Shown here one piece after another: positions 1 to 64,000 of a stretch of 64,000 nucleotides of DNA. This stretch comes from Rotaria sordida (Eukaryota). The translations under genes and the position numbers were made by a program. Location: assembly GCA_905250005.1 (NCBI GenBank), contig CAJNOH010000668.1, forward strand, positions 1-64,000, given 5' to 3'. The notes under the pieces were generated by a model, which was given only the letters and a program-made list of their open reading frames with translations, searched no databases and had not been told where the DNA came from. Each line of letters begins with the position of its first letter. Position 1 is the stretch's first letter.

Positions 1-218
1 TAAGAATGACTTGTCACGATTATATGAACGAAGAACTGCAACTACTACACCGAGATTTTCTTCAGATGTTGTGATTTGGGGTTCAACATTCTTTGTATTC
101 TCTCCAAGTACAATATCGATACGAATAACAACATCCTATGGTATAGAAGTTGAAATTTTTCGATATTTGCCCCATAGTAATTTACTACAACCAGTAACTG
201 GTAGACCATCAAGAACTT

Positions 219-272
219 GAGGGTATGAGTGTATGAGGGTGATGATGAAAAGAAGACCCACACCCACACCCT
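219..272. repeat. Inverted pair of degenerate TGTGGG / CCCACA telomeric-type repeats. G-block 219-242, C-block 257-271.
   Basis: gagggtatgagtgtatgagggtg...cccacacccacaccc. Confidence 0.75.
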
Positions 273-505
273 TCAATATAAAACTGTTACAAGCGCAAAA
301 TGTAAGAAGAAATCGTTAAATAATACTGGCACTGGATAGTGTGGATATATGCTCGACTTTTTTTTTAAATTAAAATTTACGAAGAAAAAAATATTGAGCG
401 AAATGTAAGAAAAATTGTTGGCCTTTGGACACAGTTATGGATAAAATCAATATCTAATCAACCGGAAAAATGTAAACGATTAACATCATGACCAGAGGAA
501 GGTAA

Positions 506-1267
506 TTAAACGTTTGTGCTTGAATTTGGTGGAATAAGTTCCCATGGATAGAAATCATTGGCTATTTTCACGATTTTCTTGATTTGTTGTCGACTATTAC
601 ATAAATTTTGTTTATTGCAAGTAAAACCAAAATGATTCCAGTCAGATGAAAGTGGTGGATCACCTTGTACAAGTGTGATACGAAAATATTGACGAGGAAA
701 GATTGTCACCGTACTATCATTTCTACATTCTCCTTCGAAGTCAATCTGGTCATTCTCGATTATTTCATATCCATGACATCCATAACCATTTTGACATGTT
801 ACGGGTTGATCCTGATTATCAGAACATTGTTGAACATTGACGACCGTTGGATCGAATATTTCCTCTTCGATTTTGTCTAGTATCAGTTCATTTTGAATTA
901 ATGTTTGTATGGTTAATAGATAATATATTTTTGCACAGTCAAATGAATTCTGACAAGTGTATGTGATGTTGACATCCTTCATTTTTGGTTCATCGAATTT
1001 ATTTTGAACTGCTAGTTCTAGACGATAATTTCCTATCTCATCGGATCCGCCTGTAAGGTTCATATGAATTTCTTTTGTTACATAATTTGTACGAAACACT
1101 ACTTGACAAACATCAGTTTCAACAAGTTGTCCATCGCATCTTGATGGTAATTCTGATGGATTATTAAATGATAGCACAATATCATTACAGTTTGTACACG
1201 CGAGACAGACAACCAAAGAAAGGTTTGCAATAGAATAGAGAAGCGTAAAAGTCGTTTTACCAAACAT
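506..1267 (-). CDS. Cysteine-rich secreted protein. The ORF 506..1405 likely starts at the internal Met (MMFGKTTF...) that begins a signal-peptide-like hydrophobic stretch. ~16 Cys, single exon.
   Basis: Long minus-strand ORF with an N-terminal hydrophobic signal-like segment (LLYSIANLSLVVCLACTNC), many spaced Cys and N-glycosylation-like NxS/T sites. Telomeric inverted pairs flank it at 219-272 and 1463-1507. I do not recognise a family. Confidence 0.45.
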   Translation of the reverse strand: MFGKTTFTLLYSIANLSLVVCLACTNCNDIVLSFNNPSELPSRCDGQLVETDVCQVVFRTNYVTKEIHMNLTGGSDEIGNYRLELAVQNKFDEPKMKDVNITYTCQNSFDCAKIYYLLTIQTLIQNELILDKIEEEIFDPTVVNVQQCSDNQDQPVTCQNGYGCHGYEIIENDQIDFEGECRNDSTVTIFPRQYFRITLVQGDPPLSSDWNHFGFTCNKQNLCNSRQQIKKIVKIANDFYPWELIPPNSSTNV

Positions 1268-1462
1268 CATTATCAATGTAGTACTTACTTCGAATAGAGA
1301 AAAATGAAGAAGAAACGAAGTTGTCTTGTTGCTAGATAAAAGATGTGTGTTATTTGTCATTCTCACCAAAGATATCACCTGTTTTAATTTTATTGCATCG
1401 TTCACATTTACAAAGCACGAATGACGTTATGACATGAGACGCCCAACTGCCTTTGATGGTAT

Positions 1463-1507
1463 AGATGTGGGTGTGAAATGAATACTTACACACCCACACC
1501 CACACCC
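1463..1507. repeat. Inverted telomeric-repeat pair. G-block gatgtgggtgtg, 14-bp spacer, C-block cacacccacacccacacccc.
   Basis: Read directly in the sequence. Confidence 0.85.
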
Positions 1508-1900
1508 CAAACTTCTACAATCACCAATAGTGTATGACTTGAATTTCCTGGAATTCCTATAATTTCTAAACTGTACAAGCGTCTCCCCTTTTGATATAAA
1601 CATCTAACCGATCAATTTGTGCTATTGGCGACGACATTTATGGTAAAGTGCATTAATGTTCTACTCCATGATTTATCCGAAACGCCGCCATATACCTGTT
1701 TCATCGACTTGTGCAATAACACAACACGCATAACATGTGCACATGTATAAAGAACCGTAAAAACCATTTGTCTACTCGTTTTTTTTCTTTCCATCAAGCA
1801 ACAGACAAATGCATTATAGTCATCAGATATTACAATGTTGATTTCCACACGATTACACTATAATTTGTAGATTGATTAAAAAATTATTAATTACTTTCAG

Positions 1901-4900
1901 ATGAAGCAAACTACGATATCTACTCCATTGCTGTCACCATTCAATGGCAAAACGATTGTACTCGAACTTGGTCGTGAAATAGGTTTCAAAGCTAAACAAG
2001 AACTTATAAATTATTTACGAGAACAAAAAGCATATATTTCATATATTCTTACAGCTAGTGTATGTTATTCTTTCATATGCTACGAACACGCTGCTATTGT
2101 TGACTATTTATTTTTTAGACTGATTATGTTTTAATCACGAATAATGTAGATAGCTACAAGACACGTCGTGCGAAACAACTTGGTTTGCCACTAGTTAATG
2201 TTGAATATGTGTATGAATATCGTCGCTTGCCGCCTGGTCAAACATCGATCGATATAAGTAAATTTATCATCAAGTCAATTGAAGATCAAGAAAATTTTAC
2301 ACAGACTGGTACAATATCCATTACAGGTATATGAATGTCAACTTTTTAAAAATCATGTTGGAGATATTTATTCATTAGGATCTCGAACAAATGCAATCAA
2401 AATCAATAAATTTGATTTAACTAAAATCAAAATATGGAATTCAGACGATATTAATTTACCTCGTTTCGATGAGTTAACTCATTGTGAAATTGGAAAATGG
2501 GCCATTTTTAAAGTACAGTTCTATTCTTTTCTAGCTCTTATTTTTTTCTTATACATCTAATGTTCGTAATAGGAAACCAATGATAATTCAAATGTGTACT
2601 TTGTTCTTGAACTTCAAGTCATTCCTGAACAATACTATGATCGAATAACGAGTGATTATCGATTACGATTTCGTTATGAAAAACAAACTATTGTTAACGA
2701 TGGACAACAGCAAAATAAAAAAGTATTGATACAATATGCATTCAGTGATGATCCAAATGAACAGCAACAATTATTTGCCACGTATTATCATCGAGTAGCT
2801 ACAATGTCACGTGTAACACGAATTCGTGAGATGTTACCTGATAAATTAGGATCAAAATTATTATTACGTGTATGTTAAACGAGAAATAGTTTTTCAACTA
2901 AAAATAATTATTTTTAGTCTTTATTTACTCATCGTATCGATACACAAATACTTGATGAGAATGCATGTCAATTAATTGAATCGATTTGGTTAGAATCAAT
3001 TGGTGATTTGAATAAAATTTTGAGCGTACCACCTGAATCAATTACTCTCAAAACAGTATATTTATCCATTTTTCTATATTTAAATTTATTTTATTCCTTA
3101 TCTATTAAATAGATTATCGAAGCTGAAGCTGCACTACTTGAATTGAAAACGACTAATGATCCTCGTGCTGCACTTCGTTTCTATTCACTTATTCCTCATC
3201 GGTCACAATATACAGTTGATCTAATAAAAAATCGTCGAGTATTAACAGAAAAAATTGATTTATGTCAAGTATGTCTATTTTGTTTAATGATTTAATTTAA
3301 TTGTTCGCGTTCGTTCAGATGCTTCGAGACATGCTTACAGTCAATGAACTAACTAATTGGAATGTTAAAGCACCGATTGAAGCGAAATATCGAGCATTGA
3401 AATGTCACATTGAAACTATTGATAATTCAACACCTGAATTTAATAGTATTGCTGAATTGATTCAATCGTCAACAGATAAGTGAGAACAATTGAAGTTTGA
3501 TTTTATAATGATAACTTTGATTTTTTTATTCATTAGTGGTAAACAAATTGTTATTCATCAAATATTCAATGTAACTAAACAAATCGATGCACTTAATTTT
3601 TGCACATCTCTATCAAATCAACGACAATTATTTCATGGATCAAAATATGCTAATTTTCTTGGAATTCTTTCACGGTAAAACATTTATTTCATTTTCTAAA
3701 TAATATTTATAGTACAATTATGTATATTCAGTGGTTTAGCAATGCCAAAAATGGTAGTTGAAGAATTAGGTGTCGTACGTACTGATATTGGTTGTCTTGG
3801 TTATGGACTTTACTTTTCTGATTCTGCTTCTACATCTTTAAAATATACAACAGCAAGTACAACACGACCTGGTAGACGATTGTTATGTATTTGCCAAGTA
3901 GCACTAGGTGAATCAGCCAATTATTATTCATTTGCACCAACTCTCGTCAAACCTCACGATGGTTTTCATAGTACACATGGAGTCAAAAGAACCGAAGAAA
4001 ACAATTCAATGTTTACCGTAGGTACATTATTAGTAAAAAGAAAGTTTTCGAGTGTCCTACGAGTTAAGAAGATGATATAGGAGAAGATTTCGTACAAGTT
4101 GAAGTAAATACGTAATGAAAATTCCTCCCAGTTTGATATATATATAGAATAGATTTGAAATAAAAATTCGACAATTGATCTCGATTTCATAATTTGTTGT
4201 GTAATTATCAAAATAGGATAATGAATATGCAATCTATCAACTTGATCAACAACGTTTACTCTACATTGTGGAAGTTTCATGGGCACCGAACGATACTCTC
4301 AATATCGAATTTGAACGATTGCCAATTATTCATCATCAACAACATGCACTAAAATTAAGTGAACATGGTAATGATAATTAAATAGTTTTTGTTAAAATGA
4401 AATTCAATTAGATTATTCTGTTACATTCTAGTTGAAGTTCCAATGACAATTGAAGATGAAGTCATTGAAATAGCCGAACAAGACTATGGTTTAATAAATC
4501 CATCATCGGGAAAACTTGTACCACTTAAATCATTTCATATTCGTGCTCAAATTGTTGATACTACAGTTGAGGTAAATATATATATCGATCATTTCTCATG
4601 AAAGTCACACTAAAATTTATCATATTTCTTTTTTTAATATGAAAAAAAAAGGTTGTTCTCTATCAAGTCTATCACAATACGAGTTCGATACCAATTGAAG
4701 CTAAATATGTATTTCCTCTTGATGAAAATTCAACTGTATGTGGTTTCGAAGCACATATCAATAATAAAATTATTAAAGGTGTTGTCAAAGAGAAAGAACA
4801 AGCTAAACAAGAATATCGAGAAGCAATCGAAAAAGGACATGGTGCTTATTTGATGCATCAAGAACAAGCTCAAGTATTCAGTGTAGCTGTTGGTAATTTA

Positions 4901-6884
4901 CCAGCAAACAATGAAGTTATTATTAAAATAACTTATGTTGCCGAATTAGAAATTGAAAATGATGAAATTATATTTCGTCTACCAGCTAAAATGGCATCAT
5001 GGCAATCGAAACAAGCAATTGAAAGTAAAGATCAATCAATCGTACGATCGATTGGTATTATTGATGAAAAAGTTGAATTCAGTTTCAAAGCATCAATTCG
5101 AATGCCATATGAAATAATCAAATTATTTTCACCAACACATCGTCTTCGACGAAAATTAACTGATTGTATAGCTATGATTGAACTTATTGATAATGTCTTA
5201 CTTGATCGAGATTTTGTTCTTTCAATAACACTTCGAAGTGCTAATCTACCTCGAATATCAATTGAAACATTATCATTGGATAATGATGACAATGGAACAA
5301 CGATAGCATCGAAAAATGATGATTCTCAAGCATGTATGCTTACATTTTATCCACGATTTGAAACATTAACAAATTCGAATGAACAAATTGAACTTATTTT
5401 TATTATTGATGTATCCAATTCAATGGATGGTAGTTATGTACAACAAGCTAAACAATTAGCTCATTTATTTCTTACGAATATGAAATTCGATGATAGAAAT
5501 ATATATTTTAATATAGTTACTTTTGGATCAGGTATATAAAATGATAATTGATAGAATTATTCTATTATTCAAATTTGAATTATTTAGATAATGATGAATG
5601 TTTTCCGATTTCAACACCAACAACTAAAGAAAATCTTGATAAAGCTAAACACTTTGTTCTGGTTGATATTTTTTTGTTTTTATTACTATTGAAATATATA
5701 TATTTAACTTATTTTAGCATTCACTTATCCATCGTGGTAATACAGATCTATCTGCTGTTCTTCATCGTTATTCACTATTACCAGCATTACCAACATCGAA
5801 ATTTGGCCGTCAATTTATTATTCTCTCTGATGGACATATTCATGATCTTCAATCGATTCTTGTTCTACTCGAACATCAATCAACTATGCGTCGAGATCGT
5901 ATATTTGCATGTTCAATTGGTAATGTTGCTAACAAACATGGTTTGAAACAATTAGTGAATGGAGCAAGTGGTGGTGGTCTAACAACTGTATTCGATTCGA
6001 ACTATCGATCAAAATGGAAAACAAAAGTATTAAATATTCTCGAACAAGTTCGACAACCATGTGTTACAAATATATCAATTAATTGGCATGGTCATGTAGA
6101 TGAACAACAAAAATTTAATATGCAAGCACCGAAAATAATTCGATCATTATTTAATGGAATGCGACTTAGTGTCTATCGATTTATACAAAATTGTCATAAG
6201 GCCACATTAACAGCTACTATCGATGGACAAGAATTTGTTACAACTGTATTTAGTAGTACAATGACAACGACTAAAGGACGTATCCTACATTGTTTAACAG
6301 CTCGAGCGATTATTGATGATTATGATAATGGATTATTACATGTAGACGAGAGCGAAAATGAACTGATGAAAGTTCAATATAAGCAAGATCTTATTGATCT
6401 AAGTATCAAACATTCAGTCGTTAGTGCATACACTAGTTTTGTTGCTATCGAAGAACGTGATGCTAAAACAGATGTAAAAACTTTTCAACCAGGTTAGTAG
6501 AAAGTTAAATAGAATGTAATTAATTGCTGTCAATATTCTACTTATCTTATAGGCGTTCGTCTTCTTGATGTTATGCTCGATCGAAATATTGACTTATTAC
6601 CATACATAGGATGGGACGGTGATGTGTCAAATTTGGATACAATTAAACAGAAATTAATCGATGAACGTATTCCACTCGAAAGTGCATCGATTCAAAGCAA
6701 AAAAGAATCGATAGTCGATATTGAAAAACTTTGTGAAAAAATTTCCTATCGAGCAGGTGGTGATGCGAAATTTGATATGATGATGACTATCATACGTACA
6801 TATCGTTATGCATTGAATGAACATGAAAAAGCAAATGAAATTGAAAATAAAATGCGAAATGGTATGTTATTCAATCATAAATAA
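1901..6884 (+). CDS. PARP4-like: Multi-exon vault poly(ADP-ribose) polymerase (PARP4/vPARP)-like gene, ~18+ short exons. Domain order: BRCT (1901-2329), WGR-like (2382-2876), PARP regulatory helical domain (2918-3480), PARP catalytic (3536-4368), VIT (4431-~4900), vWA (5380-6494), C-terminal exon (6552-6884).
   Basis: Translated exons carry recognisable motifs. BRCT: GKTIVLELG...ITNNVDSYKTRRAKQLGLPLVNVEYV. PARP catalytic: H-G-S (LFHGSKYANFLGILSR), GLAMPK...GYGLYFSDSASTS, LLCICQVALGE, and the catalytic-Glu motif DNEYAIYQ. VIT: LVPLKSFHIRAQIVDTTVEVVLYQVYHN. vWA MIDAS-like: IFIIDVSNSMDG. Exons are joined by gtaagt/gtatgt...ag introns of ~40-120 bp. Exact exon boundaries were not all resolved. 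Confidence 0.8.
3536..4368 (+). CDS. PARP catalytic-domain exons (sub-feature of the PARP4-like gene).
   Basis: Exons encoding SGKQIVIHQIFNVT...LFHGSKYANFLGILSR, GLAMPKMVVEELGVVRTDIGCLGYGLYFSDSASTSLKYT...LLCICQVALGESANYY and DNEYAIYQLDQQRLLYIVEVSW. These match the H-Y-E ADP-ribosyltransferase signature of the PARP family. Confidence 0.8.
4431..6494 (+). CDS. VIT and von Willebrand A domain exons (sub-feature of the PARP4-like gene). Includes ORFs 4850-5539 and 5886-6497.
   Basis: VIT-like segment EVPMTIEDEVIEIAEQDYGLINPSSGKLVPLKSFHIRAQIVDTTVE...VFPLDENSTVCGFEAHINNKIIKGVVKEKEQAKQEYREAIEKGHGAYL. vWA: ELIFIIDVSNSMDG...LSDGHIHD...GASGGGLTT. This is the PARP4-type architecture. Confidence 0.75.
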
Positions 6885-7466
6885 ATGTTTATAGATGTCG
6901 ATTTTGAAAAAATAAATAGATCTTAAGACTGAAATGATTAGTGCAACGACAGAAGAACGACAAACATTACAACAACGATGTCAAACTAATAATTTGATAA
7001 TTATAAGTGATGATGAGTACGTAAAAGAAAAACGAAGAAAATATTGATAAATAAAATTTCATATTTTGTTTTTTTTTTGTTTACAGTGAATCATCAGTTG
7101 ACTTCGATGGTAAGACAAGTGGTAAGTAGAGCTTTCATTATAATGTAGTAACGTTTAAAAAGTATTCCAATATGATAGAACAAATTATTGTTTAGTATGA
7201 ACATTGTATTATTCAATGAGCGATTTGACTTTCATGTTGAATTCAAGAATAAATAGGAGTTCGATTTTTTTTGGATTGAATAAAAGAAGTATCAACCATT
7301 TCCGATAATCGAATGATGTAAGCCTAATTAAGGGAGATAAAGTTCGATTTCTATCATAAAATTTCAACTTTTGGATTCCATGTATAAATAAAGCAAAGAT
7401 GTTACTGTTATTTAAATCATGATGAACACAGGAAAATTATAAAAAATCCATAATATATTTGCAAAA

Positions 7467-7484
7467 CCCACACCCACACCCACA
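7467..7484. repeat. Single C-strand telomeric block (cccacacccacacccaca), intronic/intergenic within the PARP4-like locus.
   Basis: Read directly in the sequence. Confidence 0.8.
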
Positions 7485-7713
7485 TCTTGCAATCACCTTT
7501 TCCAAAGAAATATTGATATTGCATTTTCATAGAACATGCTTGTTTGAAACTCCACTTTAAAGGATTAACAAAAACCCAACGGTTGGAAAAGATGAGACAA
7601 ATAATGTCGTCGGTACGTCAATCCAATGTTCTATGTATCATTGATAATGAAATCGAATATTTATTTTTCAGTTGGGTGAAGCACCAACTGCCGCTGACGT
7701 ACCCTCTACACCG

Positions 7714-7746
7714 TCATCATTATCATCATCATCATCATCATCATTA
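7714..7746. repeat. (TCA)n / (CAT)n microsatellite. Encodes poly-Ser in the exon frame and poly-His in an alternative frame.
   Basis: tcatcattatcatcatcatcatcatcatcattat read directly in the sequence. Confidence 0.9.
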
Positions 7747-8095
7747 TTTTCACTGGAACTTGCACAAGAGATGATAAGTAAAGGTAACGTATGAATTGCT
7801 ACACATAACAAAATTTAAGAACGTGAGCATATATATAAAACGCGAATCATTATTCATAACCACGTTGATGCCGAAAATCTGGTTTCTTTAAGATTTTTTT
7901 TTAATCTAAATTAAAAGATTTTTGAAACAATTAAACAGATTGAACTGACATTTCTATAAAAATTCATTATGAAAGTCACGATTAAAAAAAGTCCTAAATT
8001 ATATAACAATCAGTATTCATTTAGGCCCATCAGTTCTATTCAACTGTTTAGAAATTGTGAAAATATCTTATATTATTTTTCTAAAAAAATTATTT

Positions 8096-9031
8096 TTTTT
8101 GTATCATTAAGAATAGTGTCTCGAAAAAAAACAATCTAGAGGGTACTTAATTATAGAATCTTTAATATTTATGACTGAATCTCAATATTTTGATTTCATT
8201 CAAAAACTTACGTATATATAAGAGTTTAATCTCGTAGTAGAGACGCAAATACTTTTGACACATTTTGTTTTTCAAAAAGTCTATAGATTATTCTGATTTA
8301 AATATTCTGCATTTTTCTTTAAGGGAAAAAAATGACTGCACCAGGAACGCGTTCATTGGCAGCACCGGGAACGTGTTCATTGGCAGCACTATCAGATTCC
8401 GATGATGAAGGCGATGATATGGGTTTCGGCTGTTTCGATGATATACCAACAGCTTCCTACTCGGCACCTCGTAAGTTATGCAAATGTTATAAAATGCGAT
8501 CTAAAAGGAATGTTGAAGTATATATATAGTAGACATTTGGACTCACTCCTCTCCTATTGTATCTCGAGAGCATTAAGTAAAAGAAGGCCGAAGATATGTA
8601 TCTCGGGATATATATTGAATTAAATATTCAAGTTCATATCCGTATATAAAAATATTATCTCAAAAAAACAACAATCTAGAGAGTACTTAATTATACAATA
8701 TTTAATGTCAACGAGTGAACCTAAATATGTTGATTTCACTCAGAAACTTGAAACTATGCTTTGATATTTAATTTGGAAATAAGAGATCTGAATCCTGTTG
8801 TAAGGAAATAAATATTCTTGTTATACTTTGTTTTTCAAAAAGAAAAAGAAATCTATAGATTATTTAATTTTACTTCTGGTTTCAATATTTTGTATTTTTC
8901 TTTAAGGAAAGATGCGTGCACTGGAAAAGGAGTCATTGAGATTACAGCCAGAATCCGACGATGACGATGATGATAATATGTTTGACATATTCGGTGATTA
9001 TGTACCAGCAGCTTCCTGCCCAGCATCTGGT
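8096..9031 (+). repeat. Tandem duplication of an intron-plus-exon unit, ~590 bp x 2. Both copies keep an acidic exon with a gtaagt/gtgagt donor. Copy 1 also contains an internal 24-bp tandem duplication (GCACCAGGAACGCGTTCATTGGCA x2).
   Basis: 8096-8330 aligns with 8690-8912 (ctcgaaaaaaaacaatctagagggtacttaattata... vs ctcaaaaaaacaacaatctagagagtacttaattata...; ...ttttgtttttcaaaaag...tctatagattat...ttctttaag in both). The exons 8332-8472 and 8913-9031 that follow are paralogous (acidic D/E run, F-G/D, PAASxxAP). Confidence 0.8.
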
Positions 9032-12000
9032 GAGTTATGGAAATTTTTTGAAGCATGATTTAAAAGGAACGTTGAAGTATTTAACATTATTGATATACGA
9101 GTATAGATCGCATATCAATAACGACTTGCTACAATATCAGAATTCTTTTCTTATTTATATTTCGAGAGGATTATGTACAAGCAGATTGAAGAAATATTTC
9201 CCAAAGTTGTACTACCAATTGTTTTTTTCATTGATGACTAAACTTCATTCAAAAACTGATAATAAATATTCACTGTAATGTTTAATTTGAGATCCAGAGA
9301 GTTCAACATTTTTGATAATCCTTGTTTTTTAAAACATACATTGCCTAATTGCTTCTGCATATATTCCTGTTGTTCTATACTTGGAATGTAGATTTTATTT
9401 TAGAGAAGAAGCCTACACCAGAAGAGCCTTCAATGCAACAACAGTTGAAATTGGCTGAATTAGAGAATGAAGACGATGCTATGGATTGGAGCATTTTGGA
9501 CACTATGAACGAGTCCTCCTATATCGACTTTAGTAAGTTATGCATATACGTATATACAACAAAATTTTATAAGAATATCCCAATAAATATCAAAATCTCT
9601 CAAAAAATGAATTGTGGAAGCTACTAAGTAACCAACGGGATAATGGGTAAATATTAGGCTTTGACTGAACGAGACATTTTTGCAAAAAGTATGTAGAAAA
9701 CTTTATTATCATTCAGTATAGTCTATTCGCTAAATGTAGTCTAATATTAAAATTGATTTATTAGATAACTATGTTCTCTCATCATTTACAAATTGAGGTT
9801 AGTTTCAACTAGTCAACTACGATTAGTACATCGGCTAATCTTTAGAAGAATAGATGAGTGCCTAGCAATTATCAAACATTATATCTTTAGCATCCCCGTA
9901 TCATTTACTCAGCACTAAGATATTTCGGGAAAGAAATCGTTCATCATAAGGGTTTTCTAGTTCATTCTTTAAAGAACCAATTGTTTTTTTTTAAATGTCC
10001 GATACGGAGAATGATATTTTGTATATTGTCTATTTGCTGTAATGCTTTCTTTACGGATTATAGCAGTTGTATTTAGTGAAGAAGAGTGATTAATTTTTAG
10101 CACAAAAATATCAATCAAAATTGCAATTGATAACAAGTGACGCGAAACAACAGTCATTAGCGGATTATGGAGAAGCTGACTTATTTGGAGACGGCAGCGT
10201 TGGAGGCGACGATTTGGTTTCTCTCCGATTCACTGTCACCCGTGATTCTTCTTTAGCGAGTCATGATTTGACTACTACAAAGATAATTCCAGGTAATGAA
10301 GATAAATATTTTACATAATCGAATTTATTTGATTTATTTTCGAAATCTGAAGCCAAACAACTTCCAATATCTACTGTTGATAAAAACTTGGAAACGAAAA
10401 AGAGTGAGAGTACAGGTAAGATCGCTAATGGCATCAGATTTATTTCTTAATATTCTTTCCAGGATCTGTGCCTGCACCACCACCATTGCCACCAGTAAGA
10501 CTGGCCCAACAATTATCAAAATCTACTGCTATGAAACGAGCGTCTGTATTTTCCATAGTATATATAATGTAGTCATTAGTGTTTTCTGTTAGACCGTCAA
10601 CTAGTAAACAACAGTCAAGTCTAATATCGGCACAACTACCTAGACCTGAAATGTTGATTCTTCCCTCCGCTACCATCAGCCATGTCACGGCTCAAGCTCA
10701 AAGTGAGACCTGAATTTGACATACTAATGCATAATTGTCTTATATTTATTTTTATTTTTTGATATTTCTACTTTAATGAGATAAAGTCACGAACAGGAAT
10801 AATATTTTTCTTTGGGATATAACTTTAACTGTCAGAGTGATGCTTTCAATAAGACATGCCTTCACTCACTGCGCAGTTCTTATGTTGATCAAAGAGATAG
10901 CATTTTGAATTTTTCCTACAAAAGCGGACAGAAAATTAAGCATAGATTTTGCTGATGTATAGAAATCATTTTCTGTATTATCCAATACTTTTTAGGCGAA
11001 AACGATCGATGTCATCTCTCGTTTCAAAAAAAAAGACCAGGAGCATCTAGATTTTTGAATAACTCATGAAATAGATTTTCAATACTTACAGAAAAAAATT
11101 AGAAAATCAGAACTATGTTTCCAACCCGTCGTAGTTAAACGACTAGAATTGAATACTGAACTTCGGCACATTTTGTTTCTTTTTTTGTCGATGTCAAAAA
11201 TTTTAAAAAGTAATAAGCTCACCTTACAAACACAAAAAATGAATTTCCTGAATGCTTGATAAATATTTTCAATCATTTCGTAATAATATATGAGAAATCT
11301 AAAAGGAGTCGTTTTGTGAATTGAAATCCTGCTTTTTTACTTTATTTTTCTCAATAATTCTGCATGAGTCTTATTAAGATCTATTAGTTCCATTCAAAAT
11401 TGAGTCTTGCTTTCTATTTTTTCGTAGCTGCTTCATTTTCGTCTCAAAGGCTACCTGCGCCTCAATCACTGCGTCCGCCGCCGCCGCCACCACCACGACC
11501 ACAATTTATGCACCATTCAGCTGCAGTGAGAGGTAGAGGTGGGATGTCAAGGCCTTTACCACCACCAAGAGATGCTACAAAAACATCGATAGCATTTTCT
11601 GAGATGCCACCGCCTGCTGTTAATCAATCTCTTCAACAAAATTTTTCTCTACCACAATCAACTCCACGTAAGATATCTCCACATGTAATGACTTTGTATT
11701 CATTGAGTAATGAATTCGTAGTGTTTACGCCCTATTATGTGGCACCGATGGTCAACATTAACAATAATAACGCATCATTTGAGAGTAATACCATCGACAA
11801 ACAAACAGCGCTTCAGAGTAGCTCATCGCCAATATCTTTAGGTGGTTAGATAATGTAAACTATAGAATATAACTCTCGTTCTCTTTTAGATTTTAGTTTT
11901 AACGACGAATTTGTCAGCAATACATGTGACTTATTTGATGTTGCACCATTGCCTGCTTCTCGTAAGTCTCAAATAGAATGATATTCATTTTTGTGTTTGG

Positions 12001-13440
12001 TGTCATTAGATTTCTGATGAATACAATGTGGATTCATTTAGATTTGGAAACTTCTGCTGCTCCTCCTCCACCACCCCCTCCACCACCTCCTCCTCTACCA
12101 ACAACAACAGCAACAACATCATCATTTTTACTTGATAATTTCGACCAGGCTTTCGTCGGTGGTAGCAGCGTTTCAAATCAAAGTAAGACTGAAATTTTCT
12201 TTTCTTTGTATCCATATTATCCGTTGTTTGGATTAAATTTTCTCGTAGTATTGCTTTTATATATTATCTTGTTCGAACGAAAAACACAGTTGAACGTACC
12301 AAAGAAAAATAGTGTTACAAACATGTTTGCTTGTCGTGAGGATCTCGAAGTAACATTAAGTACCATAGGTTCATTTGCATGTCACCTACGTTGTTAGCCG
12401 AATATTGCAATCAAATGTTTCACTTCAAAATACAAAACACGTACATAGTGCATGTTCGATTAATTATTTATGAGATTTTGTTTATTTTTATTTATTTATT
12501 TAAAACTTCCGATATGAGCGTATGTGTAATCGTTAGTCAAATAATTAGTTGAATAGTAACCATAAAAATCAAAATCTTTGAGTATAAATGTACTTTCGAG
12601 GCTAATCTGCAGCAAGTTTGCCATTTGAACAGTCAATATCATCCAAACATAAAAAGCTATAACACGAATGATTTTTCATCAACGTCCTTTACGTTTTCAC
12701 ATGAGAAGAATTAGCAATGATGAAAACTTTTGGCGATACTATCATTAATTCATTGCCAGTTATGTACGTTAGACATATTACTTTCTAATTTGATGTTCAT
12801 TTTAGGTAGCGAATCAGCAGATCGACTCAAACGGGACGAACTCTTGGACGATATTTCAAGTTGCATTGCTCCTTCTTCGCTTTCTATAGCATCACCCAAA
12901 AAGTCATATCCAACAGTATCGCTAAAAATGAAAGCGGCAACAGATGAACCTCGTAGTAGTCGTGGTGGTTGTATGGGATCTTCAACAGCAGCAACACAGT
13001 CAGCGATAAGCACTAGTAAGTTACACTCACATGAACTTCTTGTTTATCTCGATTAATAAAACGTGAATATATGTACAATTTCAGAAGCTTCGCCACGTGG
13101 TCGTACATATGGTAAGCTATTTGAAATAACTCACTCATATATTCTACTTTTTCTTCTACAGATGAAGATAAATTGCTTGAAACGAGGTGTAGGAACAAGA
13201 TAAAAGCAAAGTTTCAAGACTTCGAAGTATGTACATTAACATGTAATTTTTTGTTCGGGAATTTCATTCATTTCTAGAAGCAAGATGATGATGATAAAAA
13301 GGCAAGTTTCTTATCTAGCGAGACAACACTGAGCTCTATAGTTGGTAAAAGAAAAAATGTCGAAACGTAAGTTTTAACATATATCAAGTAGATGAACTAC
13401 GATTAATTATTAATCATCTAAATTTAGCCTTCAATCAAAA

Positions 13441-14031
13441 ATGAAAGAAGTTCCAACATCCAACACATCTATATGTGATCTCCTTCTTCTCGATGTCTGT
13501 CCGCTTGGTTTCGGCATTGAAGATATTCATGGTCAAATGCATACACTTATTCGTCGCAATACAACAATCCCAACACGTACACAATTCTATTCAGTGTTCA
13601 CAAATGCTTATGCCTATCAAACAACAGCTACCATTCGTATATTTGAAGGTGAACATAATCTTACAAAATACAATGTATGTGATGTTCGAAATTCAACATT
13701 TTTTTTTTCGATAACTTTTTCTATTGTAGACACTCTTGGGCGAGTTTAGTCTTTCTGGTCTGACAACTAATTATGCTGCTCAGACACTCGAAATCTCTAT
13801 TCGCATGGATCTTGATGCTAATGGTATACTTCATGTTGATGCTGAAGAAGCACGTTCGGCTGCCAAAGCTTCCTTTAATTTCACACCTAATAATCAACAA
13901 AGTACAATAATTATATAACTGTTTGATATTGTAATTAAATCCTATTTATATTTATATAGGATTGACAGCAGATGATATTGCGCGACATATTACATATGTT
14001 AATAGTGACCCACGTTTTACAGCTAAATCGG
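13441..14031 (+). CDS. Hsp70 substrate-binding-domain (SBD)-like exons, at least 3. No Hsp70 ATPase/nucleotide-binding domain is detectable upstream.
   Basis: Translation LLLDVCPLGFGIEDIHGQMHTLIRRNTTIPTRTQFYSVFTNAYAYQTTATIRIFEGEHNLTKYN / TLGRVSLSGLTTNYAAQTLEISIRMDLDANGILHVDAEEARS / DRLTADDIARHITYVNSD parallels canonical Hsp70 [56 protein letters not shown]...[38 protein letters not shown]...GRLSKEEIERMV. Upstream exons (12780-13370) are low-complexity. Downstream exons to ~14970 were not assigned. Confidence 0.65.
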
Positions 14032-15198
14032 GTGAGTGTTGAAAGTGTAAATGATAGTTAATTATTATTATTATTATTTTGTAGTCTATAATCGCATACC
14101 AAATGATCCATTGTATATGGTTTGTATTATGACATATTTTTAGAGTTTGTTTGTTTACTTTTCTGATCTTTTGTTAGCTCGATGGTCAAACTGAATCTAT
14201 AATGCACAATTTTTCTGGTGAACCTATCACTTCACGTGGTAATTTATTCATTATTGTTATTGACAACAATAGTATTTGAATTTAGGTCAAACGACTAGTA
14301 TTCCACTTTTCAGTAAACTGAAAGATGTTCGATCTACTACAACCATGATTGAAGAACTTTTCAATCTTCAATCCAAAGTTGTATTATTTTGGAATTTCAT
14401 TAAACATTTATTGTTTTGTATTTAATTCGAATATAGGATGGTTCATTTACATTGAATAAAGAATTAGCTGATGTATTTCATATTGATTTTGATATTTTCC
14501 ATGGTCTTGAAAACTACTTACGTAAACAAGGTTTTAACTCATTGGGTAACGTTGAATGGTTTATTATTAACGTGTAGAAATATGAGGTCTTTGTTTTTTT
14601 AGCATTGAATATACGCAATGACATTCTTCGTTTGATCGGCACGGGCGTTATTCTTATTTGGCTTGTTCTTCAAACACAAGCATCACAACAGAATACATTT
14701 CAATTTTTATTTAACATCGAACAAATCAAAGTGAGCTGAATTTTTTTTTCGATCTTCTCATTTTCTAGATTCATTTTTTTATATCTTGAAGGTTCATCTT
14801 TGCAGCCATTTACCTGCTAATATGAGCGAACAAATAAACAAAGCGATCGAATTCTATCAACAAACAAATCAACGTAATGGTATATATTGCACGCAATTAG
14901 AATTAAGTGATTCATCATGGAACATGTTTATTCAACGTATACTTATTGGTATCGATCCCGTCGATAATTAAAAAATGACTCAGCAATGACTTGTCTGCTT
15001 TTTCAAATATTTTTTCTTTTTACACTTTTATTATCCTAACCATGAAACGTTTCGACAAAAAAAAAGAAAGTTCGAAGATATTCTTATACTACTCAATTTC
15101 ATGTAGTTGGAAGAATCTTACTTGAATTGTTTTGTCGTACGGGTAATGATTCATATCCTGTGACTGAGCTCGAAAATGTTTCTTACACATCGATGAGC

Positions 15199-15251
15199 GT
15201 GTGAGCGTGGGTGTGGGTATGATCTTTCATTCACTTACATCCACATCCACA
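15199..15251. repeat. Inverted telomeric-repeat pair: gtgtgagcgtgggtgtgggtat ... catccacatccacac.
   Basis: Read directly in the sequence. It lies ~350 bp upstream of the GC-rich SDR fragment. Confidence 0.85.
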
Positions 15252-15616
15252 CTGTAGCTGAACGTTGGAATAAGAATGAGAAGTAAAAATATTTCCACAA
15301 ATTGGTAAAACTCCCATGGATTTATTCAAATTTTCTTTCCTGAGCAACGTATGATTGGACTATCTGTATTTCGAAAAGTATTTTGCTATCTTGTGCAACG
15401 AATGAACATTGAAACCAGATTGCTCCTCCGTCAACAATGACAGCGCAGAAACACACAGCAACTTCAGGTGCTACTACAAGTGAGCACGCCATATTTTCTT
15501 CTCTCTTATCTGAGTTTTTTCCTTTCTGCTATCTAATCGACGGCATAGTGGGTGTGTCCACACAACGCAAGTAGTTGCATTTTTTTCTACGTGCGTGAAT
15601 AAAAAAAAGAAGAAAG

Positions 15617-15989
15617 ATGACTAGCAGCGGTGGCATCGGCTTTGCTATGGCACAAGCCGTGCTCATCAAGAAGCATGATCTTAGCCGCGCTGGAGGCTGC
15701 ATCATTCTGACCACCGGCGTGTCCATTGATCATTTGCCACCGGGGGTTAACCATGGATGCTGGTGTGGACGGGATCATCGTCGCACTCGTGCGCGCTCTC
15801 GCCGTGGATGTGACATCCAAGGTGCGGGTCTGCGGCGTCAGCTCCGGACCCGTGCTCACCAAACTGTGGGATAACGTCGTCCAGGAACAGACGGAGCGCC
15901 AGGCTCTCATAAACTACTATGAGACGAAGACGCTTACGGGGCGTGTGGCTAAGCCCGAAGAGACGGTCGAGGCTTATCTCACGACTTAA
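15617..15989 (+). pseudogene. GC-rich (~60% GC) fragment of a bacterial-type short-chain dehydrogenase/reductase (SDR). Truncated or internally deleted, with a frameshift near 15760.
   Basis: Frame 1: TSSGGIGFAMAQAVLIKKHDL...IILTTGVSIDHLPPGVNHG. This looks like the SDR Gly-rich TGxxxGIG region and the strand leading to the active site. Frame 2: GVDGIIVALVRALAVDVTSKVRVCGVSSGPVLTKLWDN...TKTLTGRVAKPEETVEAYL. This matches the SDR xAxKAGVxGLTRALAxDL...RVNxVSPGxVxT...GRxGxPEExAxAxxFL C-terminal half. The total is only ~124 aa against ~250 for an intact SDR. Base composition contrasts sharply with the ~30% GC flanks. Confidence 0.6.
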
Positions 15990-16899
15990 CATTTATGTAA
16001 TACGCTGATGTAGAATGAAATACTAATATTCATTTTCTTTTCTGGAAGAAAGAGTTTTTCAAACGTAAAGTGTTTGTGTGTCTATCTGTCCAACCAATCA
16101 GAAAGTAGTATTTTTCGGAAATGCAATAAGCTAAGCTTCCCAATGGAACGTATGCCATTCTATTTAACTCTGATATTTTGTAAGGATGTTTTTTTCTGAA
16201 TAACTTCGTTTAGCATAGACATATTTAAAAATATCAGCTTTTTCAGATATCGTTAGAATAAAATTAATTAATTAAGAAGTAATTAACGAATATCTTTCTA
16301 ATCATATGAGAAAAATTTCAAAAATTTTAGGATAGACTGTACGACACGACCTATATTTTACGGTGAAATTTCTAGCAAGATTGGACTCCAAAAATCTCCC
16401 TCATAAAACTGGCTCTCTAAGATTCCTATCAAGCTTTGAAAAAAAAAATTTTCGTCTTATGATAATGTGCAGACCCTGAAGGATTTGTACCATTTGAATT
16501 ACGCCGCAAACAAATGATTTTGTTTATATATGGGTATATAAACTCTTCACTCGTTGTTGCGTACATTCATTTCTTCATTCATTCTATTTGGTCATATAAA
16601 TTAGTGCTGCTCTTTATTTTTGTTTTTCAGGAATCGATCGAGGGGTGCAGAATCTGTCAGAGATTCCCTGGAACAGACAGAAAAGCATAGCAAATTTTCC
16701 CCAACCTGTAAAATGTATGAGCCAAGAGGAAAAACTGATTCATAGTGCTAGAAATTACTGTCAATTATCAGAAATCACTAATAATCACTGTAATGCGTTA
16801 AGGATACACAAAAATGACTTGACGTGGTTAGAAACTACTGGAGGCCATCTGAAATCATTGATAACTATTGAATATCACCAATAATAAGGTCAAAAAGTG

Positions 16900-17140
16900 A
16901 AACCTTGATTTCTAGTGGTTTTTCATGATTTCTTATAATTCTCCTTAATTTCTAAGGATTTTTAATAATTTCTAGTTAGTAAATATAAACTAATTTCCAC
17001 TCGTAGAATCATCAGAAATGATTACAAATCAAGAAATCAGTTTGTTCCTTCTTAATTTCTAGTGATTTCTATGACAAGAAATTAGTTTTTTCCTTTTGAT
17101 CGAAATCATTAGAAATCAGAAATCAGTTTTTTTCTCCCTT
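16900..17140. repeat. Low-complexity, minisatellite-like block built from aatttctag / gaaatcag words. The adjacent region 17400-17700 is rich in GAATTCGAA palindromes and short inverted repeats.
   Basis: Recurring aatttctag, tgatttctag, gaaatcagaaatcag read directly in the sequence. 17452-17520: gaattagaattag...ctaattctaattc inverted repeat. Confidence 0.6.
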
Positions 17141-18630
17141 GGAGTATTGTCTGTTTGTCGATACTATATCGAACTCTATTTCAAGCTTTCTTTTCCTTCT
17201 CCAATTTTCTCCGAGAGCTCAGTTTTTCTCGTGAATGTCGTTCCAGCCTACAGACAGATTCTCCACTCCTGAATGAATCTTATATTGAAATTGAATAATA
17301 CCAAAATAGTGTCTCCGTAAATAAAGATGAATGCACCATGAGTTGACTAATTCAAATTCGAATATAAATGAAGACTGAACAGTATAATTTGAATTCGAAA
17401 ATAACTGCAATCGTCATCTGAAGTGAGATGGATATTTCATTGTCAGTTCAGAATTAGAATTAGTTTTTTTCCACGCAAATTCGAGTTCACGTGGACAAAA
17501 ATTAATTCTAATTCTGCTCTTACAATGATGTATATACCGCGGTTCGAATTCAAATTGAAAGCATCTGAATCTTAATATGAAGCTGGTTCTGATTCTATTA
17601 CAGGCTGTGGTCTTACAGTTGTTCGAAAAATCTGAATTATATTCGAACTCGAATGAGACAACTACTCTGAATTTCCATGTCAATTGACTTGCATTATCAC
17701 GAGAATAGATTTAATAAAGACGACAAAGAACAACAAAAGCAAGTTGGACAAAGAAATTCATAAGATAATGTACGAATATTTATTATACAAAACTAGCTTC
17801 TTCTTGATTAACATCGACAAAATAAACGCGAACTTCGATACGATTCGTATCAATATCTAAAAAAGAAAAGTCAACCAAGCCATTCATTCGATAAGATTTC
17901 TCATCATTTATTGAAAATGTCATTCGATGCCAGATTCTACGATTATCTGAAGTAACAATCGCTTTATCATGTTTATAATGATTTGATGTGAACACATTCA
18001 CTAATCGATATTTTTGCATTGCATGTTCTAATTCAATTTGAAACAAGAGCTATTCAACGAACTATCATCTTCAGATTGATATCGAAATTGATTGATTTAC
18101 TTCAGTATGAGTATTGACATTCTATGGAAGATGAACACAGAATCGATAAACTTTTTTACAGTATAAAATTTGAACTCGATAAATTTGATTTAAGTCGAAT
18201 TTTTCCATTGGAATAACTTAAAAAAACTGAAATATTCCTTGATGAAATCAGATTCTTATCTGATACATTTCTGCATAGGCATATCGTTCCATCGATGAGA
18301 TTCAACAATACAAAAAATGTTTTATCACTTCGAAATAGTGTTTCTACAAATCAAACGATTAGATCAAAGAAATCGTTTTATTTGAGTTCACTAGTGATAA
18401 CAAAGAAATACTACATGTTTTACAGAAAAATCAAAATACATCTTTAGAAGAAAAGAAATGATTAATTAACCAATTAGATGATGAAAGAAACGTTACAATC
18501 GGTCTGTGATATTGTTCAAATTTCTTTCAAGTGTCGATTTCTGTTGTTAAAGTTGTTTTTAATAACCTTTGTATACTAGAGAAATCTGGTTGGTTGTATT
18601 CAAAGCAGTTTCTAGAACAATGGTTCTGAG

Positions 18631-19632
18631 CAGGGATGCCACCTCTTCCGCTTTTTGCGGAAAGTTTCCGCTTTTTCACCTTTTTTCCGCTATTTTTCCG
18701 CTGTTCCGCTTTTTTCCGCTTTTTGATATAAAAAGGTGATGTGTTTTCAAAATACGTACAGAGCAAAACTTATTATTGTCGAATAAAGTCTTACTGTTTA
18801 CGTATCCAGTTAATCATCACTCTTATTATGTCATTCATAAAATCAATGGACGAACACAAAGCTTTTCTATGTTAGAGGGATTGTGCACTAATTGTCTGTT
18901 TGAGAATTTAAAATATCATTCTGCTTCCAATTGATAGTTAACTCCTTTTCAACTTATTTTGCCTATTGTATGTACGCAAAATAATCTCGAATCCAAAAAT
19001 TTAAATGTTTTTTAATGATCTACAGATATTGAGATTACAAATTAAGATGAAACAGATCGTGAGAATTTAATAACAGCATCACCAATTCTGAAATCAAATG
19101 AAAATAAAAATGTTGAAGCCATACTAGGTAGTTATCAAAAGAGAAAAAAAGGCATGTTTAATCCACAATGGCTACTTAGTCCTCAGTTCGCATCATTTTT
19201 ACGAGAGTATAAACCAGATTCAGCTAAAGTTCTTTGTATTGCCTCTAATGAACATTTTTCAGTACAGGACGGTGGAAAAAATACCATTGATCGTCACATA
19301 AAGTTGAAAGACACAACAACAACATAAAATCATTTCGTATAAATCGACAATTGATAACATTAACTATCAAATCTAACAAGGAGGTTGAAAAAAAACAGCA
19401 GCTGAAGAAGGTACTTTCGTATACCATGGAGTGAAGCATAGTCATTCTTATTCATTTCAACAATATTTTATGTTTTGCAATTTTGTTAAAATAAAAGCAG
19501 AATGCTATAGATATGAAAAACACTCAAAATTCTCATAAATGCTAAAAATCCGCGACGAAATAAGTTTCCGCTTTTTTTCCGCTTTTCTAAGTTAATTTTC
19601 CGCTTTTTCGACTTCATGAGGTGGCATCCCTG
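18631..19632. mobile_element. Non-autonomous hAT-like DNA transposon (~1.0 kb). It has 15-bp terminal inverted repeats CAGGGATGCCACCTC, an 8-bp target-site duplication GTTCTGAG, and subterminal TTTCCGCTTTTT repeats at both ends. No transposase ORF.
   Basis: Left end 18623-18645: gttctgag|cagggatgccacctc. Right end 19618-19640: gaggtggcatccctg|gttctgag. The TIR begins CAGGGATG as in Ac/hAT elements, and an 8-bp TSD is the hAT hallmark. Multiple ttccgcttttt(t) subterminal repeats lie within ~90 bp of each end. The internal ORFs (79 and 66 aa) have no similarity I recognise. Confidence 0.65.
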
Positions 19633-21266
19633 GTTCTGAGAGATAGTTTCAAATGAAAAACTTCAAAAGTATTAGAAATTTGGAAGAAAGAGAATGATAT
19701 ACAAAATTGTTGGTCAGTTTTAGATCATATCATCACAAATTGTCATCGAATCTCTGTAGTATATTCTTGCTGCTATTTCTCAATCATTTCTGCAGTTTTT
19801 CAAGTGAATCGACCATGTATTATTGGATTATATCATGATTCAATATCTTTTATATTGAAATTATTATTGAATATCATTACTTTTGTAATCTCTTGGAAGA
19901 AAAAAATAAATCTCAACATGATCGAGTATAAAAACTGAAAACATAAAGAAGAATAAAGGGACAATTAATGATGAGAGTATTATAGTCTTTGATGTATTCA
20001 TGCATAATGCCTTGAAAATGTAAAACTATTCATAGAAGCCATATACGATCTTTTTTCTTTGTTACTATACCAATGAAGTCACCGTAAAATGAACAAATAC
20101 TGCGATTAAAATTTAACCTTTTCAAACGTATGTTTAGAAGAAAAAAAAAAGAGTCATTATAAATATAATCTCTCAATATTATTTTTATTAAAATAACGAA
20201 TGAAACATAGAAAGAATACTAATGAGCTTTATAGAAAGAAAATTTTCTAAAATGTAATGTGCAATGAGAATGGACTAAAAGTAAAATCAAGAATGACAGA
20301 AAAGCATTAATACTCTTCTTTTATTGAATTTAATAGTAATAATTTTTTGTTAAATAGATTATTAATATAAAATAAAAGAAGAGTACGTTTGATATAAAAT
20401 AACTGGGAACATTACTTCACATTTTGTTCATAAATTAAATATCAGTAAATAAAAATAATTAATATCTAATTAAATTAATGCGTAGTAATAAAAATTAAAA
20501 CTCGATCTTGTTAATGACTTTTTACTATATTGAATTCTTCAATTCGAAGAACACTTTCATTCTAGAGATGTCCATCGCGTTTGAGAATCTACTGTCGCAA
20601 TGACACTATGAAAATCTCTTCCGCATCGCGATGATTTCTGAAAAAAAATCTGTCGTTGACACGACGCCATCGTCACGGCTGCAGCTTCGTCATGGACATC
20701 TAACTTAACTATGTTGAACACGTATTTTTAAGTGAACAAGATACAACTATCAATATTATTATAATAAAAGGTGAACTGAAATTTATGTTTGTAGAAGGTT
20801 TACACATAATATATTTCATTTTTTTCAATGATTTCTTCTGTGACAAAAAGAAAGTTTTTTTTCATAAATTTGATATAATATTTTAAAATAAGGCTTTGTT
20901 CTTGCATTATAGTCATATCTAAAGTAAATAATCATAACGCAGTGCATGTTGTTGTTTGAATATAGTAAATAATGTTTCACAAGTGACGTCTTTATAATAA
21001 TGATGACGTACTAAGAAAAAAAAAACGTCAAAAATTCCAGATATATTAGTAATATTCTCTTATACTGTCTTACTATTATTTAGTCAATGACTATAATCGT
21101 TCAAGTACTAACTTTAACTGCATCATACTAATGCTGAATAAAAGAATTCTTATCATACAATGAAGAGAAATGTTAAAGAGATGTTATCTATGTAGAAATC
21201 AACAAAAAAAATATATTTATATATAACGAAGAGCATTCATACACGTCAAAGAAGAAACACAAAACA

Positions 21267-21990
21267 ATGGAAAGCAAACTCGAAAATGGTAATGCTTCAC
21301 TTATTCAAACATCCAGTAAAATTTTTGATTGTTGATTAAATAAATTCGAAAATGTTTTCTTTTTCAAGATTCTAAACGATCTGTCTTCGGAACATTAACA
21401 TTATGTTGTATAATCTTCTTATGTATTGTATTATTTCTCTGTGTTCTTACATTACCAATAATTCAAATCGTTATGGGAAGTTTATATATGCATTCATGTC
21501 CTATGAATCCTCATCTACCAATATATCTTATTTCTGCTGGTGTGGCTATATTAATTCTTATAATTACATACACTATAGAAGTAATATTCTTTTCAAATAT
21601 TTCATAAATTAACAAAAAAATCCCTAGCGAATTTGATCATTTTCAAAGAACGACAGAGGCTGAATTCTTAGTTTTTAGGTTCCTACAGACAAATCAAGAC
21701 TCTGGACTATTATAAAGATCGTCGTAGCAATCTTATGTCTTACTTGCTTTATAACTGTAAGTCAAAGTTCATTAGAAATTATCAAAAGTTGTTTCAAACA
21801 ATTGGTACCTTTCTCATTTTAGGGAAGTGTTTGGATTTTTCGTGACAAAGGAATAGTTCAATATCATAATCCAAAATATTCAAGTACATATTGTGAATAT
21901 TTACTATTCAGTACTGCCTATGGAACAATGTTCGTCAATTATAGTTTGTTTTTCGGTGCTGTATGTTATAGTTACAAATCTCCAAAATGA
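21267..21990 (+). CDS. Small (~180 aa) multi-pass transmembrane protein with 4 exons. Cys-rich TM helices. Family not recognised.
   Basis: Exons 21267-21288 (MESKLEN, donor gtaatg), 21369-~21584 (SKRSVFGTLTLCCIIFLCIVLFLCVLTLPIIQIVMGSLYMHSCPMNPHLPIYLISAGVAILILIITYTIE), ~21670-21758 (VPTDKSRLWTIIKIVVAILCLTCFIT, donor gtaagt), 21823-21990 (GSVWIFRDKGIVQYHNPKYSSTYCEYLLFSTAYGTMFVNYSLFFGAVCYSYKSPK*). Reading frames are phase-consistent across the first intron. Confidence 0.5.
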
Positions 21991-22262
21991 TAATTCATTA
22001 CACTATAACTTGTTCACTAATAATATGCAAATATTACCACATTGAACTAAAATAAAATCTTACAAAACTCTTTTTTATATTCAATTTGATAAAAAAGATG
22101 CTGATCCTTTTACTATAGAAGAATGCTAATGAGAAATAATGACAACATCAATATAAATATATATACGAAATTAATAAGTACAACTTGAAGATGAACTATT
22201 ATGTAGAAAGTTTATGGTTGTCCTTGATGATACAGAAAATTGGCACTATTGCAACGAACACG

Positions 22263-22315
22263 GATGTGGGTGTGGATGGCGCGAAGACTCAGAACCCCTA
22301 CCACACCCACACCCC
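22263..22315. repeat. Inverted telomeric-repeat pair: gatgtgggtgtggatgg ... cccctaccacacccacacccc.
   Basis: Read directly in the sequence. Confidence 0.85.
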
Positions 22316-24335
22316 AAACGGCAGCAAAATGTTTTTCGCTTCTTTCCTCTGCTCTGATAAATCTCCAACAATCGACGATAGTTTTCAAAAAAAAAATGTT
22401 CTAAAAAAAAAAGGAAGTCAGATTATTGACATAATTCAGCATATAACGATGATTTCATTGAGGAAAATCAAGCCCTATTATTTAGAAATTCAAAGTAAAA
22501 GTTTTTATAAAAACATCGTGTCATCCACTATTGCCTTCTGTAATAGAACATATATGTTTCTGCCTTTAATATAACTATCGATTCAAATAAAATATATCGA
22601 ACTTCATGTCATTGATATGAGTAGTGAATTCACTTTTCGATAACTGCTCATATTAAATGACAAAATCAATGCTGACGATATTGTTCATCTTATTTTATGA
22701 AATCAAAAAAAAAATTGTCACTCTCAGTTGATCTATATGTTTACTCTAAACATCAACAGTTTCGTTTATACAACTCCATTAAAAGTGACTTGAATGATCC
22801 AAATAATAAGTACAGTAGATTATGACTCGAACAATCGGAACTTCACTGTCATATCGGTATTCGACGTGATATTTCTAACATAAATATTCAGCTTCATTAT
22901 TGAATAAAATATTTTTTCTTAGATTTGTTATGCTCTTTTCAACCTTTCTGTTATCTCATATATTCATAAAATATTCAATACTTCTATCGTACCTTGAAAA
23001 TTTTTGAATTTTTATATTAGGTGCTATTTTCGTTAAATGCTATTTTTAAGAAAGCGCGAATATTAATTGATTTAATGATTAAATGTTTCATACAAAAAAT
23101 ATTTTCTTTTCATCGGCAGTTGTTGAATTCTTATTAAAACGATTTGTTTTATCTATATTCAATTTATGTAAATTATATGATTGTTTATTTCTGTTGAATT
23201 CATGATCACATTCTCAGTAAAAATATGTCTTTCGCCAGGTTGAGTAAAAAATACGACAACATAGATCCAAGCTCTATTGTAAACACGAGTGATAGATTAT
23301 TACCAATCTAAGAACAGCTTTTCATTTAAAAGTTAAATCTTAAAGATGACACACAAACTATACAATCATTATTTAAAATCTAGAATGAAAAATATCATTG
23401 TTAACAATCGAAGAAATTTTTATGCAAAATCCTAATGTTCGATATGAAAAACAAACTATGGAGTTGTAACTTAAAACTCAAAGTTCGTAGTTACATACCT
23501 ACCAAGTTTAGTAGAATTCTTTTACTTATATATTCTAACCTTGAACATGAAAAGAAACTATAAAGCTATGATTTTCATTTCAAAAATAATATCTTCCTAA
23601 TGTTAGAATAATTTTTTGCTTGCATATCATAACTTTAGAGAAGAAAAACAAACTGTGGATATGAAAATAAAAATATATCAAGTTTCACTCATATTTCTTA
23701 AAATTTTGTTTAGTGATCATGAATCTATTAGGAAAATAATCATATAGATTTATTTGTAAACAACTTATTTAAAAAGAAAAATAAATTAATATTTAAATAA
23801 AAAATATATTTACACATAGTTATTTATTCGTTTATGTAACTAAAAAGAAAAAGTATCTGAAATACGACTAAGCCGTCTATATCAATTAGAAATTATAATT
23901 ATAGGAAAACTTTAACTTTTGCCAGAATTATATGAAAGTGCCTGGACAAATTTTAATTTATAATTATGACAAAAGTTTATCTTTTATCTCTTTGCTACAA
24001 TTAGTCGCTGGCGTTATTATTTTTTTCCATTTATTTTTGAATTGATATTATGCAGTTAAAGGCTCATTTATATTCAAAGTCGAATTAGGCAACTCATGCT
24101 GAAATCACATTTAGCCGTTGTATGCAATGTATATGGCTCAGTAATTAAAAAGCCTTTTTTCAAAAGAAACTGACACACAAATGAGGAACTTGGAATTTGC
24201 TAGTCGTGCATACTAATGACATCCACATTCTTTCACAACGTCAAGAAATCAGTTAAGATAAATAAATGAACACGTAGAGAAAACTAACATACTACAAGAA
24301 CAAACGCATTTACAAGTCTTCATATCTCGAATAAA

Positions 24336-25286
24336 ATGGCATCATCTATTATTTCATCATTTGCTTTTGCTGAACAACAAATAACCATATATTTGGGCAT
24401 ATTCATTCTCTTCGGAGGTGTCCTTGGTGGACTTCTCAATATCACTGTTTTTCTGAGTCTCCAAACGTTTCGACAGAGTTCATGTGCATTTTATTTAACT
24501 GTGATGTCAGTTGTCAACATTGGTCAATTGATTACAGGTCTGCTCAGTCGTATAATGATCACTGGATTCGGCATTGACTGGACCCAAATGTCTCTGTTCT
24601 ACTGTAAAATTCGCTCGTACTGCATTATAACCTCTGCACTGATCTCCTTGAGTTGTTTTTGTTTGGCAACAATTGATCAATACTGGGCCACTTGCTCTTG
24701 TCTCCGATGGCAACGGTGGAGTAATATCAAGCTAGCTCGTCAACTGTCAGCAATCACTGTTCTCATTTGGATTCTTTTCAATATTCCATATTTCATTTAT
24801 TCCAACCATATTGTGTCAGCTACAACGGGCCGAGTGACTTGTCAGATTACAAATAATGTCTTTCAACAGTTCTCAACCTATGGAATAAATGTCACTTTTA
24901 CAAGAATTTTGCCTGTCAGTATATCATTCTTGTTAGGAGTGTTGGCCTATCGCAATGTGGAACAACTTGCTTATCGAACAGTGCCGATTGTTCGACGTGA
25001 GTTAGACAAACAATTGACAGTGATGGTTCTTGTGCAAGTTGTCGTTACTTTCTTTACAATTGTTCCATATAGCATTATAAATATTCTATTAACGATTTCT
25101 AACCTCACAACAGATCCGATCATTAGAGCGGAGCTTCAGTTCATATCTACTTTGTTCATGTGCATATTTTACATGAATTTTGCGGTAAGGATACGTATAT
25201 TATGGAGTCATCTGAAAAGTGAACTTGTGTTTAGAGTCCATTCTTCATTTATTTTTGTGTGTCAGATCGATTTCGTCGACAACTGA
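24336..25286 (+). CDS. Seven-transmembrane rhodopsin-like G-protein-coupled receptor. Essentially a single exon, with a possible short 3' intron at ~25186.
   Basis: 316-aa ORF with seven hydrophobic helices. TM1 is followed by GGLLNITVFLSL, TM3 ends ...LATIDQYWA (DRY-like position), and a basic third intracellular loop reads RNVEQLAYRTVPIVRRELDKQLTVM. The spacing matches class-A GPCRs. Confidence 0.65.
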   Translation: MASSIISSFAFAEQQITIYLGIFILFGGVLGGLLNITVFLSLQTFRQSSCAFYLTVMSVVNIGQLITGLLSRIMITGFGIDWTQMSLFYCKIRSYCIITSALISLSCFCLATIDQYWATCSCLRWQRWSNIKLARQLSAITVLIWILFNIPYFIYSNHIVSATTGRVTCQITNNVFQQFSTYGINVTFTRILPVSISFLLGVLAYRNVEQLAYRTVPIVRRELDKQLTVMVLVQVVVTFFTIVPYSIINILLTISNLTTDPIIRAELQFISTLFMCIFYMNFAVRIRILWSHLKSELVFRVHSSFIFVCQIDFVDN

Positions 25287-27129
25287 GATATGTGGTCTTC
25301 GAAATTCATCTCCAAAAATATCGACGACAAGAAATTGTTATAAATCAAGGCACCCCAGAAAATGTGTGAACGTCGCTTAGAAAATCTTTCATAACAATTG
25401 AAAACAGCACAGTTGTTTTTTTGTTGTAATTGTATTAAAGAAATTTATTTGTAATTTGTCGTCTATCAGTGATCAATAAATATCTCTATGTTCGACTTAG
25501 AAGAAAAGTAGACTTTAGATTTCTTCTGTAATCTCTGTAACAAAAAAATTTTTACGCTCCGACAAAAATCTTCGATTATCAACAGAAATATACATGCAAA
25601 CATGTTTTATATGAGAGAATTTACGACGTGAAACTCTGAACATCCTAGGTGTCTTCGGGTAAAATGATGTTCAAGCGCTGCTTTCTTACATTTACCTAAA
25701 AACAATGCCTACAAATGGCCATCCAATATGCGTTTTTTTTTTCTGCTGAAGGTGTGTAAAAACAGCGTTTATCAAGATCCTGTAATTTAAGGGAACCTGA
25801 ATATTTTTGTCTCATTTACAATACGTCCAAGCTAGACAACAATGACCAGACAAATTGTCTAAAAATGTTCGGTCGCTAGTAATCTAACTGATGTTGTGTA
25901 AAGATGTTCAACTATTTCTGTTTCTTTAGATTGTTCGGTGGATTGAAAACCAATCTCTTCAGGTACTCGTTTTGTCAAAAGAGATATAATAGAAGCGGTT
26001 GAGGTTTTTTTTAAGGCAAACTATATGAAAATGTTTAGGTTATGTAAATTTACACTATAATCGACACTCATATGGCCTTTACACAAAGAGAAAAATATAT
26101 TCTGTTTTTTTCCTTTCTACGTTCAAGTGTAGCAGCAAGCCTTGACTGTACTATACGTTGAGATCAATTATAGCTCTCTTTTCAGTAAATATGACACAAT
26201 CTCACAGTGTCAAATAAAAATCATATGTAAACAATTCCAGGTTTCATCTTTTCTGAGTTAAGAACAAGTTAAGAAAATGATAAAAGATCTCACTGTTTAA
26301 GATCTATGTGTCAATCATATCTCGGTCCCAGTACGCCATGAGCCCGAGTCCTTTTGGGTTTTTCTTAGTCTCAGTGAGCCCTACTTGTAGCCAAAATATG
26401 GAGTCAAACGGCGTTGGACAGTTGGATATGTTTTCTCGTTAACCAGTTCGAGCAATGAGAACATCTCGAACTGATTTATCGACTAACACAATACGACGAA
26501 CGGCTTTTGACTTTAAGTATGTAAATCTTTTTCACTTCTTCTATTATTCAAAGAAAATCTTGAAATCATAAAACTATTTTGTCACCTTAAATTTTTATGA
26601 AATAACCAATGTTTTTACTTTGTCCACTTTTAGATGATTATTTGACCAATAGTCGAAACGCGTCGTATGGTGCTTTGAATCTATTCGATGAAAACTCACC
26701 ATCACACCTTCACCCTTACCATAAAAGACAAGTGTTGAAAGAAATAGCCAATTTGGGGTTGAAGACATGTTTTTTCCTTCAACATGCTTCTTCGAAACTT
26801 TCAGCGTGCCCTAACAACTTTTTAGAGAAATGAGAACGATTTACCGTTCAATGCATCATCATAGAGACAAAATATGAGAGAATCAGCATTAAAAGCCTAT
26901 AATTTGATCTAGTCAAAAAATATATACTCCTATTTTAGTCAATGAGGATTAACGCCAAAAACATCAACGAGACTTGTAAAATAAAGACATAGAAAGAGTA
27001 TAAAATGCTCATTTTATTTAATGCGAAAAACATATTATAAACTTGTTTTATTTTAAAGAAAAATTGTTTGAAAAGTGCTGCATTATTTTTGCAAAATATT
27101 GCATTAATACCAAGTCAATTATGAACATT

Positions 27130-30100
27130 ATCGGTACACAAACAAGACTTCTGTTCAACTCTTCCGCTCACCTCCAACCAAACATTACTACTCGCTCTTA
27201 TCATCGAACTCCACATCACAAACAAACATCCACCAAGACACTTCTGTTCGTCCCTTTTGCTCACTTTGAACCATACCTTGCCACTCCCTCTCGTCATCGC
27301 ATACAACGTCGCAAAGGAACATTCATTATCAGACTTCTGTTCACCTAGTTTGCCAACTTCCAACCAAACGCTGCCACTCACTCTCATCATCGGGCATTAC
27401 ATCATAAATGCACATGCATAATGATACTTTTGTTCACCTTTTTTGCTCATTTCCAACTAAACGTTGTCACTCGCTCTCATTATCTAATATTACACCACAA
27501 AGGAACATTCATAATGATATTTGTGTTCACCTATTTTACTCAATTCAAACCCAACGTTGTCACTTCCACTCATCATCAAACATCACATCACAATCAAACA
27601 TTGATAAGCAGAATTCTATTCACCTTTTTTGCTCACATTGAGTCAAACATTCCCAATCACTCTCATCATCGTACATCATATCACCAACAAACATTCATAA
27701 TGATACTTTTGTTTACCTCTTTTGCTCATTTCGAACCAAACATTGCCGTTCACTTTCATCATCGAACATCACACTACAAATGAATATTACTCATAACACT
27801 TCAGTTCGCCTCTTTTGCTCACTTCGAACCAAACATTGCCATTCACTCTCATGATCGAACATCACATTACAAACGAATATTACTCATAAGACTTCAGTTC
27901 ACCTCTTTTGCTTATTTCGAACCAAACATTCCTATTCACTCTCATCATGGACCATCACATCACAATCGAATATTCATAACCAGAACTCTTTTCCCCTCTT
28001 TTACTCAATTCGACGCAAATGTTGCCACTCAGTGTCATCAACGAACATCACAGCACAACCGAACATTCATTATCAGACTTCTGTTCACCTCTTTTGCTTA
28101 CTTCAAGCCAAACGTTGCCACTCACTCTTATCATCTAACATCGCCTCACAAACGAACATTCATAAGCAGAATTCAGTTCACCTCATTTGCTCACTTCAAA
28201 CCAAACGTCACCGCTCTCTCTCATCATCGAACATCACACCATAAACGGACATTCTTCACCAGGCTTTTGTTCACCTCTTTTCCTCACTTCAAACCAAATG
28301 TTGCCACTCATTCTCATTATCGAACACCACACTACAAACGAACATTACTCAAGATACTTCCGTTCACCTCTTTTGCTCACTTAGAATCAAACCTTGTCAC
28401 TCTCTCTCATCATCGAACACCACATCACAAACGAACATTCATTATCAGAATTCTGTTCAACTAGTTTGGTCACTTGAAACCGAACGTTGTCACTCACTCT
28501 CATCATCGAACATTACATCATAAATGAACATTCATAATGATACTTCTGTCCATCTCTTTTGTTCACTTTGAATCAAACCTTGCCATTCACTCATCATGGA
28601 ACATCACATTGCAAATGAACATCCATAAAAAGGCTTCTGTTCACCTAGTTTGTTCACTTCGAATTGAACGTTGTCACTCATTCTCATCATCAAACATTAC
28701 ATCTTAAACGAACATTCATAATGATACTTTTGTTCACCTCTTTTGCTCATTTCGAACCAAACGTTGGCACTCACTCATCATCGAATATCACATCACAAAC
28801 GAACATTCAGCAATATATTTCTGTTCACCTCTTTTGCTCACTTCGAACTAAATATTGCCATTCACTCTCATCATGGAACATCACATCACAAACGAACATT
28901 CAAAAGCAGAATTTTCTTCATCTGTTTTGCTCACTTTGAACCAAACGTTGCCATTCACTGTCATCATCGAGCATCACATCGCAAACAGACATGCATAAGC
29001 AGAATTCTGTTCACCTCTTTTGCTCACTTCGAACTAAACATTGCCATCCACTCTCATCATCGAACATCACATCACAAACGATCATGCAGAAGCAGAATTC
29101 TGTTTACCTCTTTTGCTTACTTCGAGCCAAATGTTGCCACTCACTCATCATCGAATATCACATCAGAAACGAACATTCCTCAAGATACTTCTGTTCACCT
29201 AGTTTGCTCATTGCGAACCAAAGGTTGCTATTCACTCTCATCATTGAACGTCACATCACAATCGAACATTCATTATCAGAATTTTGTTCGCCTCTTTTAC
29301 TCACTCCGAACGAAACGTTTTCACTCACTCTCATCATCGAACATCACGTCACAAACGAACATTCATTATCAGATTTCTGTTCACCCCTTTTGCTCAGCCT
29401 GAACCAAACTTTGCCAGTCACTCTCATCATCGAATATCACATCATAACCAGACATTCATCACCAGACTTCTGTTCACTTCTTTTTCTCACTTCGAACCAA
29501 ATGTTGCCACTCATTGTCATCATCAAACATCACATCACAAACGAACATTCATTATCAGATTTCGGTTCACCTCTTTTACTCACTGCAAACCAAACATTGC
29601 CACTCACTCTCGTCAACGAACAAGACACCAGAAACGAAGATTCATCAATATACTTTTGTTCACTTCTTTTGCTCATTTCGAACCAAATGTTGCCACTCGC
29701 TGTGATCATCGAACATCACATCATAAACAAACATTCATGAACATACTGCTGTTCACCTTTTTTTACTCACTTCGAACCGAACGTTGTCACTCAATCTCAT
29801 CATCGAACATCACATCGCAAACGAACATTCCTTACAATACTTCTCTTCACTTCTCTTGCTCATTTCGAACCAAACATTGTCACTCACTCGCATCATCGAA
29901 AATCACGCCACAAACGAATATTACTCAAGATACTTGTATTCACCTAATTTGCTCACTTTGAATCATAGATTGCCACTCACTCATCATGTAATATCACATC
30001 ACAAACGAATATCCATAAAAAGACTTCTGTTCGCCTCTTTTGCTTGCTTCGAATGAAACCTTGCCAGTCACTCATCATCGAGCATCACATCACAAACGAA

Positions 30101-30295
30101 TATTACTCATAAGGCTTTCGCTCATCTCTTTCGCTTACTTCGAACTAAACGTTGCCATTCACTTTCAGCATCGAATATCACATCACAAACGAACATCCAT
30201 AAAAAGACTTCTGTTCACCTCTGTTGCTCAATTCGAATCAAACATTGCTACTCACTCACATCATCGAACAGTGCATCACAAAGGATTTTAACAAC
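27130..30295 (+). repeat. Tandem array of a 93-bp monomer, ~34 copies. Approximate consensus: TTCTGTTCACCTCTTTTGCTCACTTCGAACCAAACGTTGCCACTCACTCTCATCATCGAACATCACATCACAAACGAACATTCATAATCAGAC. Copies are 80-90% identical with no length variation.
   Basis: Successive occurrences of the ttcacct core fall at 27342, 27435, 27528, 27621, 27714, 27807..., exactly 93 bp apart. The array continues to ~30295. Overlapping + strand ORFs in all three frames (219, 249, 225 aa) are artefacts of the stop-poor CA-rich composition. The minus strand is closed. Confidence 0.9.
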
Positions 30296-30299
30296 ATGT

Positions 30300-32050
30300 T
30301 GCATCAACTATCCATGCATCAATGAGAACAACTTTGAAGTGAAATGGTCGCTATAGTTAGAGGAGTATATGTCATGTGGCAAACGGATAACTATGAATAA
30401 TATCATATCCGTTTATTTTCACGAAGCTGAAAGAAATAATGGAAAAATTTTTGTTAGTTTATAATCACATATCAAATGAATAGTTATAACGCTTTTTGAA
30501 ACTCTCGGAATGCTTCTATTCATCTATGTGTCCTACTTACTTTGAAGGTTGAACCAATTCATTGACCGAATGACTTACAGTAAATGAATAATTATCAAAT
30601 TTAGAATTTCATTCACGTATTTACTACCATCTAGGTGGAAGATGTTGCATTGGTACGAAAGAAAACAATCACAAGTCAAATGATTGATTATCATTATTAT
30701 TGTGTTCATCAATAGTGTTCATTGCGAATCGAATATTACCTCTCAGTACTGTTGATCAAATATCGTATGATTAGTGAATAAGCATCATCATGGTTTTGTT
30801 CATTTATCTTAGCCACTTTGAAATAAAAGATTCGAGTTTTGTTGATTTCAAAATGATGTCATGATATACCAACATTTATTCGATAAGAAATTTGTTCGGT
30901 TATCTTCGTACATGCCTAATTAAATATTATAGATCAATGTACTAGTCGAGGGTGACAAAATCTATAGATCAACATAACGTTCCCAATGACGTTGTTCACC
31001 TATCTGGTTCTTTTATAACATATGGAACCATGCAAGATTGTCTAGTGATCCAAGATTGCATAAAAGCTGAATCATTAGGATCACTCTTGGACCAATTCTT
31101 CTATTCAATAGTATGATATTTGTTAAAATAGAATCTTGACGAATATGCACTTTTGAACGATGATGTGGCAAACGTTTGATCATAATTCTTCCAACGACTT
31201 TGTTCATCTATCTCACTCTCTAAGCACATGTGCTTTCTGACCTATCAACTTGATCAACGATCACATGAAAAGAAAATCATACGTATTTTGGATGGTATAT
31301 TCACCTATTTTACTTACTATGATGCAAATTTTTCGATGGATGCGTGCGTTCTACGATTACATCACAAATAAATCGTTATTAGCCATGTGAAACTTGTTAA
31401 ATAATTTTGTTCATCTATTGTATGCCCATAAAAGCAGGAATTCAAGAAAGATAAATTTATCGAGAGTCATTAGTCAAATGAATGATCATCATCTCCTATA
31501 GGTTCTGTGCATGTATTTTGTTTACATCAGAGTGAATATTTTGATTCAGTGTTTCAACAGTATTCGCATGATAATTGCGTGATTTTAATAAAACCAATGA
31601 GACTGTTCGTCTATTTTCTTTAATATCAAGCAAAACTATGGAGTCGCTAAACACAAAGAAGCTAATATATCCAATGAATCGGTCGAATCATTGTTCTGTT
31701 CGCTTATTTTGTTTTTTACTTTAATGCAAATCTTTGCAGTTCCTTCTCAAATTTAAGATCATATGAAACATGAATGATCATAACGACATTGGCCGCATTT
31801 GGTGCAAGTATTCTATCCAAAAATCTTGTTCACGAAGTAGAGAATCGATAGAGTCTATGTAGCAATTGAAATTTTGTTGCAATTGAATAACCTCTAGGAC
31901 GATAGTATTCGCTTATCTTGACTTTTCGAAGCATATTATGAAGGTTTTGAAACGATTATAGTTAGCATAAGAACCGAATTATTAGGACCACCGTTAACAT
32001 CCTATTCATTTATTTTTCTTTCTGTAAACGAAAGCTTTATTACAGCCAAC
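30300..32050 (+). repeat. Decayed relatives of the 93-bp repeat with irregular 90-200 bp spacing. They share the (t)tgttca(c/t)ctat(t)t and catcatc/gaatgatcat words.
   Basis: Recurring ttgttcatttatct (30794), gttgttcacctatctgg (30990), ctttgttcatctatctc (31198), tattcacctatttta (31300), ttttgttcatctattg (31408), ctgttcgtctatttt (31604), ttctgttcgcttatttt (31694). Confidence 0.55.
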
Positions 32051-35000
32051 TGCCGAAAAATCATACGATAGATGAATACTGATAACAAAAGTTCTGTACA
32101 TGTATTTCTATCTGTTAGGAGTAACTACTTCAAAATGTTGTATTAATCAATGGTCACATAAAGCATGAATAAGTTTGAGGAAGCTTCTTGCGCACTGTAA
32201 AAAAAAAGATAGAATATTGAATCTTTGCACTAACTGCAACTTTTCATAAATCCTTTTAAGGTTTATGTCGATGTCCTAAACCCTTTAATAGAATAGAATA
32301 GATATCCTAAACCCTACAGGGATATAATAAGGATATCATAAACCCTTTCGTAAACCCTTTTGGAAGGTTTATTATTCTACGCTTTTTAATGACAATGTAT
32401 TTGCCGGGTGGAACAAATCTTTGATATTCTAAAGATAAAAGTTACATGTGTTCAAAATAATTTCAAAATAAACTTGACAGCTTCTTTTCTGAGGGACCAT
32501 ATTGATAATGTTCAAGTATCTATCAAGCAACACAAAAATCTCAGTCTTTCGAATAGAACTGTACATGTCGAATTCTCGAACCGATTTCAAATAGAGAGTA
32601 TCTTACATTTGCAATGTTCGCAAATAGAAAAATTTCAGTTTCACTAATTATAAGGGTATAGTCTGATGATATCCATTAAAGACTGTAAGAAACATGTAAA
32701 CATGCTGCTCTTAAGATTCATCATGTAATACCATGATTATTCTCGATCCAGTTCAGTTTGACCCTAAAAATACATATATATCTGTATATAATTGATGATC
32801 TCTTTCTATACCCGATTCATTCATTCATTCATGCTGCTTTCTATATCCTGTGTTCAATATTTTTAACACAAGTTTTAACACTTTCACTCGTTATATATAT
32901 AAATCCTGTTTTATTTAAATTTCAGGCGCAAAGAAATTTTATTAGTTCAGAGCTAGATACTAAAAATACCTGACGAGCTGGATTTTCAGCATCAAGAAAT
33001 CATATTGGTCAAGGCTTAGATAAAATACCTCTGAATGGCGGATAGAAGAAAGGAAATTGGTTCGACAGCTTTCTCTAGAGAACCAAGTGGCATATATTCA
33101 TAGCCACTAATTGACATAAGCATCTTGTGTGGTTCTTCAGCCATATCTGAGAAGCGCTGAATACATTGATGAATCACTACTTTACCTGTGGCCATCTTGA
33201 ATAGTGAAGGAGTTTAAACAACCGCTGGAGAATGGAAGATCTGAAAATCCAAATAAAGAAAGCAATCACTATTATTGCCGCTAAAATATGATATATTCCG
33301 ATTTTTCTTGAATGATCTGAGAACCCAATGTCCTAGCGGTCGAATATTTCCACTGTTGGATGAGGCAAACTGAGCGAAATAGATTCAGTGCGTTCTATTA
33401 GTTTCTAGGAAACTGATTTCCTGCAAAGATATAGGCAACAGATTTAAAATGCGTATGATGACCGTAATGGGCTTAATGGCCATAATGGATATAATCAGCA
33501 TAATAACCGTGTTGCCGCAGACTCCCGCAGTGCATACAAAGAGGGCCTCATCCTTAATTAAGTGAACGCTCTCTGTGTACATAAAGACGCCCTCACTCTC
33601 ACCCAGAGACGTGCCCTCTCGTCCTCACTCTTAGCAGAAATAGATGCCATTCGTGTACATAGCAGAGATCGAATATTAATTTGTTTATTCGAGTAATTTA
33701 GCGACTTTTCTCGTATTGCGAGAATATAATGAGCATATTTTTTGTGATTGGCTTACGCACCACGCTATCAAGAATGATAAAAATTAATAAGAGAAAGAAC
33801 AGATTTTTCCTCTCTTTCTCTGTTCATATTGGTGCTCTTTATTTTTTCTTACTCTTAATCCTTTCATATTTTAGTAAAGAGTTATTCAAAAAATGGTGGC
33901 TGGCATTTAAAAAAAAATCCGACATTAGTATCTCTAATGTGATCCCTCGCAAGTAAAATTAATTGATTTTGTCTAATTTAAAGCCTCATGGAAAAGAACG
34001 CTTATGCCATTAGAAATCAGCTCGTTGAGCTCTACAAATTGGTATCATTTCGATTTAAAATGACGCGTCATACTTGGGAACCTTCCCTCGTTAGAATTTT
34101 ATTTGACTTATACTTAATTAAGTAATAAAATAATTTAAATGAGCAATAATGAAATTGAGCAATAATTATATAGAATGAGCAATAATTATATAGAATGAGC
34201 AATAATTTATTTAAATTAAAGGTAAATTTTATTTAGTAGAGTAGATGTTATATAAAAAGGGTGTTATAGTGTGACTCGCTTATATATCTTTTTTTTCTTT
34301 CTTCTCTTCTACGATGTCATACAGATGACAAGTACGACACATTCATGTTGGAGTTGACTTTAAAATATTTCAAAATCAACTCCGATATATACATATATCT
34401 TCTGTTTTCTTTCTCTCTTCTTTCCTTTCTCTCACTTGGATATTTCTCTTCTCTTGGTGCTGTTCAGGTATATTTTCCTTCTTTGTCATGTTTTCTTTCT
34501 AGGATGCTCGATTTTTTCCTAGCTCATTCATATATATAATTACCATTTCTACAATAAAGTAGTAGTTCAGTATTGATGTGTTAGATCAATCAGCCGTTAA
34601 CAAAGGGCAATATGAATTCGTTTACAAAATAAAATATGAAAAGAAAAGAAGGCAGACTATCTAAAGCAAAAAAAGCTTTATTCGCACAATAATATACAAT
34701 TTTTTCATTTTTCTTTTTTTTTAATTGTAAATAGTTTTTTATTTCTCTAATTCGTATAGAATAATGTAGTTTTTCTTTGTTTTATTGCTAAAATATGAAA
34801 TTACTACTGCTACTTAATGAATTAATTATTGTACATTTAATAATATAAAAGTAGTCAAATAAAGTTTTGTTTATTGCTCAAAATTTTTTGCTAAATCATA
34901 TTTTAATTACTGTCCATTCTGGTATTTTTATTGCTCAAATAAATACAAGACATTTTATTTTTCTATCAGACGTCAAACTCTGGCATGAGAAGAAATTATC

Positions 35001-35574
35001 TTAATAGGGCAGGCTGAACACAATTAGTGTAGTAGTATTTACCTTTAAAGAATATCTAAGCACTGTCGTAATCGAAAAAAATAGGCAAATACACTGGCTG
35101 TAAATATAAGCAAATGTAAAATAACTGATGTAAATTGCGACGAGCGCACGTTTTTATCTCTTCTTTATTGTTGTGATTACTGATGCATAGAGCTACTTTC
35201 TTTCGCTTTACTAAAAAAAAATCGAGCTGATCGGTCGACAAACGAAAGTATCAATAGCGAACGATTTTTTTTCTTGTCATGCTCGTCAAGAAGGTTATCA
35301 GTAATTAATATATGAAGAGAAAAAAAGGATGTGATATCGACTAGCTCTATTACTTTAACGAAACACGTGCTGGTAGACAAATATGAAAGTCTGTTGTCAA
35401 CTTATTTTCATCCTTCGTCTTAAATGCAACGATGGTGTGTTGTTATCACCTTCTGTACAAAGAGAGGATGAGTAATACCGTCGTGCATTCTCACATCATG
35501 ACGAGAAAAACACAGGATTAGTCTCATAAAAGAGTCTTTAATCCCAATACTGGGCTATTACGACAGAATTTTAA

Positions 35575-36160
35575 CTAAGAGCAAAACAACTGATTCCATG
35601 ATTCTGTGGTTCTGTTGATTCCAATAATTTCAAAATGATTCTTGCCACCGGAATCAATCATTTTCGTCTTGTAATTTCTACTTTTTTCTTTATATAATCA
35701 GTGAAAGAAATTTATTTCCATGATGCTCTTTATGGCAGACTTTTCGTTTTGTGGTCTCCGCACTATTCGCTTCATTAGTATTTAATATATTTGTTGTCAT
35801 CAGTGACTGGTGCTATATTCTGTGTCACTCAAACGAAAATAAAGAGTGATTCTTGTGATATCCTGAGGGAATGACTCAAATGGGAACAGCTGATTCTGAC
35901 GGTCAAAAACATTTTGCAATCACTCAGAATTATCGAATTAACAGTTTCTCCCTTATTGCCTACTGATGAAACTCTTGACTGAGAACAGTTTATATAAGAG
36001 TAAGCCAACCACCATCAACTGAATTCTCTAGTTTACATCGAATTCAAGTGACTCCAGGTAATTTTAAATGACTTCAAGTGTTTCGCACTGATTCTAAGTA
36101 CTTTCATTGATTCTGAATGATTTCATGTGATTCAAATGCCACAGAATCAGTTGTTTCTTC
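35575..36160. repeat. Possible MITE or foldback element (~580 bp) with imperfect terminal inverted repeats (aacaactgattc...tgtgg / ccacagaatcagttgtt) and internal gattctg / tgattc word repeats.
   Basis: Left 35586-35616: aaacaactgattccatgattctgtggttctg. Right 36131-36152: ccacagaatcagttgtttcttc, the reverse complement of aacaactgattctgtgg. No ORF. Confidence 0.3.
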
Positions 36161-37181
36161 CTTGACAAAAATACTAAAAAGAACATGGTAATATTTGGAA
36201 ATAATATCAATTATGACAATTTGTAAAATTAAAAATATTACCTGGTTCAGTATAAAATCGTTTTGATATTATAGTAGACGAATGAGAGAGTATCGAACTC
36301 AAGAATATATCTGCTTGTACTATCAATTAGTTTTATGAATGTGGATTTTATTCTTATCTTCACTCGTACTCTATGTTTTCGTCTTTCCTACTATTGATAT
36401 TCTAGAAGAAATGTAAGCAAAAGAAATATTATTTTTTCTGACATAGTGTGCATTAAGACTATTTGAAATTCAAAAGCTATCACAATCGAGGCAATCAATG
36501 AATTGTTCTTTATGTTATCAAGTAGAGCTTTTCTTCATATTATTCTTTATTATCAAAATATCTCATGACCGTATTCAGTCGTTTTTTGTTTTTGAAAAGA
36601 TACAATTTGTCTCGGAGAAAATTATTTTTTTTTTTTTTAAATATATGCACATTTGATTATATAGAGAACAATGCATATGATGAATAGAAAGAATAAGGAG
36701 ACGAGTAAAATTGATTCTTCGGACAACACGCTGTTTGTTATAGTTATGAGTGTGAATGATGGAGAAGTATTAATAACAAAGTCGCGTTTAATTTTATGTT
36801 TAATTACAATCTGCTCCATGTCTACAATACACTATAATATTCCTTTCAAATATGTTTAAACATGAACGCAAATCTAGATGTTAAAACTTACCATTGGATT
36901 TATAAAGTTGATAGAAGCGAAATATTACAATTATATGCATTTACATTTGTTGTTCTAGCATCTGAACTTCAAATGACTACTCGTGATTGAGTACATTATT
37001 TTTATTCTATGTCGTAGTTATCGTGTGATCATTTCAATCAGTGATTCGAATATGCACGAATTTGAAATTTCGTTAACATATTACCTCCAATATATTGTCC
37101 CTGTAAGTATAATCTGAAACAACATTTGTGCGTTCATTCATTAGGTCTTATGATGAACTGGAGAGTTCGAACAACTATACA

Positions 37182-37222
37182 GGGTGTAGGTGTGGATTCC
37201 TCTATTTCTATGGACACCCACA
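37182..37222. repeat. Inverted telomeric-repeat pair: gggtgtaggtgtgg ... cacccaca.
   Basis: Read directly in the sequence. Confidence 0.75.
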
Positions 37223-39099
37223 ATGATCTCAAAGTGTTATTACAAACTTGTTAGTGTTGATATTTTATACATCTACGTTTTCGAGATGTTAATAGCGTTA
37301 TCAAGCTCTCTGGTTCAATGGTGTCTGAATCTGTTTGTGACAGCGTCTTTGAGAAGTATACGATATCCTTTCTCATCTTTTTCGCCTATCAACAATGACA
37401 ATTTTTTATTGAAAGACATACTATAAGCTCAGAAGACTATTTGCTCTTATTTCTCTTATAAAAGAATTTCGTATTTGTCTATTATTAACAAAAATTTCAA
37501 TTGGTTTGATCGATTTTGATTTTTCGTTTGAAGATCGGTGATTCAAAAACCACGATTTTACTCATGCCTATTCTTTACATGTGAAAGAAAATATTATAAC
37601 CTGCATCATTTTTTTATTTACGTCGTATGCGACAGTCAATATACTGACACGAATCTTTTTTCAAGCAGTTGTCCTGTACACAGGCGAATGGATATGATAA
37701 GAACGAAAAAAAAAGGAATGCGTTACTTCAGTTTGCTCTTTTATTTTGTATTTGTATCTTCATTGTTTCTCATCAGTATTTTGCTCTTTACGGTTCTCAT
37801 TATATTCTATTTTTCCTTTTTAATTTCTCTCTTAATATTCCTTCAAGCATGAATTGATAGTCAGCGTATTAGTATCGATGATACGGAGTGTAACCCTTGA
37901 TTTTGAATATAGTTGTTCGTTTAAACATATATCTATTTCTTTCTCTTATCGGGTAATAAAAAGAAGTCGAATCATTATACGATCCCTCGTGCCATTTACA
38001 TAACAATGCAATAATAAATACACACTAATGATTCACAGGTGAGTAAAATAGATTAAGTATAATACATATTGTTGTCGTCATCTTTGATTACATTGTTAGA
38101 CATCGAAAAGAATGAAAAATTGATAATTTCAAATCTTATCATAATGCATAGTTAAATGAGTACGAATAGCTAGTAGAATCCAATAAGCATGTATTGATGA
38201 GAGTGTGGATGCTCATGATACAAATTTTTGCCTAAAAATCAAGTTAAAATTATAGTCTAAACTATACATGATGTGAAATATCAGCAAACAAACAGTTGAC
38301 GATGTTCATATCAAGTATCGACTAAACAAGAATATTCTTCCGATGACTATATCAAAAACTTACTTTGAGAAAGAGTCAGCTCATGGAACTGAATCATATT
38401 CGAGAAGTACCAAGATTAAATACTACATCACTGAGTTTTTTTATAGATCTCGAAAAATGATTGTAACTTACTTATTTTTTATAAATCAGTACGCATGTAT
38501 TCGTTGCATGATCATATTTTTAGACATTTTTCAGAAAACAAAATCTCACAGACGTTACTATTATGCATGGGTATAGTCAAGTGAAAAATATCTTTCTCGA
38601 TTATTAAAAATATGATTTATAGATATTCTGTCAACCTCACAATCTGAGAAACGCATACTATATCGGAGACAATATTTGAATGAATTAGAATTTCATACGC
38701 TAGACAATATCGATTCATTATCATGCTTAACTTTTAGAACGATAAACTACTATGTATTATTATTACATTTCGATCTTTATGGGTGTCAAATATTAGCCAC
38801 TTGTGTCTTAATAGAAATTTGTTTTTGACAAAAATATTTTGATTGAACATGTAATGTTAAATAGAAGAAAGAAATAAGAACTATCTAGAAGACAATTAGT
38901 AATTTCCAAATGTAGCAACTGTTTAATGTCTTTTTGAAAAGCTTACTCTATTGAAGCTCGTACAGACGAAATTGCATCTATGTTTCAGATATACTTATTC
39001 TATCATTCACGTTACAAAACACGTAATATAGTATCGCAATTCTATTATTGGTTAATATCAATAGTTTCGTTAATCATCTATTGATTTAAATATTGTGAA

Positions 39100-40773
39100 A
39101 TGATATATTTTGTAATATCCATAATTATTGGAATTATTTCGTATATAATCTACAAGAGATACAAAAACTCATTGAAGTCTCCTTCTACCACTACTCAGTA
39201 TGATCATGCCATAATTCTTGGAGGGAGCATTGGAGGAATCGTTACTGCAGCTTATTTATCTAAATATTTTAAACGAATAACTATTATTGAATCAGATGAT
39301 GTACTAAATGATATATTTATGAAATCTACACCTAGCGAAATATTAGATTATCGATGTCGACTTGAAAATCCAACATCATTAGGACGTTCAGGTGTTAGTC
39401 AAATATATCAATTACATGGACTTCAGGCTGAAGGTTATAAAATATTACAAGAATTATTTACTAATATAAAAGACAAATTATTCAATGAATATGGTGTTCG
39501 TACTTATTCAACAAAAAACGAGATCAAAGTAGCAATTGATGGTGTAGTCTTAAATCAATATTTAACCAAAGATATTGATTGGTTAGGTATTGATCGTTTT
39601 ACATTAGAAATAATTTTAAGAAAAGAATTCTGTTTGAAATTCAATAATCAAATTGAATGGAAATGTAATAGTAGAGTAATGAAATTAATTGTTAATCAAT
39701 CATCAAATATTGTTAAAGGTGTAAAATATCGATCAAAGAAAAATATCGATTCATCATCATTATTTGATATCTATGGAGATTTTATTATTGATTGTACTGG
39801 TCACAATACATCATCATCTAAATGGTTAAAAGAGAGTTTGAATTTAATTGTACCAACTGTACAAATACATTTTGGTGGTGGTGCTGTTACATTTATTGGT
39901 GAAAGATTTCGAACCGGTAATCTAACATTCGATTCAGCGGCTGTAATTGGTGTCATTGCTAATCCTCCGAAGAAAAATACTAGTTTTATTCTAAGTCCAG
40001 TGCGACAAATCAATACAACTGATCAAAATTCATTAGGAATATTAACAGCATGTGCTATAACCTGTGTTAATTCCGAATATCCACCTAATGATTCATATGA
40101 AAACTTATTAGAATGGACAAAAGAAAATCTAGATCCAGAATATTTTACGGTTATAAAATCAATAAAAATTTCTAGTCCAATAATTCCAAATCGTCATGCA
40201 ATTGATGATCGAAAGTATGTCGAAGTACTCGGTAAAAAATGGCCTCAAAATTATGTATTAATAGGTGATGCTATGTGTACATTTAATCCACAATATGCAC
40301 AAGGTATGACACATGCATGTAGACAGGCAAGAGAATTAGGAAAAATCTTTGGCGAAAATTGTCATAAATTAAAAGATATTTCTCATATTTTTAATCGTCG
40401 TGCTTCAAAAATTACTGAAGAATGTTGGCTTGCTTCGACTGTAAATGATTGGAAAATACCAACATTAAAAGTAATTGAAACAAATAAAAATGGTCAAGTG
40501 AAAATTTATCAAAGAGGTTATCATTCGGATATAACTAACAATGATGAACCACGAACACCTTTAAAAATACGATTTATGCAATGGTATAATTATTGGTTTT
40601 TTCAATGTGCATCGAAATCTGAACAATTAGCTACAGATTTCCTATTTGTTGTCAATCAATCGAGCAATCCATTAATATTAATGAAACCTACAACTTTTTT
40701 TAGAGTTATTCGTATGGCATTCATGAATTATTTAAAGGAGAAAGGTCTTTTTGGTAGAAGATCGACTTCATAG
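39100..40773 (+). CDS. FAD-dependent monooxygenase (class A flavoprotein hydroxylase / halogenase-like fold) with an N-terminal transmembrane anchor. Single exon, 557 aa.
   Basis: N-terminal helix MIYFVISIIIGIISYIIY. FAD-binding Rossmann GxGxxG: AIILGGSIGGIVTAAYLS. Second FAD motif YVLIGDAMCTFNPQYAQGMTHA (the GDAxH/NPxxGxGmn consensus of PHBH-family monooxygenases and flavin halogenases). The ORF is intronless, unlike neighbouring metazoan-type genes, and is bounded by telomeric-repeat islands at 37182-37222 and 41761-41822. Confidence 0.8.
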   Translation: MIYFVISIIIGIISYIIYKRYKNSLKSPSTTTQYDHAIILGGSIGGIVTAAYLSKYFKRITIIESDDVLNDIFMKSTPSEILDYRCRLENPTSLGRSGVSQIYQLHGLQAEGYKILQELFTNIKDKLFNEYGVRTYSTKNEIKVAIDGVVLNQYLTKDIDWLGIDRFTLEIILRKEFCLKFNNQIEWKCNSRVMKLIVNQSSNIVKGVKYRSKKNIDSSSLFDIYGDFIIDCTGHNTSSSKWLKESLNLIVPTVQIHFGGGAVTFIGERFRTGNLTFDSAAVIGVIANPPKKNTSFILSPVRQINTTDQNSLGILTACAITCVNSEYPPNDSYENLLEWTKENLDPEYFTVIKSIKISSPIIPNRHAIDDRKYVEVLGKKWPQNYVLIGDAMCTFNPQYAQGMTHACRQARELGKIFGENCHKLKDISHIFNRRASKITEECWLASTVNDWKIPTLKVIETNKNGQVKIYQRGYHSDITNNDEPRTPLKIRFMQWYNYWFFQCASKSEQLATDFLFVVNQSSNPLILMKPTTFFRVIRMAFMNYLKEKGLFGRRSTS

Positions 40774-41760
40774 AATTCTCTAAAACATACTTCTTCATAC
40801 AGTCAAACAATAAATTGTTCTTTTTTCTTTTGTGTTCTGTCAAGATTGATATGTTTCTACATGTGAAGGGGATGGGGAAGAAAAGAAAGCAATAAAGCAT
40901 ATCTTTAATCTGTGCAAGAAAATCTTTCTTCATCTTTATTTTTCGAACAATGAATCATTTTTGAAAGTTGTGATATTGACTTATGTCTTTTATTCAGTTT
41001 CGCAGTGTCACGTTATCTAAATACACTCGTAAGTGTTGGTAGTCTTCTATTAGTAACTATTTCGATCGCATTCTGGCGAACATTTGATGTCTGTTGAGAA
41101 CTTGCAGGAAACTCGGATCTTTAGTTGTGATACAAGTTTAAGAGTTATGAGTATTATATGATTTCTAATTCAATTTCAAGTGAAATTGGCAAGATTTACA
41201 CGGAAGAAATTGACTAGAGGGATAAAATTGTTTTCTTGTTATAAGAAACAGTGAAGTCGCTGAAATCGAATAACCATGGATGAACGAGCAAGTGCTTCTT
41301 GATGTTGGATTTCAGAACACTCCTACCCACCGCTGCTCATATGACATTGTCTATTTTGTTTTTTTTCTCTTTCTAGACACTCCTTGATAATCTGTGATAA
41401 ACAACTTGAGTAAAGCGTATGTAACATATGAGATATGGGTATCACTAATATATACTGCGACATATGAAGGAACTTCCTGGATTCACAATGTGTCAAAATT
41501 TATATTTTCACATTTTTATGTTCGATGACTAGTGCATCTTATATGTTTTTCAGACAAGTCATCTGAGAAATGTATAGGATAGAACTTATCAGGTTTAAAA
41601 TTTTCGATCTCGAAGAACTAGATGAGATCTTGTCAAATTTTGAGGTATGTTTAGATTTCCACAAACAGCCAATTTCCAAAATTACTATAAAATCCTATAC
41701 AATACAGAGACTAATCCATAGCAGAAATACAGAAATTTACTAGAAAGTGCAGAAAGGGGG

Positions 41761-41822
41761 ATGTAGGTGTGGGCATGGATGCGTTGTGTAGATAGTATCA
41801 TTGATTCACCCACACCTACATA
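41761..41822. repeat. Inverted telomeric-repeat pair: atgtaggtgtgggcatggatg ... cacccacacctacat.
   Basis: Read directly in the sequence. Confidence 0.8.
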
Positions 41823-41889
41823 TAACTATATGCAGGTCCCGCGCGAAGGTCCCAGGATTGGAAGGGGTGCAATGGGTCCTGAGGCAGCT

Positions 41890-42500
41890 AAGCTTGAGCG
41901 AAGCAAAAATTTTTTCAGTGGCGTAGCCAAGGGGAAAGAGGATCGGTCCCTTTCCAAGAAAAATTTCCTGATGGAGTACAGAGTTCAACTTTCGCGAAGC
42001 GAAAATTTTTTTTTACTATGATGGTCCCCCTTGGAACCCTGGTTCCTCCTCTTAGAAAACTTCTGGCTACGCATCTGATTTTTTTTCGCATTAGATCTGA
42101 TATTAATGTTTCTCTTGCAACCTAAAATGTAACAATTTCTCGCAAAGCAAAAGCTTTTTGCAACCTTCTTAAAAAACTCGACTTTCTCGGGCAAATTTTC
42201 AAGAAGACAATTCATGTCCAATGTAAGAAAATTTTTCAACAATTCGGCCGGCGAAGGCGGCCACGCTGGTGATGATTGTTCTCGATTAGGTCTTTCAAAG
42301 GGAAAATCGACTAAAGTTGGAAGTTTTTCTAAGTTAACTTTGGTTACGCAACTGTTATTTTTTGCGAAGCGAAAACTTTTTTCAGACTTATGAAAAACTC
42401 GTCTTTTGCTTATTTTTTTCGAAAGGAAAGAGTGTTGCGATAAGTCGTAACAATTTTGCCGCCAAAGACGGCCACCTAGTGATGATTGCTTGAAAATAAA
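41890..42500. repeat. Complex repeat of roughly 2-3 tandem ~220-bp units. Each contains (g)cgaagcgaaaa(n)tttttt, ...aaaaactcg(a/t)ct(t)tt... and g(c)cggc(g/c)aa(g/a)(g/a)cggccac(g)ctrgtgatgattg(t/c)t motifs. It also carries an inverted gcgtagcca...tggctacgc pair. The minus-strand ORF 41985-42509 is probably spurious.
   Basis: 42243-42285 ggccggcgaaggcggccacgctggtgatgattgttc vs 42453-42490 ttgccgccaaagacggccacctagtgatgattgcttg. gcgaagcgaaaa at 41990, 42364 and 41898 (variant). 41926 gcgtagccaagg vs 42058 ctggctacgc. Confidence 0.5.
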
Positions 42501-42884
42501 GCTGCTCACAAGGTAGAAAACCGTAAAATTGTCATAAAAATAGAAAAATCATAGACATTTTTAGGCTGAATACGCTCATATGATTATTCCTTCGCGAAGA
42601 GACAAATTTTAACATCTCAGAATTTTCTAGAAAAACCATCGTTTTACACTGGGTTTCGAGGAAAAAAAACCATCTAATTTCTTCAACTTGCCATAGAACT
42701 TCATGTTTTTCACCGATATAACAACTATAGTTTACAATTATTCGGGAAAGGTCATCCCCTAACTCCCTCTCTACTCAGAATCCTTTTGGGAGATGTCTGA
42801 AAAACCTCTAACAGGGAAGATATTTTAAAAGTTAAAAAAAATTCATCCACTTTGCTGGCTAATAATAAATAATTTTCAATTATT

Positions 42885-43650
42885 GTGGGGGTGTACACCC
42901 TCCTACACCCCTCCCCACTTTCGCGGGTGCTGGGTACAAGATAATCATATTCTCTTGTACCAAGATCTTGAATCAGATCTTGAGTACAGATATGGAAGAT
43001 CTTGGGTAAAGATTCATAAGATCTTAGGTGTGGATTCATAAGATCTTGGATACATATTAAGATAAAACGTGTTGCATGAGGCGTGATTTGGGACACAATG
43101 TATAATACATTTTTGAAAGCGTCGTTCGAACCTATCAAATAGTGCATTCATTATTTTTTTTCTATAAAACCATGTTATGACATTTTTTCAATTTAGTTTA
43201 ATTTTAATTATTCCTATCCCAAATAACTGAAGCAAGTCAGATCTTAGAATCTGCCTGACCTTGAGATAGTTCGATCTTCATCAGACTGCTTCAAGGTAGT
43301 CCTCTCTCAATCATCGATCGAGATCAGCATGTTCTCGAATGATCAACACTAGAGAAATAGTTTTAAAAAACAAACTATATTGAAAATGTATGTTTTGTAT
43401 GTTCAATCACGTTGTTTCTGTATGGCTCTGTATGCATTAAAAAACGGCGAATGACTAGTCAACATGTAAACACTAATGATGTCGCTCTTTTACTCAAGTT
43501 CTTGTGAGAAGACAATAGTAAACGATGTCTTTTCTATGATCTTGACAAGATCTTAAGTACAGATTTATCCGATACAACCAAGATATTCACATACAAATTA
43601 TCTTTTCAAGATCTTATGAAGATCTTGCTTACAAGATGTTCGACTAGGGA
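42885..43650. repeat. Element bounded by clusters of the palindromic word AAGATCTTG. Clusters lie at 42956-43065 (6 copies) and 43541-43640 (5 copies). The element begins at a zero-spacer inverted telomeric junction GGGTGTACACCC.
   Basis: caagatcttgaatcagatcttgagtac...gaagatcttgggtaaagattcataagatcttaggtgtggattcataagatcttgga, then ...gatcttgacaagatcttaagtac...caagatcttatgaagatcttgcttacaagatg. 42889-42900 gggtgtacaccc is a perfect 12-bp palindrome. Possibly a DNA-transposon remnant. The minus ORF 42752-43147 is probably not real. Confidence 0.35.
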
Positions 43651-44324
43651 TTTGTTCTTTTACCTTTAATTTAAAACAAGTAATGTTTAAGTACCTAATA
43701 GGAATTACATTAATAAGACCCTTCTTTTATTATCAAATGAATCGTCAACTTCGATTTTTTTTATTACAATAAGTTTTAGGGTCATCATTTACATTTACTT
43801 TTTTGTTCTGGTCTTTGTCATGAATCAACCATTTGAGTCATGTTGTTTTACGAAAAAAAGTCAAATACACAGAACAGAAAAATGTCGACAGTCGTCAGAA
43901 TGATTCTCTCGCCTTTTATTTTGCAACATACTAAATTTCACAACTACCGAGTTGGATGTGTTATATACATCACATTTCTAGATACTCCTATCAACTGAAT
44001 GCATTACTTCAACGGCTACCAAACGTACTAGATAATATTTGTGTATAGTTTCACATGATAGAAATCTCGTATAATTAGTATAAATTTCGGAAGTACGTCT
44101 GTCACTCGGCAATTTTGCTTTGTATTACATCGAGACATCTACACTTACGTCATCTTCCATCTTCACTGACCTATCACAAGTAAAGCAACGATACACTTTT
44201 GTTTTTCTCTGCAGTTGTTAAATCATCCACTTTTTGCGTACATACATGTTACTAATTCTATAAAAAATTTTATTCATAGTAACGAAATCAACTCTTATTA
44301 CAAGCGTAACAACTTACTTTTAAG

Positions 44325-47300
44325 ATGAATATCGAGATGAATCCTTCTCATACGAAACCAAGTTTTTGGTATTGTGATGTATGCAAGCGTAATTTCGATC
44401 ATGGGACGTTTCGTTACAACTGTATCGTGTGTCCCGATTATGACCAATGTAAGGAATGTACAGCGACGATGTGCCCACCACATCCTCACTCTTTAGTTCT
44501 CGAGTTGGCTTTTGGTGATGGAGAAAATACAACTTCCAATGGGAGAACTATGGCATCTGCAATTGAAGCAGCGATAGAGATCTATTGTGATCGTCAATGT
44601 CTGGGAGTACGAGACTTCGATAAAGATAATCCCGAACACTATGCCAATACCTACTCATGGCAAACTTACAAGACAGTGGGAGATCGGTCGATAAATTTTG
44701 GCCATGGACTACGACGTTTGATCGAACCACGTGATTATGTTGGTATTTGCGCATCGAGTCGACCCGAATGGGTTATATCAGACTTTGCATGCATGTTACA
44801 AAATTTTATTGGTGTACCGATATATTGTCTTTTGAATGATCGTGATACTGCTTTTATCGTTAATAACACGAATATATCCTTGATCGTTTGTGACAAAGAG
44901 ATGCTACCGAAATTTATTCGACTACGCTCAGAGTGTCCATCACTCCGTTATCTCGTTTGCATGGAACCAATTCTTCATACGACTACAGGTAGGAATAGAT
45001 ACCATTCAAATTTCATGAGCTCTTTTAAGGGTCATCTAAAAAGTTTTCTTGGCCAGATTCTTCAATTTATCATGAATCTTGCTAGTTCTAGAATATTACT
45101 GATATTCAATGAAAAATCATCCTTTCTTCGTTCATTTTGATCTATGAAAATCACATTGATTGTATCAATTTATTTTGTTGTAGACACGAACAGTAATGAA
45201 TTGTCGAATCAATGTTCCACCGGTTCTTATCAGTCGTTCTTGAATTTTGATAAATACAGTGAAGTACCGAAGAAAAAAGATGGTCTTTCGATTCACTACA
45301 TTGGTGATATCGAAAAAATGGGCTCTTGTAAACGATACAATTATGTCCCTATCGAGCCGAATGATATTCTCACCATCATTTATACAAGTGGTAGCTCCGG
45401 CTTCCCGAAAGGAGTCATGATTTCTGACAGTGCTTTGAGAAGTCTTTTTTCAGAGGAACTTTCACCATCGACTGGCGAACAAGTGACGTTCTCCTATCAA
45501 CCACTTGCATGGTATGGTGGACGAAATAACTTGATTGGAACGTTTCTTCTTGGAGGATGTGCTGGATTCTTCACAGGCAATCCATCTCGGCTGATGGAAG
45601 AGTTGGCTTTGGTAAGACCGATGGTTTTTCCTGCTCCACCAAGTATTTGGAATAAAATTTATTCCGAATTTAAATCAGCTCTTGCATTGACTATGGTCGC
45701 TGATTCACAACAACATGCTGAAGTAGAAGAAGAGCTTCTTCGACAGTTCTCAAAATTAATTCCATCAAGGTGTAATACGATCGCTATCGTCGGTGCCCAA
45801 ATCAGTCCGTTAGTACTCGACTTTATGCACAAATGCTTTCGACACTGTCAAATCGAAGATGGTTATGGAATCACAGAATGTGGAGGTGTAGCATTCAACA
45901 ATCGTTTCGATCCAACTGTTATCTATCGACTTGAATCAGTTCCTGAAATGAACTTTACACTTGAAGATCAACCTTTCCCACGCGGTGAACTTTTAACAAA
46001 AACACGTCAAATGTTTTCCGGATATGTCAATAATCCGACCGAAACACGAGCAGCATTGACCGATGACGGTTTCTTTCGTACTGGCGATATTGTTGAACTA
46101 CGTCAAATCCCAGATAGACCACCTTATGTCTATATAATTGATCGCAAGAAGAATTTCTTCAAACTTTCCAACGGACAATTTGTGTCTCCTGAGTATCTTC
46201 AGGGTATCCTCACTCGAAGTGCTTTCATCGAACAGATCTTCATTCATGGTGATCTGTATGAAGACAGTGTCACTGCTGTTATTGTACCCAATCGAGATCA
46301 CGCTCAAGCATTTGCCATTGAGAACAATATAACGTCGCTCGAATCGGATCCGAAATTTTACGACGCAATCATGCGTGATTTGCATGAAATTGGTACCAAG
46401 GAATCACTTCGAAAGCATGAAATTCCATCACGAATAATTATTGATTTCGAACGATTCACCGTCGAAAATGGATTGCTCACTTCATCCTTGAAGCCTTGTC
46501 GTCCCAAATTGATTGCTCATTATGCAAAGCGATTGAAGACAACAAACACATTGGAACAACGGTTGAAAACCATCATCGAAACAGTCACAGGTCAATCGTT
46601 GACGATCAATGATCATGTCAACTTTCTAGCCACCGGTGGTAACTCTTTGGCAGCCGTACGTTTATCACGAATGGTTCGCGAGGATCTCGGAATCACTCTG
46701 CCACTCAATATTCTTTTCCAATCCGAGATGAATCTCAAACGTTTGACAGAGTTTGCTCAAAATCCTTCATTGATTCAACACGATTCGATCGTCTCGCGAC
46801 TCCTACATGATGCCGAACTTGATCTCAATATTACAATTGGCAAACCAAAAATACTTGCTAGCTTCCCATCGATGGTTTTCGTGACGGGTACAACAGGATT
46901 TGTTGGTGGTTTCTTATTATTCGAAATGTTGAATAGATATCCGATTGATTGTAAATTCATTTGTCTCGTTCGATGTGAACAGTCGACGAATCCATTAGAT
47001 CGTATTCAAAAGAATATGGTTTTTCTTCATCTATGGCAAGACCATTTTCGAGAACGTATCGTACCGCTACGAGGCGATCTTTCTCAGACTCAGTTTGGAC
47101 TAGATGACAAGACTTATGCATCAATTGCAGCGCAAATTGACCTCATTTTTCATTGTGGTGCCACTGTCAATTTCCTATTACCCTATAGCCAACTTTATGG
47201 TTCGAACGTTTGTGGTACTCGAGAAATCATTCGTCTTGCAACTTATCCGTCCAACTGTATTCCTGTACAATATATATCGACAATCAGTGTTCTACCACCG

Positions 47301-47927
47301 GGTATTGTCGAGGAAATGCATATTGACGCTATCACACCACATTGTCTGACCACTGGTTATGGACAGAGTAAATGGGTGGCAGAGAAACTTATGAGAAAAG
47401 CTAGCTGTTTTGGTCTACCAGTTGTCATCTATCGGCTTGGCTCAATGTGCGCTAGCGTGAATAGTGGTGCCTGTAATCCACTCGATCTTCATACAATATT
47501 CATCATTGCCATATTGAAGACAGGTTCTTATCCGACCGAAGCGCTCAGCATGAGGCTCGACACTTTACCAGTGAATTTCGCTGCTAGCAATATCGTTCGT
47601 CTGAGTCTCGTTCGACCTGATGTGTATGGAAATGTCTATCATGTTGTTCATCCTGATGGTGGAGTGACATTTCAGAATATCGTTACAAGTGCGAAATTGT
47701 ATGGTGTAAAAGTAAACGATGTTCCTTTCGAACAATGGCGATCAACGATGCGAGGCCATTCATTTGAATCAGCCGACGAGTTGCTATTCGAGTTGATTTT
47801 CGGAAAACGATTAATATTATCGGCCAAACAATTTTACAGTATTGTATCTCCACTCAACATTCCGGCTATGGACAACGACTATACAAATAAATGGTTAGCA
47901 TTTATAATGCAAAATGTTCGACATTGA
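44325..47927 (+). CDS. NRPS-like carboxylic-acid/acyl reductase: N-terminal ZZ-type zinc finger, adenylation (AMP-binding, ANL), thiolation (PCP), and thioester reductase (R) domain. Two exons (44325-44988, 45184-47927; intron 44989-45183), ~1135 aa.
   Basis: ZZ: YCDVCKRNFDHGTFRYNCIVCPDYDQCKECTATMCPPHPHSL. A-domain cores: A3 IIYTSGSSGFPKGVMIS, A5 EDGYGITECGG, A7 FFRTGDIVEL, A8 IDRKKNFFKLSNGQFVSPEYLQ, A10 LLTSSLKPCRPK. T domain 4'-PP site: NFLATGGNSLAAVRLSRMV. R domain: VFVTGTTGFVGGFLLFEML (TGxTGFLG NAD(P) motif) and GYGQSKWVAEKL (YxxxK). Intron: donor ACAG|gtagga at 44988/44989, acceptor ttgttgtag|AC at 45183/45184, phase-consistent (…HTTT-D-TNSNE…). ORF 45144's MKITLIV start is therefore not a real start. 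Confidence 0.9.
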
Positions 47928-48251
47928 TGACATGTCATCATTTTCTATAATCATGTGAATCATTTTTGTAATATGTGCGGATGTTACACAAATAATAATA
48001 TATTCGGATAGAGAAACAACTTTCATTGTTTCAGTACAAGATAAAATTAATAGTAGAAAGTATATCCTGGAATTTTTTGGACGGTCAAAGAGATATTTAT
48101 TAAAAAGGATGAGTTGCATAAAAGCTAATATTGATTTGCACATACAACAAAAACAAGATCATTTTCGTTTCTTGTATTGTTTTGTGTACATTGTTTTGAC
48201 CAACTAAATACAAGTCAAATAACTTGTACAAAGAACTGGTTGCTTTGTTTG

Positions 48252-48614
48252 TAGGGGTAGGGTGGAGTGCGGTTGTGGTTGCGGGTGTGGATATCGGTGT
48301 GTGGGTGTGGATGTGGATGAAGGAAGTACCTATACCCACACCCACACCTACCCATACACATCCACGCCCACACCCACATGCACACCCACACCCCACACCC
48401 AGTGTGGATATGGGATGTAGGTGTGAGGTAGAACAAAATCAACCAACTCAGGTACATACTTACAGCGACAGCGCCAACCACACCATAAATATTCCTAATA
48501 TCCAAATTCAAGTTTAAGTCAATGCGACATGATTGCCATCTTGAGGGTGAGTGTGGATGTGGGTGGATGGGTGTACGATTGTTTTCAACAACACCCATAA
48601 TCACCCACACCCGC
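48252..48614. repeat. Largest telomeric-repeat island with the block order G, C, G ... G, C. It sits immediately 3' of the A-T-R gene. The overlapping ORFs (48100-48396, 48215-48610, 48224-48517) are artefacts.
   Basis: gtaggggtagggtggagtgcggttgtggttgcgggtgtggatatcggtgtgtgggtgtggatgtgg / cccacacccacacctacccatacacatccacgcccacacccacatgcacacccacaccccacaccc / gtgtggatatgggatgtaggtgtgaggt / gggtgagtgtggatgtgggtggatgggtg / cacccataatcacccacacccgc. Confidence 0.9.
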
Positions 48615-48759
48615 AGTTATACTACACTGTCGATATCTCAGCTGGAGTGTAACTTGTACTCATATTCTTTTAAGCTTTTTCTGCTGCATATGTGACGTAG
48701 GGTGCACCGATTTTGAGCTCAAAAGCTTTTTAGTACTTCAGGGATTTGACCGTAAGAGA

Positions 48760-48910
48760 ATCAGTATCAGGTTATAGGTGTTATGATACACTCTTAAGGA
48801 CATAGTCATATGAGTATGCGTATAAGGATATAGGTGTAAGGATATAGACATACAAGTATAGGTACAAGAATATAAGTATGTTGGTATAGATATAAGGATA
48901 TAGTTATAAT
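48760..48910. repeat. Low-complexity (GGTATA / AGGATATA / TATAGGT)n block. A second similar block lies at 49915-50040.
   Basis: gttataggtgttatgata...gtataaggatataggtgtaaggatatagacatacaagtataggtacaagaatataagtatgttggtatagatataaggatatagttataatggtataggc, and aaggtataaggatatagccataagaatataagtatacgggtatagtcatacgggcataggtatgag. Confidence 0.7.
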
Positions 48911-49459
48911 GGTATAGGCAAGTTGAAGGAAGTTCAAAATTTAAGCAGAAATTTAGCTTTTTTTGTTTTATGTGTAGTGAGCTCAACGAGTTACATAGGA
49001 AAAGTGCCATGTTAGAGATTTGAAAGTTGGTTTTCTCTGAACAAAATTCAAAATAATGAGTTTTTCAAAAGCATGCCAAATGAATCAAGTTTTAAATATA
49101 ATGCCGAATTCTCGTGTTTATTGATGTGTCGAATTCCAAAAGTAATCTTTTGTAATTCTGCATGTAAAACTGTACATAAAATACTAGATTATCCGTTCTT
49201 GTGGTCTAAAATGAACGGTGTTCCCTCGAAACATGAGTAGAACCCTGATAAAATGCCTTCTGTGTGCATTGTCAACTTATCAAGTATTTTTGCATAAACG
49301 ATGAAAAACTTTCTTTTAGTAGATTACAGTTAGTACACCAATGAAAAAAAGGAGCGTGCCTGTTTAAAATAATAATGATGCATTGCTTGAAAAATCATGT
49401 TTTTTATATCAGTGGTACGATGATTAAGAATGAACTCATGTTTGGACATTGTGATCATC

Positions 49460-49720
49460 AAAATCTTGCTTTCAAATAAAATTCAGGTGATATTTAAAGC
49501 CAGCATAAAAAGCTGAATCGAATAACATAGATCTTATTACAAAATATTTTTCATCGAAATTTGATCCCTTCTTCTATGGCTTATTTGAAGTGATTTAATC
49601 AGAGCTCCCGTTCGGATTGAATTTCGATAAAAAATATTTTGTAATAAAATCTATGCATTTCGATTCAGCTTTTTATGCTGGTTTTAAATATCATATGAAT
49701 TTTATTCGAAAAAAGTTTGG
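49460..49720. repeat. Long inverted repeat (foldback) with arms of ~100 bp around a ~60-bp centre at ~49590. Flanked on both sides by the GGTATA-type low-complexity blocks.
   Basis: 49490-49580 ttaaagccagcataaaaagctgaatcgaataacatagatcttattacaaaatatttttcatcgaaat is the reverse complement of 49612-49700 atttcgataaaaaatattttgtaataaaatctatgcatttcgattcagctttttatgctggttttaaa, with a few mismatches. Confidence 0.7.
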
Positions 49721-50159
49721 ATGATTAAAATGTCCAAATATGAGCTCGTCTTAATTATTTGGGATTTTCTTCAGCGAAAGCCAACTTTCAAACGCGTAAT
49801 GTAGTATTTTTCCTATGTAATTCGATGAGTTCTATTCACATAAAAAAAAAGACAACAAAAATAAATTACTGCTTTAATTTTGAATTAGCTCTACCTAACA
49901 AGGTTAAAGATATAACTGTAAAGGTATAAGGATATAGCCATAAGAATATAAGTATACGGGTATAGTCATACGGGCATAGGTATGAGAATACAGTCTTACA
50001 AATACAGCTGTAGGAATTTAGTTATACGGTATAGGCGTAGGGATTTAGACAGTGAGGTGCCACCATTCCGATCTCATTTGTAGGGTATAGCCATTACAAT
50101 GTGGCAACAACATAGGTGGATTTTGTAAGAATTGCTGTGAATTTTAATCGAGTAATATA

Positions 50160-50300
50160 GTAGAATAACTGTTTCTGTTGTTATAATCGATTATGACTAA
50201 TTATAACCGGTTTTTAATCGATGACAAATTGGTTCCTAATCGATTCGTCGTCGATTAAAGAGATATGGTTATAATCGATTTTTAATCAAATTGTAACCAA
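50160..50300. promoter_or_regulatory. Cluster of at least 6 (T)AATCGAT(T) motifs, which contain the ATCGAT palindrome, in ~140 bp. Possible protein-binding site array or TE subterminal repeat.
   Basis: taatcgagtaa, ttataatcgatta, tttaatcgatgac, cctaatcgattcg, cgtcgattaaag, ttataatcgattttt read directly in the sequence. Confidence 0.3.
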
Positions 50301-50858
50301 TTTTAATCTGATTTTTGCCGTATTTTTTTTATATGGGATAGATACTGCTGTCTTAGTGTTATTCATTTAGATTTCCGTTGGATACCATTGAATGCGTCTC
50401 CGTCTCGTTCGATGAATTTATATGAAAACATATCACAGGCACACGTATGTCAATGTCACTGTTCACAACGACATTGATACGAATGTCAACATTCGCATTC
50501 ATATGCACCCTTTTCAAACTTTCGATACTAGCGATGTTTAGGACTGCGAAGCAGTATCCGATACTGAAACAGCTGATTATTCAGCCGAGGGTCAAGCGAG
50601 TCACGTAGACGAGCGTTACTTGTAGCTAATAGACAAATGAAAATTTTCAGGAAACTCGATTTTTGCTGAAGAATTAGGTAGAAGTGAAGCTGAGTAAACT
50701 AGTAAAATTTTTACTCAGCTAGTGTGGATATTGGTGTCACTGGTAATTGTTGAAGAAGGCGTCACAGACATTAGTTGCAGAATCAGATTTCCAACATTGT
50801 CTATTCAATTAATTCGATCATGTAGACAAACGAAGGAATCTTGAAGTGTGATTGAGGC

Positions 50859-50908
50859 ACACTACACCTCCACATCCTAAGCTGCCCACACTCGTACCCA
50901 CACTCGCA
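50859..50908. repeat. Degenerate C-strand telomeric block (cacactacacctccacatcc...cccacactcgtacccacactcgcatcc) ~230 bp upstream of the ART-TPR gene.
   Basis: Read directly in the sequence. Confidence 0.6.
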
Positions 50909-51136
50909 TCCTTCTTGTCAATAATCGACTTATCATCAGCTCGCACAAGACGATCGCATATAGCACACGTCAGTAGTCACCTTATTCAGCATGAAAATTT
51001 GTTCAAGATAGTAACGAAATGCTTGCCTCAGTAAAATATTTCGTTATGTCTTTTCATGAAGAATTTTTAGCTAAAGTATAAGCGGATCTGTTTCGTACCT
51101 TATGCAATACCGTTCTATGAATCATTTAGAAGAATT

Positions 51137-53422
51137 ATGTCGAAGATATTGTCATTATCGACTGAAAATATTTCAATCCCGTCACAACATCTACCTCTAT
51201 CTGCAATTAATGGGGACAACAAAGAAAATACAACTCTTATTTGGTTTGATCCAAACATTGGTTCATGCGAAGATATCAAGATTACGATGAACCGACTTCG
51301 AAAAATAAGTGATTATACTGTGTTTCATACCGAACTTGAATTCTGTGTCACTTTGATCAAATCAATTCAAAATGGAAAAGTATTCTTGATTACATCTGGA
51401 AAACGTGCCTCAGAACTCTTGCCACACATTGTAAATCTTCGTCAAATCGATTCAATCTTCATTTATTGCACAAAGTCAAGTGAATATGAGCATTTGATGA
51501 AGACCTATTCGAAAATAGTTGGTATCTATGTGGATATCGAGTCACTGTGTGCATCCATTAGAGAACAAGTTGATCTAGTTGACAAGCAACTGGAAACATT
51601 TAGTTTCTTTGATCAACATCAGAAGTCGACCAAAGATCTATCGAAAGAATCAGCCGAATTTCTGTGGTTTCAGCTGTTCAGTCATGTAATCTTAAGTCTT
51701 CCACACGATCAACAAGCTAAGTGCCAAATGCTCAATTTCTGTCGTCAGTATTATCGTGGAAATAATAAGCAACAGAAACTGATTGATGACTTTGAACAAA
51801 ATTATCAGCCTGAGTTAGCTATTCAGTGGTATTCAAAACAATCTTTCATCTACAAACTAGTTAACAAAGCTTTACGAAGTGAAGATATCGATCAACTTCA
51901 CACATTTCGATTTTTTATTGGAGATCTCTCCCACAGTCTTAAACGTGAGCATCAAAAGATTGCTCGATCTGGAGAAAAAAACTTGACTCTTTATCGAGGA
52001 TTGAGGCTATCAAATGAAGAACTCAACAAACTCAAAGAAAATCAAGGAAAACTCATCTCGACTAATGGATTTTTATCAACTAGTCGACGTCGATCACTAG
52101 CGGTTGCCTTTGCAACCAAACACACGACACGCACTGATGCTTTACCCATTCTCTTTCAAATCGAGTACAATGTGAACAAACTAGATGATTCTGTTATCTG
52201 TGCAGATATTGCTGAATTCAGTGATTATCCAAAAGAAGAAGAAGTTCTCTTTGATTTTAATGCTGTATTTCAAATCGAAAATATTCAGCGTGATGCACAA
52301 CTATGGATCATTAAAATGAGTGCATCAAGAGATGGACAAACCATTACACACGACTACATCGATTTAATGCGTCGTGAAACCGACGAAAAAACAGTGCCCA
52401 TCATGTTTGGAAGATTAATGTGTCAAATGGGTCAGTACGACAAATCTTTCAAATATTTTGAACAGCTCTTACTTCACCCAAATGGCGAAGATCTAGCATC
52501 AATCGAATTCAATATGGGTCGAACGCTTCATGACAAAGGTGAACGGAAATCAGCTCTGAAATACTATGACAGTGCTTACAACCGAATGATGAATGTCGAT
52601 CCACCTCGAATCAAAGACTCAGCATCTGTGCTCAACAATATTGGAATTGTTCTTCAGCAGCGTGAAAAATATGAAGAAGCATTGGATTTCCATCAAAGAG
52701 CACTCAAAATACGAAAGAAATATTTTCCCGTCGAACATCCTGACATTGCTCTCAGTTTAAAAAATATTGGTCCTGTGCTCAAGGAACAAGGAAAATACAA
52801 CGAAGCTCTCGACTACTATCAGCAAGCACTTAAAATACAAGAACAATATTATCCGCGCAGTCATCCAATCATTGCTTCTAGTCTCATTATCATTGGTAAT
52901 GTTTGTCGTAGTCAAGAAAAATTCGATGAAGCCCTTGAGTTATATCAACGAGCCTTGAAAATGCTACAAGAATGTTATCCAACAGACCATCCCGACATTG
53001 CATGGAGTCTCAGCAGCATTGGTTCAATCTTTCAAAATCGACAGGAGTACCAGAAAGCCCTCGATATGTATCAACAAGCTCTCACCATGAAAGAGAAATA
53101 TTATCCTACAGATCATGTCTCTATTGCATGGAGTTGCAACGATATTGGATCTATCTTACAAGCTCAAGGAAAATACGATGAAGCCCTCAACTATCATCAA
53201 AGAGCACTCCAAATATTAGAAAAGCACTATCCTGCAACTCATGTCAATATCGCTATTAGTCTAAGAAATATTGGAGAGAGTTACGAAAATCTAAATAATT
53301 CAAAGTTGGCGCTCAATTTTTACAAAAAAGCATTGGTTATTTATAAGAAAAGTCTGCCTGTGGATGATCCTGTGCGAAAGAAAACTGAAGAAACTATTGG
53401 TCGACTCTCTTCCTTGGAATGA
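51137..53422 (+). CDS. ADP-ribosyltransferase (R-S-E clade, arginine-ART-like) fused to ~8 kinesin-light-chain-type TPR repeats, preceded by an uncharacterised ~170-aa N-terminal domain. Single exon, 761 aa.
   Basis: ART triad with proper spacing: TLYRGLRLS (R), GFLSTSRRRS (S-T-S), DYPKEEEVLFDF (E-x-E). TPR_10/12-like 42-aa repeats: EALDFHQRALKIRKKYFPVEHPDIALSLKNIGPVLKEQGKYNEALDYYQQALKIQEQYYPRSHPIIASSLIIIGNV... repeated through ...ALNFYKKALVIYKKSLPVDDPV. Confidence 0.8.
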   Translation: MSKILSLSTENISIPSQHLPLSAINGDNKENTTLIWFDPNIGSCEDIKITMNRLRKISDYTVFHTELEFCVTLIKSIQNGKVFLITSGKRASELLPHIVNLRQIDSIFIYCTKSSEYEHLMKTYSKIVGIYVDIESLCASIREQVDLVDKQLETFSFFDQHQKSTKDLSKESAEFLWFQLFSHVILSLPHDQQAKCQMLNFCRQYYRGNNKQQKLIDDFEQNYQPELAIQWYSKQSFIYKLVNKALRSEDIDQLHTFRFFIGDLSHSLKREHQKIARSGEKNLTLYRGLRLSNEELNKLKENQGKLISTNGFLSTSRRRSLAVAFATKHTTRTDALPILFQIEYNVNKLDDSVICADIAEFSDYPKEEEVLFDFNAVFQIENIQRDAQLWIIKMSASRDGQTITHDYIDLMRRETDEKTVPIMFGRLMCQMGQYDKSFKYFEQLLLHPNGEDLASIEFNMGRTLHDKGERKSALKYYDSAYNRMMNVDPPRIKDSASVLNNIGIVLQQREKYEEALDFHQRALKIRKKYFPVEHPDIALSLKNIGPVLKEQGKYNEALDYYQQALKIQEQYYPRSHPIIASSLIIIGNVCRSQEKFDEALELYQRALKMLQECYPTDHPDIAWSLSSIGSIFQNRQEYQKALDMYQQALTMKEKYYPTDHVSIAWSCNDIGSILQAQGKYDEALNYHQRALQILEKHYPATHVNIAISLRNIGESYENLNNSKLALNFYKKALVIYKKSLPVDDPVRKKTEETIGRLSSLE

Positions 53423-53539
53423 TAAGCTTTTATGCATCGATACGGAAAGAAACACGATGAACTAAAATCAGATTGGTTATATTCATTCACGATTTTGTTT
53501 TGTTGAAATAAATCATAGCAACAGCAATTTCCTACACTC

Positions 53540-53630
53540 GGGGTGTGAGTGTGAGGATAGTTCTTCTATTCATCCACACTCGCGCTCGCTTCAACCCGCA
53601 CTCGAAAAACCTACACCCACACACCCACAC
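53540..53630. repeat. Inverted telomeric-repeat pair 3' of the ART-TPR gene: gggtgtgagtgtgagg ... catccacactcgcgctcgcttcaacccgcactcg...cctacacccacacacccacac.
   Basis: Read directly in the sequence. Confidence 0.8.
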
Positions 53631-55274
53631 TTTTTTCGAGACATTGAATAACTTGGCTGATCGCTGCCTAGAGTAATGTAGTAAACTTAACAGATTTACA
53701 ATCAAAATACCAAAGTAACGATGAAATACTAAAAATTTAGTATTGTGGTAATTTGTCTCGTCCTCTGCCTTTCTAACAAAACAAAACTTAGCAGCATAAT
53801 TAAATTTTGCGACAAAAAGTGAGGCCGTACAAACTCCGTATGATCATTCAGTCGCCACAGCAGGGAAAGGCTACGAATAAACAGCATGATATGGATTTGT
53901 CGTTACCGACTTTGAAGAGAAAAATGCCCAAGGAGACCAACCCCTTGCATTGGCTACAAGTTGATGAAATATCTTCGTAAGTACGGCCCCACTGTCGTTT
54001 CTTTAGAAGTTATATTTATACAAAAAAAAATTGAAGTGGTGCAATAACCTTAGAAAGTGATTCATCATCAGCCAGCCTCTTGTTAACTGTGCTATTTAAC
54101 ATGGTTTAACTCACTCAAATGAGCTATTCGCAATCAAAGTTTTAGAACAAAAATTAGCTGCTAGTATTCTTCTTGTTCTATGTAATATTTTACTCAAGAT
54201 TGTTCTTGTAAACAAAGTCTTTTTCTTGTTATCAAGCACAATTTTCAAACAGCAGTGGATGTTTTCGTCGTTCAATAACATCGCCATTGTTCAGACACTA
54301 GTCTGTATTGTGTAGTTATTTAGGCCTTTTAAGCTTCTGGAGTTATTTTTTCTTTCATTCAGGCTACTTTCACTTCAGGCATCCTGTATTCACTCTACTA
54401 ACAAGGGAATCTGTTTCAGACAAAATTTTTGTGTGTGAAGTCAATATTTCCCTGTTACGTTGGAAGAAGGACTTAGTCTAAACTTGCGATTGTTTAGATT
54501 CGAGCTACGAGACGTGTTTCTTAATTCTCATTTTCAGATTCTGTCTATACATAGCAGTGTTTCGCAATTTTTTTTCCTAAAACCATCGACAAAGCCATAG
54601 CATCTTTAACAAAATCTGTTGATGCAGCGTCATGTCACCTTAGTATTGATTTCCTGTTGTTTTGTTTTGCATGTTCGAAAAAAATCACCAACTGAGACTC
54701 AACGAGGTGCACCATTCTTCATTTGCTTATCGATTTTTTCTGTGCAAATGGAAAGAGCTTCTCAAGTGTACCCTGTGCAAATATATCAACTTTTCACGAG
54801 AAAGAACAAGAAAAGTATGTGGGTCGATCAAATTTTTGTTGCTCGTTCCCGATGACTGATGCGGCCCAAACAACGCATTTTATTTTGTCAGAAAATGAGG
54901 GGAGCAGGCATAGCGTTTACTTCGACTTTTGAAAATGGTGAAAGAGCTGAGATAAATAACATTGATTCAAAGCCACCACGACTCAAACTCCTATTTCGTC
55001 GAAAAAATTCATACGTCTGCCAGAGACAGAACATAGACATTGAACTTCAACGCACAGACTTTCATGAATCATCCTGCAGATTGATAAAGCTTCTTTTCAA
55101 TCAATTTGTGCATTAGCTACGAAAAACCTCAAGAACTAGCCCATCTAGTTCAATAAACTGCAGATCACGCTGTGAACACAAAGGTGACAATGCGATCGAA
55201 TGCTACTTGCGAAGAGTGGTAATGAGTCTCCGCTTTGCTATCAGCGGCTAGAAGACAAATATTGTTCATGTCAC

Positions 55275-55490
55275 CGTGTGCGTGTGGGTGTCGTGTTGAT
55301 GAGGAGTAGGTGTGAGGTGGATTTGAGGTGTGGGGTGTAGATGTGGGTGCGAGGTATGTGGGCGTGTGGGTGTGGAACCGGTGTCAGCGTAGGTCTTGTT
55401 TGGACCTGCATCCTACACCCGCACCCCACCCGACACCCACACTTACACCCACACCACGCCCACACCCCACACCCACACCCTTCTGTATAA
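55275..55490. repeat. Telomeric-repeat palindrome of ~215 bp. G-strand arm ~105 bp, 32-bp centre, C-strand arm ~78 bp.
   Basis: gtgtgcgtgtgggtgtcgtgttgatgaggagtaggtgtgaggtggatttgaggtgtggggtgtagatgtgggtgcgaggtatgtgggcgtgtgggtgtgg | aaccggtgtcagcgtaggtcttgtttggacctgcat | cctacacccgcaccccacccgacacccacacttacacccacaccacgcccacaccccacacccacaccc. The ORFs 55271-55465 and 55328-55510 are artefacts. Confidence 0.9.
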
Positions 55491-55740
55491 GTTTTGATTC
55501 TGCCATATAATAAGAAATTCTAAACATACCTGATGAGTCCCTACAGCAACAATGAAACATTATATGATGCTTTGAATCTATCTAATACGAGAAATACACC
55601 CGCACCTCAAATTTTATTTTGACGATAGAGATATGTTTATTGATAAATATTCAATAGAAAATATTTACCAAAATTACAGAAAAAAAATTTTTAAACAAAA
55701 CCACCAATCTACTTTATTTTGTGAATGATCGTCGTTGCAT

Positions 55741-56580
55741 TCATCCTCTTTCCTTTTTCACTAGTTTTTTCAAAAACCAATCCCACCGGAGTGTGAGTTC
55801 CTCCATTATTGAATCAAAATCAACTTCATTTCCTTTCCCTTCACGTATTCTCGTGCGAACCAACAACCATTCACCATCTTCGATCTCTGACAGATCATCT
55901 TCATTATGAATTGTTACATTTCCTTTCCCTGCTTTCGCACTTTTGAGTGTTCTTATAATTGCTTTAGTCGTTTTCAATGTTATCATATTGATATAAACAT
56001 TATGCTGTTTTTCTAAAGAAGCGATATAACCATCTCTACCGATAAATCGACTACGTTGCACTTTTTTTGCAGCTTCGTTTAGTGAATTCAACTTTGGCTT
56101 TCTTGCAATTTTATATGGTAAATAAAGAAATCTTCCATTTTTAAGTGCTTCGCGTGAGTTACTCCTTCTGTTTTTTCCTAGCATAGATTCTCGAACATCC
56201 ATAATTTGCTTTTCTTCAAAATCAGATGAATCATTATCAAGTTTTATAGGTTTATCAACAGTTGATGTTGATAATACGCATCTATGTGAAATCCAATTCT
56301 CTTTTATAAATTTTTCTAACCTGTACAATGATAGAAAAAGTTTGAAATCACTTGTTTTATCTCGATCTATTTTATCAGTAAGAATTTTCAATTTCATTAC
56401 TTTATTTTTTCGATCAATAGAAACACTTGTTGGTGTTTCCTGGTCAATAATGTTGCATGTACAACATTGGCGAGGTATATTTCGTAACTTACATACAGGT
56501 ATACAATTTTGTTGTCGAATTTCATTGACAACAGCATGAAATAAGGAACGATACCTTGGATTGTGTACAAGACAAGCCAT
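55741..56580 (-). CDS. Hypothetical basic protein (280 aa from ATG MACLVHNP...) with an N-terminal Cys cluster (CLVHNPRYRSLFHAVVNEIRQQNCIPVCKLRNIPRQCCTC) and a K/R-rich middle. Single exon.
   Basis: Long minus ORF (55741-56616 from an alternative start; first ATG at 56580). A TATATATATA box lies at 56631-56640 (minus-strand upstream). The gene is exactly bracketed by a telomeric-repeat palindrome (55275-55490) and an inverted telomeric pair (56873-56933). I do not recognise a family. Confidence 0.5.
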   Translation of the reverse strand: MACLVHNPRYRSLFHAVVNEIRQQNCIPVCKLRNIPRQCCTCNIIDQETPTSVSIDRKNKVMKLKILTDKIDRDKTSDFKLFLSLYRLEKFIKENWISHRCVLSTSTVDKPIKLDNDSSDFEEKQIMDVRESMLGKNRRSNSREALKNGRFLYLPYKIARKPKLNSLNEAAKKVQRSRFIGRDGYIASLEKQHNVYINMITLKTTKAIIRTLKSAKAGKGNVTIHNEDDLSEIEDGEWLLVRTRIREGKGNEVDFDSIMEELTLRWDWFLKKLVKKERG

Positions 56581-56630
56581 TATGTAAGGGAGAAAACGAA
56601 TGCATGAAAAAAACAAAAAGCACTATTTTA

Positions 56631-56640
56631 TATATATATA
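56631..56640 (-). promoter_or_regulatory. TATA-box-like element ~50 nt upstream of the ATG of the 55741-56580 gene.
   Basis: tatatatata read directly in the sequence. Position relative to the first ATG (56580) is consistent with a core promoter. Confidence 0.3.
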
Positions 56641-56872
56641 GGAAGAAGGATTGTGCAATAACAAAGAATAATTCAACCATCATGTGAGATGCAAAATGAA
56701 AGAACAAACATTAGTCATGATGATTGTTAACAAGATAAGGGAAAATAATCTTTTTCCAAGTTGATCATTATTAGTTGATTTTCTAATTATTCATAATACG
56801 AGAATATTTCAAGTCATCGAAGATAAATAGAAAATGTGTATATGAAAATTGAGAAAACTTGAAAAACGAATG

Positions 56873-56933
56873 ATGGGTGTGGGTGAGTGTTCACTAAGAG
56901 ACAATAACATCCACACCGACACCCACACCCGCA
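56873..56933. repeat. Inverted telomeric-repeat pair: atgggtgtgggtgagtgt ... catccacaccgacacccacacccgcac.
   Basis: Read directly in the sequence. Confidence 0.85.
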
Positions 56934-57408
56934 CTCTCAGTGAAAAAATTAAAAGTCATATTTTATTTTCACAACTGAATCAGTGTCTATTTCGTCATTA
57001 CTCTCATGTGAACATGATATGTCTCATTGTTGCATTTATTCTTTGCTGCAAGTTATCTTTTTTTTTTGTTGCCGTTGTTGACTCATATGCACACTTCTAT
57101 ACCTTTCTTCAATCATTATTTTCGATCAAACATTCGTATTCATAGTATCACAACGGTGCTCCTACCAGCATTATTCTTTCATTCTGCACTGAAAATAAAA
57201 GTACTGTCTCTCGAGAGCTTGTATATATTTTTTTTTTAATCAAAGAGCAAATATAATTTCGGCCTCAGATAACGTTAAGGGAAAGAGAGAACAAAACGCA
57301 TAAAGTGAGTAAGCATTTTCGTGCATACTAATAGCTCGTTTTTCTGTATCACTATTGACATAAACATCGACATCAGGTGCCTAACTTAGACAGTTTTCTT
57401 AATACTTT

Positions 57409-58449
57409 TTGGTTCTTCGTTCAGGTAAATTGACAGATATGATTATGATTATCGGATTTGTTATTTTTCTTTATATCACTTATCGATTGTATCGACACTT
57501 TTTTCCTGAAGCTAATGTTAATCCTCATAGCAAATATGTTCTCATCAGTGGATGTGATAGCGACTTCGGTAATGTCCTAGCTATCGAACTTGACAAACAA
57601 GATTTCAATGTCTTTGCTGGTGTCTAGAGCGCGGATAGTAAAACTTTACTGGCTAATCAACTTTCTTCAAGAGCAATTGTCTTTTTACTTGATATTACTC
57701 GACAACAAGACATCGATTCGGCTTACAAAATGATCAAAGAAAAGACGAATACTCTGCATGCTTTAGTCAACAATGCAGGTATTTCTACTGCTGGTCACAT
57801 TGACTGGATCACCTTAGAATCAATGCGTCAGGTGATGGATATCAATTTTTTCGGACACGTAGCCATGACTAAAACATTTCTACCTCTGCTAATTAGTAAA
57901 CGAGACTCGCGCGTAGTGAACATTTGTTCGGTGGCCGGCTTCACATCTCCACCATCTGGTTCAGCCTATTGTGCTTCTAAATACGCTCTGGAATCGTTCT
58001 CGGATTGTTTTCGTTGTGAAATGCTTGCCTGGAGGTTGCATGTAAGCATTATCGAACCAGGCATCATGCAAACGTCAATTATTCAAAAGCATGCACAAGC
58101 CGTACGTGAGGTAGGAATCCAATTATCGGCTGCTGTTCGAGAATGATGGGGCGAGGAATTTTTGAAGTATCATTTTGAAAGTTTAAAAACCAATATTTTG
58201 GTTCGGTGGGCTGAAGATCCAATTAAAGTAATAAATGCACTTCAACATGCAATAAAAAGCAAGTCACCATGTATTCGTTATCGACCTGGTTCGCAGTCTA
58301 AATTTGTTTACTTTCCTTTATCAATAATACCTGCCTGTTTAATCGATTTTTATTATACAAAAACACGTTCCGTACCCGTTCTGCCGCAGGCGTTACTAAG
58401 CAACTCAAGCCATAAATTCAATTTGAACACAATTATTAGTGAATGTTAG
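57409..58449 (+). pseudogene. SDR9C-type microsomal short-chain dehydrogenase (retinol / 17-beta-hydroxysteroid / 3-hydroxybutyrate dehydrogenase-like) with an N-terminal membrane anchor. The otherwise single, continuous reading frame is interrupted by two in-frame stops (TAG 57625-57627, TGA 58144-58146).
   Basis: IIGFVIFLYITYRLYRHFF (anchor). YVLISGCDSDFGNVLAIELDKQDFNVFAGV*SADSKTLLANQLSSRAIVFLLDITRQQDIDSAYKMIKEKTNTLHALVNNAGIS matches the TGCDSGFG...VxAGCL...LDVT...GLWGLVNNAGI pattern of the SDR9C family. NICSVAGFTSPPSGSAYCASKYALESFSDCFRCEM (S...YxxxK active site). Then ...SAAVRE*WGEEFLKYHFESLKTNILVRWAEDPIKVINALQHAIKSKSPCIRYRPGSQSKFVYFPLSIIPACLIDFY (the family C-terminal region). All three ORF pieces (57409, 57730, 58162) are in the same frame. 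Confidence 0.7.
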
Positions 58450-59616
58450 TTCTTTCAAGATATATTCGTAACTAAATATTGAACTCGATATACTATAACC
58501 AGCTTCGTTTATTATTGATATAGATGTGTTCTCACACAAAACGTGTCCTTTCATTCGCGAACCATAAAATCAAAACTAAAAATCTATTAAATTTAATTTT
58601 AGTTGTTTTTTTTCAATTTAATTTATTCAAATTTAAAATAGTCTTAAGTCTAAAATTTTCGATTTTCAAGTTTCAAAAAAAATTTACTGATATGAATTTT
58701 AAAATAAGTTCAAATTTCAGTTATTTTTTTAAAACTTGTTGAAATTTATAGAGTTCGCTAAAGTCTGAGTTTTATTATTTCAATTTAGTGATCTGCAATT
58801 TGTAGGGTGTGCTAAAATATATAGTAATGCTTTTTTTATCCTTAATTTATATACAAAAATCATAGATACAAAAAATGATATGCTTAACCAGACGACTCAG
58901 AAATATAGATGTTAACGTGCATCTTCTCTTGACGAACACAGTTCGATTTTCCAACACCTCAGTTGGAAAAAATATCAAATTGTTACAACAAGTAACGATA
59001 CAGTCTCTTTAAAAACTCGTTTTATCTTTAACTGAAGTTGTTCTTAGTTTAGCTCAAGATCCTTGCTCGTGCACTATGAGTAGTACTTTATCAATAACAA
59101 AAGAAAAAAAAACAGTTAGTACATTCTAGTTTTGATTTCTATTGAAATTCTTCGAAGCTAATTAGATTCAAAGGAAGATTTTAGTTCAACTAAAATCTAA
59201 CGTTCTCTACAAATTGCAGCATGCTTAGTAAAAAAAAATAAGTTTTTATAAATATCTTTTAAAACAATTCACTTTCAATATTTGTTCGCAGTAATCGGGT
59301 TTTCAAAAGCTGAATATAAATTTTAATCGTCTTACAAAAAAATTAATAAAATTATCAAATTTAAATTAAACGAAATTTTAAAAATTTTAATTTACTTAAT
59401 TATCCATCAGATAATCATCGCGCTTCTTCGCATCAAAAAAAGTAAGTCTAATTAGAGTTTTTCTAAGATTTAGTCCATCCTTCAAACCTTAAATGTTTTC
59501 ATCGGAATCGTTCTAATAGTTGAGACGAATGGTGTAATTTAATTGTTAGGATGAGATCGAAATAGTTTCTTTATAGCATTAATTAGTTCTTTTCTGTATA
59601 TGCTATCCGATAGCAA

Positions 59617-60452
59617 CTACAAGATGACGGATGTGGTATATGATAAACTATAGATAAGTTTCGTTAGTTGAAAAGCAAAGTAATATTCGAGGGAACTTAA
59701 GTATTGAACAGACAAGAAGCCCAATATATAAACTGTAGCTAATGGTGTAGAAAGTAAAATATGGGAAATCACTTGGACAAATAGCATGCGAGCAAGTTGA
59801 TGTTCAGTACGACGGAATCGTGTAGATGTAATAGGAACAACACGAACTGCCTTTGCATTGTATATGGTCAGGATACCGAAGATTAGCATTAGAAATGGAG
59901 GAATAAAGCTTAAGAGAACTGCTTGAATAATCGGATATATACGCCTATAAACTGTTGTTGGTAAAATGCAGCATAGAATCGCTTGACCTGGTTGTATATT
60001 GAGCAGTACCAGAGAACTAATGAAGAAAAGAGCGATAAAGGTGAAGACAAATAAAATAGACCATCGAGCAACAGACAAATTGCTAAGATGTCGTCGTTGA
60101 AAATTTGATGAACTAACACAATATCGATCGATCAAAGCTAGTACAATTAAATACGGTGACACTACGAGAGATACTGTTGAATATAGAGAATAACTTTACA
60201 CCATAATTGAGAATTGCTAGTTGGATCTATTTGATAGCTAAGGGATAAAAGATTAAACATGAGAAGAAAGATTGAGAAGAACAAATTGTTACTAGCAAGT
60301 GCGAGAAAATAATGAGAACATGGATGATTGTACAATACAGATTTTCTAAGCACAATTATATTGAGCAGATTTCCGATGATTCCGATCACCATACTGGGAT
60401 GTACGGTTATTCGTGTGAGTAGAGCAATGAGTTGAACATATGAATTCATCAT
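59617..60452 (-). pseudogene. Rhodopsin-like GPCR split into two overlapping ORFs by a 1-nt frameshift at ~60162, within TM3 just before the DRY motif. Possible pseudogene or sequencing error.
   Basis: ORF 60162-60452: MMNSYVQLIALLTRITVHPSMVIGIIGNLLNIIVLRKS...WCKVILYIQQYLS*. ORF 59617-60162: (V)SPYLIVLALIDRYCVSS...AVRVVPITSTRFRRTEHQLARMLFVQVISHILLSTPLATVY... The conserved GNxxN in TM1, C in ECL1, DRY after TM3 and a basic ICL3 are all present. The two frames abut at 60162. Confidence 0.6.
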
Positions 60453-62905
60453 CAGATTTTTGTGTCTATTGAGTTGATCTGAAGAATATGAAACGTTTCT
60501 TACTTTAAAATATTTCTTAGTTTCATAAGTTATTTATTATTGAATCTGATCATAAAACCAACTTACAGATCTTTTTGCTTAGGAGAAAAAATTATTTTCA
60601 TTCAGTCATTGAAAACGATAGGATTACATGACTTTCACAAAAATCTTACAATTTCTGTCTCATATGGTAACAAGAAAATAAAGCTTCAAGACTAGAGTCT
60701 CGTATAAAACCAAAAACAAAACATTCTTCTAGTTCCGATGAAACCATATCCTACTGTGCAATTGTTGTTTACACTAGAGTATGTTTTATCATGTATTTTT
60801 TAATGGAATAGTCCTTGAATATTCAAAACAAAAACCAGATTTAGTTATGGGCGATTTCAAAAGTCTTCTCCCAAGTTTCGCTGACTAAATATTTTTCTCA
60901 TATAAAGAAACAATTATATAATGCTACATTTTTTTTTATTAAACTCAAACAACTATTCTCTTTGTTCCTGAAGAGTTCTATTCAAGCAAGTCAGAAAATA
61001 ATTTGTTACTATAAATTTCTTTTTACTTTCTGAAGGAGAATTACTTCTTAAGATTTCTCATATTTTTTTCTTAATTTATAAGGTAGATTTTTATCTCATG
61101 TACAGTGCTGGTCAATGAAATTTTCTGCCGTTGTATTTTTTTGTTTTTTATTACCATAGTTCTTTTATTTATTAACCTATTGTATATAGAAAGAAAACTC
61201 GAAACGCATTGCATTTGTTGATGTATTTATGTTGAAAATTAAATGCAATTAAAAGTGTAGAGACTATATTAGAAAGAAAAAATGACATTTTCTTTTCTAT
61301 AGGGTGTTCATAATGTTTTGACATTTTTTTTTATTTCGCATATATCTCAGCTTGAGAGAACGATGAGTTGTTGTATTTCTTCTTAAAAGATGAGCTGTTG
61401 TGAAAGTTCTACAAAAGTTGTATATTCCAAGTCTTACAACGAATCAGAAAAGTATTCGAAACATTTCCAGTAGAATAGGTAATGACATTGTTATACAAGT
61501 TGTTTATTTTGAATATGAGAAGAAAACATTAGAGCAGATAAAAAGAATTTTTTTGGATGAAAATTCAAGAGTATATTGTTTACCTGCGTCACGATATATG
61601 CGAAATAGAAAATGTCATAACATTCTGGGCATCCTGTAGAAAAAAAAATGTGTCATTTTTTTCTAATATATTTTTTACACTTCTAACTACATTTGATATT
61701 TAACATAAATACACCAAAAGATGTAGCACGTAGAAGGCTTTCTTTCTATATATATAGTACGTTAATCAACAAAAGAACAGTAGTAATAAGAAACAAAAAT
61801 AAAATAAAGAGGGACAATTTAATTAGCCCGTACTGTAGATTTAATCATCAGTTTTATCTTAAATTTTCATCAGCTAAATTTACTGACATATGTAGGACTG
61901 AGAATGCTTAGGGTGCACTGACGTAAAAAAAACTCTTGCATGAGTGTTTCATTCACCATTATTATTATAAAAAGAAAAATGTGCACAGATAACGAATGAA
62001 ATATTATATTAATTACAATTGCTCATAAAAATCCATGGAGAACATATTCACATACATTGAGTTTTATTGAAATTTACATTTTTGAAAAACTTTGTTTCAT
62101 AAAGTTTTGTTTTTTCATCACATGTTTATAAATATCACTGGTCAAGAAATAGAGATGTCTCAAAAATCCAGCGCAACAATTCATGTATTTCAATTTTATC
62201 CTTTCATTTGAGCTATAGTTTCAGCTAGGGAATTGAAACTTACAATATTATACATCTCGGCTAGACATCTAGGTAATAAAAACTTCAGACTCCTTCGTTG
62301 AGTAAAATGCTGATTCGTCCAATATCATTTATAATGAAGGATTATTTCTATGATGTTGAATTACTGTGTTTGCAACATGCTGTATGTTGCATATATTCCA
62401 GCAATGATGAATGATAAAAAACTTGATTTTTTTTTCAAAAGATGTGCCATGAAAAGTTTTACAAAAAATGCCGGATCAAATTTCAACTTACATGTTTTGA
62501 TGATTTTTCCTATAGCCAACATAAAGCTTCTAAATATTATTGCTGCTTACCATCGTATTTATAGTAATAACAATTTTCGGAAGACTTTTTTCATTTTGCA
62601 TACATCTCATCTTTAGAAGACAACAAAATCTTAATCTTTTTTTTTTCAACAAATGCGTCATCGAAAGCTCTACAAAAACTGAATGAAGAAACCTCTATTG
62701 CCTTACTCGGATGATTTTTTTCTAGATAGTCAGAAGTGAAGATTTAGGTTATGTTGTTATTGGATGTTCAAAAATGTTTGCAACATATCTTATTTTGCAA
62801 ATATCTGTGCAAAGACAAATGATAAAGTTTTGATTTTTTTTTCTTCAAAATATAAAGCATAAAAAGTTCTACAAAACTTGTAAGAACACATACTTATCGA
62901 CTTAG

Positions 62906-62957
62906 GGCGGGGATGTGGATGATCACAAGATTGATGTCCACATCCATACCCACACAC
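62906..62957. repeat. Inverted telomeric-repeat pair: gggcggggatgtggatg ... tccacatccatacccacacac.
   Basis: Read directly in the sequence. Confidence 0.75.
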
Positions 62958-63334
62958 TTCCGTCACATGTTTCATATCGCTTATACGATGCGCTTGCAAA
63001 ATGCATCAAAGTTATTTGTCATAGAAAAGAATGATGTCATAAAACTAAGAAAAACAAAAGTCCAAAGATCTTTTTGACGAATAAAGTTGATTATTTTATA
63101 CTTTTCGAATTTTATTTGTACGTCATTGACCAAACTTTATGACACATGTTTGTTGAAAGAAAACAAGATATTATCTATTGTTGTATGTATCTCATAAAGA
63201 TGCTTGCGACTGCTATACAAAAAACTGAGTGTGTTTTAATGTGAAAAAAGAAACGAATGATTATCTAATCTTTTTACCTATTTAAAGAGAATATTTTTCT
63301 CTCCATTCGTTTATAACTTGTACCAATGCATTAG

Positions 63335-64000
63335 ATGGATATTTATTCAGAAGACGATTATGTCATAGTATCCTGTATACTAGAAGATAGACAAATAAAT
63401 TCAACATCAACAGATACTTTACTAACGATTTCAAACCAGTTAAATATTTCTCAATCAAAGGCAACTTCTAACAAAGCAGATCATCATATTTTTCGCGTTC
63501 ACTGTCTTTCAACAAATAAAACTTTAAAAGACAAGAAGTACACTTCAGTGGATGATATTAAAAAGGATGTTTTTGCCTTATTCAAAGACGGAACATTCAA
63601 TGATGACAATAGTATTCTGACATACATAGACAGCAGTAATGTTGAAGTTCCATTAACTTCCGTGCCTGACTTACCTCAAAAAGGCTATTCTCAAGATTTA
63701 TTTATCAGATTCGTATGTATTTTGTTCAAGAACTATTGAATTAAATATAGTTATAATTTCGTTTATAGATTAATCCTGCTTGTCCTTTGTGTTCAAATTC
63801 TTTTGGTATTGTTGATCGTCAACGACTGTTTCAATGTTCGAATGTTAAATGTGGTGAACAGTATTGTAGCCATTGTGTTCAAGCTATTCAAGGTTTACCT
63901 CCTAAACATCCATTCGTATGCATTAGTTGCAAAAATTATGTAACTCCGCAACATAATGTCTTAATTGAGAAGTATATAATCTGGGAGAGGATGTATAAGT
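63335..64000 (+). CDS. 5' part of a multi-exon gene running off the window. Exon 1 (63335-~63715) encodes an N-terminal globular region. After a gtatgt...tag intron, exon 2 (~63768-) encodes a Cys-rich zinc-finger-like region (CPLCSNSF...CSNVKCGEQYCSHCVQAIQG...CISCKNY).
   Basis: ORF 63335-63739 followed by a donor-like gtatgtattttg and an acceptor tttatag at ~63767. The next frame is open to the window end with regularly spaced Cys/His. Confidence 0.4.

Follow-up and report, generated by a model that had tools for sequence, protein, structure and literature searches.

The window, a 64-kb stretch of DNA, is subtelomeric DNA of the bdelloid rotifer Rotaria sordida. The four genes studied in it, encoding a flavoenzyme, an A-T-R enzyme (adenylation, carrier and thioester reductase domains), an ART-TPR protein and an SDR-type dehydrogenase, probably form an ordinary bdelloid subtelomeric mosaic of functionally unrelated genes that were not co-acquired and belong to no conserved pathway. 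The neighbours were probably brought together as chromosome ends repeatedly broke, were healed by telomere addition and were rejoined, and each gene would be a member of its own large, old, bdelloid-wide family. The original prediction had placed the flavoenzyme, the A-T-R enzyme and the dehydrogenase in a horizontally acquired, co-functioning tailoring or detoxification module, which we consider quite improbable.

Genomic setting and telomere-repeat tracts

The flavoenzyme ORF was 100% identical to an R. sordida protein. The four genes were confirmed by Pfam at their predicted positions and with their predicted domains (Table 1), and were intron-poor as proposed; no foreign signature was seen in their GC3. 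Elsewhere the window contained 7TM receptor (GPCR) genes, a TPR gene, VIT/VWA genes and a tandem array. Tracts of the TGTGGG telomere hexamer gave 22 matches against 0.03 expected, and 212 positions scored as telomere repeat against 0 in shuffles. This enrichment, together with the 7TM/TPR genes and the tandem array, is what published work describes as characteristic of bdelloid subtelomeres (PMC2861651, PMC3846280).

Table 1. Positions of the genes and telomere-repeat tracts in the window.
Feature	Position	Strand	Description
Flavoenzyme, single exon	39100..40773	+	Group A flavin monooxygenase, 557 aa; Lsd18/MonCI-like epoxidase fold
Head-to-head degenerate telomere junction	41757..41834	.	G-strand tract then C-strand tract; border of flavoenzyme and A-T-R segments
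A-T-R exon 1	44325..44988	+	ZZ zinc finger (C17-C45) and N-terminal part of adenylation domain; Pfam ZZ, AMP-binding positions 9-118
A-T-R intron	44989..45183	+	195 nt, GT..AG, phase 1, read from sequence; contains TGA 45138-45140
A-T-R exon 2	45184..47927	+	Remaining adenylation domain, carrier (Ser709), thioester reductase; Pfam AMP-binding, PP-binding, NAD_binding_4
Two head-to-head telomere junctions	48264..48615 (48264-48399, 48540-48615)	.	Close the A-T-R segment
Isolated C-strand telomere tract	50884..50911	-	Upstream of ART-TPR gene
ART-TPR gene, single exon	51137..53422	+	761 aa; Pfam ART, ADPrib_exo_Tox, TPR_12
Isolated C-strand telomere tract	53605..53632	-	Downstream of ART-TPR gene
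Head-to-head telomere junction	55270..55483	.	
Head-to-head telomere junction	56873..56943	.	Opens the SDR-pseudogene segment
SDR pseudogene	57409..58449	+	SDR9C-type (DHRS9-like); Pfam adh_short; translation

The junctions between tracts were mostly head-to-head (16 vs. 1), and these head-to-head junctions bound gene cassettes. The one separating the flavoenzyme from the A-T-R gene, which speaks against a common module, was also recovered as inverted repeat I1. A telomere-capped segment of its own had been predicted for every gene. This was found for the A-T-R gene (segment 41809-48320), the ART-TPR gene (bracketed by the tracts at 50884 and 53605, within segment 48590-55376) and the SDR gene (segment starting at 56906), but the flavoenzyme lies in a 19.5-kb segment (22295-41783) that also contains a GPCR gene and a tandem array. 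No published description of the head-to-head tract orientation, or of the flavoenzyme family, was found in the literature.

The A-T-R enzyme

The length of the A-T-R intron is a multiple of three, and its only in-phase acceptor is found at its end. An apparent in-frame stop is removed because it is located inside the intron, and the spliced product of 1135 aa contained all core motifs intact. In L001, a Rotaria-like orthologue, and in L004 the ORF was interrupted at the position of this intron; the Adineta orthologues were intronless there. A lineage-specific insertion of approximately 25 aa was present beside the intron.

No A-T-R motif was missing or disrupted. The adenylation domain contained A3 at 288, A5 at 448, A7 at 519 and the A10 lysine (Lys658), followed by GGNSL at 706 in the carrier and TGTTGFVG at 789 and YGQSK at 947 in the reductase. 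The carboxylic acid reductases (CARs) 5mso, 5msc and 5msp of the PDB were matched with E-values of 1e-83 to 1e-90. The NCBIfam carboxylic acid reductase model NF041592 was matched end to end (aa 70-1055 aligned to positions 28-1061 of the 1160 in the profile) with 450 bits, far under its equivalog cut-off of 1300, and the cut-off of TIGR01746 was passed. The Ka/Ks of 0.16-0.21 (approximately 0.16 against the orthologue) indicates purifying selection.

The protein may thus act like a carboxylic acid reductase. Its ACSL-type adenylation domain would activate a carboxylic acid with ATP, probably a fatty acid judging from family resemblance; the acyl group would then be passed onto the phosphopantetheinyl arm at Ser709, and NADPH-dependent reduction by the SDR-type R domain would release an aldehyde or alcohol.

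Ancestry of the A-T-R enzyme

Among the 30 matches with taxon labels, the best non-bdelloid relative of the A-T-R enzyme was a Cavostelium protein (662 bits), followed by those of other Amoebozoa (350-480 bits) and bacteria (approximately 320 bits). The amoebozoan relatives were 30-39% identical over the full length, and the ZZ finger was common to the A-T-R enzyme and the Protostelium and Clastostelium proteins. In a neighbour-joining tree, built on a crude distance with an arbitrary outgroup, the bdelloid A-T-R clade was monophyletic (100%) with Cavostelium as its sister at 85% bootstrap, inside a radiation dominated by Amoebozoa. As judged from these protein comparisons, the ancestry of the A-T-R enzyme is non-metazoan and of the amoebozoan ZZ-A-T-R type, with nearest kin that are not bacterial. 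This agrees with the predicted rarity of such enzymes in animals, the bacterial CARs being more distant than the amoebozoan proteins. All bdelloid genera sampled had orthologues, and in the chromosome-level assembly of A. vaga these are flanked by animal genes. The gene was gained before the sampled genera split.

The likeness to amoebozoan proteins could also mean that microbial or amoebal DNA was mis-joined to rotifer DNA, as the sequence comes from a draft assembly of linked reads (PMC7943196) and contig breaks fall at repeat tracts; the orthologous Silwood1 contig (L004) stops approximately where the tract at 48264 starts (window 48238 corresponds to L004 12920 of 12957). Such a chimera is hardly credible when the amoebozoan identity is just 30-39%, the orthologues occur throughout the sampled bdelloids among animal genes, and the spliceosomal-type intron is common within Rotaria. 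Moreover, the bdelloid telomere repeat marks the segment borders, animal genes (GPCR and VIT/VWA) are interspersed with the segments, and the same junction architecture recurs in independent assemblies.

The flavoenzyme

The flavoenzyme contained a hydrophobic membrane anchor at its N-terminus (aa 1-19), a dinucleotide motif, GGSIGG, which equals the family consensus, and a GD motif at 389. Its sole Pfam match was a weak one to PF04820 over the C-terminal region, and no NCBIfam model matched it. By sequence, the closest proteins were Lsd18/MonCI (E 4e-13). With the AF2 model (pLDDT 89.6), Foldseek returned Lsd18/MonCI with E 1e-30 and TM 0.70/0.83, the next matches having E 1e-18. The structure comparison bears out the predicted PHBH (group A) fold; the fold is Lsd18/MonCI-like, and the enzyme is not a halogenase, which the prediction had allowed for. 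The WxWxIP motif was absent. Judging from these relatives, its most likely reaction is the epoxidation or hydroxylation of a lipophilic olefin. Both intact enzymes, encoded on the same strand, plausibly use lipophilic substrates.

The flavoenzyme family comprised 94 clusters, all bdelloid or metagenomic, and no donor was identifiable among the relatives found. The most conserved family member is in core-genome synteny, and the R. sordida protein is a diverged subtelomeric paralogue within this bdelloid-only family. Lanosterol synthase directly adjoins the most conserved family member in two genera.

The Ka/Ks of the flavoenzyme was 0.42 against its closest paralogue. This relaxed value, the deposited gene model that shortens the protein to 484 aa, the death of the adjacent SDR and the insertion beside the A-T-R intron would suit decaying subtelomeric copies, i.e., incipient pseudogenes that only seem intact. 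We consider such decay unlikely, since the ORFs are full-length and retain every catalytic and cofactor motif, the A-T-R Ka/Ks against its orthologue is low, and the paralogue value is still below 1.

The ART-TPR gene and the SDR pseudogene

The ART-TPR protein contained an intact R-S-ExE triad (R287, S314, E367-x-E369) followed by TPR repeats, and is predicted to be an arginine-type ADP-ribosyltransferase joined to these repeats. Its paralogues adjoin unrelated copies of the A-T-R gene (L002) and of the flavoenzyme gene (L006).

In the SDR frame, the two in-frame stops noted earlier (TAG 57625-57627 and TGA 58144-58146) were both genuine. Its best PDB match was DHRS9 (E 1.6e-45, full length), the next SDR structures of any origin being at approximately 1e-20. 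The SDR is a dead gene of animal type.

Linkage in related loci

Five A-T-R loci (L001-L005) and six flavoenzyme loci (L006-L011) from Rotaria and Adineta were compared. With near-duplicates (L004/L005 and L009/L010), these represent approximately nine independent places, and approximately 10 kb was examined on each side, some contigs being shorter. In these flanks, tblastn and gene tables showed neither a flavoenzyme nor an SDR in L001-L005, and neither an A-T-R gene nor an SDR in L006-L011. The closest A-T-R orthologue, from the congeneric Silwood1, was approximately 88-93% identical in amino acids by different measures. DNA homology to its locus was found only at window 43650-48238, where the main aligned block was approximately 92% identical in nucleotides. 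Upstream, that locus carried genes for S9 and M28 peptidases instead. Where paralogues of the flavoenzyme and the A-T-R enzyme share an A. vaga chromosome, their locus-tag numbers are over 100 apart and, from this numbering, the genes would be distant from each other.

In a module, a lipid acid could for example be converted to an aldehyde or alcohol by the A-T-R enzyme and then epoxidised or hydroxylated. Consistent with this, the two intact enzymes are encoded on one strand approximately 3.5 kb apart, the A-T-R enzyme is of non-metazoan ancestry, the nearest structures of the flavoenzyme are natural-product epoxidases, and horizontally acquired biosynthetic clusters do occur in bdelloid subtelomeres (PMC11258130). 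However, linkage was found in 0 of the 11 related loci, the congeneric orthologue included; a telomere-repeat junction separates the two enzymes, the dehydrogenase is an animal-type pseudogene, and the same-chromosome paralogues of A. vaga appear distant. The two families also differ in ancestry, and both are older than the sampled bdelloid genera; they are old and expanded (the A-T-R family to more than 100 clusters), not a recent import. The predicted co-function and co-acquisition are thus not upheld, and a subtelomeric mosaic is preferred. From sequence, a lineage-specific functional association of the flavoenzyme and the A-T-R enzyme in R. sordida stays conceivable.

Comparison with known systems

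The bacterial CARs (CAR/FadD9; 5MSO, 5MSC, 5MSP; NF041592) have the same A-T-R order as the rotifer enzyme, and motifs are shared in all three domains: the ACSL-type ones in the adenylation domain, the serine of GGxS in the carrier, and TGxxGxxG and YxxxK in the reductase. The identity is approximately 30%, and the rotifer enzyme differs in being eukaryotic, in its N-terminal ZZ finger and in its intron. Several of the amoebozoan proteins (Cavostelium, Protostelium, Clastostelium, Balamuthia, Arcella and dictyostelids; also Thecamonas) have the same ZZ, A, T and R architecture, whereas the bdelloid family is enlarged (more than 100 clusters at 90% identity) and partly subtelomeric. We know of no amoebozoan ZZ-A-T-R protein with an assigned function.

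Lsd18 and MonCI, the polyene epoxidases of Streptomyces polyethers, share the group A FAD architecture and the GD motif with the rotifer flavoenzyme at just 15-17% identity. The rotifer protein is further set apart by its membrane anchor and by a helical extension at the C-terminus, its gene is located outside any polyketide cluster, and no bacterial family model fits it. Vertebrate DHRS9 (SDR9C4) and related retinol/hydroxysteroid dehydrogenases are matched over the full length by the SDR frame, but the rotifer copy with its two premature stops is presumably non-functional.

Foreign-gene regions in bdelloid subtelomeres were reportedly described by Gladyshev et al. in 2008. The A-T-R family falls outside the published NRPS/PKS screen because a condensation domain was obligatory there (PMC11258130). 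With the bdelloid foreign-gene subtelomeres and NRPS/PKS clusters, the present locus has the species group in common, and it resembles these subtelomeres in its foreign ORFs, TPR/7TM genes, tandem repeats and short runs of telomere repeat (PMC2861651; PMC3846280; PMC11258130; PMC10531068).

Linkage and origin of the candidate module genes

In our study, all of the genes were found at the predicted places with the predicted motifs (Pfam and motif scans), and the grouping of the flavoenzyme, the ZZ/adenylation/carrier/thioester-reductase (A-T-R) gene and the SDR was best accounted for by chance proximity in a genomic region of a known kind. The original prediction had proposed these three genes as a candidate horizontally acquired biosynthetic or detoxification module. 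About 10 kb per side was fetched at five orthologue or paralogue loci of the A-T-R gene (an ENA contig at 80%, A. steineri, A. vaga, and two contigs of Rotaria sp. Silwood1, whose product shared ~88–93% identity with the window protein, depending on the measure) and at six flavoenzyme loci (R. sordida, Silwood1, two of A. steineri and two of A. vaga). Two pairs of loci among the 11 were near-duplicates, which leaves ~9 independent places. The tblastn searches with the window proteins detected neither a flavoenzyme nor an SDR within ~10 kb on each side of the five A-T-R genes, and neither an A-T-R nor an SDR within the same distance of the six flavoenzyme genes; conserved physical linkage was present in 0/11 related loci. 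In the Silwood1 locus, the DNA homology was restricted to nucleotides 43650–48238 of the window, and upstream of this block peptidase S9 and M28 genes were present in Silwood1 whereas the flavoenzyme was present in the window. No common origin was found for the three genes, the A-T-R being amoebozoan-type, the SDR animal-type and the flavoenzyme bdelloid-only without a donor. Telomere junctions lay between the genes. In its main test, conserved linkage, the module hypothesis failed.

Two genuine stops break the SDR frame, which translates well on either side of them; the gene is thus a pseudogene of the SDR9C subfamily. Over its full length it matched DHRS9 at E 1.6e-45, whereas the SDR structures ranking next, whatever their origin, were at ~1e-20, and because of this wide margin it was assigned to the animal type. 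The ART-TPR gene matched the Pfam families ART and ADPrib_exo_Tox and contained an intact R-S-ExE triad (R287, S314-T-S316, E367-E-E369), the motif pattern expected of an arginine-specific ADP-ribosyltransferase of the R-S-ExE type. A conserved partnership between it and the A-T-R was rejected: the A. steineri copy was located 0.9 kb downstream of the A-T-R, but it shared only 40% identity and lay on the other strand. Another ART-TPR gene adjoined an unrelated flavoenzyme copy; the paralogues beside both families (L002 for the A-T-R, L006 for the flavoenzyme) shared 30–40% identity and differed in orientation. Such recurrence is in keeping with mere abundance of the family in subtelomeric regions.

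Coordinates of the features in the window and at the related loci
Feature	Location	Strand	Remarks
PARP4/vault-like animal gene, VIT + VWA exons	4850-6497		multi-exon; GC3 0.12, very low; a C-strand telomere tract on each side, at 1481 and 7458
Rhodopsin-family 7TM receptor ORF	24336-25286	+	Pfam 7tm_1
Tandem array	27141-30285		~3.1 kb, period ~93 bp, copies ~75% identical
Flavoenzyme	39100-40773	+
A-T-R gene	44325-47927	+
A-T-R intron (GT..AG)	44989-45183	+	195 nt; contains the apparent stop at 45138-45140
ART-TPR gene	51137-53422	+
SDR9C pseudogene	57409-58449	+
Rhodopsin-family 7TM receptor ORF	59617-60162	-	Pfam 7tm_1
Head-to-head telomere junctions, window	1458-1512, 22261-22319, 41757-41834, 48264-48399, 48540-48615, 55270-55483, 56873-56943
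Head-to-head telomere junctions, other loci	L002, L004, L006, L007, L009, L011
Lanosterol synthase + flavoenzyme pair, A. vaga	L008:7597-11653
Lanosterol synthase + flavoenzyme pair, R. socialis	L012:7494-11650, L013, L014
Second A-T-R fragment, A. steineri	L002:19138-19446		opposite strand, at the contig end
Desaturase and sulfotransferase genes, A. steineri	L009:4289-5656, L009:15931-17193		flank a flavoenzyme paralogue

Structure and ancestry of the A-T-R gene

The spliced A-T-R protein of 1135 aa had the complete set of adenylation core motifs as well as the ZZ finger, the serine of the carrier domain and the reductase motifs, with the Pfam domains AMP-binding, PP-binding and NAD_binding_4 in this order on one polypeptide. 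The catalytic motifs were intact, namely the A3 P-loop YTSGSSGFPKG at 288, the A10 lysine K658, the GGNSL carrier serine motif at 706–710, and the TGxxGxxG (TGTTGFVG at 789) and YxxxK (YGQSK at 947) motifs of the R domain. An in-frame stop gave the gene the appearance of a pseudogene; this was ruled out, as the stop lies inside a phase-compatible GT..AG intron with the sole in-phase acceptor nearby, and the ORFs of the Rotaria-type orthologues are interrupted at the same place. The Adineta orthologues were intronless. The Ka/Ks ratio against the orthologues was 0.16–0.21, which indicates that the bdelloid family is under constraint.

No condensation domain (PF00668) was matched by Pfam in the A-T-R, and it is therefore not a canonical NRPS; the top scores of its adenylation domain were obtained with fatty-acid ligase and carboxylic acid reductase (CAR) models, not with amino-acid adenylation models. 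Solved bacterial CARs matched it at E 1e-83 to 1e-90, the thioester-reductase domain model TIGR01746 was matched above its cut-off, and the NCBIfam carboxylic acid reductase model NF041592 was matched end to end at 449.7 bits. Since the cut-off of the latter is 1300, the A-T-R was classified as CAR-like, outside the bacterial CAR equivalog. Its identity to the characterised bacterial CARs was ~30%. Judged from its motifs and model matches, the enzyme is predicted to work like a CAR without being an equivalog of the bacterial enzymes.

In an exhaustive phmmer search with the A-T-R as the query, the bdelloid-type sequences were at the top, followed by full-length relatives at 30–39% identity. 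Taxon names were looked up for 30 relatives down to ~350 bits, and those with names were amoebozoan (Cavostelium, Rhizamoeba, Stenamoeba, Balamuthia, Clastostelium, Protostelium, Arcella, Acytostelium, Echinamoeba, Cavenderia, and Tieghemostelium), except for Thecamonas, an apusomonad, and a single divergent sequence from Didymodactylos. Bacterial proteins with names started only at ~320 bits, and a bacterial source was dropped because the amoebozoan relatives scored far above them. The ZZ finger was common to the A-T-R and several amoebozoan proteins. A neighbour-joining tree of 1028 columns (100 bootstraps) recovered the bdelloid clade as monophyletic (100%), with Cavostelium as its sister (85%). 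The foreign ancestry proposed for this gene was thus supported by the phmmer scores and the tree, although as amoebozoan-type and not bacterial. The family contained >100 clusters and was represented in Adineta, Rotaria, Didymodactylos, and Philodina, from which it follows that it was acquired before these genera diverged.

Besides the full-length A-T-R gene, A. steineri contained a second fragment ~6 kb away, encoding the C-terminal ~100 aa at 50% identity, which points to a local duplication within the family. A divergent A-T-R from the bdelloid assembly of Didymodactylos carnosus (P0241, 979 aa) grouped with Arcella and Protostelium, outside the main bdelloid clade; either a further, independent acquisition or amoebal contamination of that assembly could account for it.

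The flavoenzyme family

The flavoenzyme was an uninterrupted ORF of 557 aa with a hydrophobic anchor at the N-terminus. Its dinucleotide motif GGSIGG (41–46) was the consensus of 50 full-length family members, and the GD motif was present as GDA at 389. The deposited model begins at Met74 and leaves out the FAD-binding N-terminus; exact look-ups of the window ORF and of the deposited model returned no record. In the AlphaFold (AF2) model (pLDDT 89.6), Foldseek matched Lsd18, MonCI, SQLE, and PHBH, all at probability 1.0. The closest folds were the polyether olefin epoxidases Lsd18/MonCI (E 1e-30, TM 0.70/0.83), and halogenases, squalene epoxidase and PHBH were ~12 orders of magnitude behind. 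The modelled fold, together with a single FAD-binding domain of the Rossmann type that has both motifs, identifies the protein as a predicted group A flavin-dependent monooxygenase of the PHBH fold. The option of a halogenase, which the original prediction had kept, was rejected: the WxWxIP motif was absent, the halogenase folds ranked far below the epoxidases, and the PF04820 match covered only profile positions 316–377, around the GD motif.

The family comprised 94 clusters, all of them bdelloid or unnamed metagenome, and a profile-seeded search for relatives outside bdelloids returned matches of these two kinds only. No NCBIfam model matched the flavoenzyme. A pattern scan of 185,579 genomes for prokaryotic relatives confirmed none, which is weak evidence as the patterns were narrow; no donor was found at the sensitivity of the searches run.

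The most conserved branch of the family showed 79% identity between A. vaga and R. socialis, and the window flavoenzyme was only 55% identical to its A. vaga member. In both genera an intronless lanosterol synthase gene precedes the member of this branch on the same strand, at a distance of 236–339 bp, and Nup88 follows downstream in A. vaga and R. socialis alike. The bdelloid lanosterol synthase matched human LSS at E 1.6e-225 and contained the DCT(S/A)E motif (ITDCTSEG); no cyclase was present within the window. The position of a membrane flavoenzyme of epoxidase fold next to an oxidosqualene cyclase suggests that the family founder takes part in the oxidation of squalene or sterols, and it may be an epoxidase or oxygenase acting on one of these. 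Adjacency alone is no proof of such a coupling, because the whole block is syntenic. The window flavoenzyme (Ka/Ks 0.42) would then be a diverged subtelomeric paralogue of the founder. In the searched literature, nothing specific was found on the flavoenzyme/lanosterol synthase pair or on the A-T-R family. At one A. steineri locus (L009), a flavoenzyme paralogue was flanked by fatty-acid desaturase and sulfotransferase genes with many telomere junctions between them; this is a further lipid-related neighbourhood, which may equally be coincidence.

Subtelomeric setting and telomere junctions

The flavoenzyme ORF was 100% identical to one Rotaria sordida protein, which identifies the window as bdelloid rotifer DNA. 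The bdelloid telomere hexamer TGTGGG was found in 22 near-perfect dimers, against 0.03 expected, and a looser scan gave 212 scoring positions, against 0 in shuffles. Interstitial (TGTGGG)n, foreign genes, repeat-protein genes and tandem repeats, by which a bdelloid subtelomeric region is recognised (PMC2861651), were all present in the window. The expanded bdelloid families include foreign genes, 7TM receptors and TPR proteins (PMC3846280), and a TPR gene was also found within the window by Pfam. Two ORFs of rhodopsin-type 7TM receptors, another family reported as expanded in bdelloids, were observed, one of them in the same 19.5-kb segment as the flavoenzyme. The tandem array was very strongly skewed towards C over G (GC skew as low as -0.49), and its overlapping + strand ORFs of 219–249 aa had no Pfam match. 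Mobile elements in the intergenic gaps were considered and rejected, as the ORFs at 41985–42509, 42752–43147, 48215–48610, and 55741–56616 had no Pfam match and resembled low-complexity noise; only short local repeats were found. Codon usage was uninformative as a check for a foreign signal: GC3 did not split the "foreign" from the "native" genes of the window, the flavoenzyme (0.15) resembling the VWA exon (0.12) and the A-T-R (0.35) a GPCR (0.37).

The telomere tracts were degenerate and mostly head-to-head, with a G-strand run, an unrelated spacer of 4–60 nt and a C-strand run. In the window and seven non-redundant loci, 16 junctions had this orientation and 1 had the reverse, with the C-strand run first (binomial p = 2.7e-4). 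Between junctions, the segments have the form 5'-(CCCACA)n ... gene ... (TGTGGG)n-3', as if they were linear fragments capped at both ends. The claim that each gene of the set lies in its own capped segment held for the A-T-R, ART-TPR and SDR genes and failed for the flavoenzyme, whose segment includes a GPCR gene. In Rotaria and Adineta, junctions were located 0.4–2 kb from the subtelomeric A-T-R and flavoenzyme copies, and gene-sized cassettes were bounded by them in several bdelloid species. No junction was present at the A. vaga A-T-R locus (L003) or at the lanosterol synthase loci (L008, L012–L014). The neighbours of the orthologous A-T-R cassette differed between two congeneric species. 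The orientation bias was not described in the literature searched, which left out Gladyshev et al. 2008.

A possible, though rather doubtful, reading is that the head-to-head junctions are scars left by a mechanism of gene capture and shuffling which assembles bdelloid subtelomeres one cassette at a time. Telomerase would add telomere repeats to both ends of linear DNA fragments with one or a few genes, whether foreign or endogenous, and the capped fragments would then be joined end to end at the chromosome termini. If true, this mechanism would account for the uptake of foreign genes and for the expansion of gene families, the A-T-R and flavoenzyme families among them.

Significance

The negative main result keeps a chance neighbourhood from being reported as an "animal biosynthetic cluster". 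The oriented telomere junctions offer a concrete and testable picture of gene capture and reshuffling at bdelloid chromosome ends, and the membrane flavoenzyme family, with its most conserved member beside lanosterol synthase, suggests a testable role in the oxidation of squalene, sterols or other lipids. Bdelloids possess a large, constrained family of CAR-like enzymes whose ancestry is amoebozoan. A condensation domain was a requirement in the published NRPS/PKS surveys (PMC11258130), and such screens missed the A-T-R family because it is devoid of one. As the surveys did not cover this family, the family-level findings are modest additions to them and not a new kind of system.

Follow-up and report, generated by a model that had tools for sequence, protein, structure and literature searches.

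Gene structure and coding potential

The gene described here lies on contig CAJNOH010000668.1 of the bdelloid rotifer Rotaria sordida. All coordinates refer to the window, that is, to the whole analysed stretch of 64,000 nt (positions 1 to 64,000 of the contig, forward strand). The predicted product contains an N-terminal ZZ-type zinc finger followed by adenylation (A), thiolation (T) and thioester reductase (R) domains (Table 1).

Table 1. Features of the ZZ-A-T-R gene. Nucleotide positions are those of the window; residues are numbered from the first codon of exon 1.
Feature	Residues	Position	Strand	Description
Exon 1		44325..44988	+	N-terminus, ZZ finger and first ~150 residues of the A domain
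Intron (the only spliceosomal one)		44989..45183	+	GT..AG, 195 nt, phase 1
Exon 2		45184..47927	+	Remaining A domain, T domain, R domain; stop codon 47925–47927
ZZ-type zinc finger	12–60	44358..44504	+	Eight ligands, Pfam, PDB profile, AF2/Foldseek
Adenylation (ANL) domain	~70–670	44532..46529, intron-interrupted	+	Pfam AMP-binding
Thiolation/carrier (PCP) domain	680–744	46557..46751	+	Pfam PP-binding, E 8.5e-10
Thioester reductase (R) domain	786–1092	46875..47795	+	Pfam NAD_binding_4, TIGR01746

The spliced coding sequence is 3408 nt long and is translated into 1135 amino acids with one stop codon, the terminal one. The single intron proposed in the initial annotation was retained, as was its placement within the N-terminal part of the A domain. 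Its GC content is 29% versus 41% in the coding sequence, and it contains stop codons in all frames. The intron interrupts codon 222 (G/AC, Asp) at the beginning of a variable loop (residues 219–253) that is predicted to be disordered (AF2 pLDDT below 50). Its distance from the ZZ finger, given initially as about 100 residues, had to be corrected to about 165 (residue 222 versus residues 55–60). The conserved start codon is probably the ATG at 44337 (Met5), because in the orthologues of the two closest relatives (loci L002 and L004) the first codon specifies Ile and the fifth one Met.

Four further loci carry a phase-1 intron at the equivalent position. The homologous introns are about 262 nt long in L002/L003, about 66 nt in L004, and about 100 nt in L005/L006. 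The splice sites and the phase are kept across loci with 56–93% protein identity, while the length and the sequence of the intron diverge. Several other paralogues are intron-less; in one of them (P0008, locus L001) a single unbroken open reading frame of 1107 codons covers the ZZ, A, T and R domains. As read from these uninterrupted frames, the fusion is independent of the predicted splice. A Logan contig containing P0008 was considered as a possible transcript and rejected: it is 9 kb long, carries several genes on both strands and looks genomic, and hence shows the intron-less paralogue, not splicing.

The closest match to the gene (about 92% nucleotide identity) comes from Rotaria sp. Silwood1. 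The NCBI annotation of this rotifer cuts related genes into two models at the intron, and prokaryote-style gene callers also yield two models at such loci. Read literally, these models imply two separate genes, one for a ZZ protein of about 224 residues and the other for a reductase of about 886 residues. We consider this hardly tenable. The A-domain residues encoded by exon 1 belong to the N-terminal subdomain, would be non-functional alone and are missing from exon 2; the conservation of splice sites and phase against a diverging intron argues for splicing; the intron-less paralogues read straight through the junction; and the models of homologues from Adineta vaga and in UniProt are full length. 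In three relatives the spliced coding sequences are intact and have the same length of 3408 nt. The dN/dS ratio equals 0.20–0.21 overall and 0.17–0.36 for the ZZ finger, and is close to 0.2 in each of the domains. Judging by its reading frame and substitution pattern, the gene is intact and selectively maintained.

Homology to the closest related loci ends about 700 bp upstream and about 300 bp downstream of the gene. A flavin monooxygenase gene is located 3.5 kb upstream. A conserved biosynthetic cluster including this monooxygenase was considered and rejected, given that homology ends near the gene and that the neighbours differ in related loci.

The N-terminal ZZ finger

The Cys/His ladder on which the ZZ assignment had been based was found to be genuine by domain search and alignment. 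Solved ZZ domains suggest C17, C20, C42 and C45 as the ligands of the first zinc ion, and C33, C36, H53 and H55 as those of the second one. All eight residues are invariant in 39 of 39 homologues with 26–66% identity. The Pfam ZZ profile (PF00569, gathering cut-off 21.4 bits) matches residues 17–50 with 20.1 bits in the context of the full-length protein, just below the cut-off, and with 25.3 bits, above it, when the 75-residue N-terminus is scored in isolation. Within the family, 37 of the 39 N-termini match this profile at E ≤ 0.01 (the best E-value is 1.3e-9). A profile of the family compared to PDB retrieves the ZZ domains of Nbr1, CBP/p300, HERC2, BIG, p62, KCMF1 and MIB1 with E-values down to 4e-12.

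The structural model agrees with the profiles. Blocks of the AF2 model spanning residues 11–60 have an average pLDDT of 91–94, and the top approximately 40 matches of the modelled domain in a Foldseek search of PDB are exclusively ZZ domains. It superposes on the ZZ domain of p300 (6ds6) at 1.2 Å over 45 columns, with the target-normalised TM-score of about 0.7, and also on those of CBP and p62. By homology and predicted fold, the protein begins with a genuine ZZ finger that is translated in one chain with an entire A-T-R enzyme.

Two roles of this domain were considered. In p62, p300 and HERC2, acidic residues of the ZZ domain bind the N-terminal amine of the ligand. The equivalent residues of the rotifer protein are presumably D18, D38 and D40, which in ZZ profile alignments would occupy the positions of D129, D147 and D149 of p62. 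They are largely retained in homologues (D40 in at least 90%), and purifying selection acting on the ZZ finger resembles that on the catalytic domains. Both observations speak for a ligand-binding role of the domain, though not decisively against a structural one. In the latter case the finger would bind no ligand and would only form a cap, stabilised by zinc, over the N-terminal lobe of the A domain. Consistent with such a cap, the ZZ and A domains of the AF2 model are joined without a low-confidence linker (mean pLDDT 83–91 over residues 11–100), and the motif ELAYG at the junction following the ZZ finger is conserved. In addition, some amoebozoan homologues, e.g. those of Protostelium, have lost the second CxxC pair, so that the second zinc site is degenerate, and still keep the domain. 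On the evidence of these homologues, the ZZ finger is dispensable in at least some lineages. We regard the structural cap as a serious possibility, although somewhat short of an even prospect. The role of a docking module, which we prefer, is discussed below together with the predicted chemistry.

The catalytic domains

The A-T-R part following the ZZ finger is complete, and every motif reported for it initially is present. The Pfam AMP-binding profile matches residues 103–502 (E 4e-49), and NAD_binding_4, residues 788–1024 (E 4e-53). The motifs of the A domain are A3 (YTSGSSGFPKG, 288–298), A5 (YGITE, 449–453), A7 (FRTGD, 519–523), A8 (540–555) and A10 (Lys658). In the T domain, the predicted site of phosphopantetheine attachment is Ser709 within GGNSL (706–710; nt 46644–46646). 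The R domain contains the NADPH-binding loop TGTTGFVGG (789–797), Ser920/Thr921 and YGQSK (947–951) with Tyr947 and Lys951. Residues K297, E453, D523, K658, S709, G790/G793/G796, Y947 and K951 are invariant in 30 homologues.

The A-T-R architecture proposed in the initial annotation therefore holds, whereas the label "NRPS-like" is loose, since the enzyme belongs to the carboxylic acid reductase (CAR)/FadD9 type and its A domain resembles acyl-CoA synthetases. The best NCBIfam model is that of carboxylic acid reductase (NF041592), with 449.7 bits over residues 70–1055. The equivalog cut-off of this model, 1300 bits, is not reached, which points to a distant relative with the same architecture; with the score so far below the cut-off, the substrate and the product cannot be transferred with confidence. 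The thioester-reductase model TIGR01746 scores 235.3 bits over residues 786–1083, above its cut-off of 213.35. The best PDB matches by both sequence and fold are bacterial CARs (5mso, 5msc, 5msp, 5mss and 6oz1). In Foldseek comparisons the structures closest to the A domain are those of bacterial CAR A domains (target-normalised TM-score 0.75–0.77), and the R domain aligns with that of MxaA at 0.84–0.85. These profile and fold matches place the catalytic core in the CAR/FadD9 type, its A domain being similar to acyl-CoA synthetases.

Two other identities were tested and rejected. The Lys2 model TIGR03443 scores 183 bits against the cut-off of 1030 and covers only the T-R part (residues 673–1092). 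The model for amino acid-activating NRPS domains, TIGR01733, scores 71 bits against the cut-off of 317, and no Pfam condensation domain was found in the protein.

Homologues and origin of the fusion

Other bdelloid genomes, which had been proposed as the place to look for the same fusion, contain many copies of it, including at least seven paralogues in Adineta vaga. Outside rotifers, colinear ZZ-A-T-R proteins were found in the amoebozoans Cavostelium, Stenamoeba, Clastostelium and Pelomyxa, as well as in Anaeramoeba ignava and A. flamelloides (accessions EP01114_P024190 for Cavostelium apophysatum, KAH3744291 for Pelomyxa schiedti, KAJ5070375 for A. ignava and KAJ3452360 for A. flamelloides). 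The amoebozoan proteins derive from transcriptome assemblies. The Pfam ZZ score is at or above the cut-off in five of the six named protist proteins. In a search of 1.84 billion proteins, an N-terminal ZZ Cys/His ladder was present in 32 of the 145 newly returned top matches. The nearest non-bdelloid relative is the protein from C. apophysatum, 35.8% identical over residues 13–1077, in an alignment that takes in the first ZZ cysteine and continues across the R domain. Contamination of the amoebozoan data by rotifer sequences was considered and rejected, given that identity of these sequences to the rotifer protein is 25–36%.

A second homologue search, with a profile of protist ZZ-CARs, yielded acyl-CoA synthetases and bdelloid copies for the most part and did not extend the range of taxa. 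No published function of the protist proteins was found in the literature search, nor anything relevant on ZZ fingers combined with adenylation or thioester reductase domains or on CARs in bdelloids or amoebae. Hence the initial remark that no ZZ finger is known from A-T-R enzymes holds for the searchable literature but not for sequence databases, where many homologues carry a precomputed PF00569 match.

A neighbor-joining tree was built from 884 columns of the A-T-R part, with the ZZ finger left out. Bdelloid sequences together with P0121 form a clade with 100% bootstrap support, and the Cavostelium protein is sister to it (91%). This is a distance tree, and the sampling is sparse and consists mostly of unnamed sequences. 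A ZZ exon was sought upstream of the basal relative P0121 (locus L007) and was not found. As far as homologous sequences can tell, the fusion is older than the rotifer gene, which was inherited or acquired as a unit, because the proteins of Amoebozoa and Anaeramoeba are colinear with it and the Cavostelium protein is its sister on a ZZ-free tree.

This runs against the initial suggestion of a foreign catalytic core that acquired a eukaryotic docking module in the rotifer lineage. In its explicit form, an A-T-R core of bacterial or other foreign origin entered the rotifer genome, and a host ZZ exon was added by exon shuffling for targeting. Such a history would fit the typically eukaryotic distribution of ZZ domains, their absence from bacterial CARs, and the intron separating the ZZ exon from most of the enzyme. 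However, the intron lies inside the A domain, well past the ZZ finger and not between the modules, and several paralogues lack it. The protist fusions and the position of the ZZ-bearing Cavostelium protein on the tree contradict a rotifer-specific event, and the junction motif ELAYG occurs in the Cavostelium homologue as well. We therefore find this history very improbable.

Vertical inheritance is a stronger competitor, though we still rate it as unlikely. Here bdelloids and some protists would have retained an ancient eukaryotic ZZ-CAR that disappeared from all other sampled animals, and horizontal transfer would have played no part. ZZ-A-T-R proteins and relatives lacking the ZZ finger are scattered among Amoebozoa, Anaeramoeba and Thecamonas, as expected of an old eukaryotic family, and the rotifer gene contains an intron and has a host-like AT-rich context. 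On the other hand, no other animal is found among the named matches (30 of 150 representatives are named, and the remainder could include an animal homologue), and the bdelloid clade joins one specific amoebozoan sequence rather than falling outside Amoebozoa. The locus shares no synteny with close relatives beyond the gene itself. Finally, gene acquisition is known to be unusually frequent in bdelloids (PMC11258130, PMC10531068).

Most likely, the fused gene as a whole came from an amoeba-like eukaryote and expanded afterwards, since the fusion is common to Amoebozoa and Anaeramoeba and the bdelloid genes form one clade beside the Cavostelium protein. The intron would then have been gained in one subfamily of the multiplying bdelloid copies. 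Overall we consider it probable that the locus carries an intact bdelloid gene for a ZZ-containing CAR-type enzyme, with an older fusion, an amoeba-like donor and later expansion.

Predicted activity and role of the ZZ finger

By homology with bacterial CAR/FadD9 enzymes, the A domain would adenylate a carboxylic acid with ATP, most likely a fatty or other non-amino acid. The acyl group would be transferred to the phosphopantetheine arm on Ser709, which would have to be primed beforehand by a PPTase. The SDR-type R domain (Tyr947/Lys951) would then release the product reductively with NADPH, probably as an aldehyde. An alcohol is also possible, because the sequence of the R domain is about equally close to those of MxaA and CARs. 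MxaA is a four-electron, alcohol-forming reductase.

The ZZ finger, predicted to hold two zinc ions by the ligands listed above, may serve by analogy as a built-in protein-docking module, possibly a reader of free N-termini, by which the enzyme would be tied to a partner or location. A far more speculative idea, to which we assign very little credence, is that the finger captures the free N-terminal amine of a specific protein or peptide and keeps it close to the reductase, and the nascent aldehyde is delivered to it as an imine or by reductive N-terminal alkylation or lipidation. If that were true, ZZ-CARs would be protein- or peptide-directed modifying enzymes, not plain metabolic reductases, and the large bdelloid expansion would mean that targets or acids have diversified.

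CARs are in demand as biocatalysts, and the known types are bacterial and fungal. The proteins described here would form a eukaryotic class of CARs in which the ZZ finger is an integral part; the class spans Amoebozoa, Anaeramoeba and bdelloid rotifers and is undescribed in the searchable literature. It adds dozens of diverse sequences and a new accessory domain for CARs. For bdelloid biology, it provides a probable case of eukaryote-to-animal gene acquisition followed by large expansion. In many copies the ZZ finger is hidden by public gene models cut at the intron. A published screen for bdelloid NRP/PKS genes required a condensation domain and for this reason could not have caught ZZ-CARs (PMC11258130).

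Comparison with known systems

The rotifer protein shares the A-T-R order with bacterial CAR/FadD9 enzymes (Nocardia iowensis, Segniliparus rugosus and Mycobacterium marinum; the five PDB entries given above), and has the ANL core motifs, the carrier serine and the SDR Tyr/Lys pair in common with them. The chemistry expected from this similarity is that of bacterial CARs, i.e. ATP- and NADPH-dependent conversion of an acid to an aldehyde via a phosphopantetheinyl thioester. The identity is 27–28% to the bacterial relatives found and 23–25% to the solved CARs in structural alignments. Bacterial CARs have no ZZ finger, and their alignments begin at approximately residues 65–83 of the rotifer protein. 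Unlike them, the rotifer protein is eukaryotic, is encoded by an intron-containing gene and belongs to a large paralogous family.

The nearest sequences to the A domain are eukaryotic long-chain acyl-CoA synthetases (ACSLs; about 30–33% identity), which suggests a fatty-acid-like substrate. However, ACSLs hand the acyl group over to free CoA and lack both carrier and reductase domains. Fungal Lys2 (alpha-aminoadipate reductase) and NRPS-like A-T-R enzymes follow the same A-T-R logic and are similar in the T-R part.

The protist ZZ-A-T-R proteins have the identical order of four domains, at the 25–36% identity noted above, and have longer N-terminal extensions before the ZZ finger. The ZZ domains of p62/SQSTM1, CBP/p300, HERC2, Nbr1, BIG and KCMF1 agree in fold and in the C4-C2H2 cross-brace ligand pattern with the one predicted for the rotifer protein, in which the HxH ending is similar to that of CBP/p300 and the acidic D...DYD positions are retained. 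Those ZZ domains occur in scaffolds, E3 ubiquitin ligases and acetyltransferases and read protein N-termini, whereas the rotifer ZZ finger is predicted to be part of a small-molecule reductase.

Gene model and domain layout

The two-exon gene model of the initial annotation was borne out by reading of the sequence, the ORF listing and in silico splicing of the region 43800-48400, and every motif quoted with it was located in its place. The spliced product has 1135 aa and a single terminal stop. The intron has stops in all frames and a GC content of 29% versus 41% in the coding sequence; it follows the ZZ finger by about 165 residues, not by about 100 as proposed initially. In the closest relatives codon 1 encodes Ile and codon 5 Met, so the conserved start is probably the ATG at 44337. 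The intron falls at the start of a loop (window 44983-45275, aa 219-253) that varies within the family and is predicted by AlphaFold to be disordered (pLDDT 25-32).

Coordinates of the gene, its protein domains, split paralogue models and neighboring features
Feature	Position	Strand	Description
Exon 1	44325-44988	+	ORF listing, in silico splicing
Intron	44989-45183	+	195 nt, GT..AG, phase 1, splits codon 222 (G|AC)
Exon 2	45184-47927	+	ORF listing, in silico splicing
ZZ	aa 17-50		Pfam
AMP-binding	aa 103-502		Pfam, E 4e-49
PP-binding	aa 680-744		Pfam
NAD_binding_4	aa 788-1024		Pfam, E 4e-53
Split models, locus L005	5210-5884 + 6001-8661		Break at conserved phase-1 intron
Split models, locus L004	9267-9983 + 10001-12727		Break at conserved phase-1 intron
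VIT/VWA fragment	4850-5539
Rhodopsin-family GPCR ORF	24336-25286	+	7tm_1
Flavin-dependent monooxygenase	39100-40773	+	Intron-less 557-aa ORF, 3.5 kb upstream of the gene
Inverted repeat pair	48260-48401 and 48545-48610		Degenerate G-rich runs (GTGTGG/GGGTGT), then C-rich complement (ACCCAC, ~11 copies)
ART-TPR gene	51137-53422	+	Single 761-aa ORF downstream of the gene; NAD:arginine ADP-ribosyltransferase domain (aa 224-397), long TPR array
Rhodopsin-family GPCR ORF	59617-60162	-	7tm_1

Identity of the ZZ finger

The ZZ finger is genuine, as initially annotated. It scores 20.1 bits within the full-length protein (Pfam cut-off 21.4) and 25.3 bits as an isolated fragment. A search covering 5.8 billion proteins returned a large family whose named sources are bdelloid rotifers only (Adineta, Rotaria, Philodina and Didymodactylos; 41-93% identity), including at least seven A. 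vaga paralogues among the matches; many members already have a precomputed PF00569 match. The eight proposed zinc ligands (C17, C20, C33, C36, C42, C45, H53, H55) are invariant in 39 full-length members, the remaining domain being variable, and 37 of these 39 N-termini match Pfam ZZ. The N-terminus profile recovers solved ZZ domains of S. pombe Nbr1 (E 4e-12), CBP/p300, which shares the HxH ending, HERC2, BIG, p62, KCMF1 and MIB1. In the AlphaFold model of the N-terminus, aa 11-60 have a mean pLDDT of 91-94. Foldseek against the PDB gives nothing but ZZ domains among the top ~40 matches of this model, and that of p300 (6ds6) superposes at 1.2 A over 45 columns. One Adineta steineri homologue (P0012, 1754 aa) carries ankyrin repeats besides ZZ-A-T-R, through an additional fusion or through the merging of gene models.

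The fusion and the predicted splice

The ZZ-A-T-R fusion claimed initially does not hinge on the splice predicted in the window. An intron-less paralogue (P0008, 59% identity by BLASTP) is encoded by one unbroken 1107-aa ZZ-A-T-R ORF on a 9-kb contig (L001). Many ZZ-bearing products of 1080-1130 aa occur in ENA and JGI metagenome assemblies; presumably these are also single ORFs, assuming that their gene callers do not splice. The ~887-aa models lacking the ZZ are truncations; a ZZ-bearing exon was found directly upstream in L002/L003 (Rotaria sp. Silwood1), L004 and L005/L006, the intron-bearing related loci. At all of these a GT..AG phase-1 intron interrupts the homologous codon, the introns (~262, 66 and 100 nt) being unrelated in sequence. 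Such loci are divided by gene callers, the NCBI annotation of Rotaria sp. Silwood1 among them, into a 224-238-aa "ZZ + AMP-binding" model and a product of ~886-908 aa; hence many ~887-aa database entries look ZZ-less. Since exon 1 encodes ~150 residues of the A domain, neither split product would be expected to work alone. The spliced coding sequence is intact and exactly 3408 nt long in the window gene, L002 and L004. With dN/dS at 0.20-0.21 across the full coding sequence, 0.17-0.36 within the ZZ and 0.14-0.31 within the A, T and R parts, purifying selection acts on the ZZ as on the remainder of the protein.

Enzyme type and inferred chemistry

The top NCBIfam model was carboxylic acid reductase (CAR), with 450 bits over aa 70-1055, short of the equivalog cut-off, while the thioester-reductase domain model exceeded its cut-off. 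By sequence and by fold (full-length AlphaFold model, pLDDT 80.8), the closest solved relatives are CARs from the bacteria Nocardia, Segniliparus and Mycobacterium, and the R domain additionally matches MxaA. The initial term "NRPS-like" is only loosely right: the amino-acid adenylation and Lys2 models of NCBIfam both scored below threshold, and Pfam found no condensation domain. The A domain is nearest to eukaryotic long-chain acyl-CoA synthetases, so that a fatty acid, or another carboxylic acid of the non-amino kind, is the favoured substrate. The catalytic residues (K297, E453, D523, R542, K658, S709, the Rossmann glycines, Y947 and K951) are all present without change across 30 homologues. 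From homology at this sub-equivalog level we infer a CAR mechanism, in which the A domain would adenylate the acid, an acyl thioester would form on the phosphopantetheine of Ser709, and the product would be released by NADPH-dependent reduction. An alcohol is a conceivable product.

No low-confidence linker separates the ZZ from the A domain in the full-length model, and conservation of the junction motif ELAYG in bdelloids and Cavostelium suggests that the ZZ has a fixed place on the A domain. D18, D38 and D40, which we take to be the positions binding the ligand N-terminal amine in p62, p300 and HERC2, are mostly conserved across the family. This is consistent with putative ligand binding, although the same residues are typical of ZZ domains generally. 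What the ZZ does is the weakest part of our account: docking, perhaps by recognition of an N-terminus, is our preferred reading at about an even chance, and a purely structural zinc cap is a somewhat less probable one.

Genomic surroundings

The gene lies in an AT-rich region. No synteny with the closest relatives extends beyond ~700 bp upstream or ~300 bp downstream; homology with the closest, L002, stops at 48238, where repeats begin. These telomere-like repeats start ~300 bp past the stop codon and resemble TGTGGG, the telomeric repeat of bdelloids. The upstream monooxygenase resembles MonCI and Lsd18, polyether epoxidases of bacteria, has a weak Pfam Trp_halogenase match, and may be another acquired gene. 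It is probably not a conserved neighbor of the reductase, since the closest related loci show no homology to the window that far upstream. The GPCR ORFs point to an ordinary animal context around these acquired-looking genes. GC skew is strongly negative (-0.30 to -0.49) at 26001-30000, and three ORFs at 28743-29961 overlap one another in different frames, which suggests a C-rich low-complexity or repeat block.

Origin and distribution of the fusion

We found no description in the literature of a ZZ joined to an adenylation or thioester-reductase domain, nor of a CAR in bdelloids or amoebae. Published work on bdelloid and animal NRPS genes is silent on this family; in the NRP/PKS screen of bdelloids a condensation domain was a requirement (PMC11258130), which excluded it.

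Scoring a profile built from 30 family members against 1.84 billion representative proteins gave many matches outside the bdelloid family that align from profile position 4-12 and so include the ZZ. Of the 145 top matches that were new in this search, 32 have an N-terminal ZZ ladder by pattern search. Named carriers are Cavostelium apophysatum, Stenamoeba stenopodia and Clastostelium recurvatum (transcriptomes), Pelomyxa schiedti, Anaeramoeba ignava and A. flamelloides; five of these six proteins reach the Pfam ZZ cut-off. Relatives from Balamuthia, Acytostelium, Thecamonas and one bacterial clade lack the ZZ. Some distant homologues (P0125, P0129, P0131, P0134, P0172, P0188), both Protostelium proteins among them, have lost the second CxxC pair, one zinc site, yet retain the fusion and the remaining part of the domain; the ZZ is therefore decaying in some lineages.

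In a neighbor-joining tree (884 A-T-R columns, ZZ excluded, 100 bootstraps) bdelloids and a basal relative, P0121, group with 100% support, with Cavostelium as their sister (91%). Because this sister protein is ZZ-bearing and colinear, the fusion predates the rotifer family and arrived as a unit, contrary to the initial proposal of a foreign core given its docking module in the rotifer. Other animals are absent among the named matches of both searches, which favours acquisition of the fused gene from an amoeba-like eukaryote. Ancient vertical descent with many losses is a possible alternative; the phylogeny is distance-based and covers representatives that mostly lack a species name. Following the favoured acquisition, the family would have expanded in bdelloids, one subfamily later gaining the intron. 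The window protein is best viewed as a reductase of the CAR type whose ZZ finger is ancestral, an architecture that amoebae share and that has expanded in bdelloids. The Cavostelium protein is colinear with it over aa 13-1077 (35.8% identity), whereas alignment of bacterial relatives with the window protein starts only at aa 65-83 (27-28%).

Follow-up and report, generated by a model that had tools for sequence, protein, structure and literature searches.

What might an animal cell do with an ADP-ribosyltransferase (ART) domain of toxin type that is joined to a long array of TPRs? The question is raised by a gene of the bdelloid rotifer Rotaria sordida lying in a stretch of 64,000 nucleotides (GCA_905250005.1, CAJNOH010000668.1:1-64000; hereafter the window). 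An initial annotation, made from the sequence alone, had recognised an ART of the R-S-E type followed by kinesin-light-chain-like repeats and preceded by a domain that it could not place, and had suggested that proteins of this kind may be diversifying effectors of an immune type. Here we consider in turn the integrity of the gene, the identity of its catalytic residues, the fold of the N-terminal domain, the nature of the repeats and the size of the family, and weigh against one another the functions that these would allow. The gene is very probably an intact R-S-E ART-TPR gene belonging to a bdelloid family.

Results

A single-exon gene for a three-domain protein

The open reading frame proposed initially runs uninterrupted from ATG to TGA and encodes 761 aa (Table 1). 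Upstream of 51137..53422 (+), the nearest in-frame stop is 23 codons away, and tblastn finds no second copy of the protein in the 64-kb window. The full-length AlphaFold2 model has a pLDDT of 89.4 and a pTM of 0.80 and, together with Pfam, divides the whole chain among three domains, i.e., receiver-like, ART and TPR. The N-terminal tail falls below a pLDDT of 50 over aa 1-27/28 both in this model and in a separate model of aa 1-215.

Table 1. Features of the ART-TPR gene and its surroundings, in window coordinates.
Feature	Position	Strand	Basis
Complete single-exon gene, 761 codons plus TGA stop	51137..53422	+	ORF call, ATG start
N-terminal tail, aa 1-30, probably disordered	51137..51226	+	Low column conservation, low pLDDT
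Receiver-like (beta/alpha)5 flavodoxin-fold domain, aa 31-158 (predicted)	51227..51610	+	
Conserved linker, receiver-like to ART, aa 152-169 (LETFSFFDQHQKSTKDLS)	51590..51643	+	Family conservation
ADP-ribosyltransferase domain, aa 165-410	51629..52366	+	Pfam ART and ADPrib_exo_Tox, both above gathering thresholds
R287 codon (Arg of Y-R-G; NAD-binding Arg of the R-S-E triad)	51995..51997	+	Aligned with YRG of Vis and SpvB
S314-T315-S316 codons (S-T-S motif)	52076..52084	+	Aligned with STS of Vis and SpvB
E367-E368-E369 codons (E-x-E, ARTT loop)	52235..52243	+	Aligned with Vis KEAEV and SpvB GEAEM
TPR array, aa 420-761, ~8 kinesin-light-chain-type repeats plus C-terminal capping helix	52394..53419	+	
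Candidate polyadenylation signal AATAAA	53507..53512	+	85 nt 3' of the stop; sequence reading only

The protein has neither a hydrophobic N-terminus nor a transmembrane segment (maximum 19-residue Kyte-Doolittle hydropathy 1.12), and is probably cytosolic. On the same grounds we reject its identity with the vertebrate ecto-ARTs (ART1-5): these have the PF01129 match and the R-S-E chemistry in common with it, but are secreted or GPI-anchored, single-domain proteins, whereas the rotifer protein lacks a signal peptide or anchor and carries two extra domains.

The ART domain carries the residues of the R-S-E clade

Two Pfam families match the central region above their curated thresholds, the first of them being the one that the initial annotation had proposed to look for. 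ART (PF01129) matches aa 224-397 at E=7.8e-10, scoring 38.9 bits where 22.3 are required, and ADPrib_exo_Tox (PF03496) matches aa 228-385 at E=5.3e-8, with 32.9 bits for a threshold of 23.4. According to the predicted secondary structure and the full-length model, the domain consists of a helical N-subdomain (aa 170-277) followed by a beta-sandwich core (aa 282-396). The catalytic triad had been described as canonical in both order and spacing. The order holds, with LYRG at 285-288 (R287), GFLSTS at 311-316 (S314-T315-S316) and PKEEEV at 365-370 (E367/E369), whereas the spacing has to be corrected, as 22 residues rather than 35 separate LYRG from GFLSTS, and 48 rather than about 55 separate GFLSTS from PKEEEV.

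The closest solved sequence relatives are bacterial R-S-E toxins. As a single-sequence phmmer query to all PDB chains, the ART region retrieves Vis, a toxin of Vibrio splendidus (4xzj) whose deposited name is NAD(+)--arginine ADP-ribosyltransferase, at E=9e-6, while a profile built from 16 family members retrieves it at E=6.6e-10 and adds SpvB (2gwm), VsdC, XopAI, ExoT and HopU1. In both the phmmer and the profile alignments, YRG, STS and E-x-E of the query occupy the same columns as those of Vis and SpvB; because the motifs are in register, the concern that the R, STS and ExE residues might not be positionally equivalent to the catalytic residues of known ARTs can be dropped. In the full-length AlphaFold2 model, strand 282-292 bears the first motif and strand 313-316 the second, while the third immediately precedes strand 369-372, and the strand order near the motifs is typical of ARTs. 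E369 is the putative catalytic Glu, and E367 is presumably the Glu associated with arginine specificity. Beyond the motifs, however, similarity to the bacterial toxins amounts to only ~25-30% in the aligned core, and the rotifer gene differs from them in being an animal gene, in lacking a secretion or translocation module and in adding a receiver-like domain and TPRs.

The catalytic residues are largely kept across the family. Among the homologues with residues at all five positions, the full R-S-(S/T)-E-E set is complete in 89 of 108 (82%), which argues for selection on catalysis, and the equivalent of R287 is Arg in 107 of the 108. The Glu pair, whose conservation had been singled out as a check, is likewise well retained (E367 in 97 and E369 in 101 of ~108 homologues). 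The remaining ~18% have lost at least one R-S-E residue, so that non-catalytic family members do exist. By all sequence criteria examined, the protein encoded in the window is a member of the R-S-E clade.

The N-terminal domain is predicted to adopt a flavodoxin-like fold

The N-terminal domain that had been left unplaced proves real and devoid of a Pfam match, but smaller than proposed: it spans ~128 aa (31-158) rather than ~170, residues 165-277 lying outside it as the helical part of the ART domain. No Pfam family matches aa 1-220 above threshold (sub-threshold noise comprises DUF5100 at E=0.03 and GWD1_pHisD at 0.06). The model of aa 1-215, computed with 98 homologues, reaches a pLDDT of ~90 over aa 31-150 and contains five strand-helix units, and among the TIR, flavodoxin and STAND-like folds put forward initially it is the flavodoxin-like one that fits. 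As modelled, the fold of the domain is flavodoxin-like and, within that class, receiver-like. A degenerate TPR is rejected as an explanation of this region, the domain being modelled as a separate globular unit with five strand-helix pairs. We also rejected a TIR-domain NADase, as neither a TIR fold nor a TIR profile match was found, and a sensor of the STAND/NLR type, as Pfam gives no match to a NACHT or NB-ARC P-loop NTPase and the chain is filled by three other domains.

The predicted (beta/alpha)5 flavodoxin-like fold is held in common with CheY-like REC domains and pseudo-receivers. CheY-like REC domains, however, possess a phospho-acceptor Asp and a Lys, both missing from the rotifer domain, and sequence similarity to them is absent: PF00072 (Response_reg) does not match even at E<=10, and the domain profile shows no similarity to CheY in hhalign (probability 0.2). 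Foldseek matches to receivers specifically are weak (best E ~2e-3), and other flavodoxin-like folds score similarly. Several residues are near-invariant in the family (W36, D38, L54, C70, I74, S87, L95, Q103, F108, L120 and L137), of which D38 follows predicted strand 1, at the acidic-pocket position. Strand 3 (81-87) ends in T86-S87-G88, where S87, conserved at >=90%, takes the position of the phospho-acceptor Asp, and strand 5 (127-131) is followed by V132-D133, with no Lys there; these equivalences (S87, V132-D133) are read from predicted secondary structure rather than from a residue-level superposition.

Between the receiver-like and ART domains lies a linker (Table 1) whose family consensus is FSFFDQHQKSTKDLSKES (aa 155-172) and whose model confidence is just 68-73. 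Strikingly conserved in the family yet flexible, it could be a regulatory or interaction motif.

The TPR array resembles the cargo-binding domain of kinesin light chains

The ~8 TPRs of kinesin light chain (KLC) type recognised initially downstream of the ART domain are borne out by a TPR_12 match at E=1.2e-62, which places the array at ~aa 425-750, and by the 42-aa length of the repeats. The array comprises a short helix pair (420-446), seven helix pairs over 453-739 and a capping helix (745-760), with six clean 42-aa TPRs from aa 492. Both by sequence and by structure, its closest solved match is the cargo-binding TPR domain of KLC1/KLC2, which has the same 42-aa TPR_12-type repeats and whose groove takes short cargo peptides, offering a model for the rotifer array. 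The likeness to KLC is limited to the TPRs: KLC binds the kinesin heavy chain through an N-terminal heptad-repeat coiled coil, whereas in the rotifer protein this region is absent and the N-terminal 410 aa are taken up by the receiver-like and ART domains. Identity as a kinesin light chain is therefore rejected, and the UniRef name "Kinesin light chain" carried by some homologues stems from their TPRs only.

A comparison of homologues shows the 42-aa repeat to vary most at positions 6, 13, 16 and 17, which we take to be canonical TPR positions 2, 9, 12 and 13, on the concave ligand-binding face. This pattern fits a diversified binding specificity, although TPRs in general tend to vary on this face. 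Taken over its full length, the array has diverged no further than the ART domain: identity to the query averages 0.51 in the TPRs, 0.56 in the ART domain and 0.51 in the receiver-like domain. The initial suggestion of a diversifying immune effector hence draws some support from the concave location of the variable positions and none from the overall divergence of the array, which leaves it weakly supported.

One paralogue of a very large bdelloid family

A search with aa 1-420 returns 189 proteins, the best of them 70% identical, almost all with the same architecture, and every organism name among these matches is that of a bdelloid (Rotaria spp., Adineta vaga, A. steineri and Didymodactylos carnosus). 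Besides the kinesin name, their UniRef entries bear the names "ADP ribosyltransferase domain-containing protein" and "NAD(P)(+)--arginine ADP-ribosyltransferase". The count of paralogues, recommended at the outset, reveals a hugely expanded family: searched against 1.84 billion cluster representatives (50% identity), a profile of the receiver-like domain gives 3431 matches at E<=1e-3 and 1699 at E<=1e-10.

Although the search used the N-terminal domain profile alone, TPR_12 is found in 53 and ADPrib_exo_Tox in 41 of the 63 matches of at least 400 aa among those listed, and the receiver-like domain co-occurs with an ART domain in most sampled members. Unusually long members differ only in extra TPRs or duplicated N-terminal domains. 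In a sample of twenty clusters drawn from the top and bottom of the list, all named ones are bdelloid, and the others come from metagenome or raw-read assemblies in which the neighbouring genes are animal. No intron interrupts the gene in the window or any of the four homologue genes checked, five loci in all. At one A. vaga locus (L005), three or four paralogues lie together, while elsewhere copies are dispersed.

The gene in the window is thus one ordinary paralogue of a very large family, confined among named sequences to bdelloid rotifers, which is already present, automatically annotated, in public databases, and it is no singular find. A literature search brought up no study of the family or of the receiver-like domain in it, and no biochemical or expression data for any member. 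The AACRNL paper (PMC12957317) deals with another family, in which a Crinkler domain is joined to a diphtheria-toxin-like ART, and the present family is not described in Kaur et al. 2021 (PMC8195603) or Zhang et al. 2012 (PMC3482391).

Genomic surroundings

The window has the look of bdelloid DNA, with a GC content of ~0.33, sparse intron-bearing genes, foreign-type genes and interstitial TGTGGG-type repeats. It also contains a PARP4-like gene, placed initially at 1901-6884 and roughly confirmed there by a PARP catalytic exon (3742-4080) and VIT/VWA regions (4850-5539). A functional link between the two genes is rejected: their co-occurrence looks coincidental, since 45 kb separate them, a stretch that includes genes for a GPCR, a halogenase-like and an NRPS-like (A-T-R) protein. 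No transposon domains occur in or next to the ART-TPR gene, and its GC3 is close to that of the neighbouring animal-type genes.

Discussion

A proposed TPR-targeted mono-ADP-ribosyltransferase

Judging from its sequence, the enzyme is probably active, as a mono-ADP-ribosyltransferase of the R-S-E (cholera-toxin/C3-like) clade. For the mechanism as a whole, our preferred reading, to which we assign a probability of roughly 0.55, is that of a mono-ART specific for arginine, which finds its targets through the TPRs and is regulated by the receiver-like module. The concave groove of the C-terminal KLC-type solenoid would bind a partner protein by a peptide motif and thereby bring that partner to the ART domain, which would transfer a single ADP-ribose from NAD+, most likely onto arginine. 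We infer arginine as the target because of the E-x-E rule, the E-x-E form going with arginine-specific transfer; NAD+ glycohydrolase activity or non-protein targets are also possible for R-S-E enzymes. The receiver-like domain, whose role we purely infer, lacks the phospho-acceptor Asp and probably gates the enzyme, either as a module for regulation or oligomerisation that is not phosphorylated or as one that binds a small ligand. Paralogues with differing TPR ligands would then modify differing targets.

Tankyrase, whose repeats bring substrates to the ART domain fused to them, offers a functional analogy. Its architecture is not homologous: tankyrase combines ankyrin repeats with a polymer-building PARP domain of H-Y-E type, whereas the rotifer protein combines TPRs with an R-S-E mono-ART.

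Alternative readings

The foremost alternative, which we regard as unlikely, is that the protein is a sensor and effector of innate immunity, in which a diversified TPR array senses a ligand derived from a pathogen or from danger and releases the ART domain, perhaps via oligomerisation of the receiver-like domain. The released enzyme would deplete NAD+ or ADP-ribosylate host or pathogen proteins, making the system a functional analogue of NLR/STAND or TIR/SIR2 effector systems without an NTPase switch. Its attraction lies in the combination of expansion, toxin-type effector and repeat sensor: the family is massively expanded in one lineage (3431 representatives at 50% identity, with named members from bdelloids only), joins a toxin-type enzyme domain to repeats that vary most on their concave face, and has clustered as well as dispersed paralogues. 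Expanded TPR families and other multigene families of A. vaga have moreover been suggested to serve in defence or immunity (PMC3846280). Against these points, the three domains account for the whole protein, leaving no NACHT, NB-ARC, TIR or death-fold domain; no PADLOC model matches aa 1-420; and the TPRs show no hypervariability when set against the catalytic domain. More doubtful still is the specific form of this idea in which bdelloids have built a large repertoire of cytosolic REC-like–ART–TPR receptors, with an Asp-less, NTP-free switch and ADP-ribosylation or NAD+ depletion as output.

The family might also derive from a toxin gene of foreign (bacterial) origin, or have been amplified by retroposition, its copy number being selfish or neutral, which we consider improbable. 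The lack of introns at all five loci, the fact that the solved proteins nearest to the ART domain are bacterial toxins and effectors, and the proximity of typical bdelloid foreign-type genes (the halogenase-like and NRPS-like ones) among TGTGGG-type repeats would accord with such a history. However, no relative emerges when 185,579 genomes of bacteria and archaea are scanned for patterns from the ART alignment, a not very sensitive search; the GC3 of the gene is similar to that of its animal-type neighbours; transposon domains are absent from the gene and its immediate surroundings; and conservation of the catalytic residues and of the full architecture across genera indicates purifying selection.

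Finally, a catalytically silent TPR adaptor scaffold, in which an ART-like domain would only bind NAD, ADP-ribose or a partner, is most improbable for the copy in the window, which has every catalytic residue, as do the 82% of homologues that keep them all, even if ~18% of homologues lack at least one R-S-E residue.

Implications

The gene in the window is itself of little import, being a further copy of a family deposited and automatically annotated in several bdelloid genomes. The family is of greater interest, comprising, to judge by sequence, thousands of genes for probably intracellular and apparently active R-S-E mono-ARTs, all of them joined to TPRs and to a receiver-like domain not described before. 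Sirtuins apart, animals are not known to employ R-S-E-type ARTs within the cell on such a scale. As no paper analysing it was found, the family may deserve study, and its function, if worked out, could show arginine ADP-ribosylation put to a new use in the signalling or defence of animals. More speculatively, it might explain the "protein ADP-ribosylation" GO signal in transcriptomics of A. vaga (PMC12220480). If an immune repertoire were indeed its role, the family would amount to an NLR-like form of animal innate immunity with a new type of architecture.

Genes and repeats accompanying the ART-TPR gene

The multi-exon gene near the start of the window, which the initial annotation had called PARP4/vault-PARP-like, has its PARP catalytic exon at 3742-4080 (match at E=3.8e-11) and a VIT/VWA region at 4850-5539, an arrangement consistent with that claim. 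Further along, the tryptophan-halogenase-like ORF is uninterrupted and has a very low GC3 (0.15); in bdelloids, genes of this type are usually foreign in origin. The two neighbouring NRPS-like ORFs jointly encode a ZZ zinc finger together with AMP-binding, PP-binding and NAD_binding_4 (thioester reductase) domains, i.e., an NRPS-like adenylation-thiolation-reductase enzyme, and are probably a single gene divided by a stop or an intron. The window also holds a rhodopsin-family 7TM receptor gene, and 7TM receptors belong to the gene families that are reported to be expanded in Adineta vaga (PMC3846280).

Features of the window and of related sequences elsewhere
Feature	Position	Strand	Description
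PARP4-like gene	about 1901-6884	+	multi-exon; PARP catalytic exon and VIT/VWA
7TM receptor, rhodopsin family	24336-25286	+	316 aa, single-exon; domain match
Tryptophan-halogenase-like (flavin-dependent halogenase) ORF	39100-40773	+	557 aa; domain match
NRPS-like ORF pair	44325-45140 and 45144-47927	+	domain matches
TGTGGG-type sites (examples)	257-268, 7467-7484, 22265-22311, 41762-41820, 48300-48615, 53610-53629, 55277-55477, 56916-56933		(TGTGGG)2 motif count
Family-like genes, A. vaga CP075492.1 (L005)	10001-18399	mixed	three or four, side by side
P0225, metagenome protein	aa 297-449; aa 487-588		597 aa; ART domain, then receiver-like domain

Across the whole window, (TGTGGG)2 occurs at 22 sites with at most one mismatch, against 0.03 expected; many of them form inverted pairs spaced 30-60 bp apart, and such sites lie on either flank of the ART-TPR gene. 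Since TGTGGG is the telomeric repeat of bdelloids, these sites may be interstitial telomere-like repeats, or else a small palindromic intergenic element. Between 26000 and 30000, a strongly negative GC skew (-0.30 to -0.49) and ORFs overlapping in three frames (28743-29961) together suggest a C-rich low-complexity or repeat tract.

Paralogues outside the window

In P0225, matched by the receiver-like domain profile, the domain order is the opposite of that usual in the family, and this protein probably represents two tandem paralogues fused by the gene caller. The adjoining genes of the A. vaga locus encode one product of 652 aa, one of 691 aa that carries TPRs, and two of 589 aa, one of which gives a weak ADPrib_exo_Tox match; thus, at least some paralogues of the family are locally clustered.
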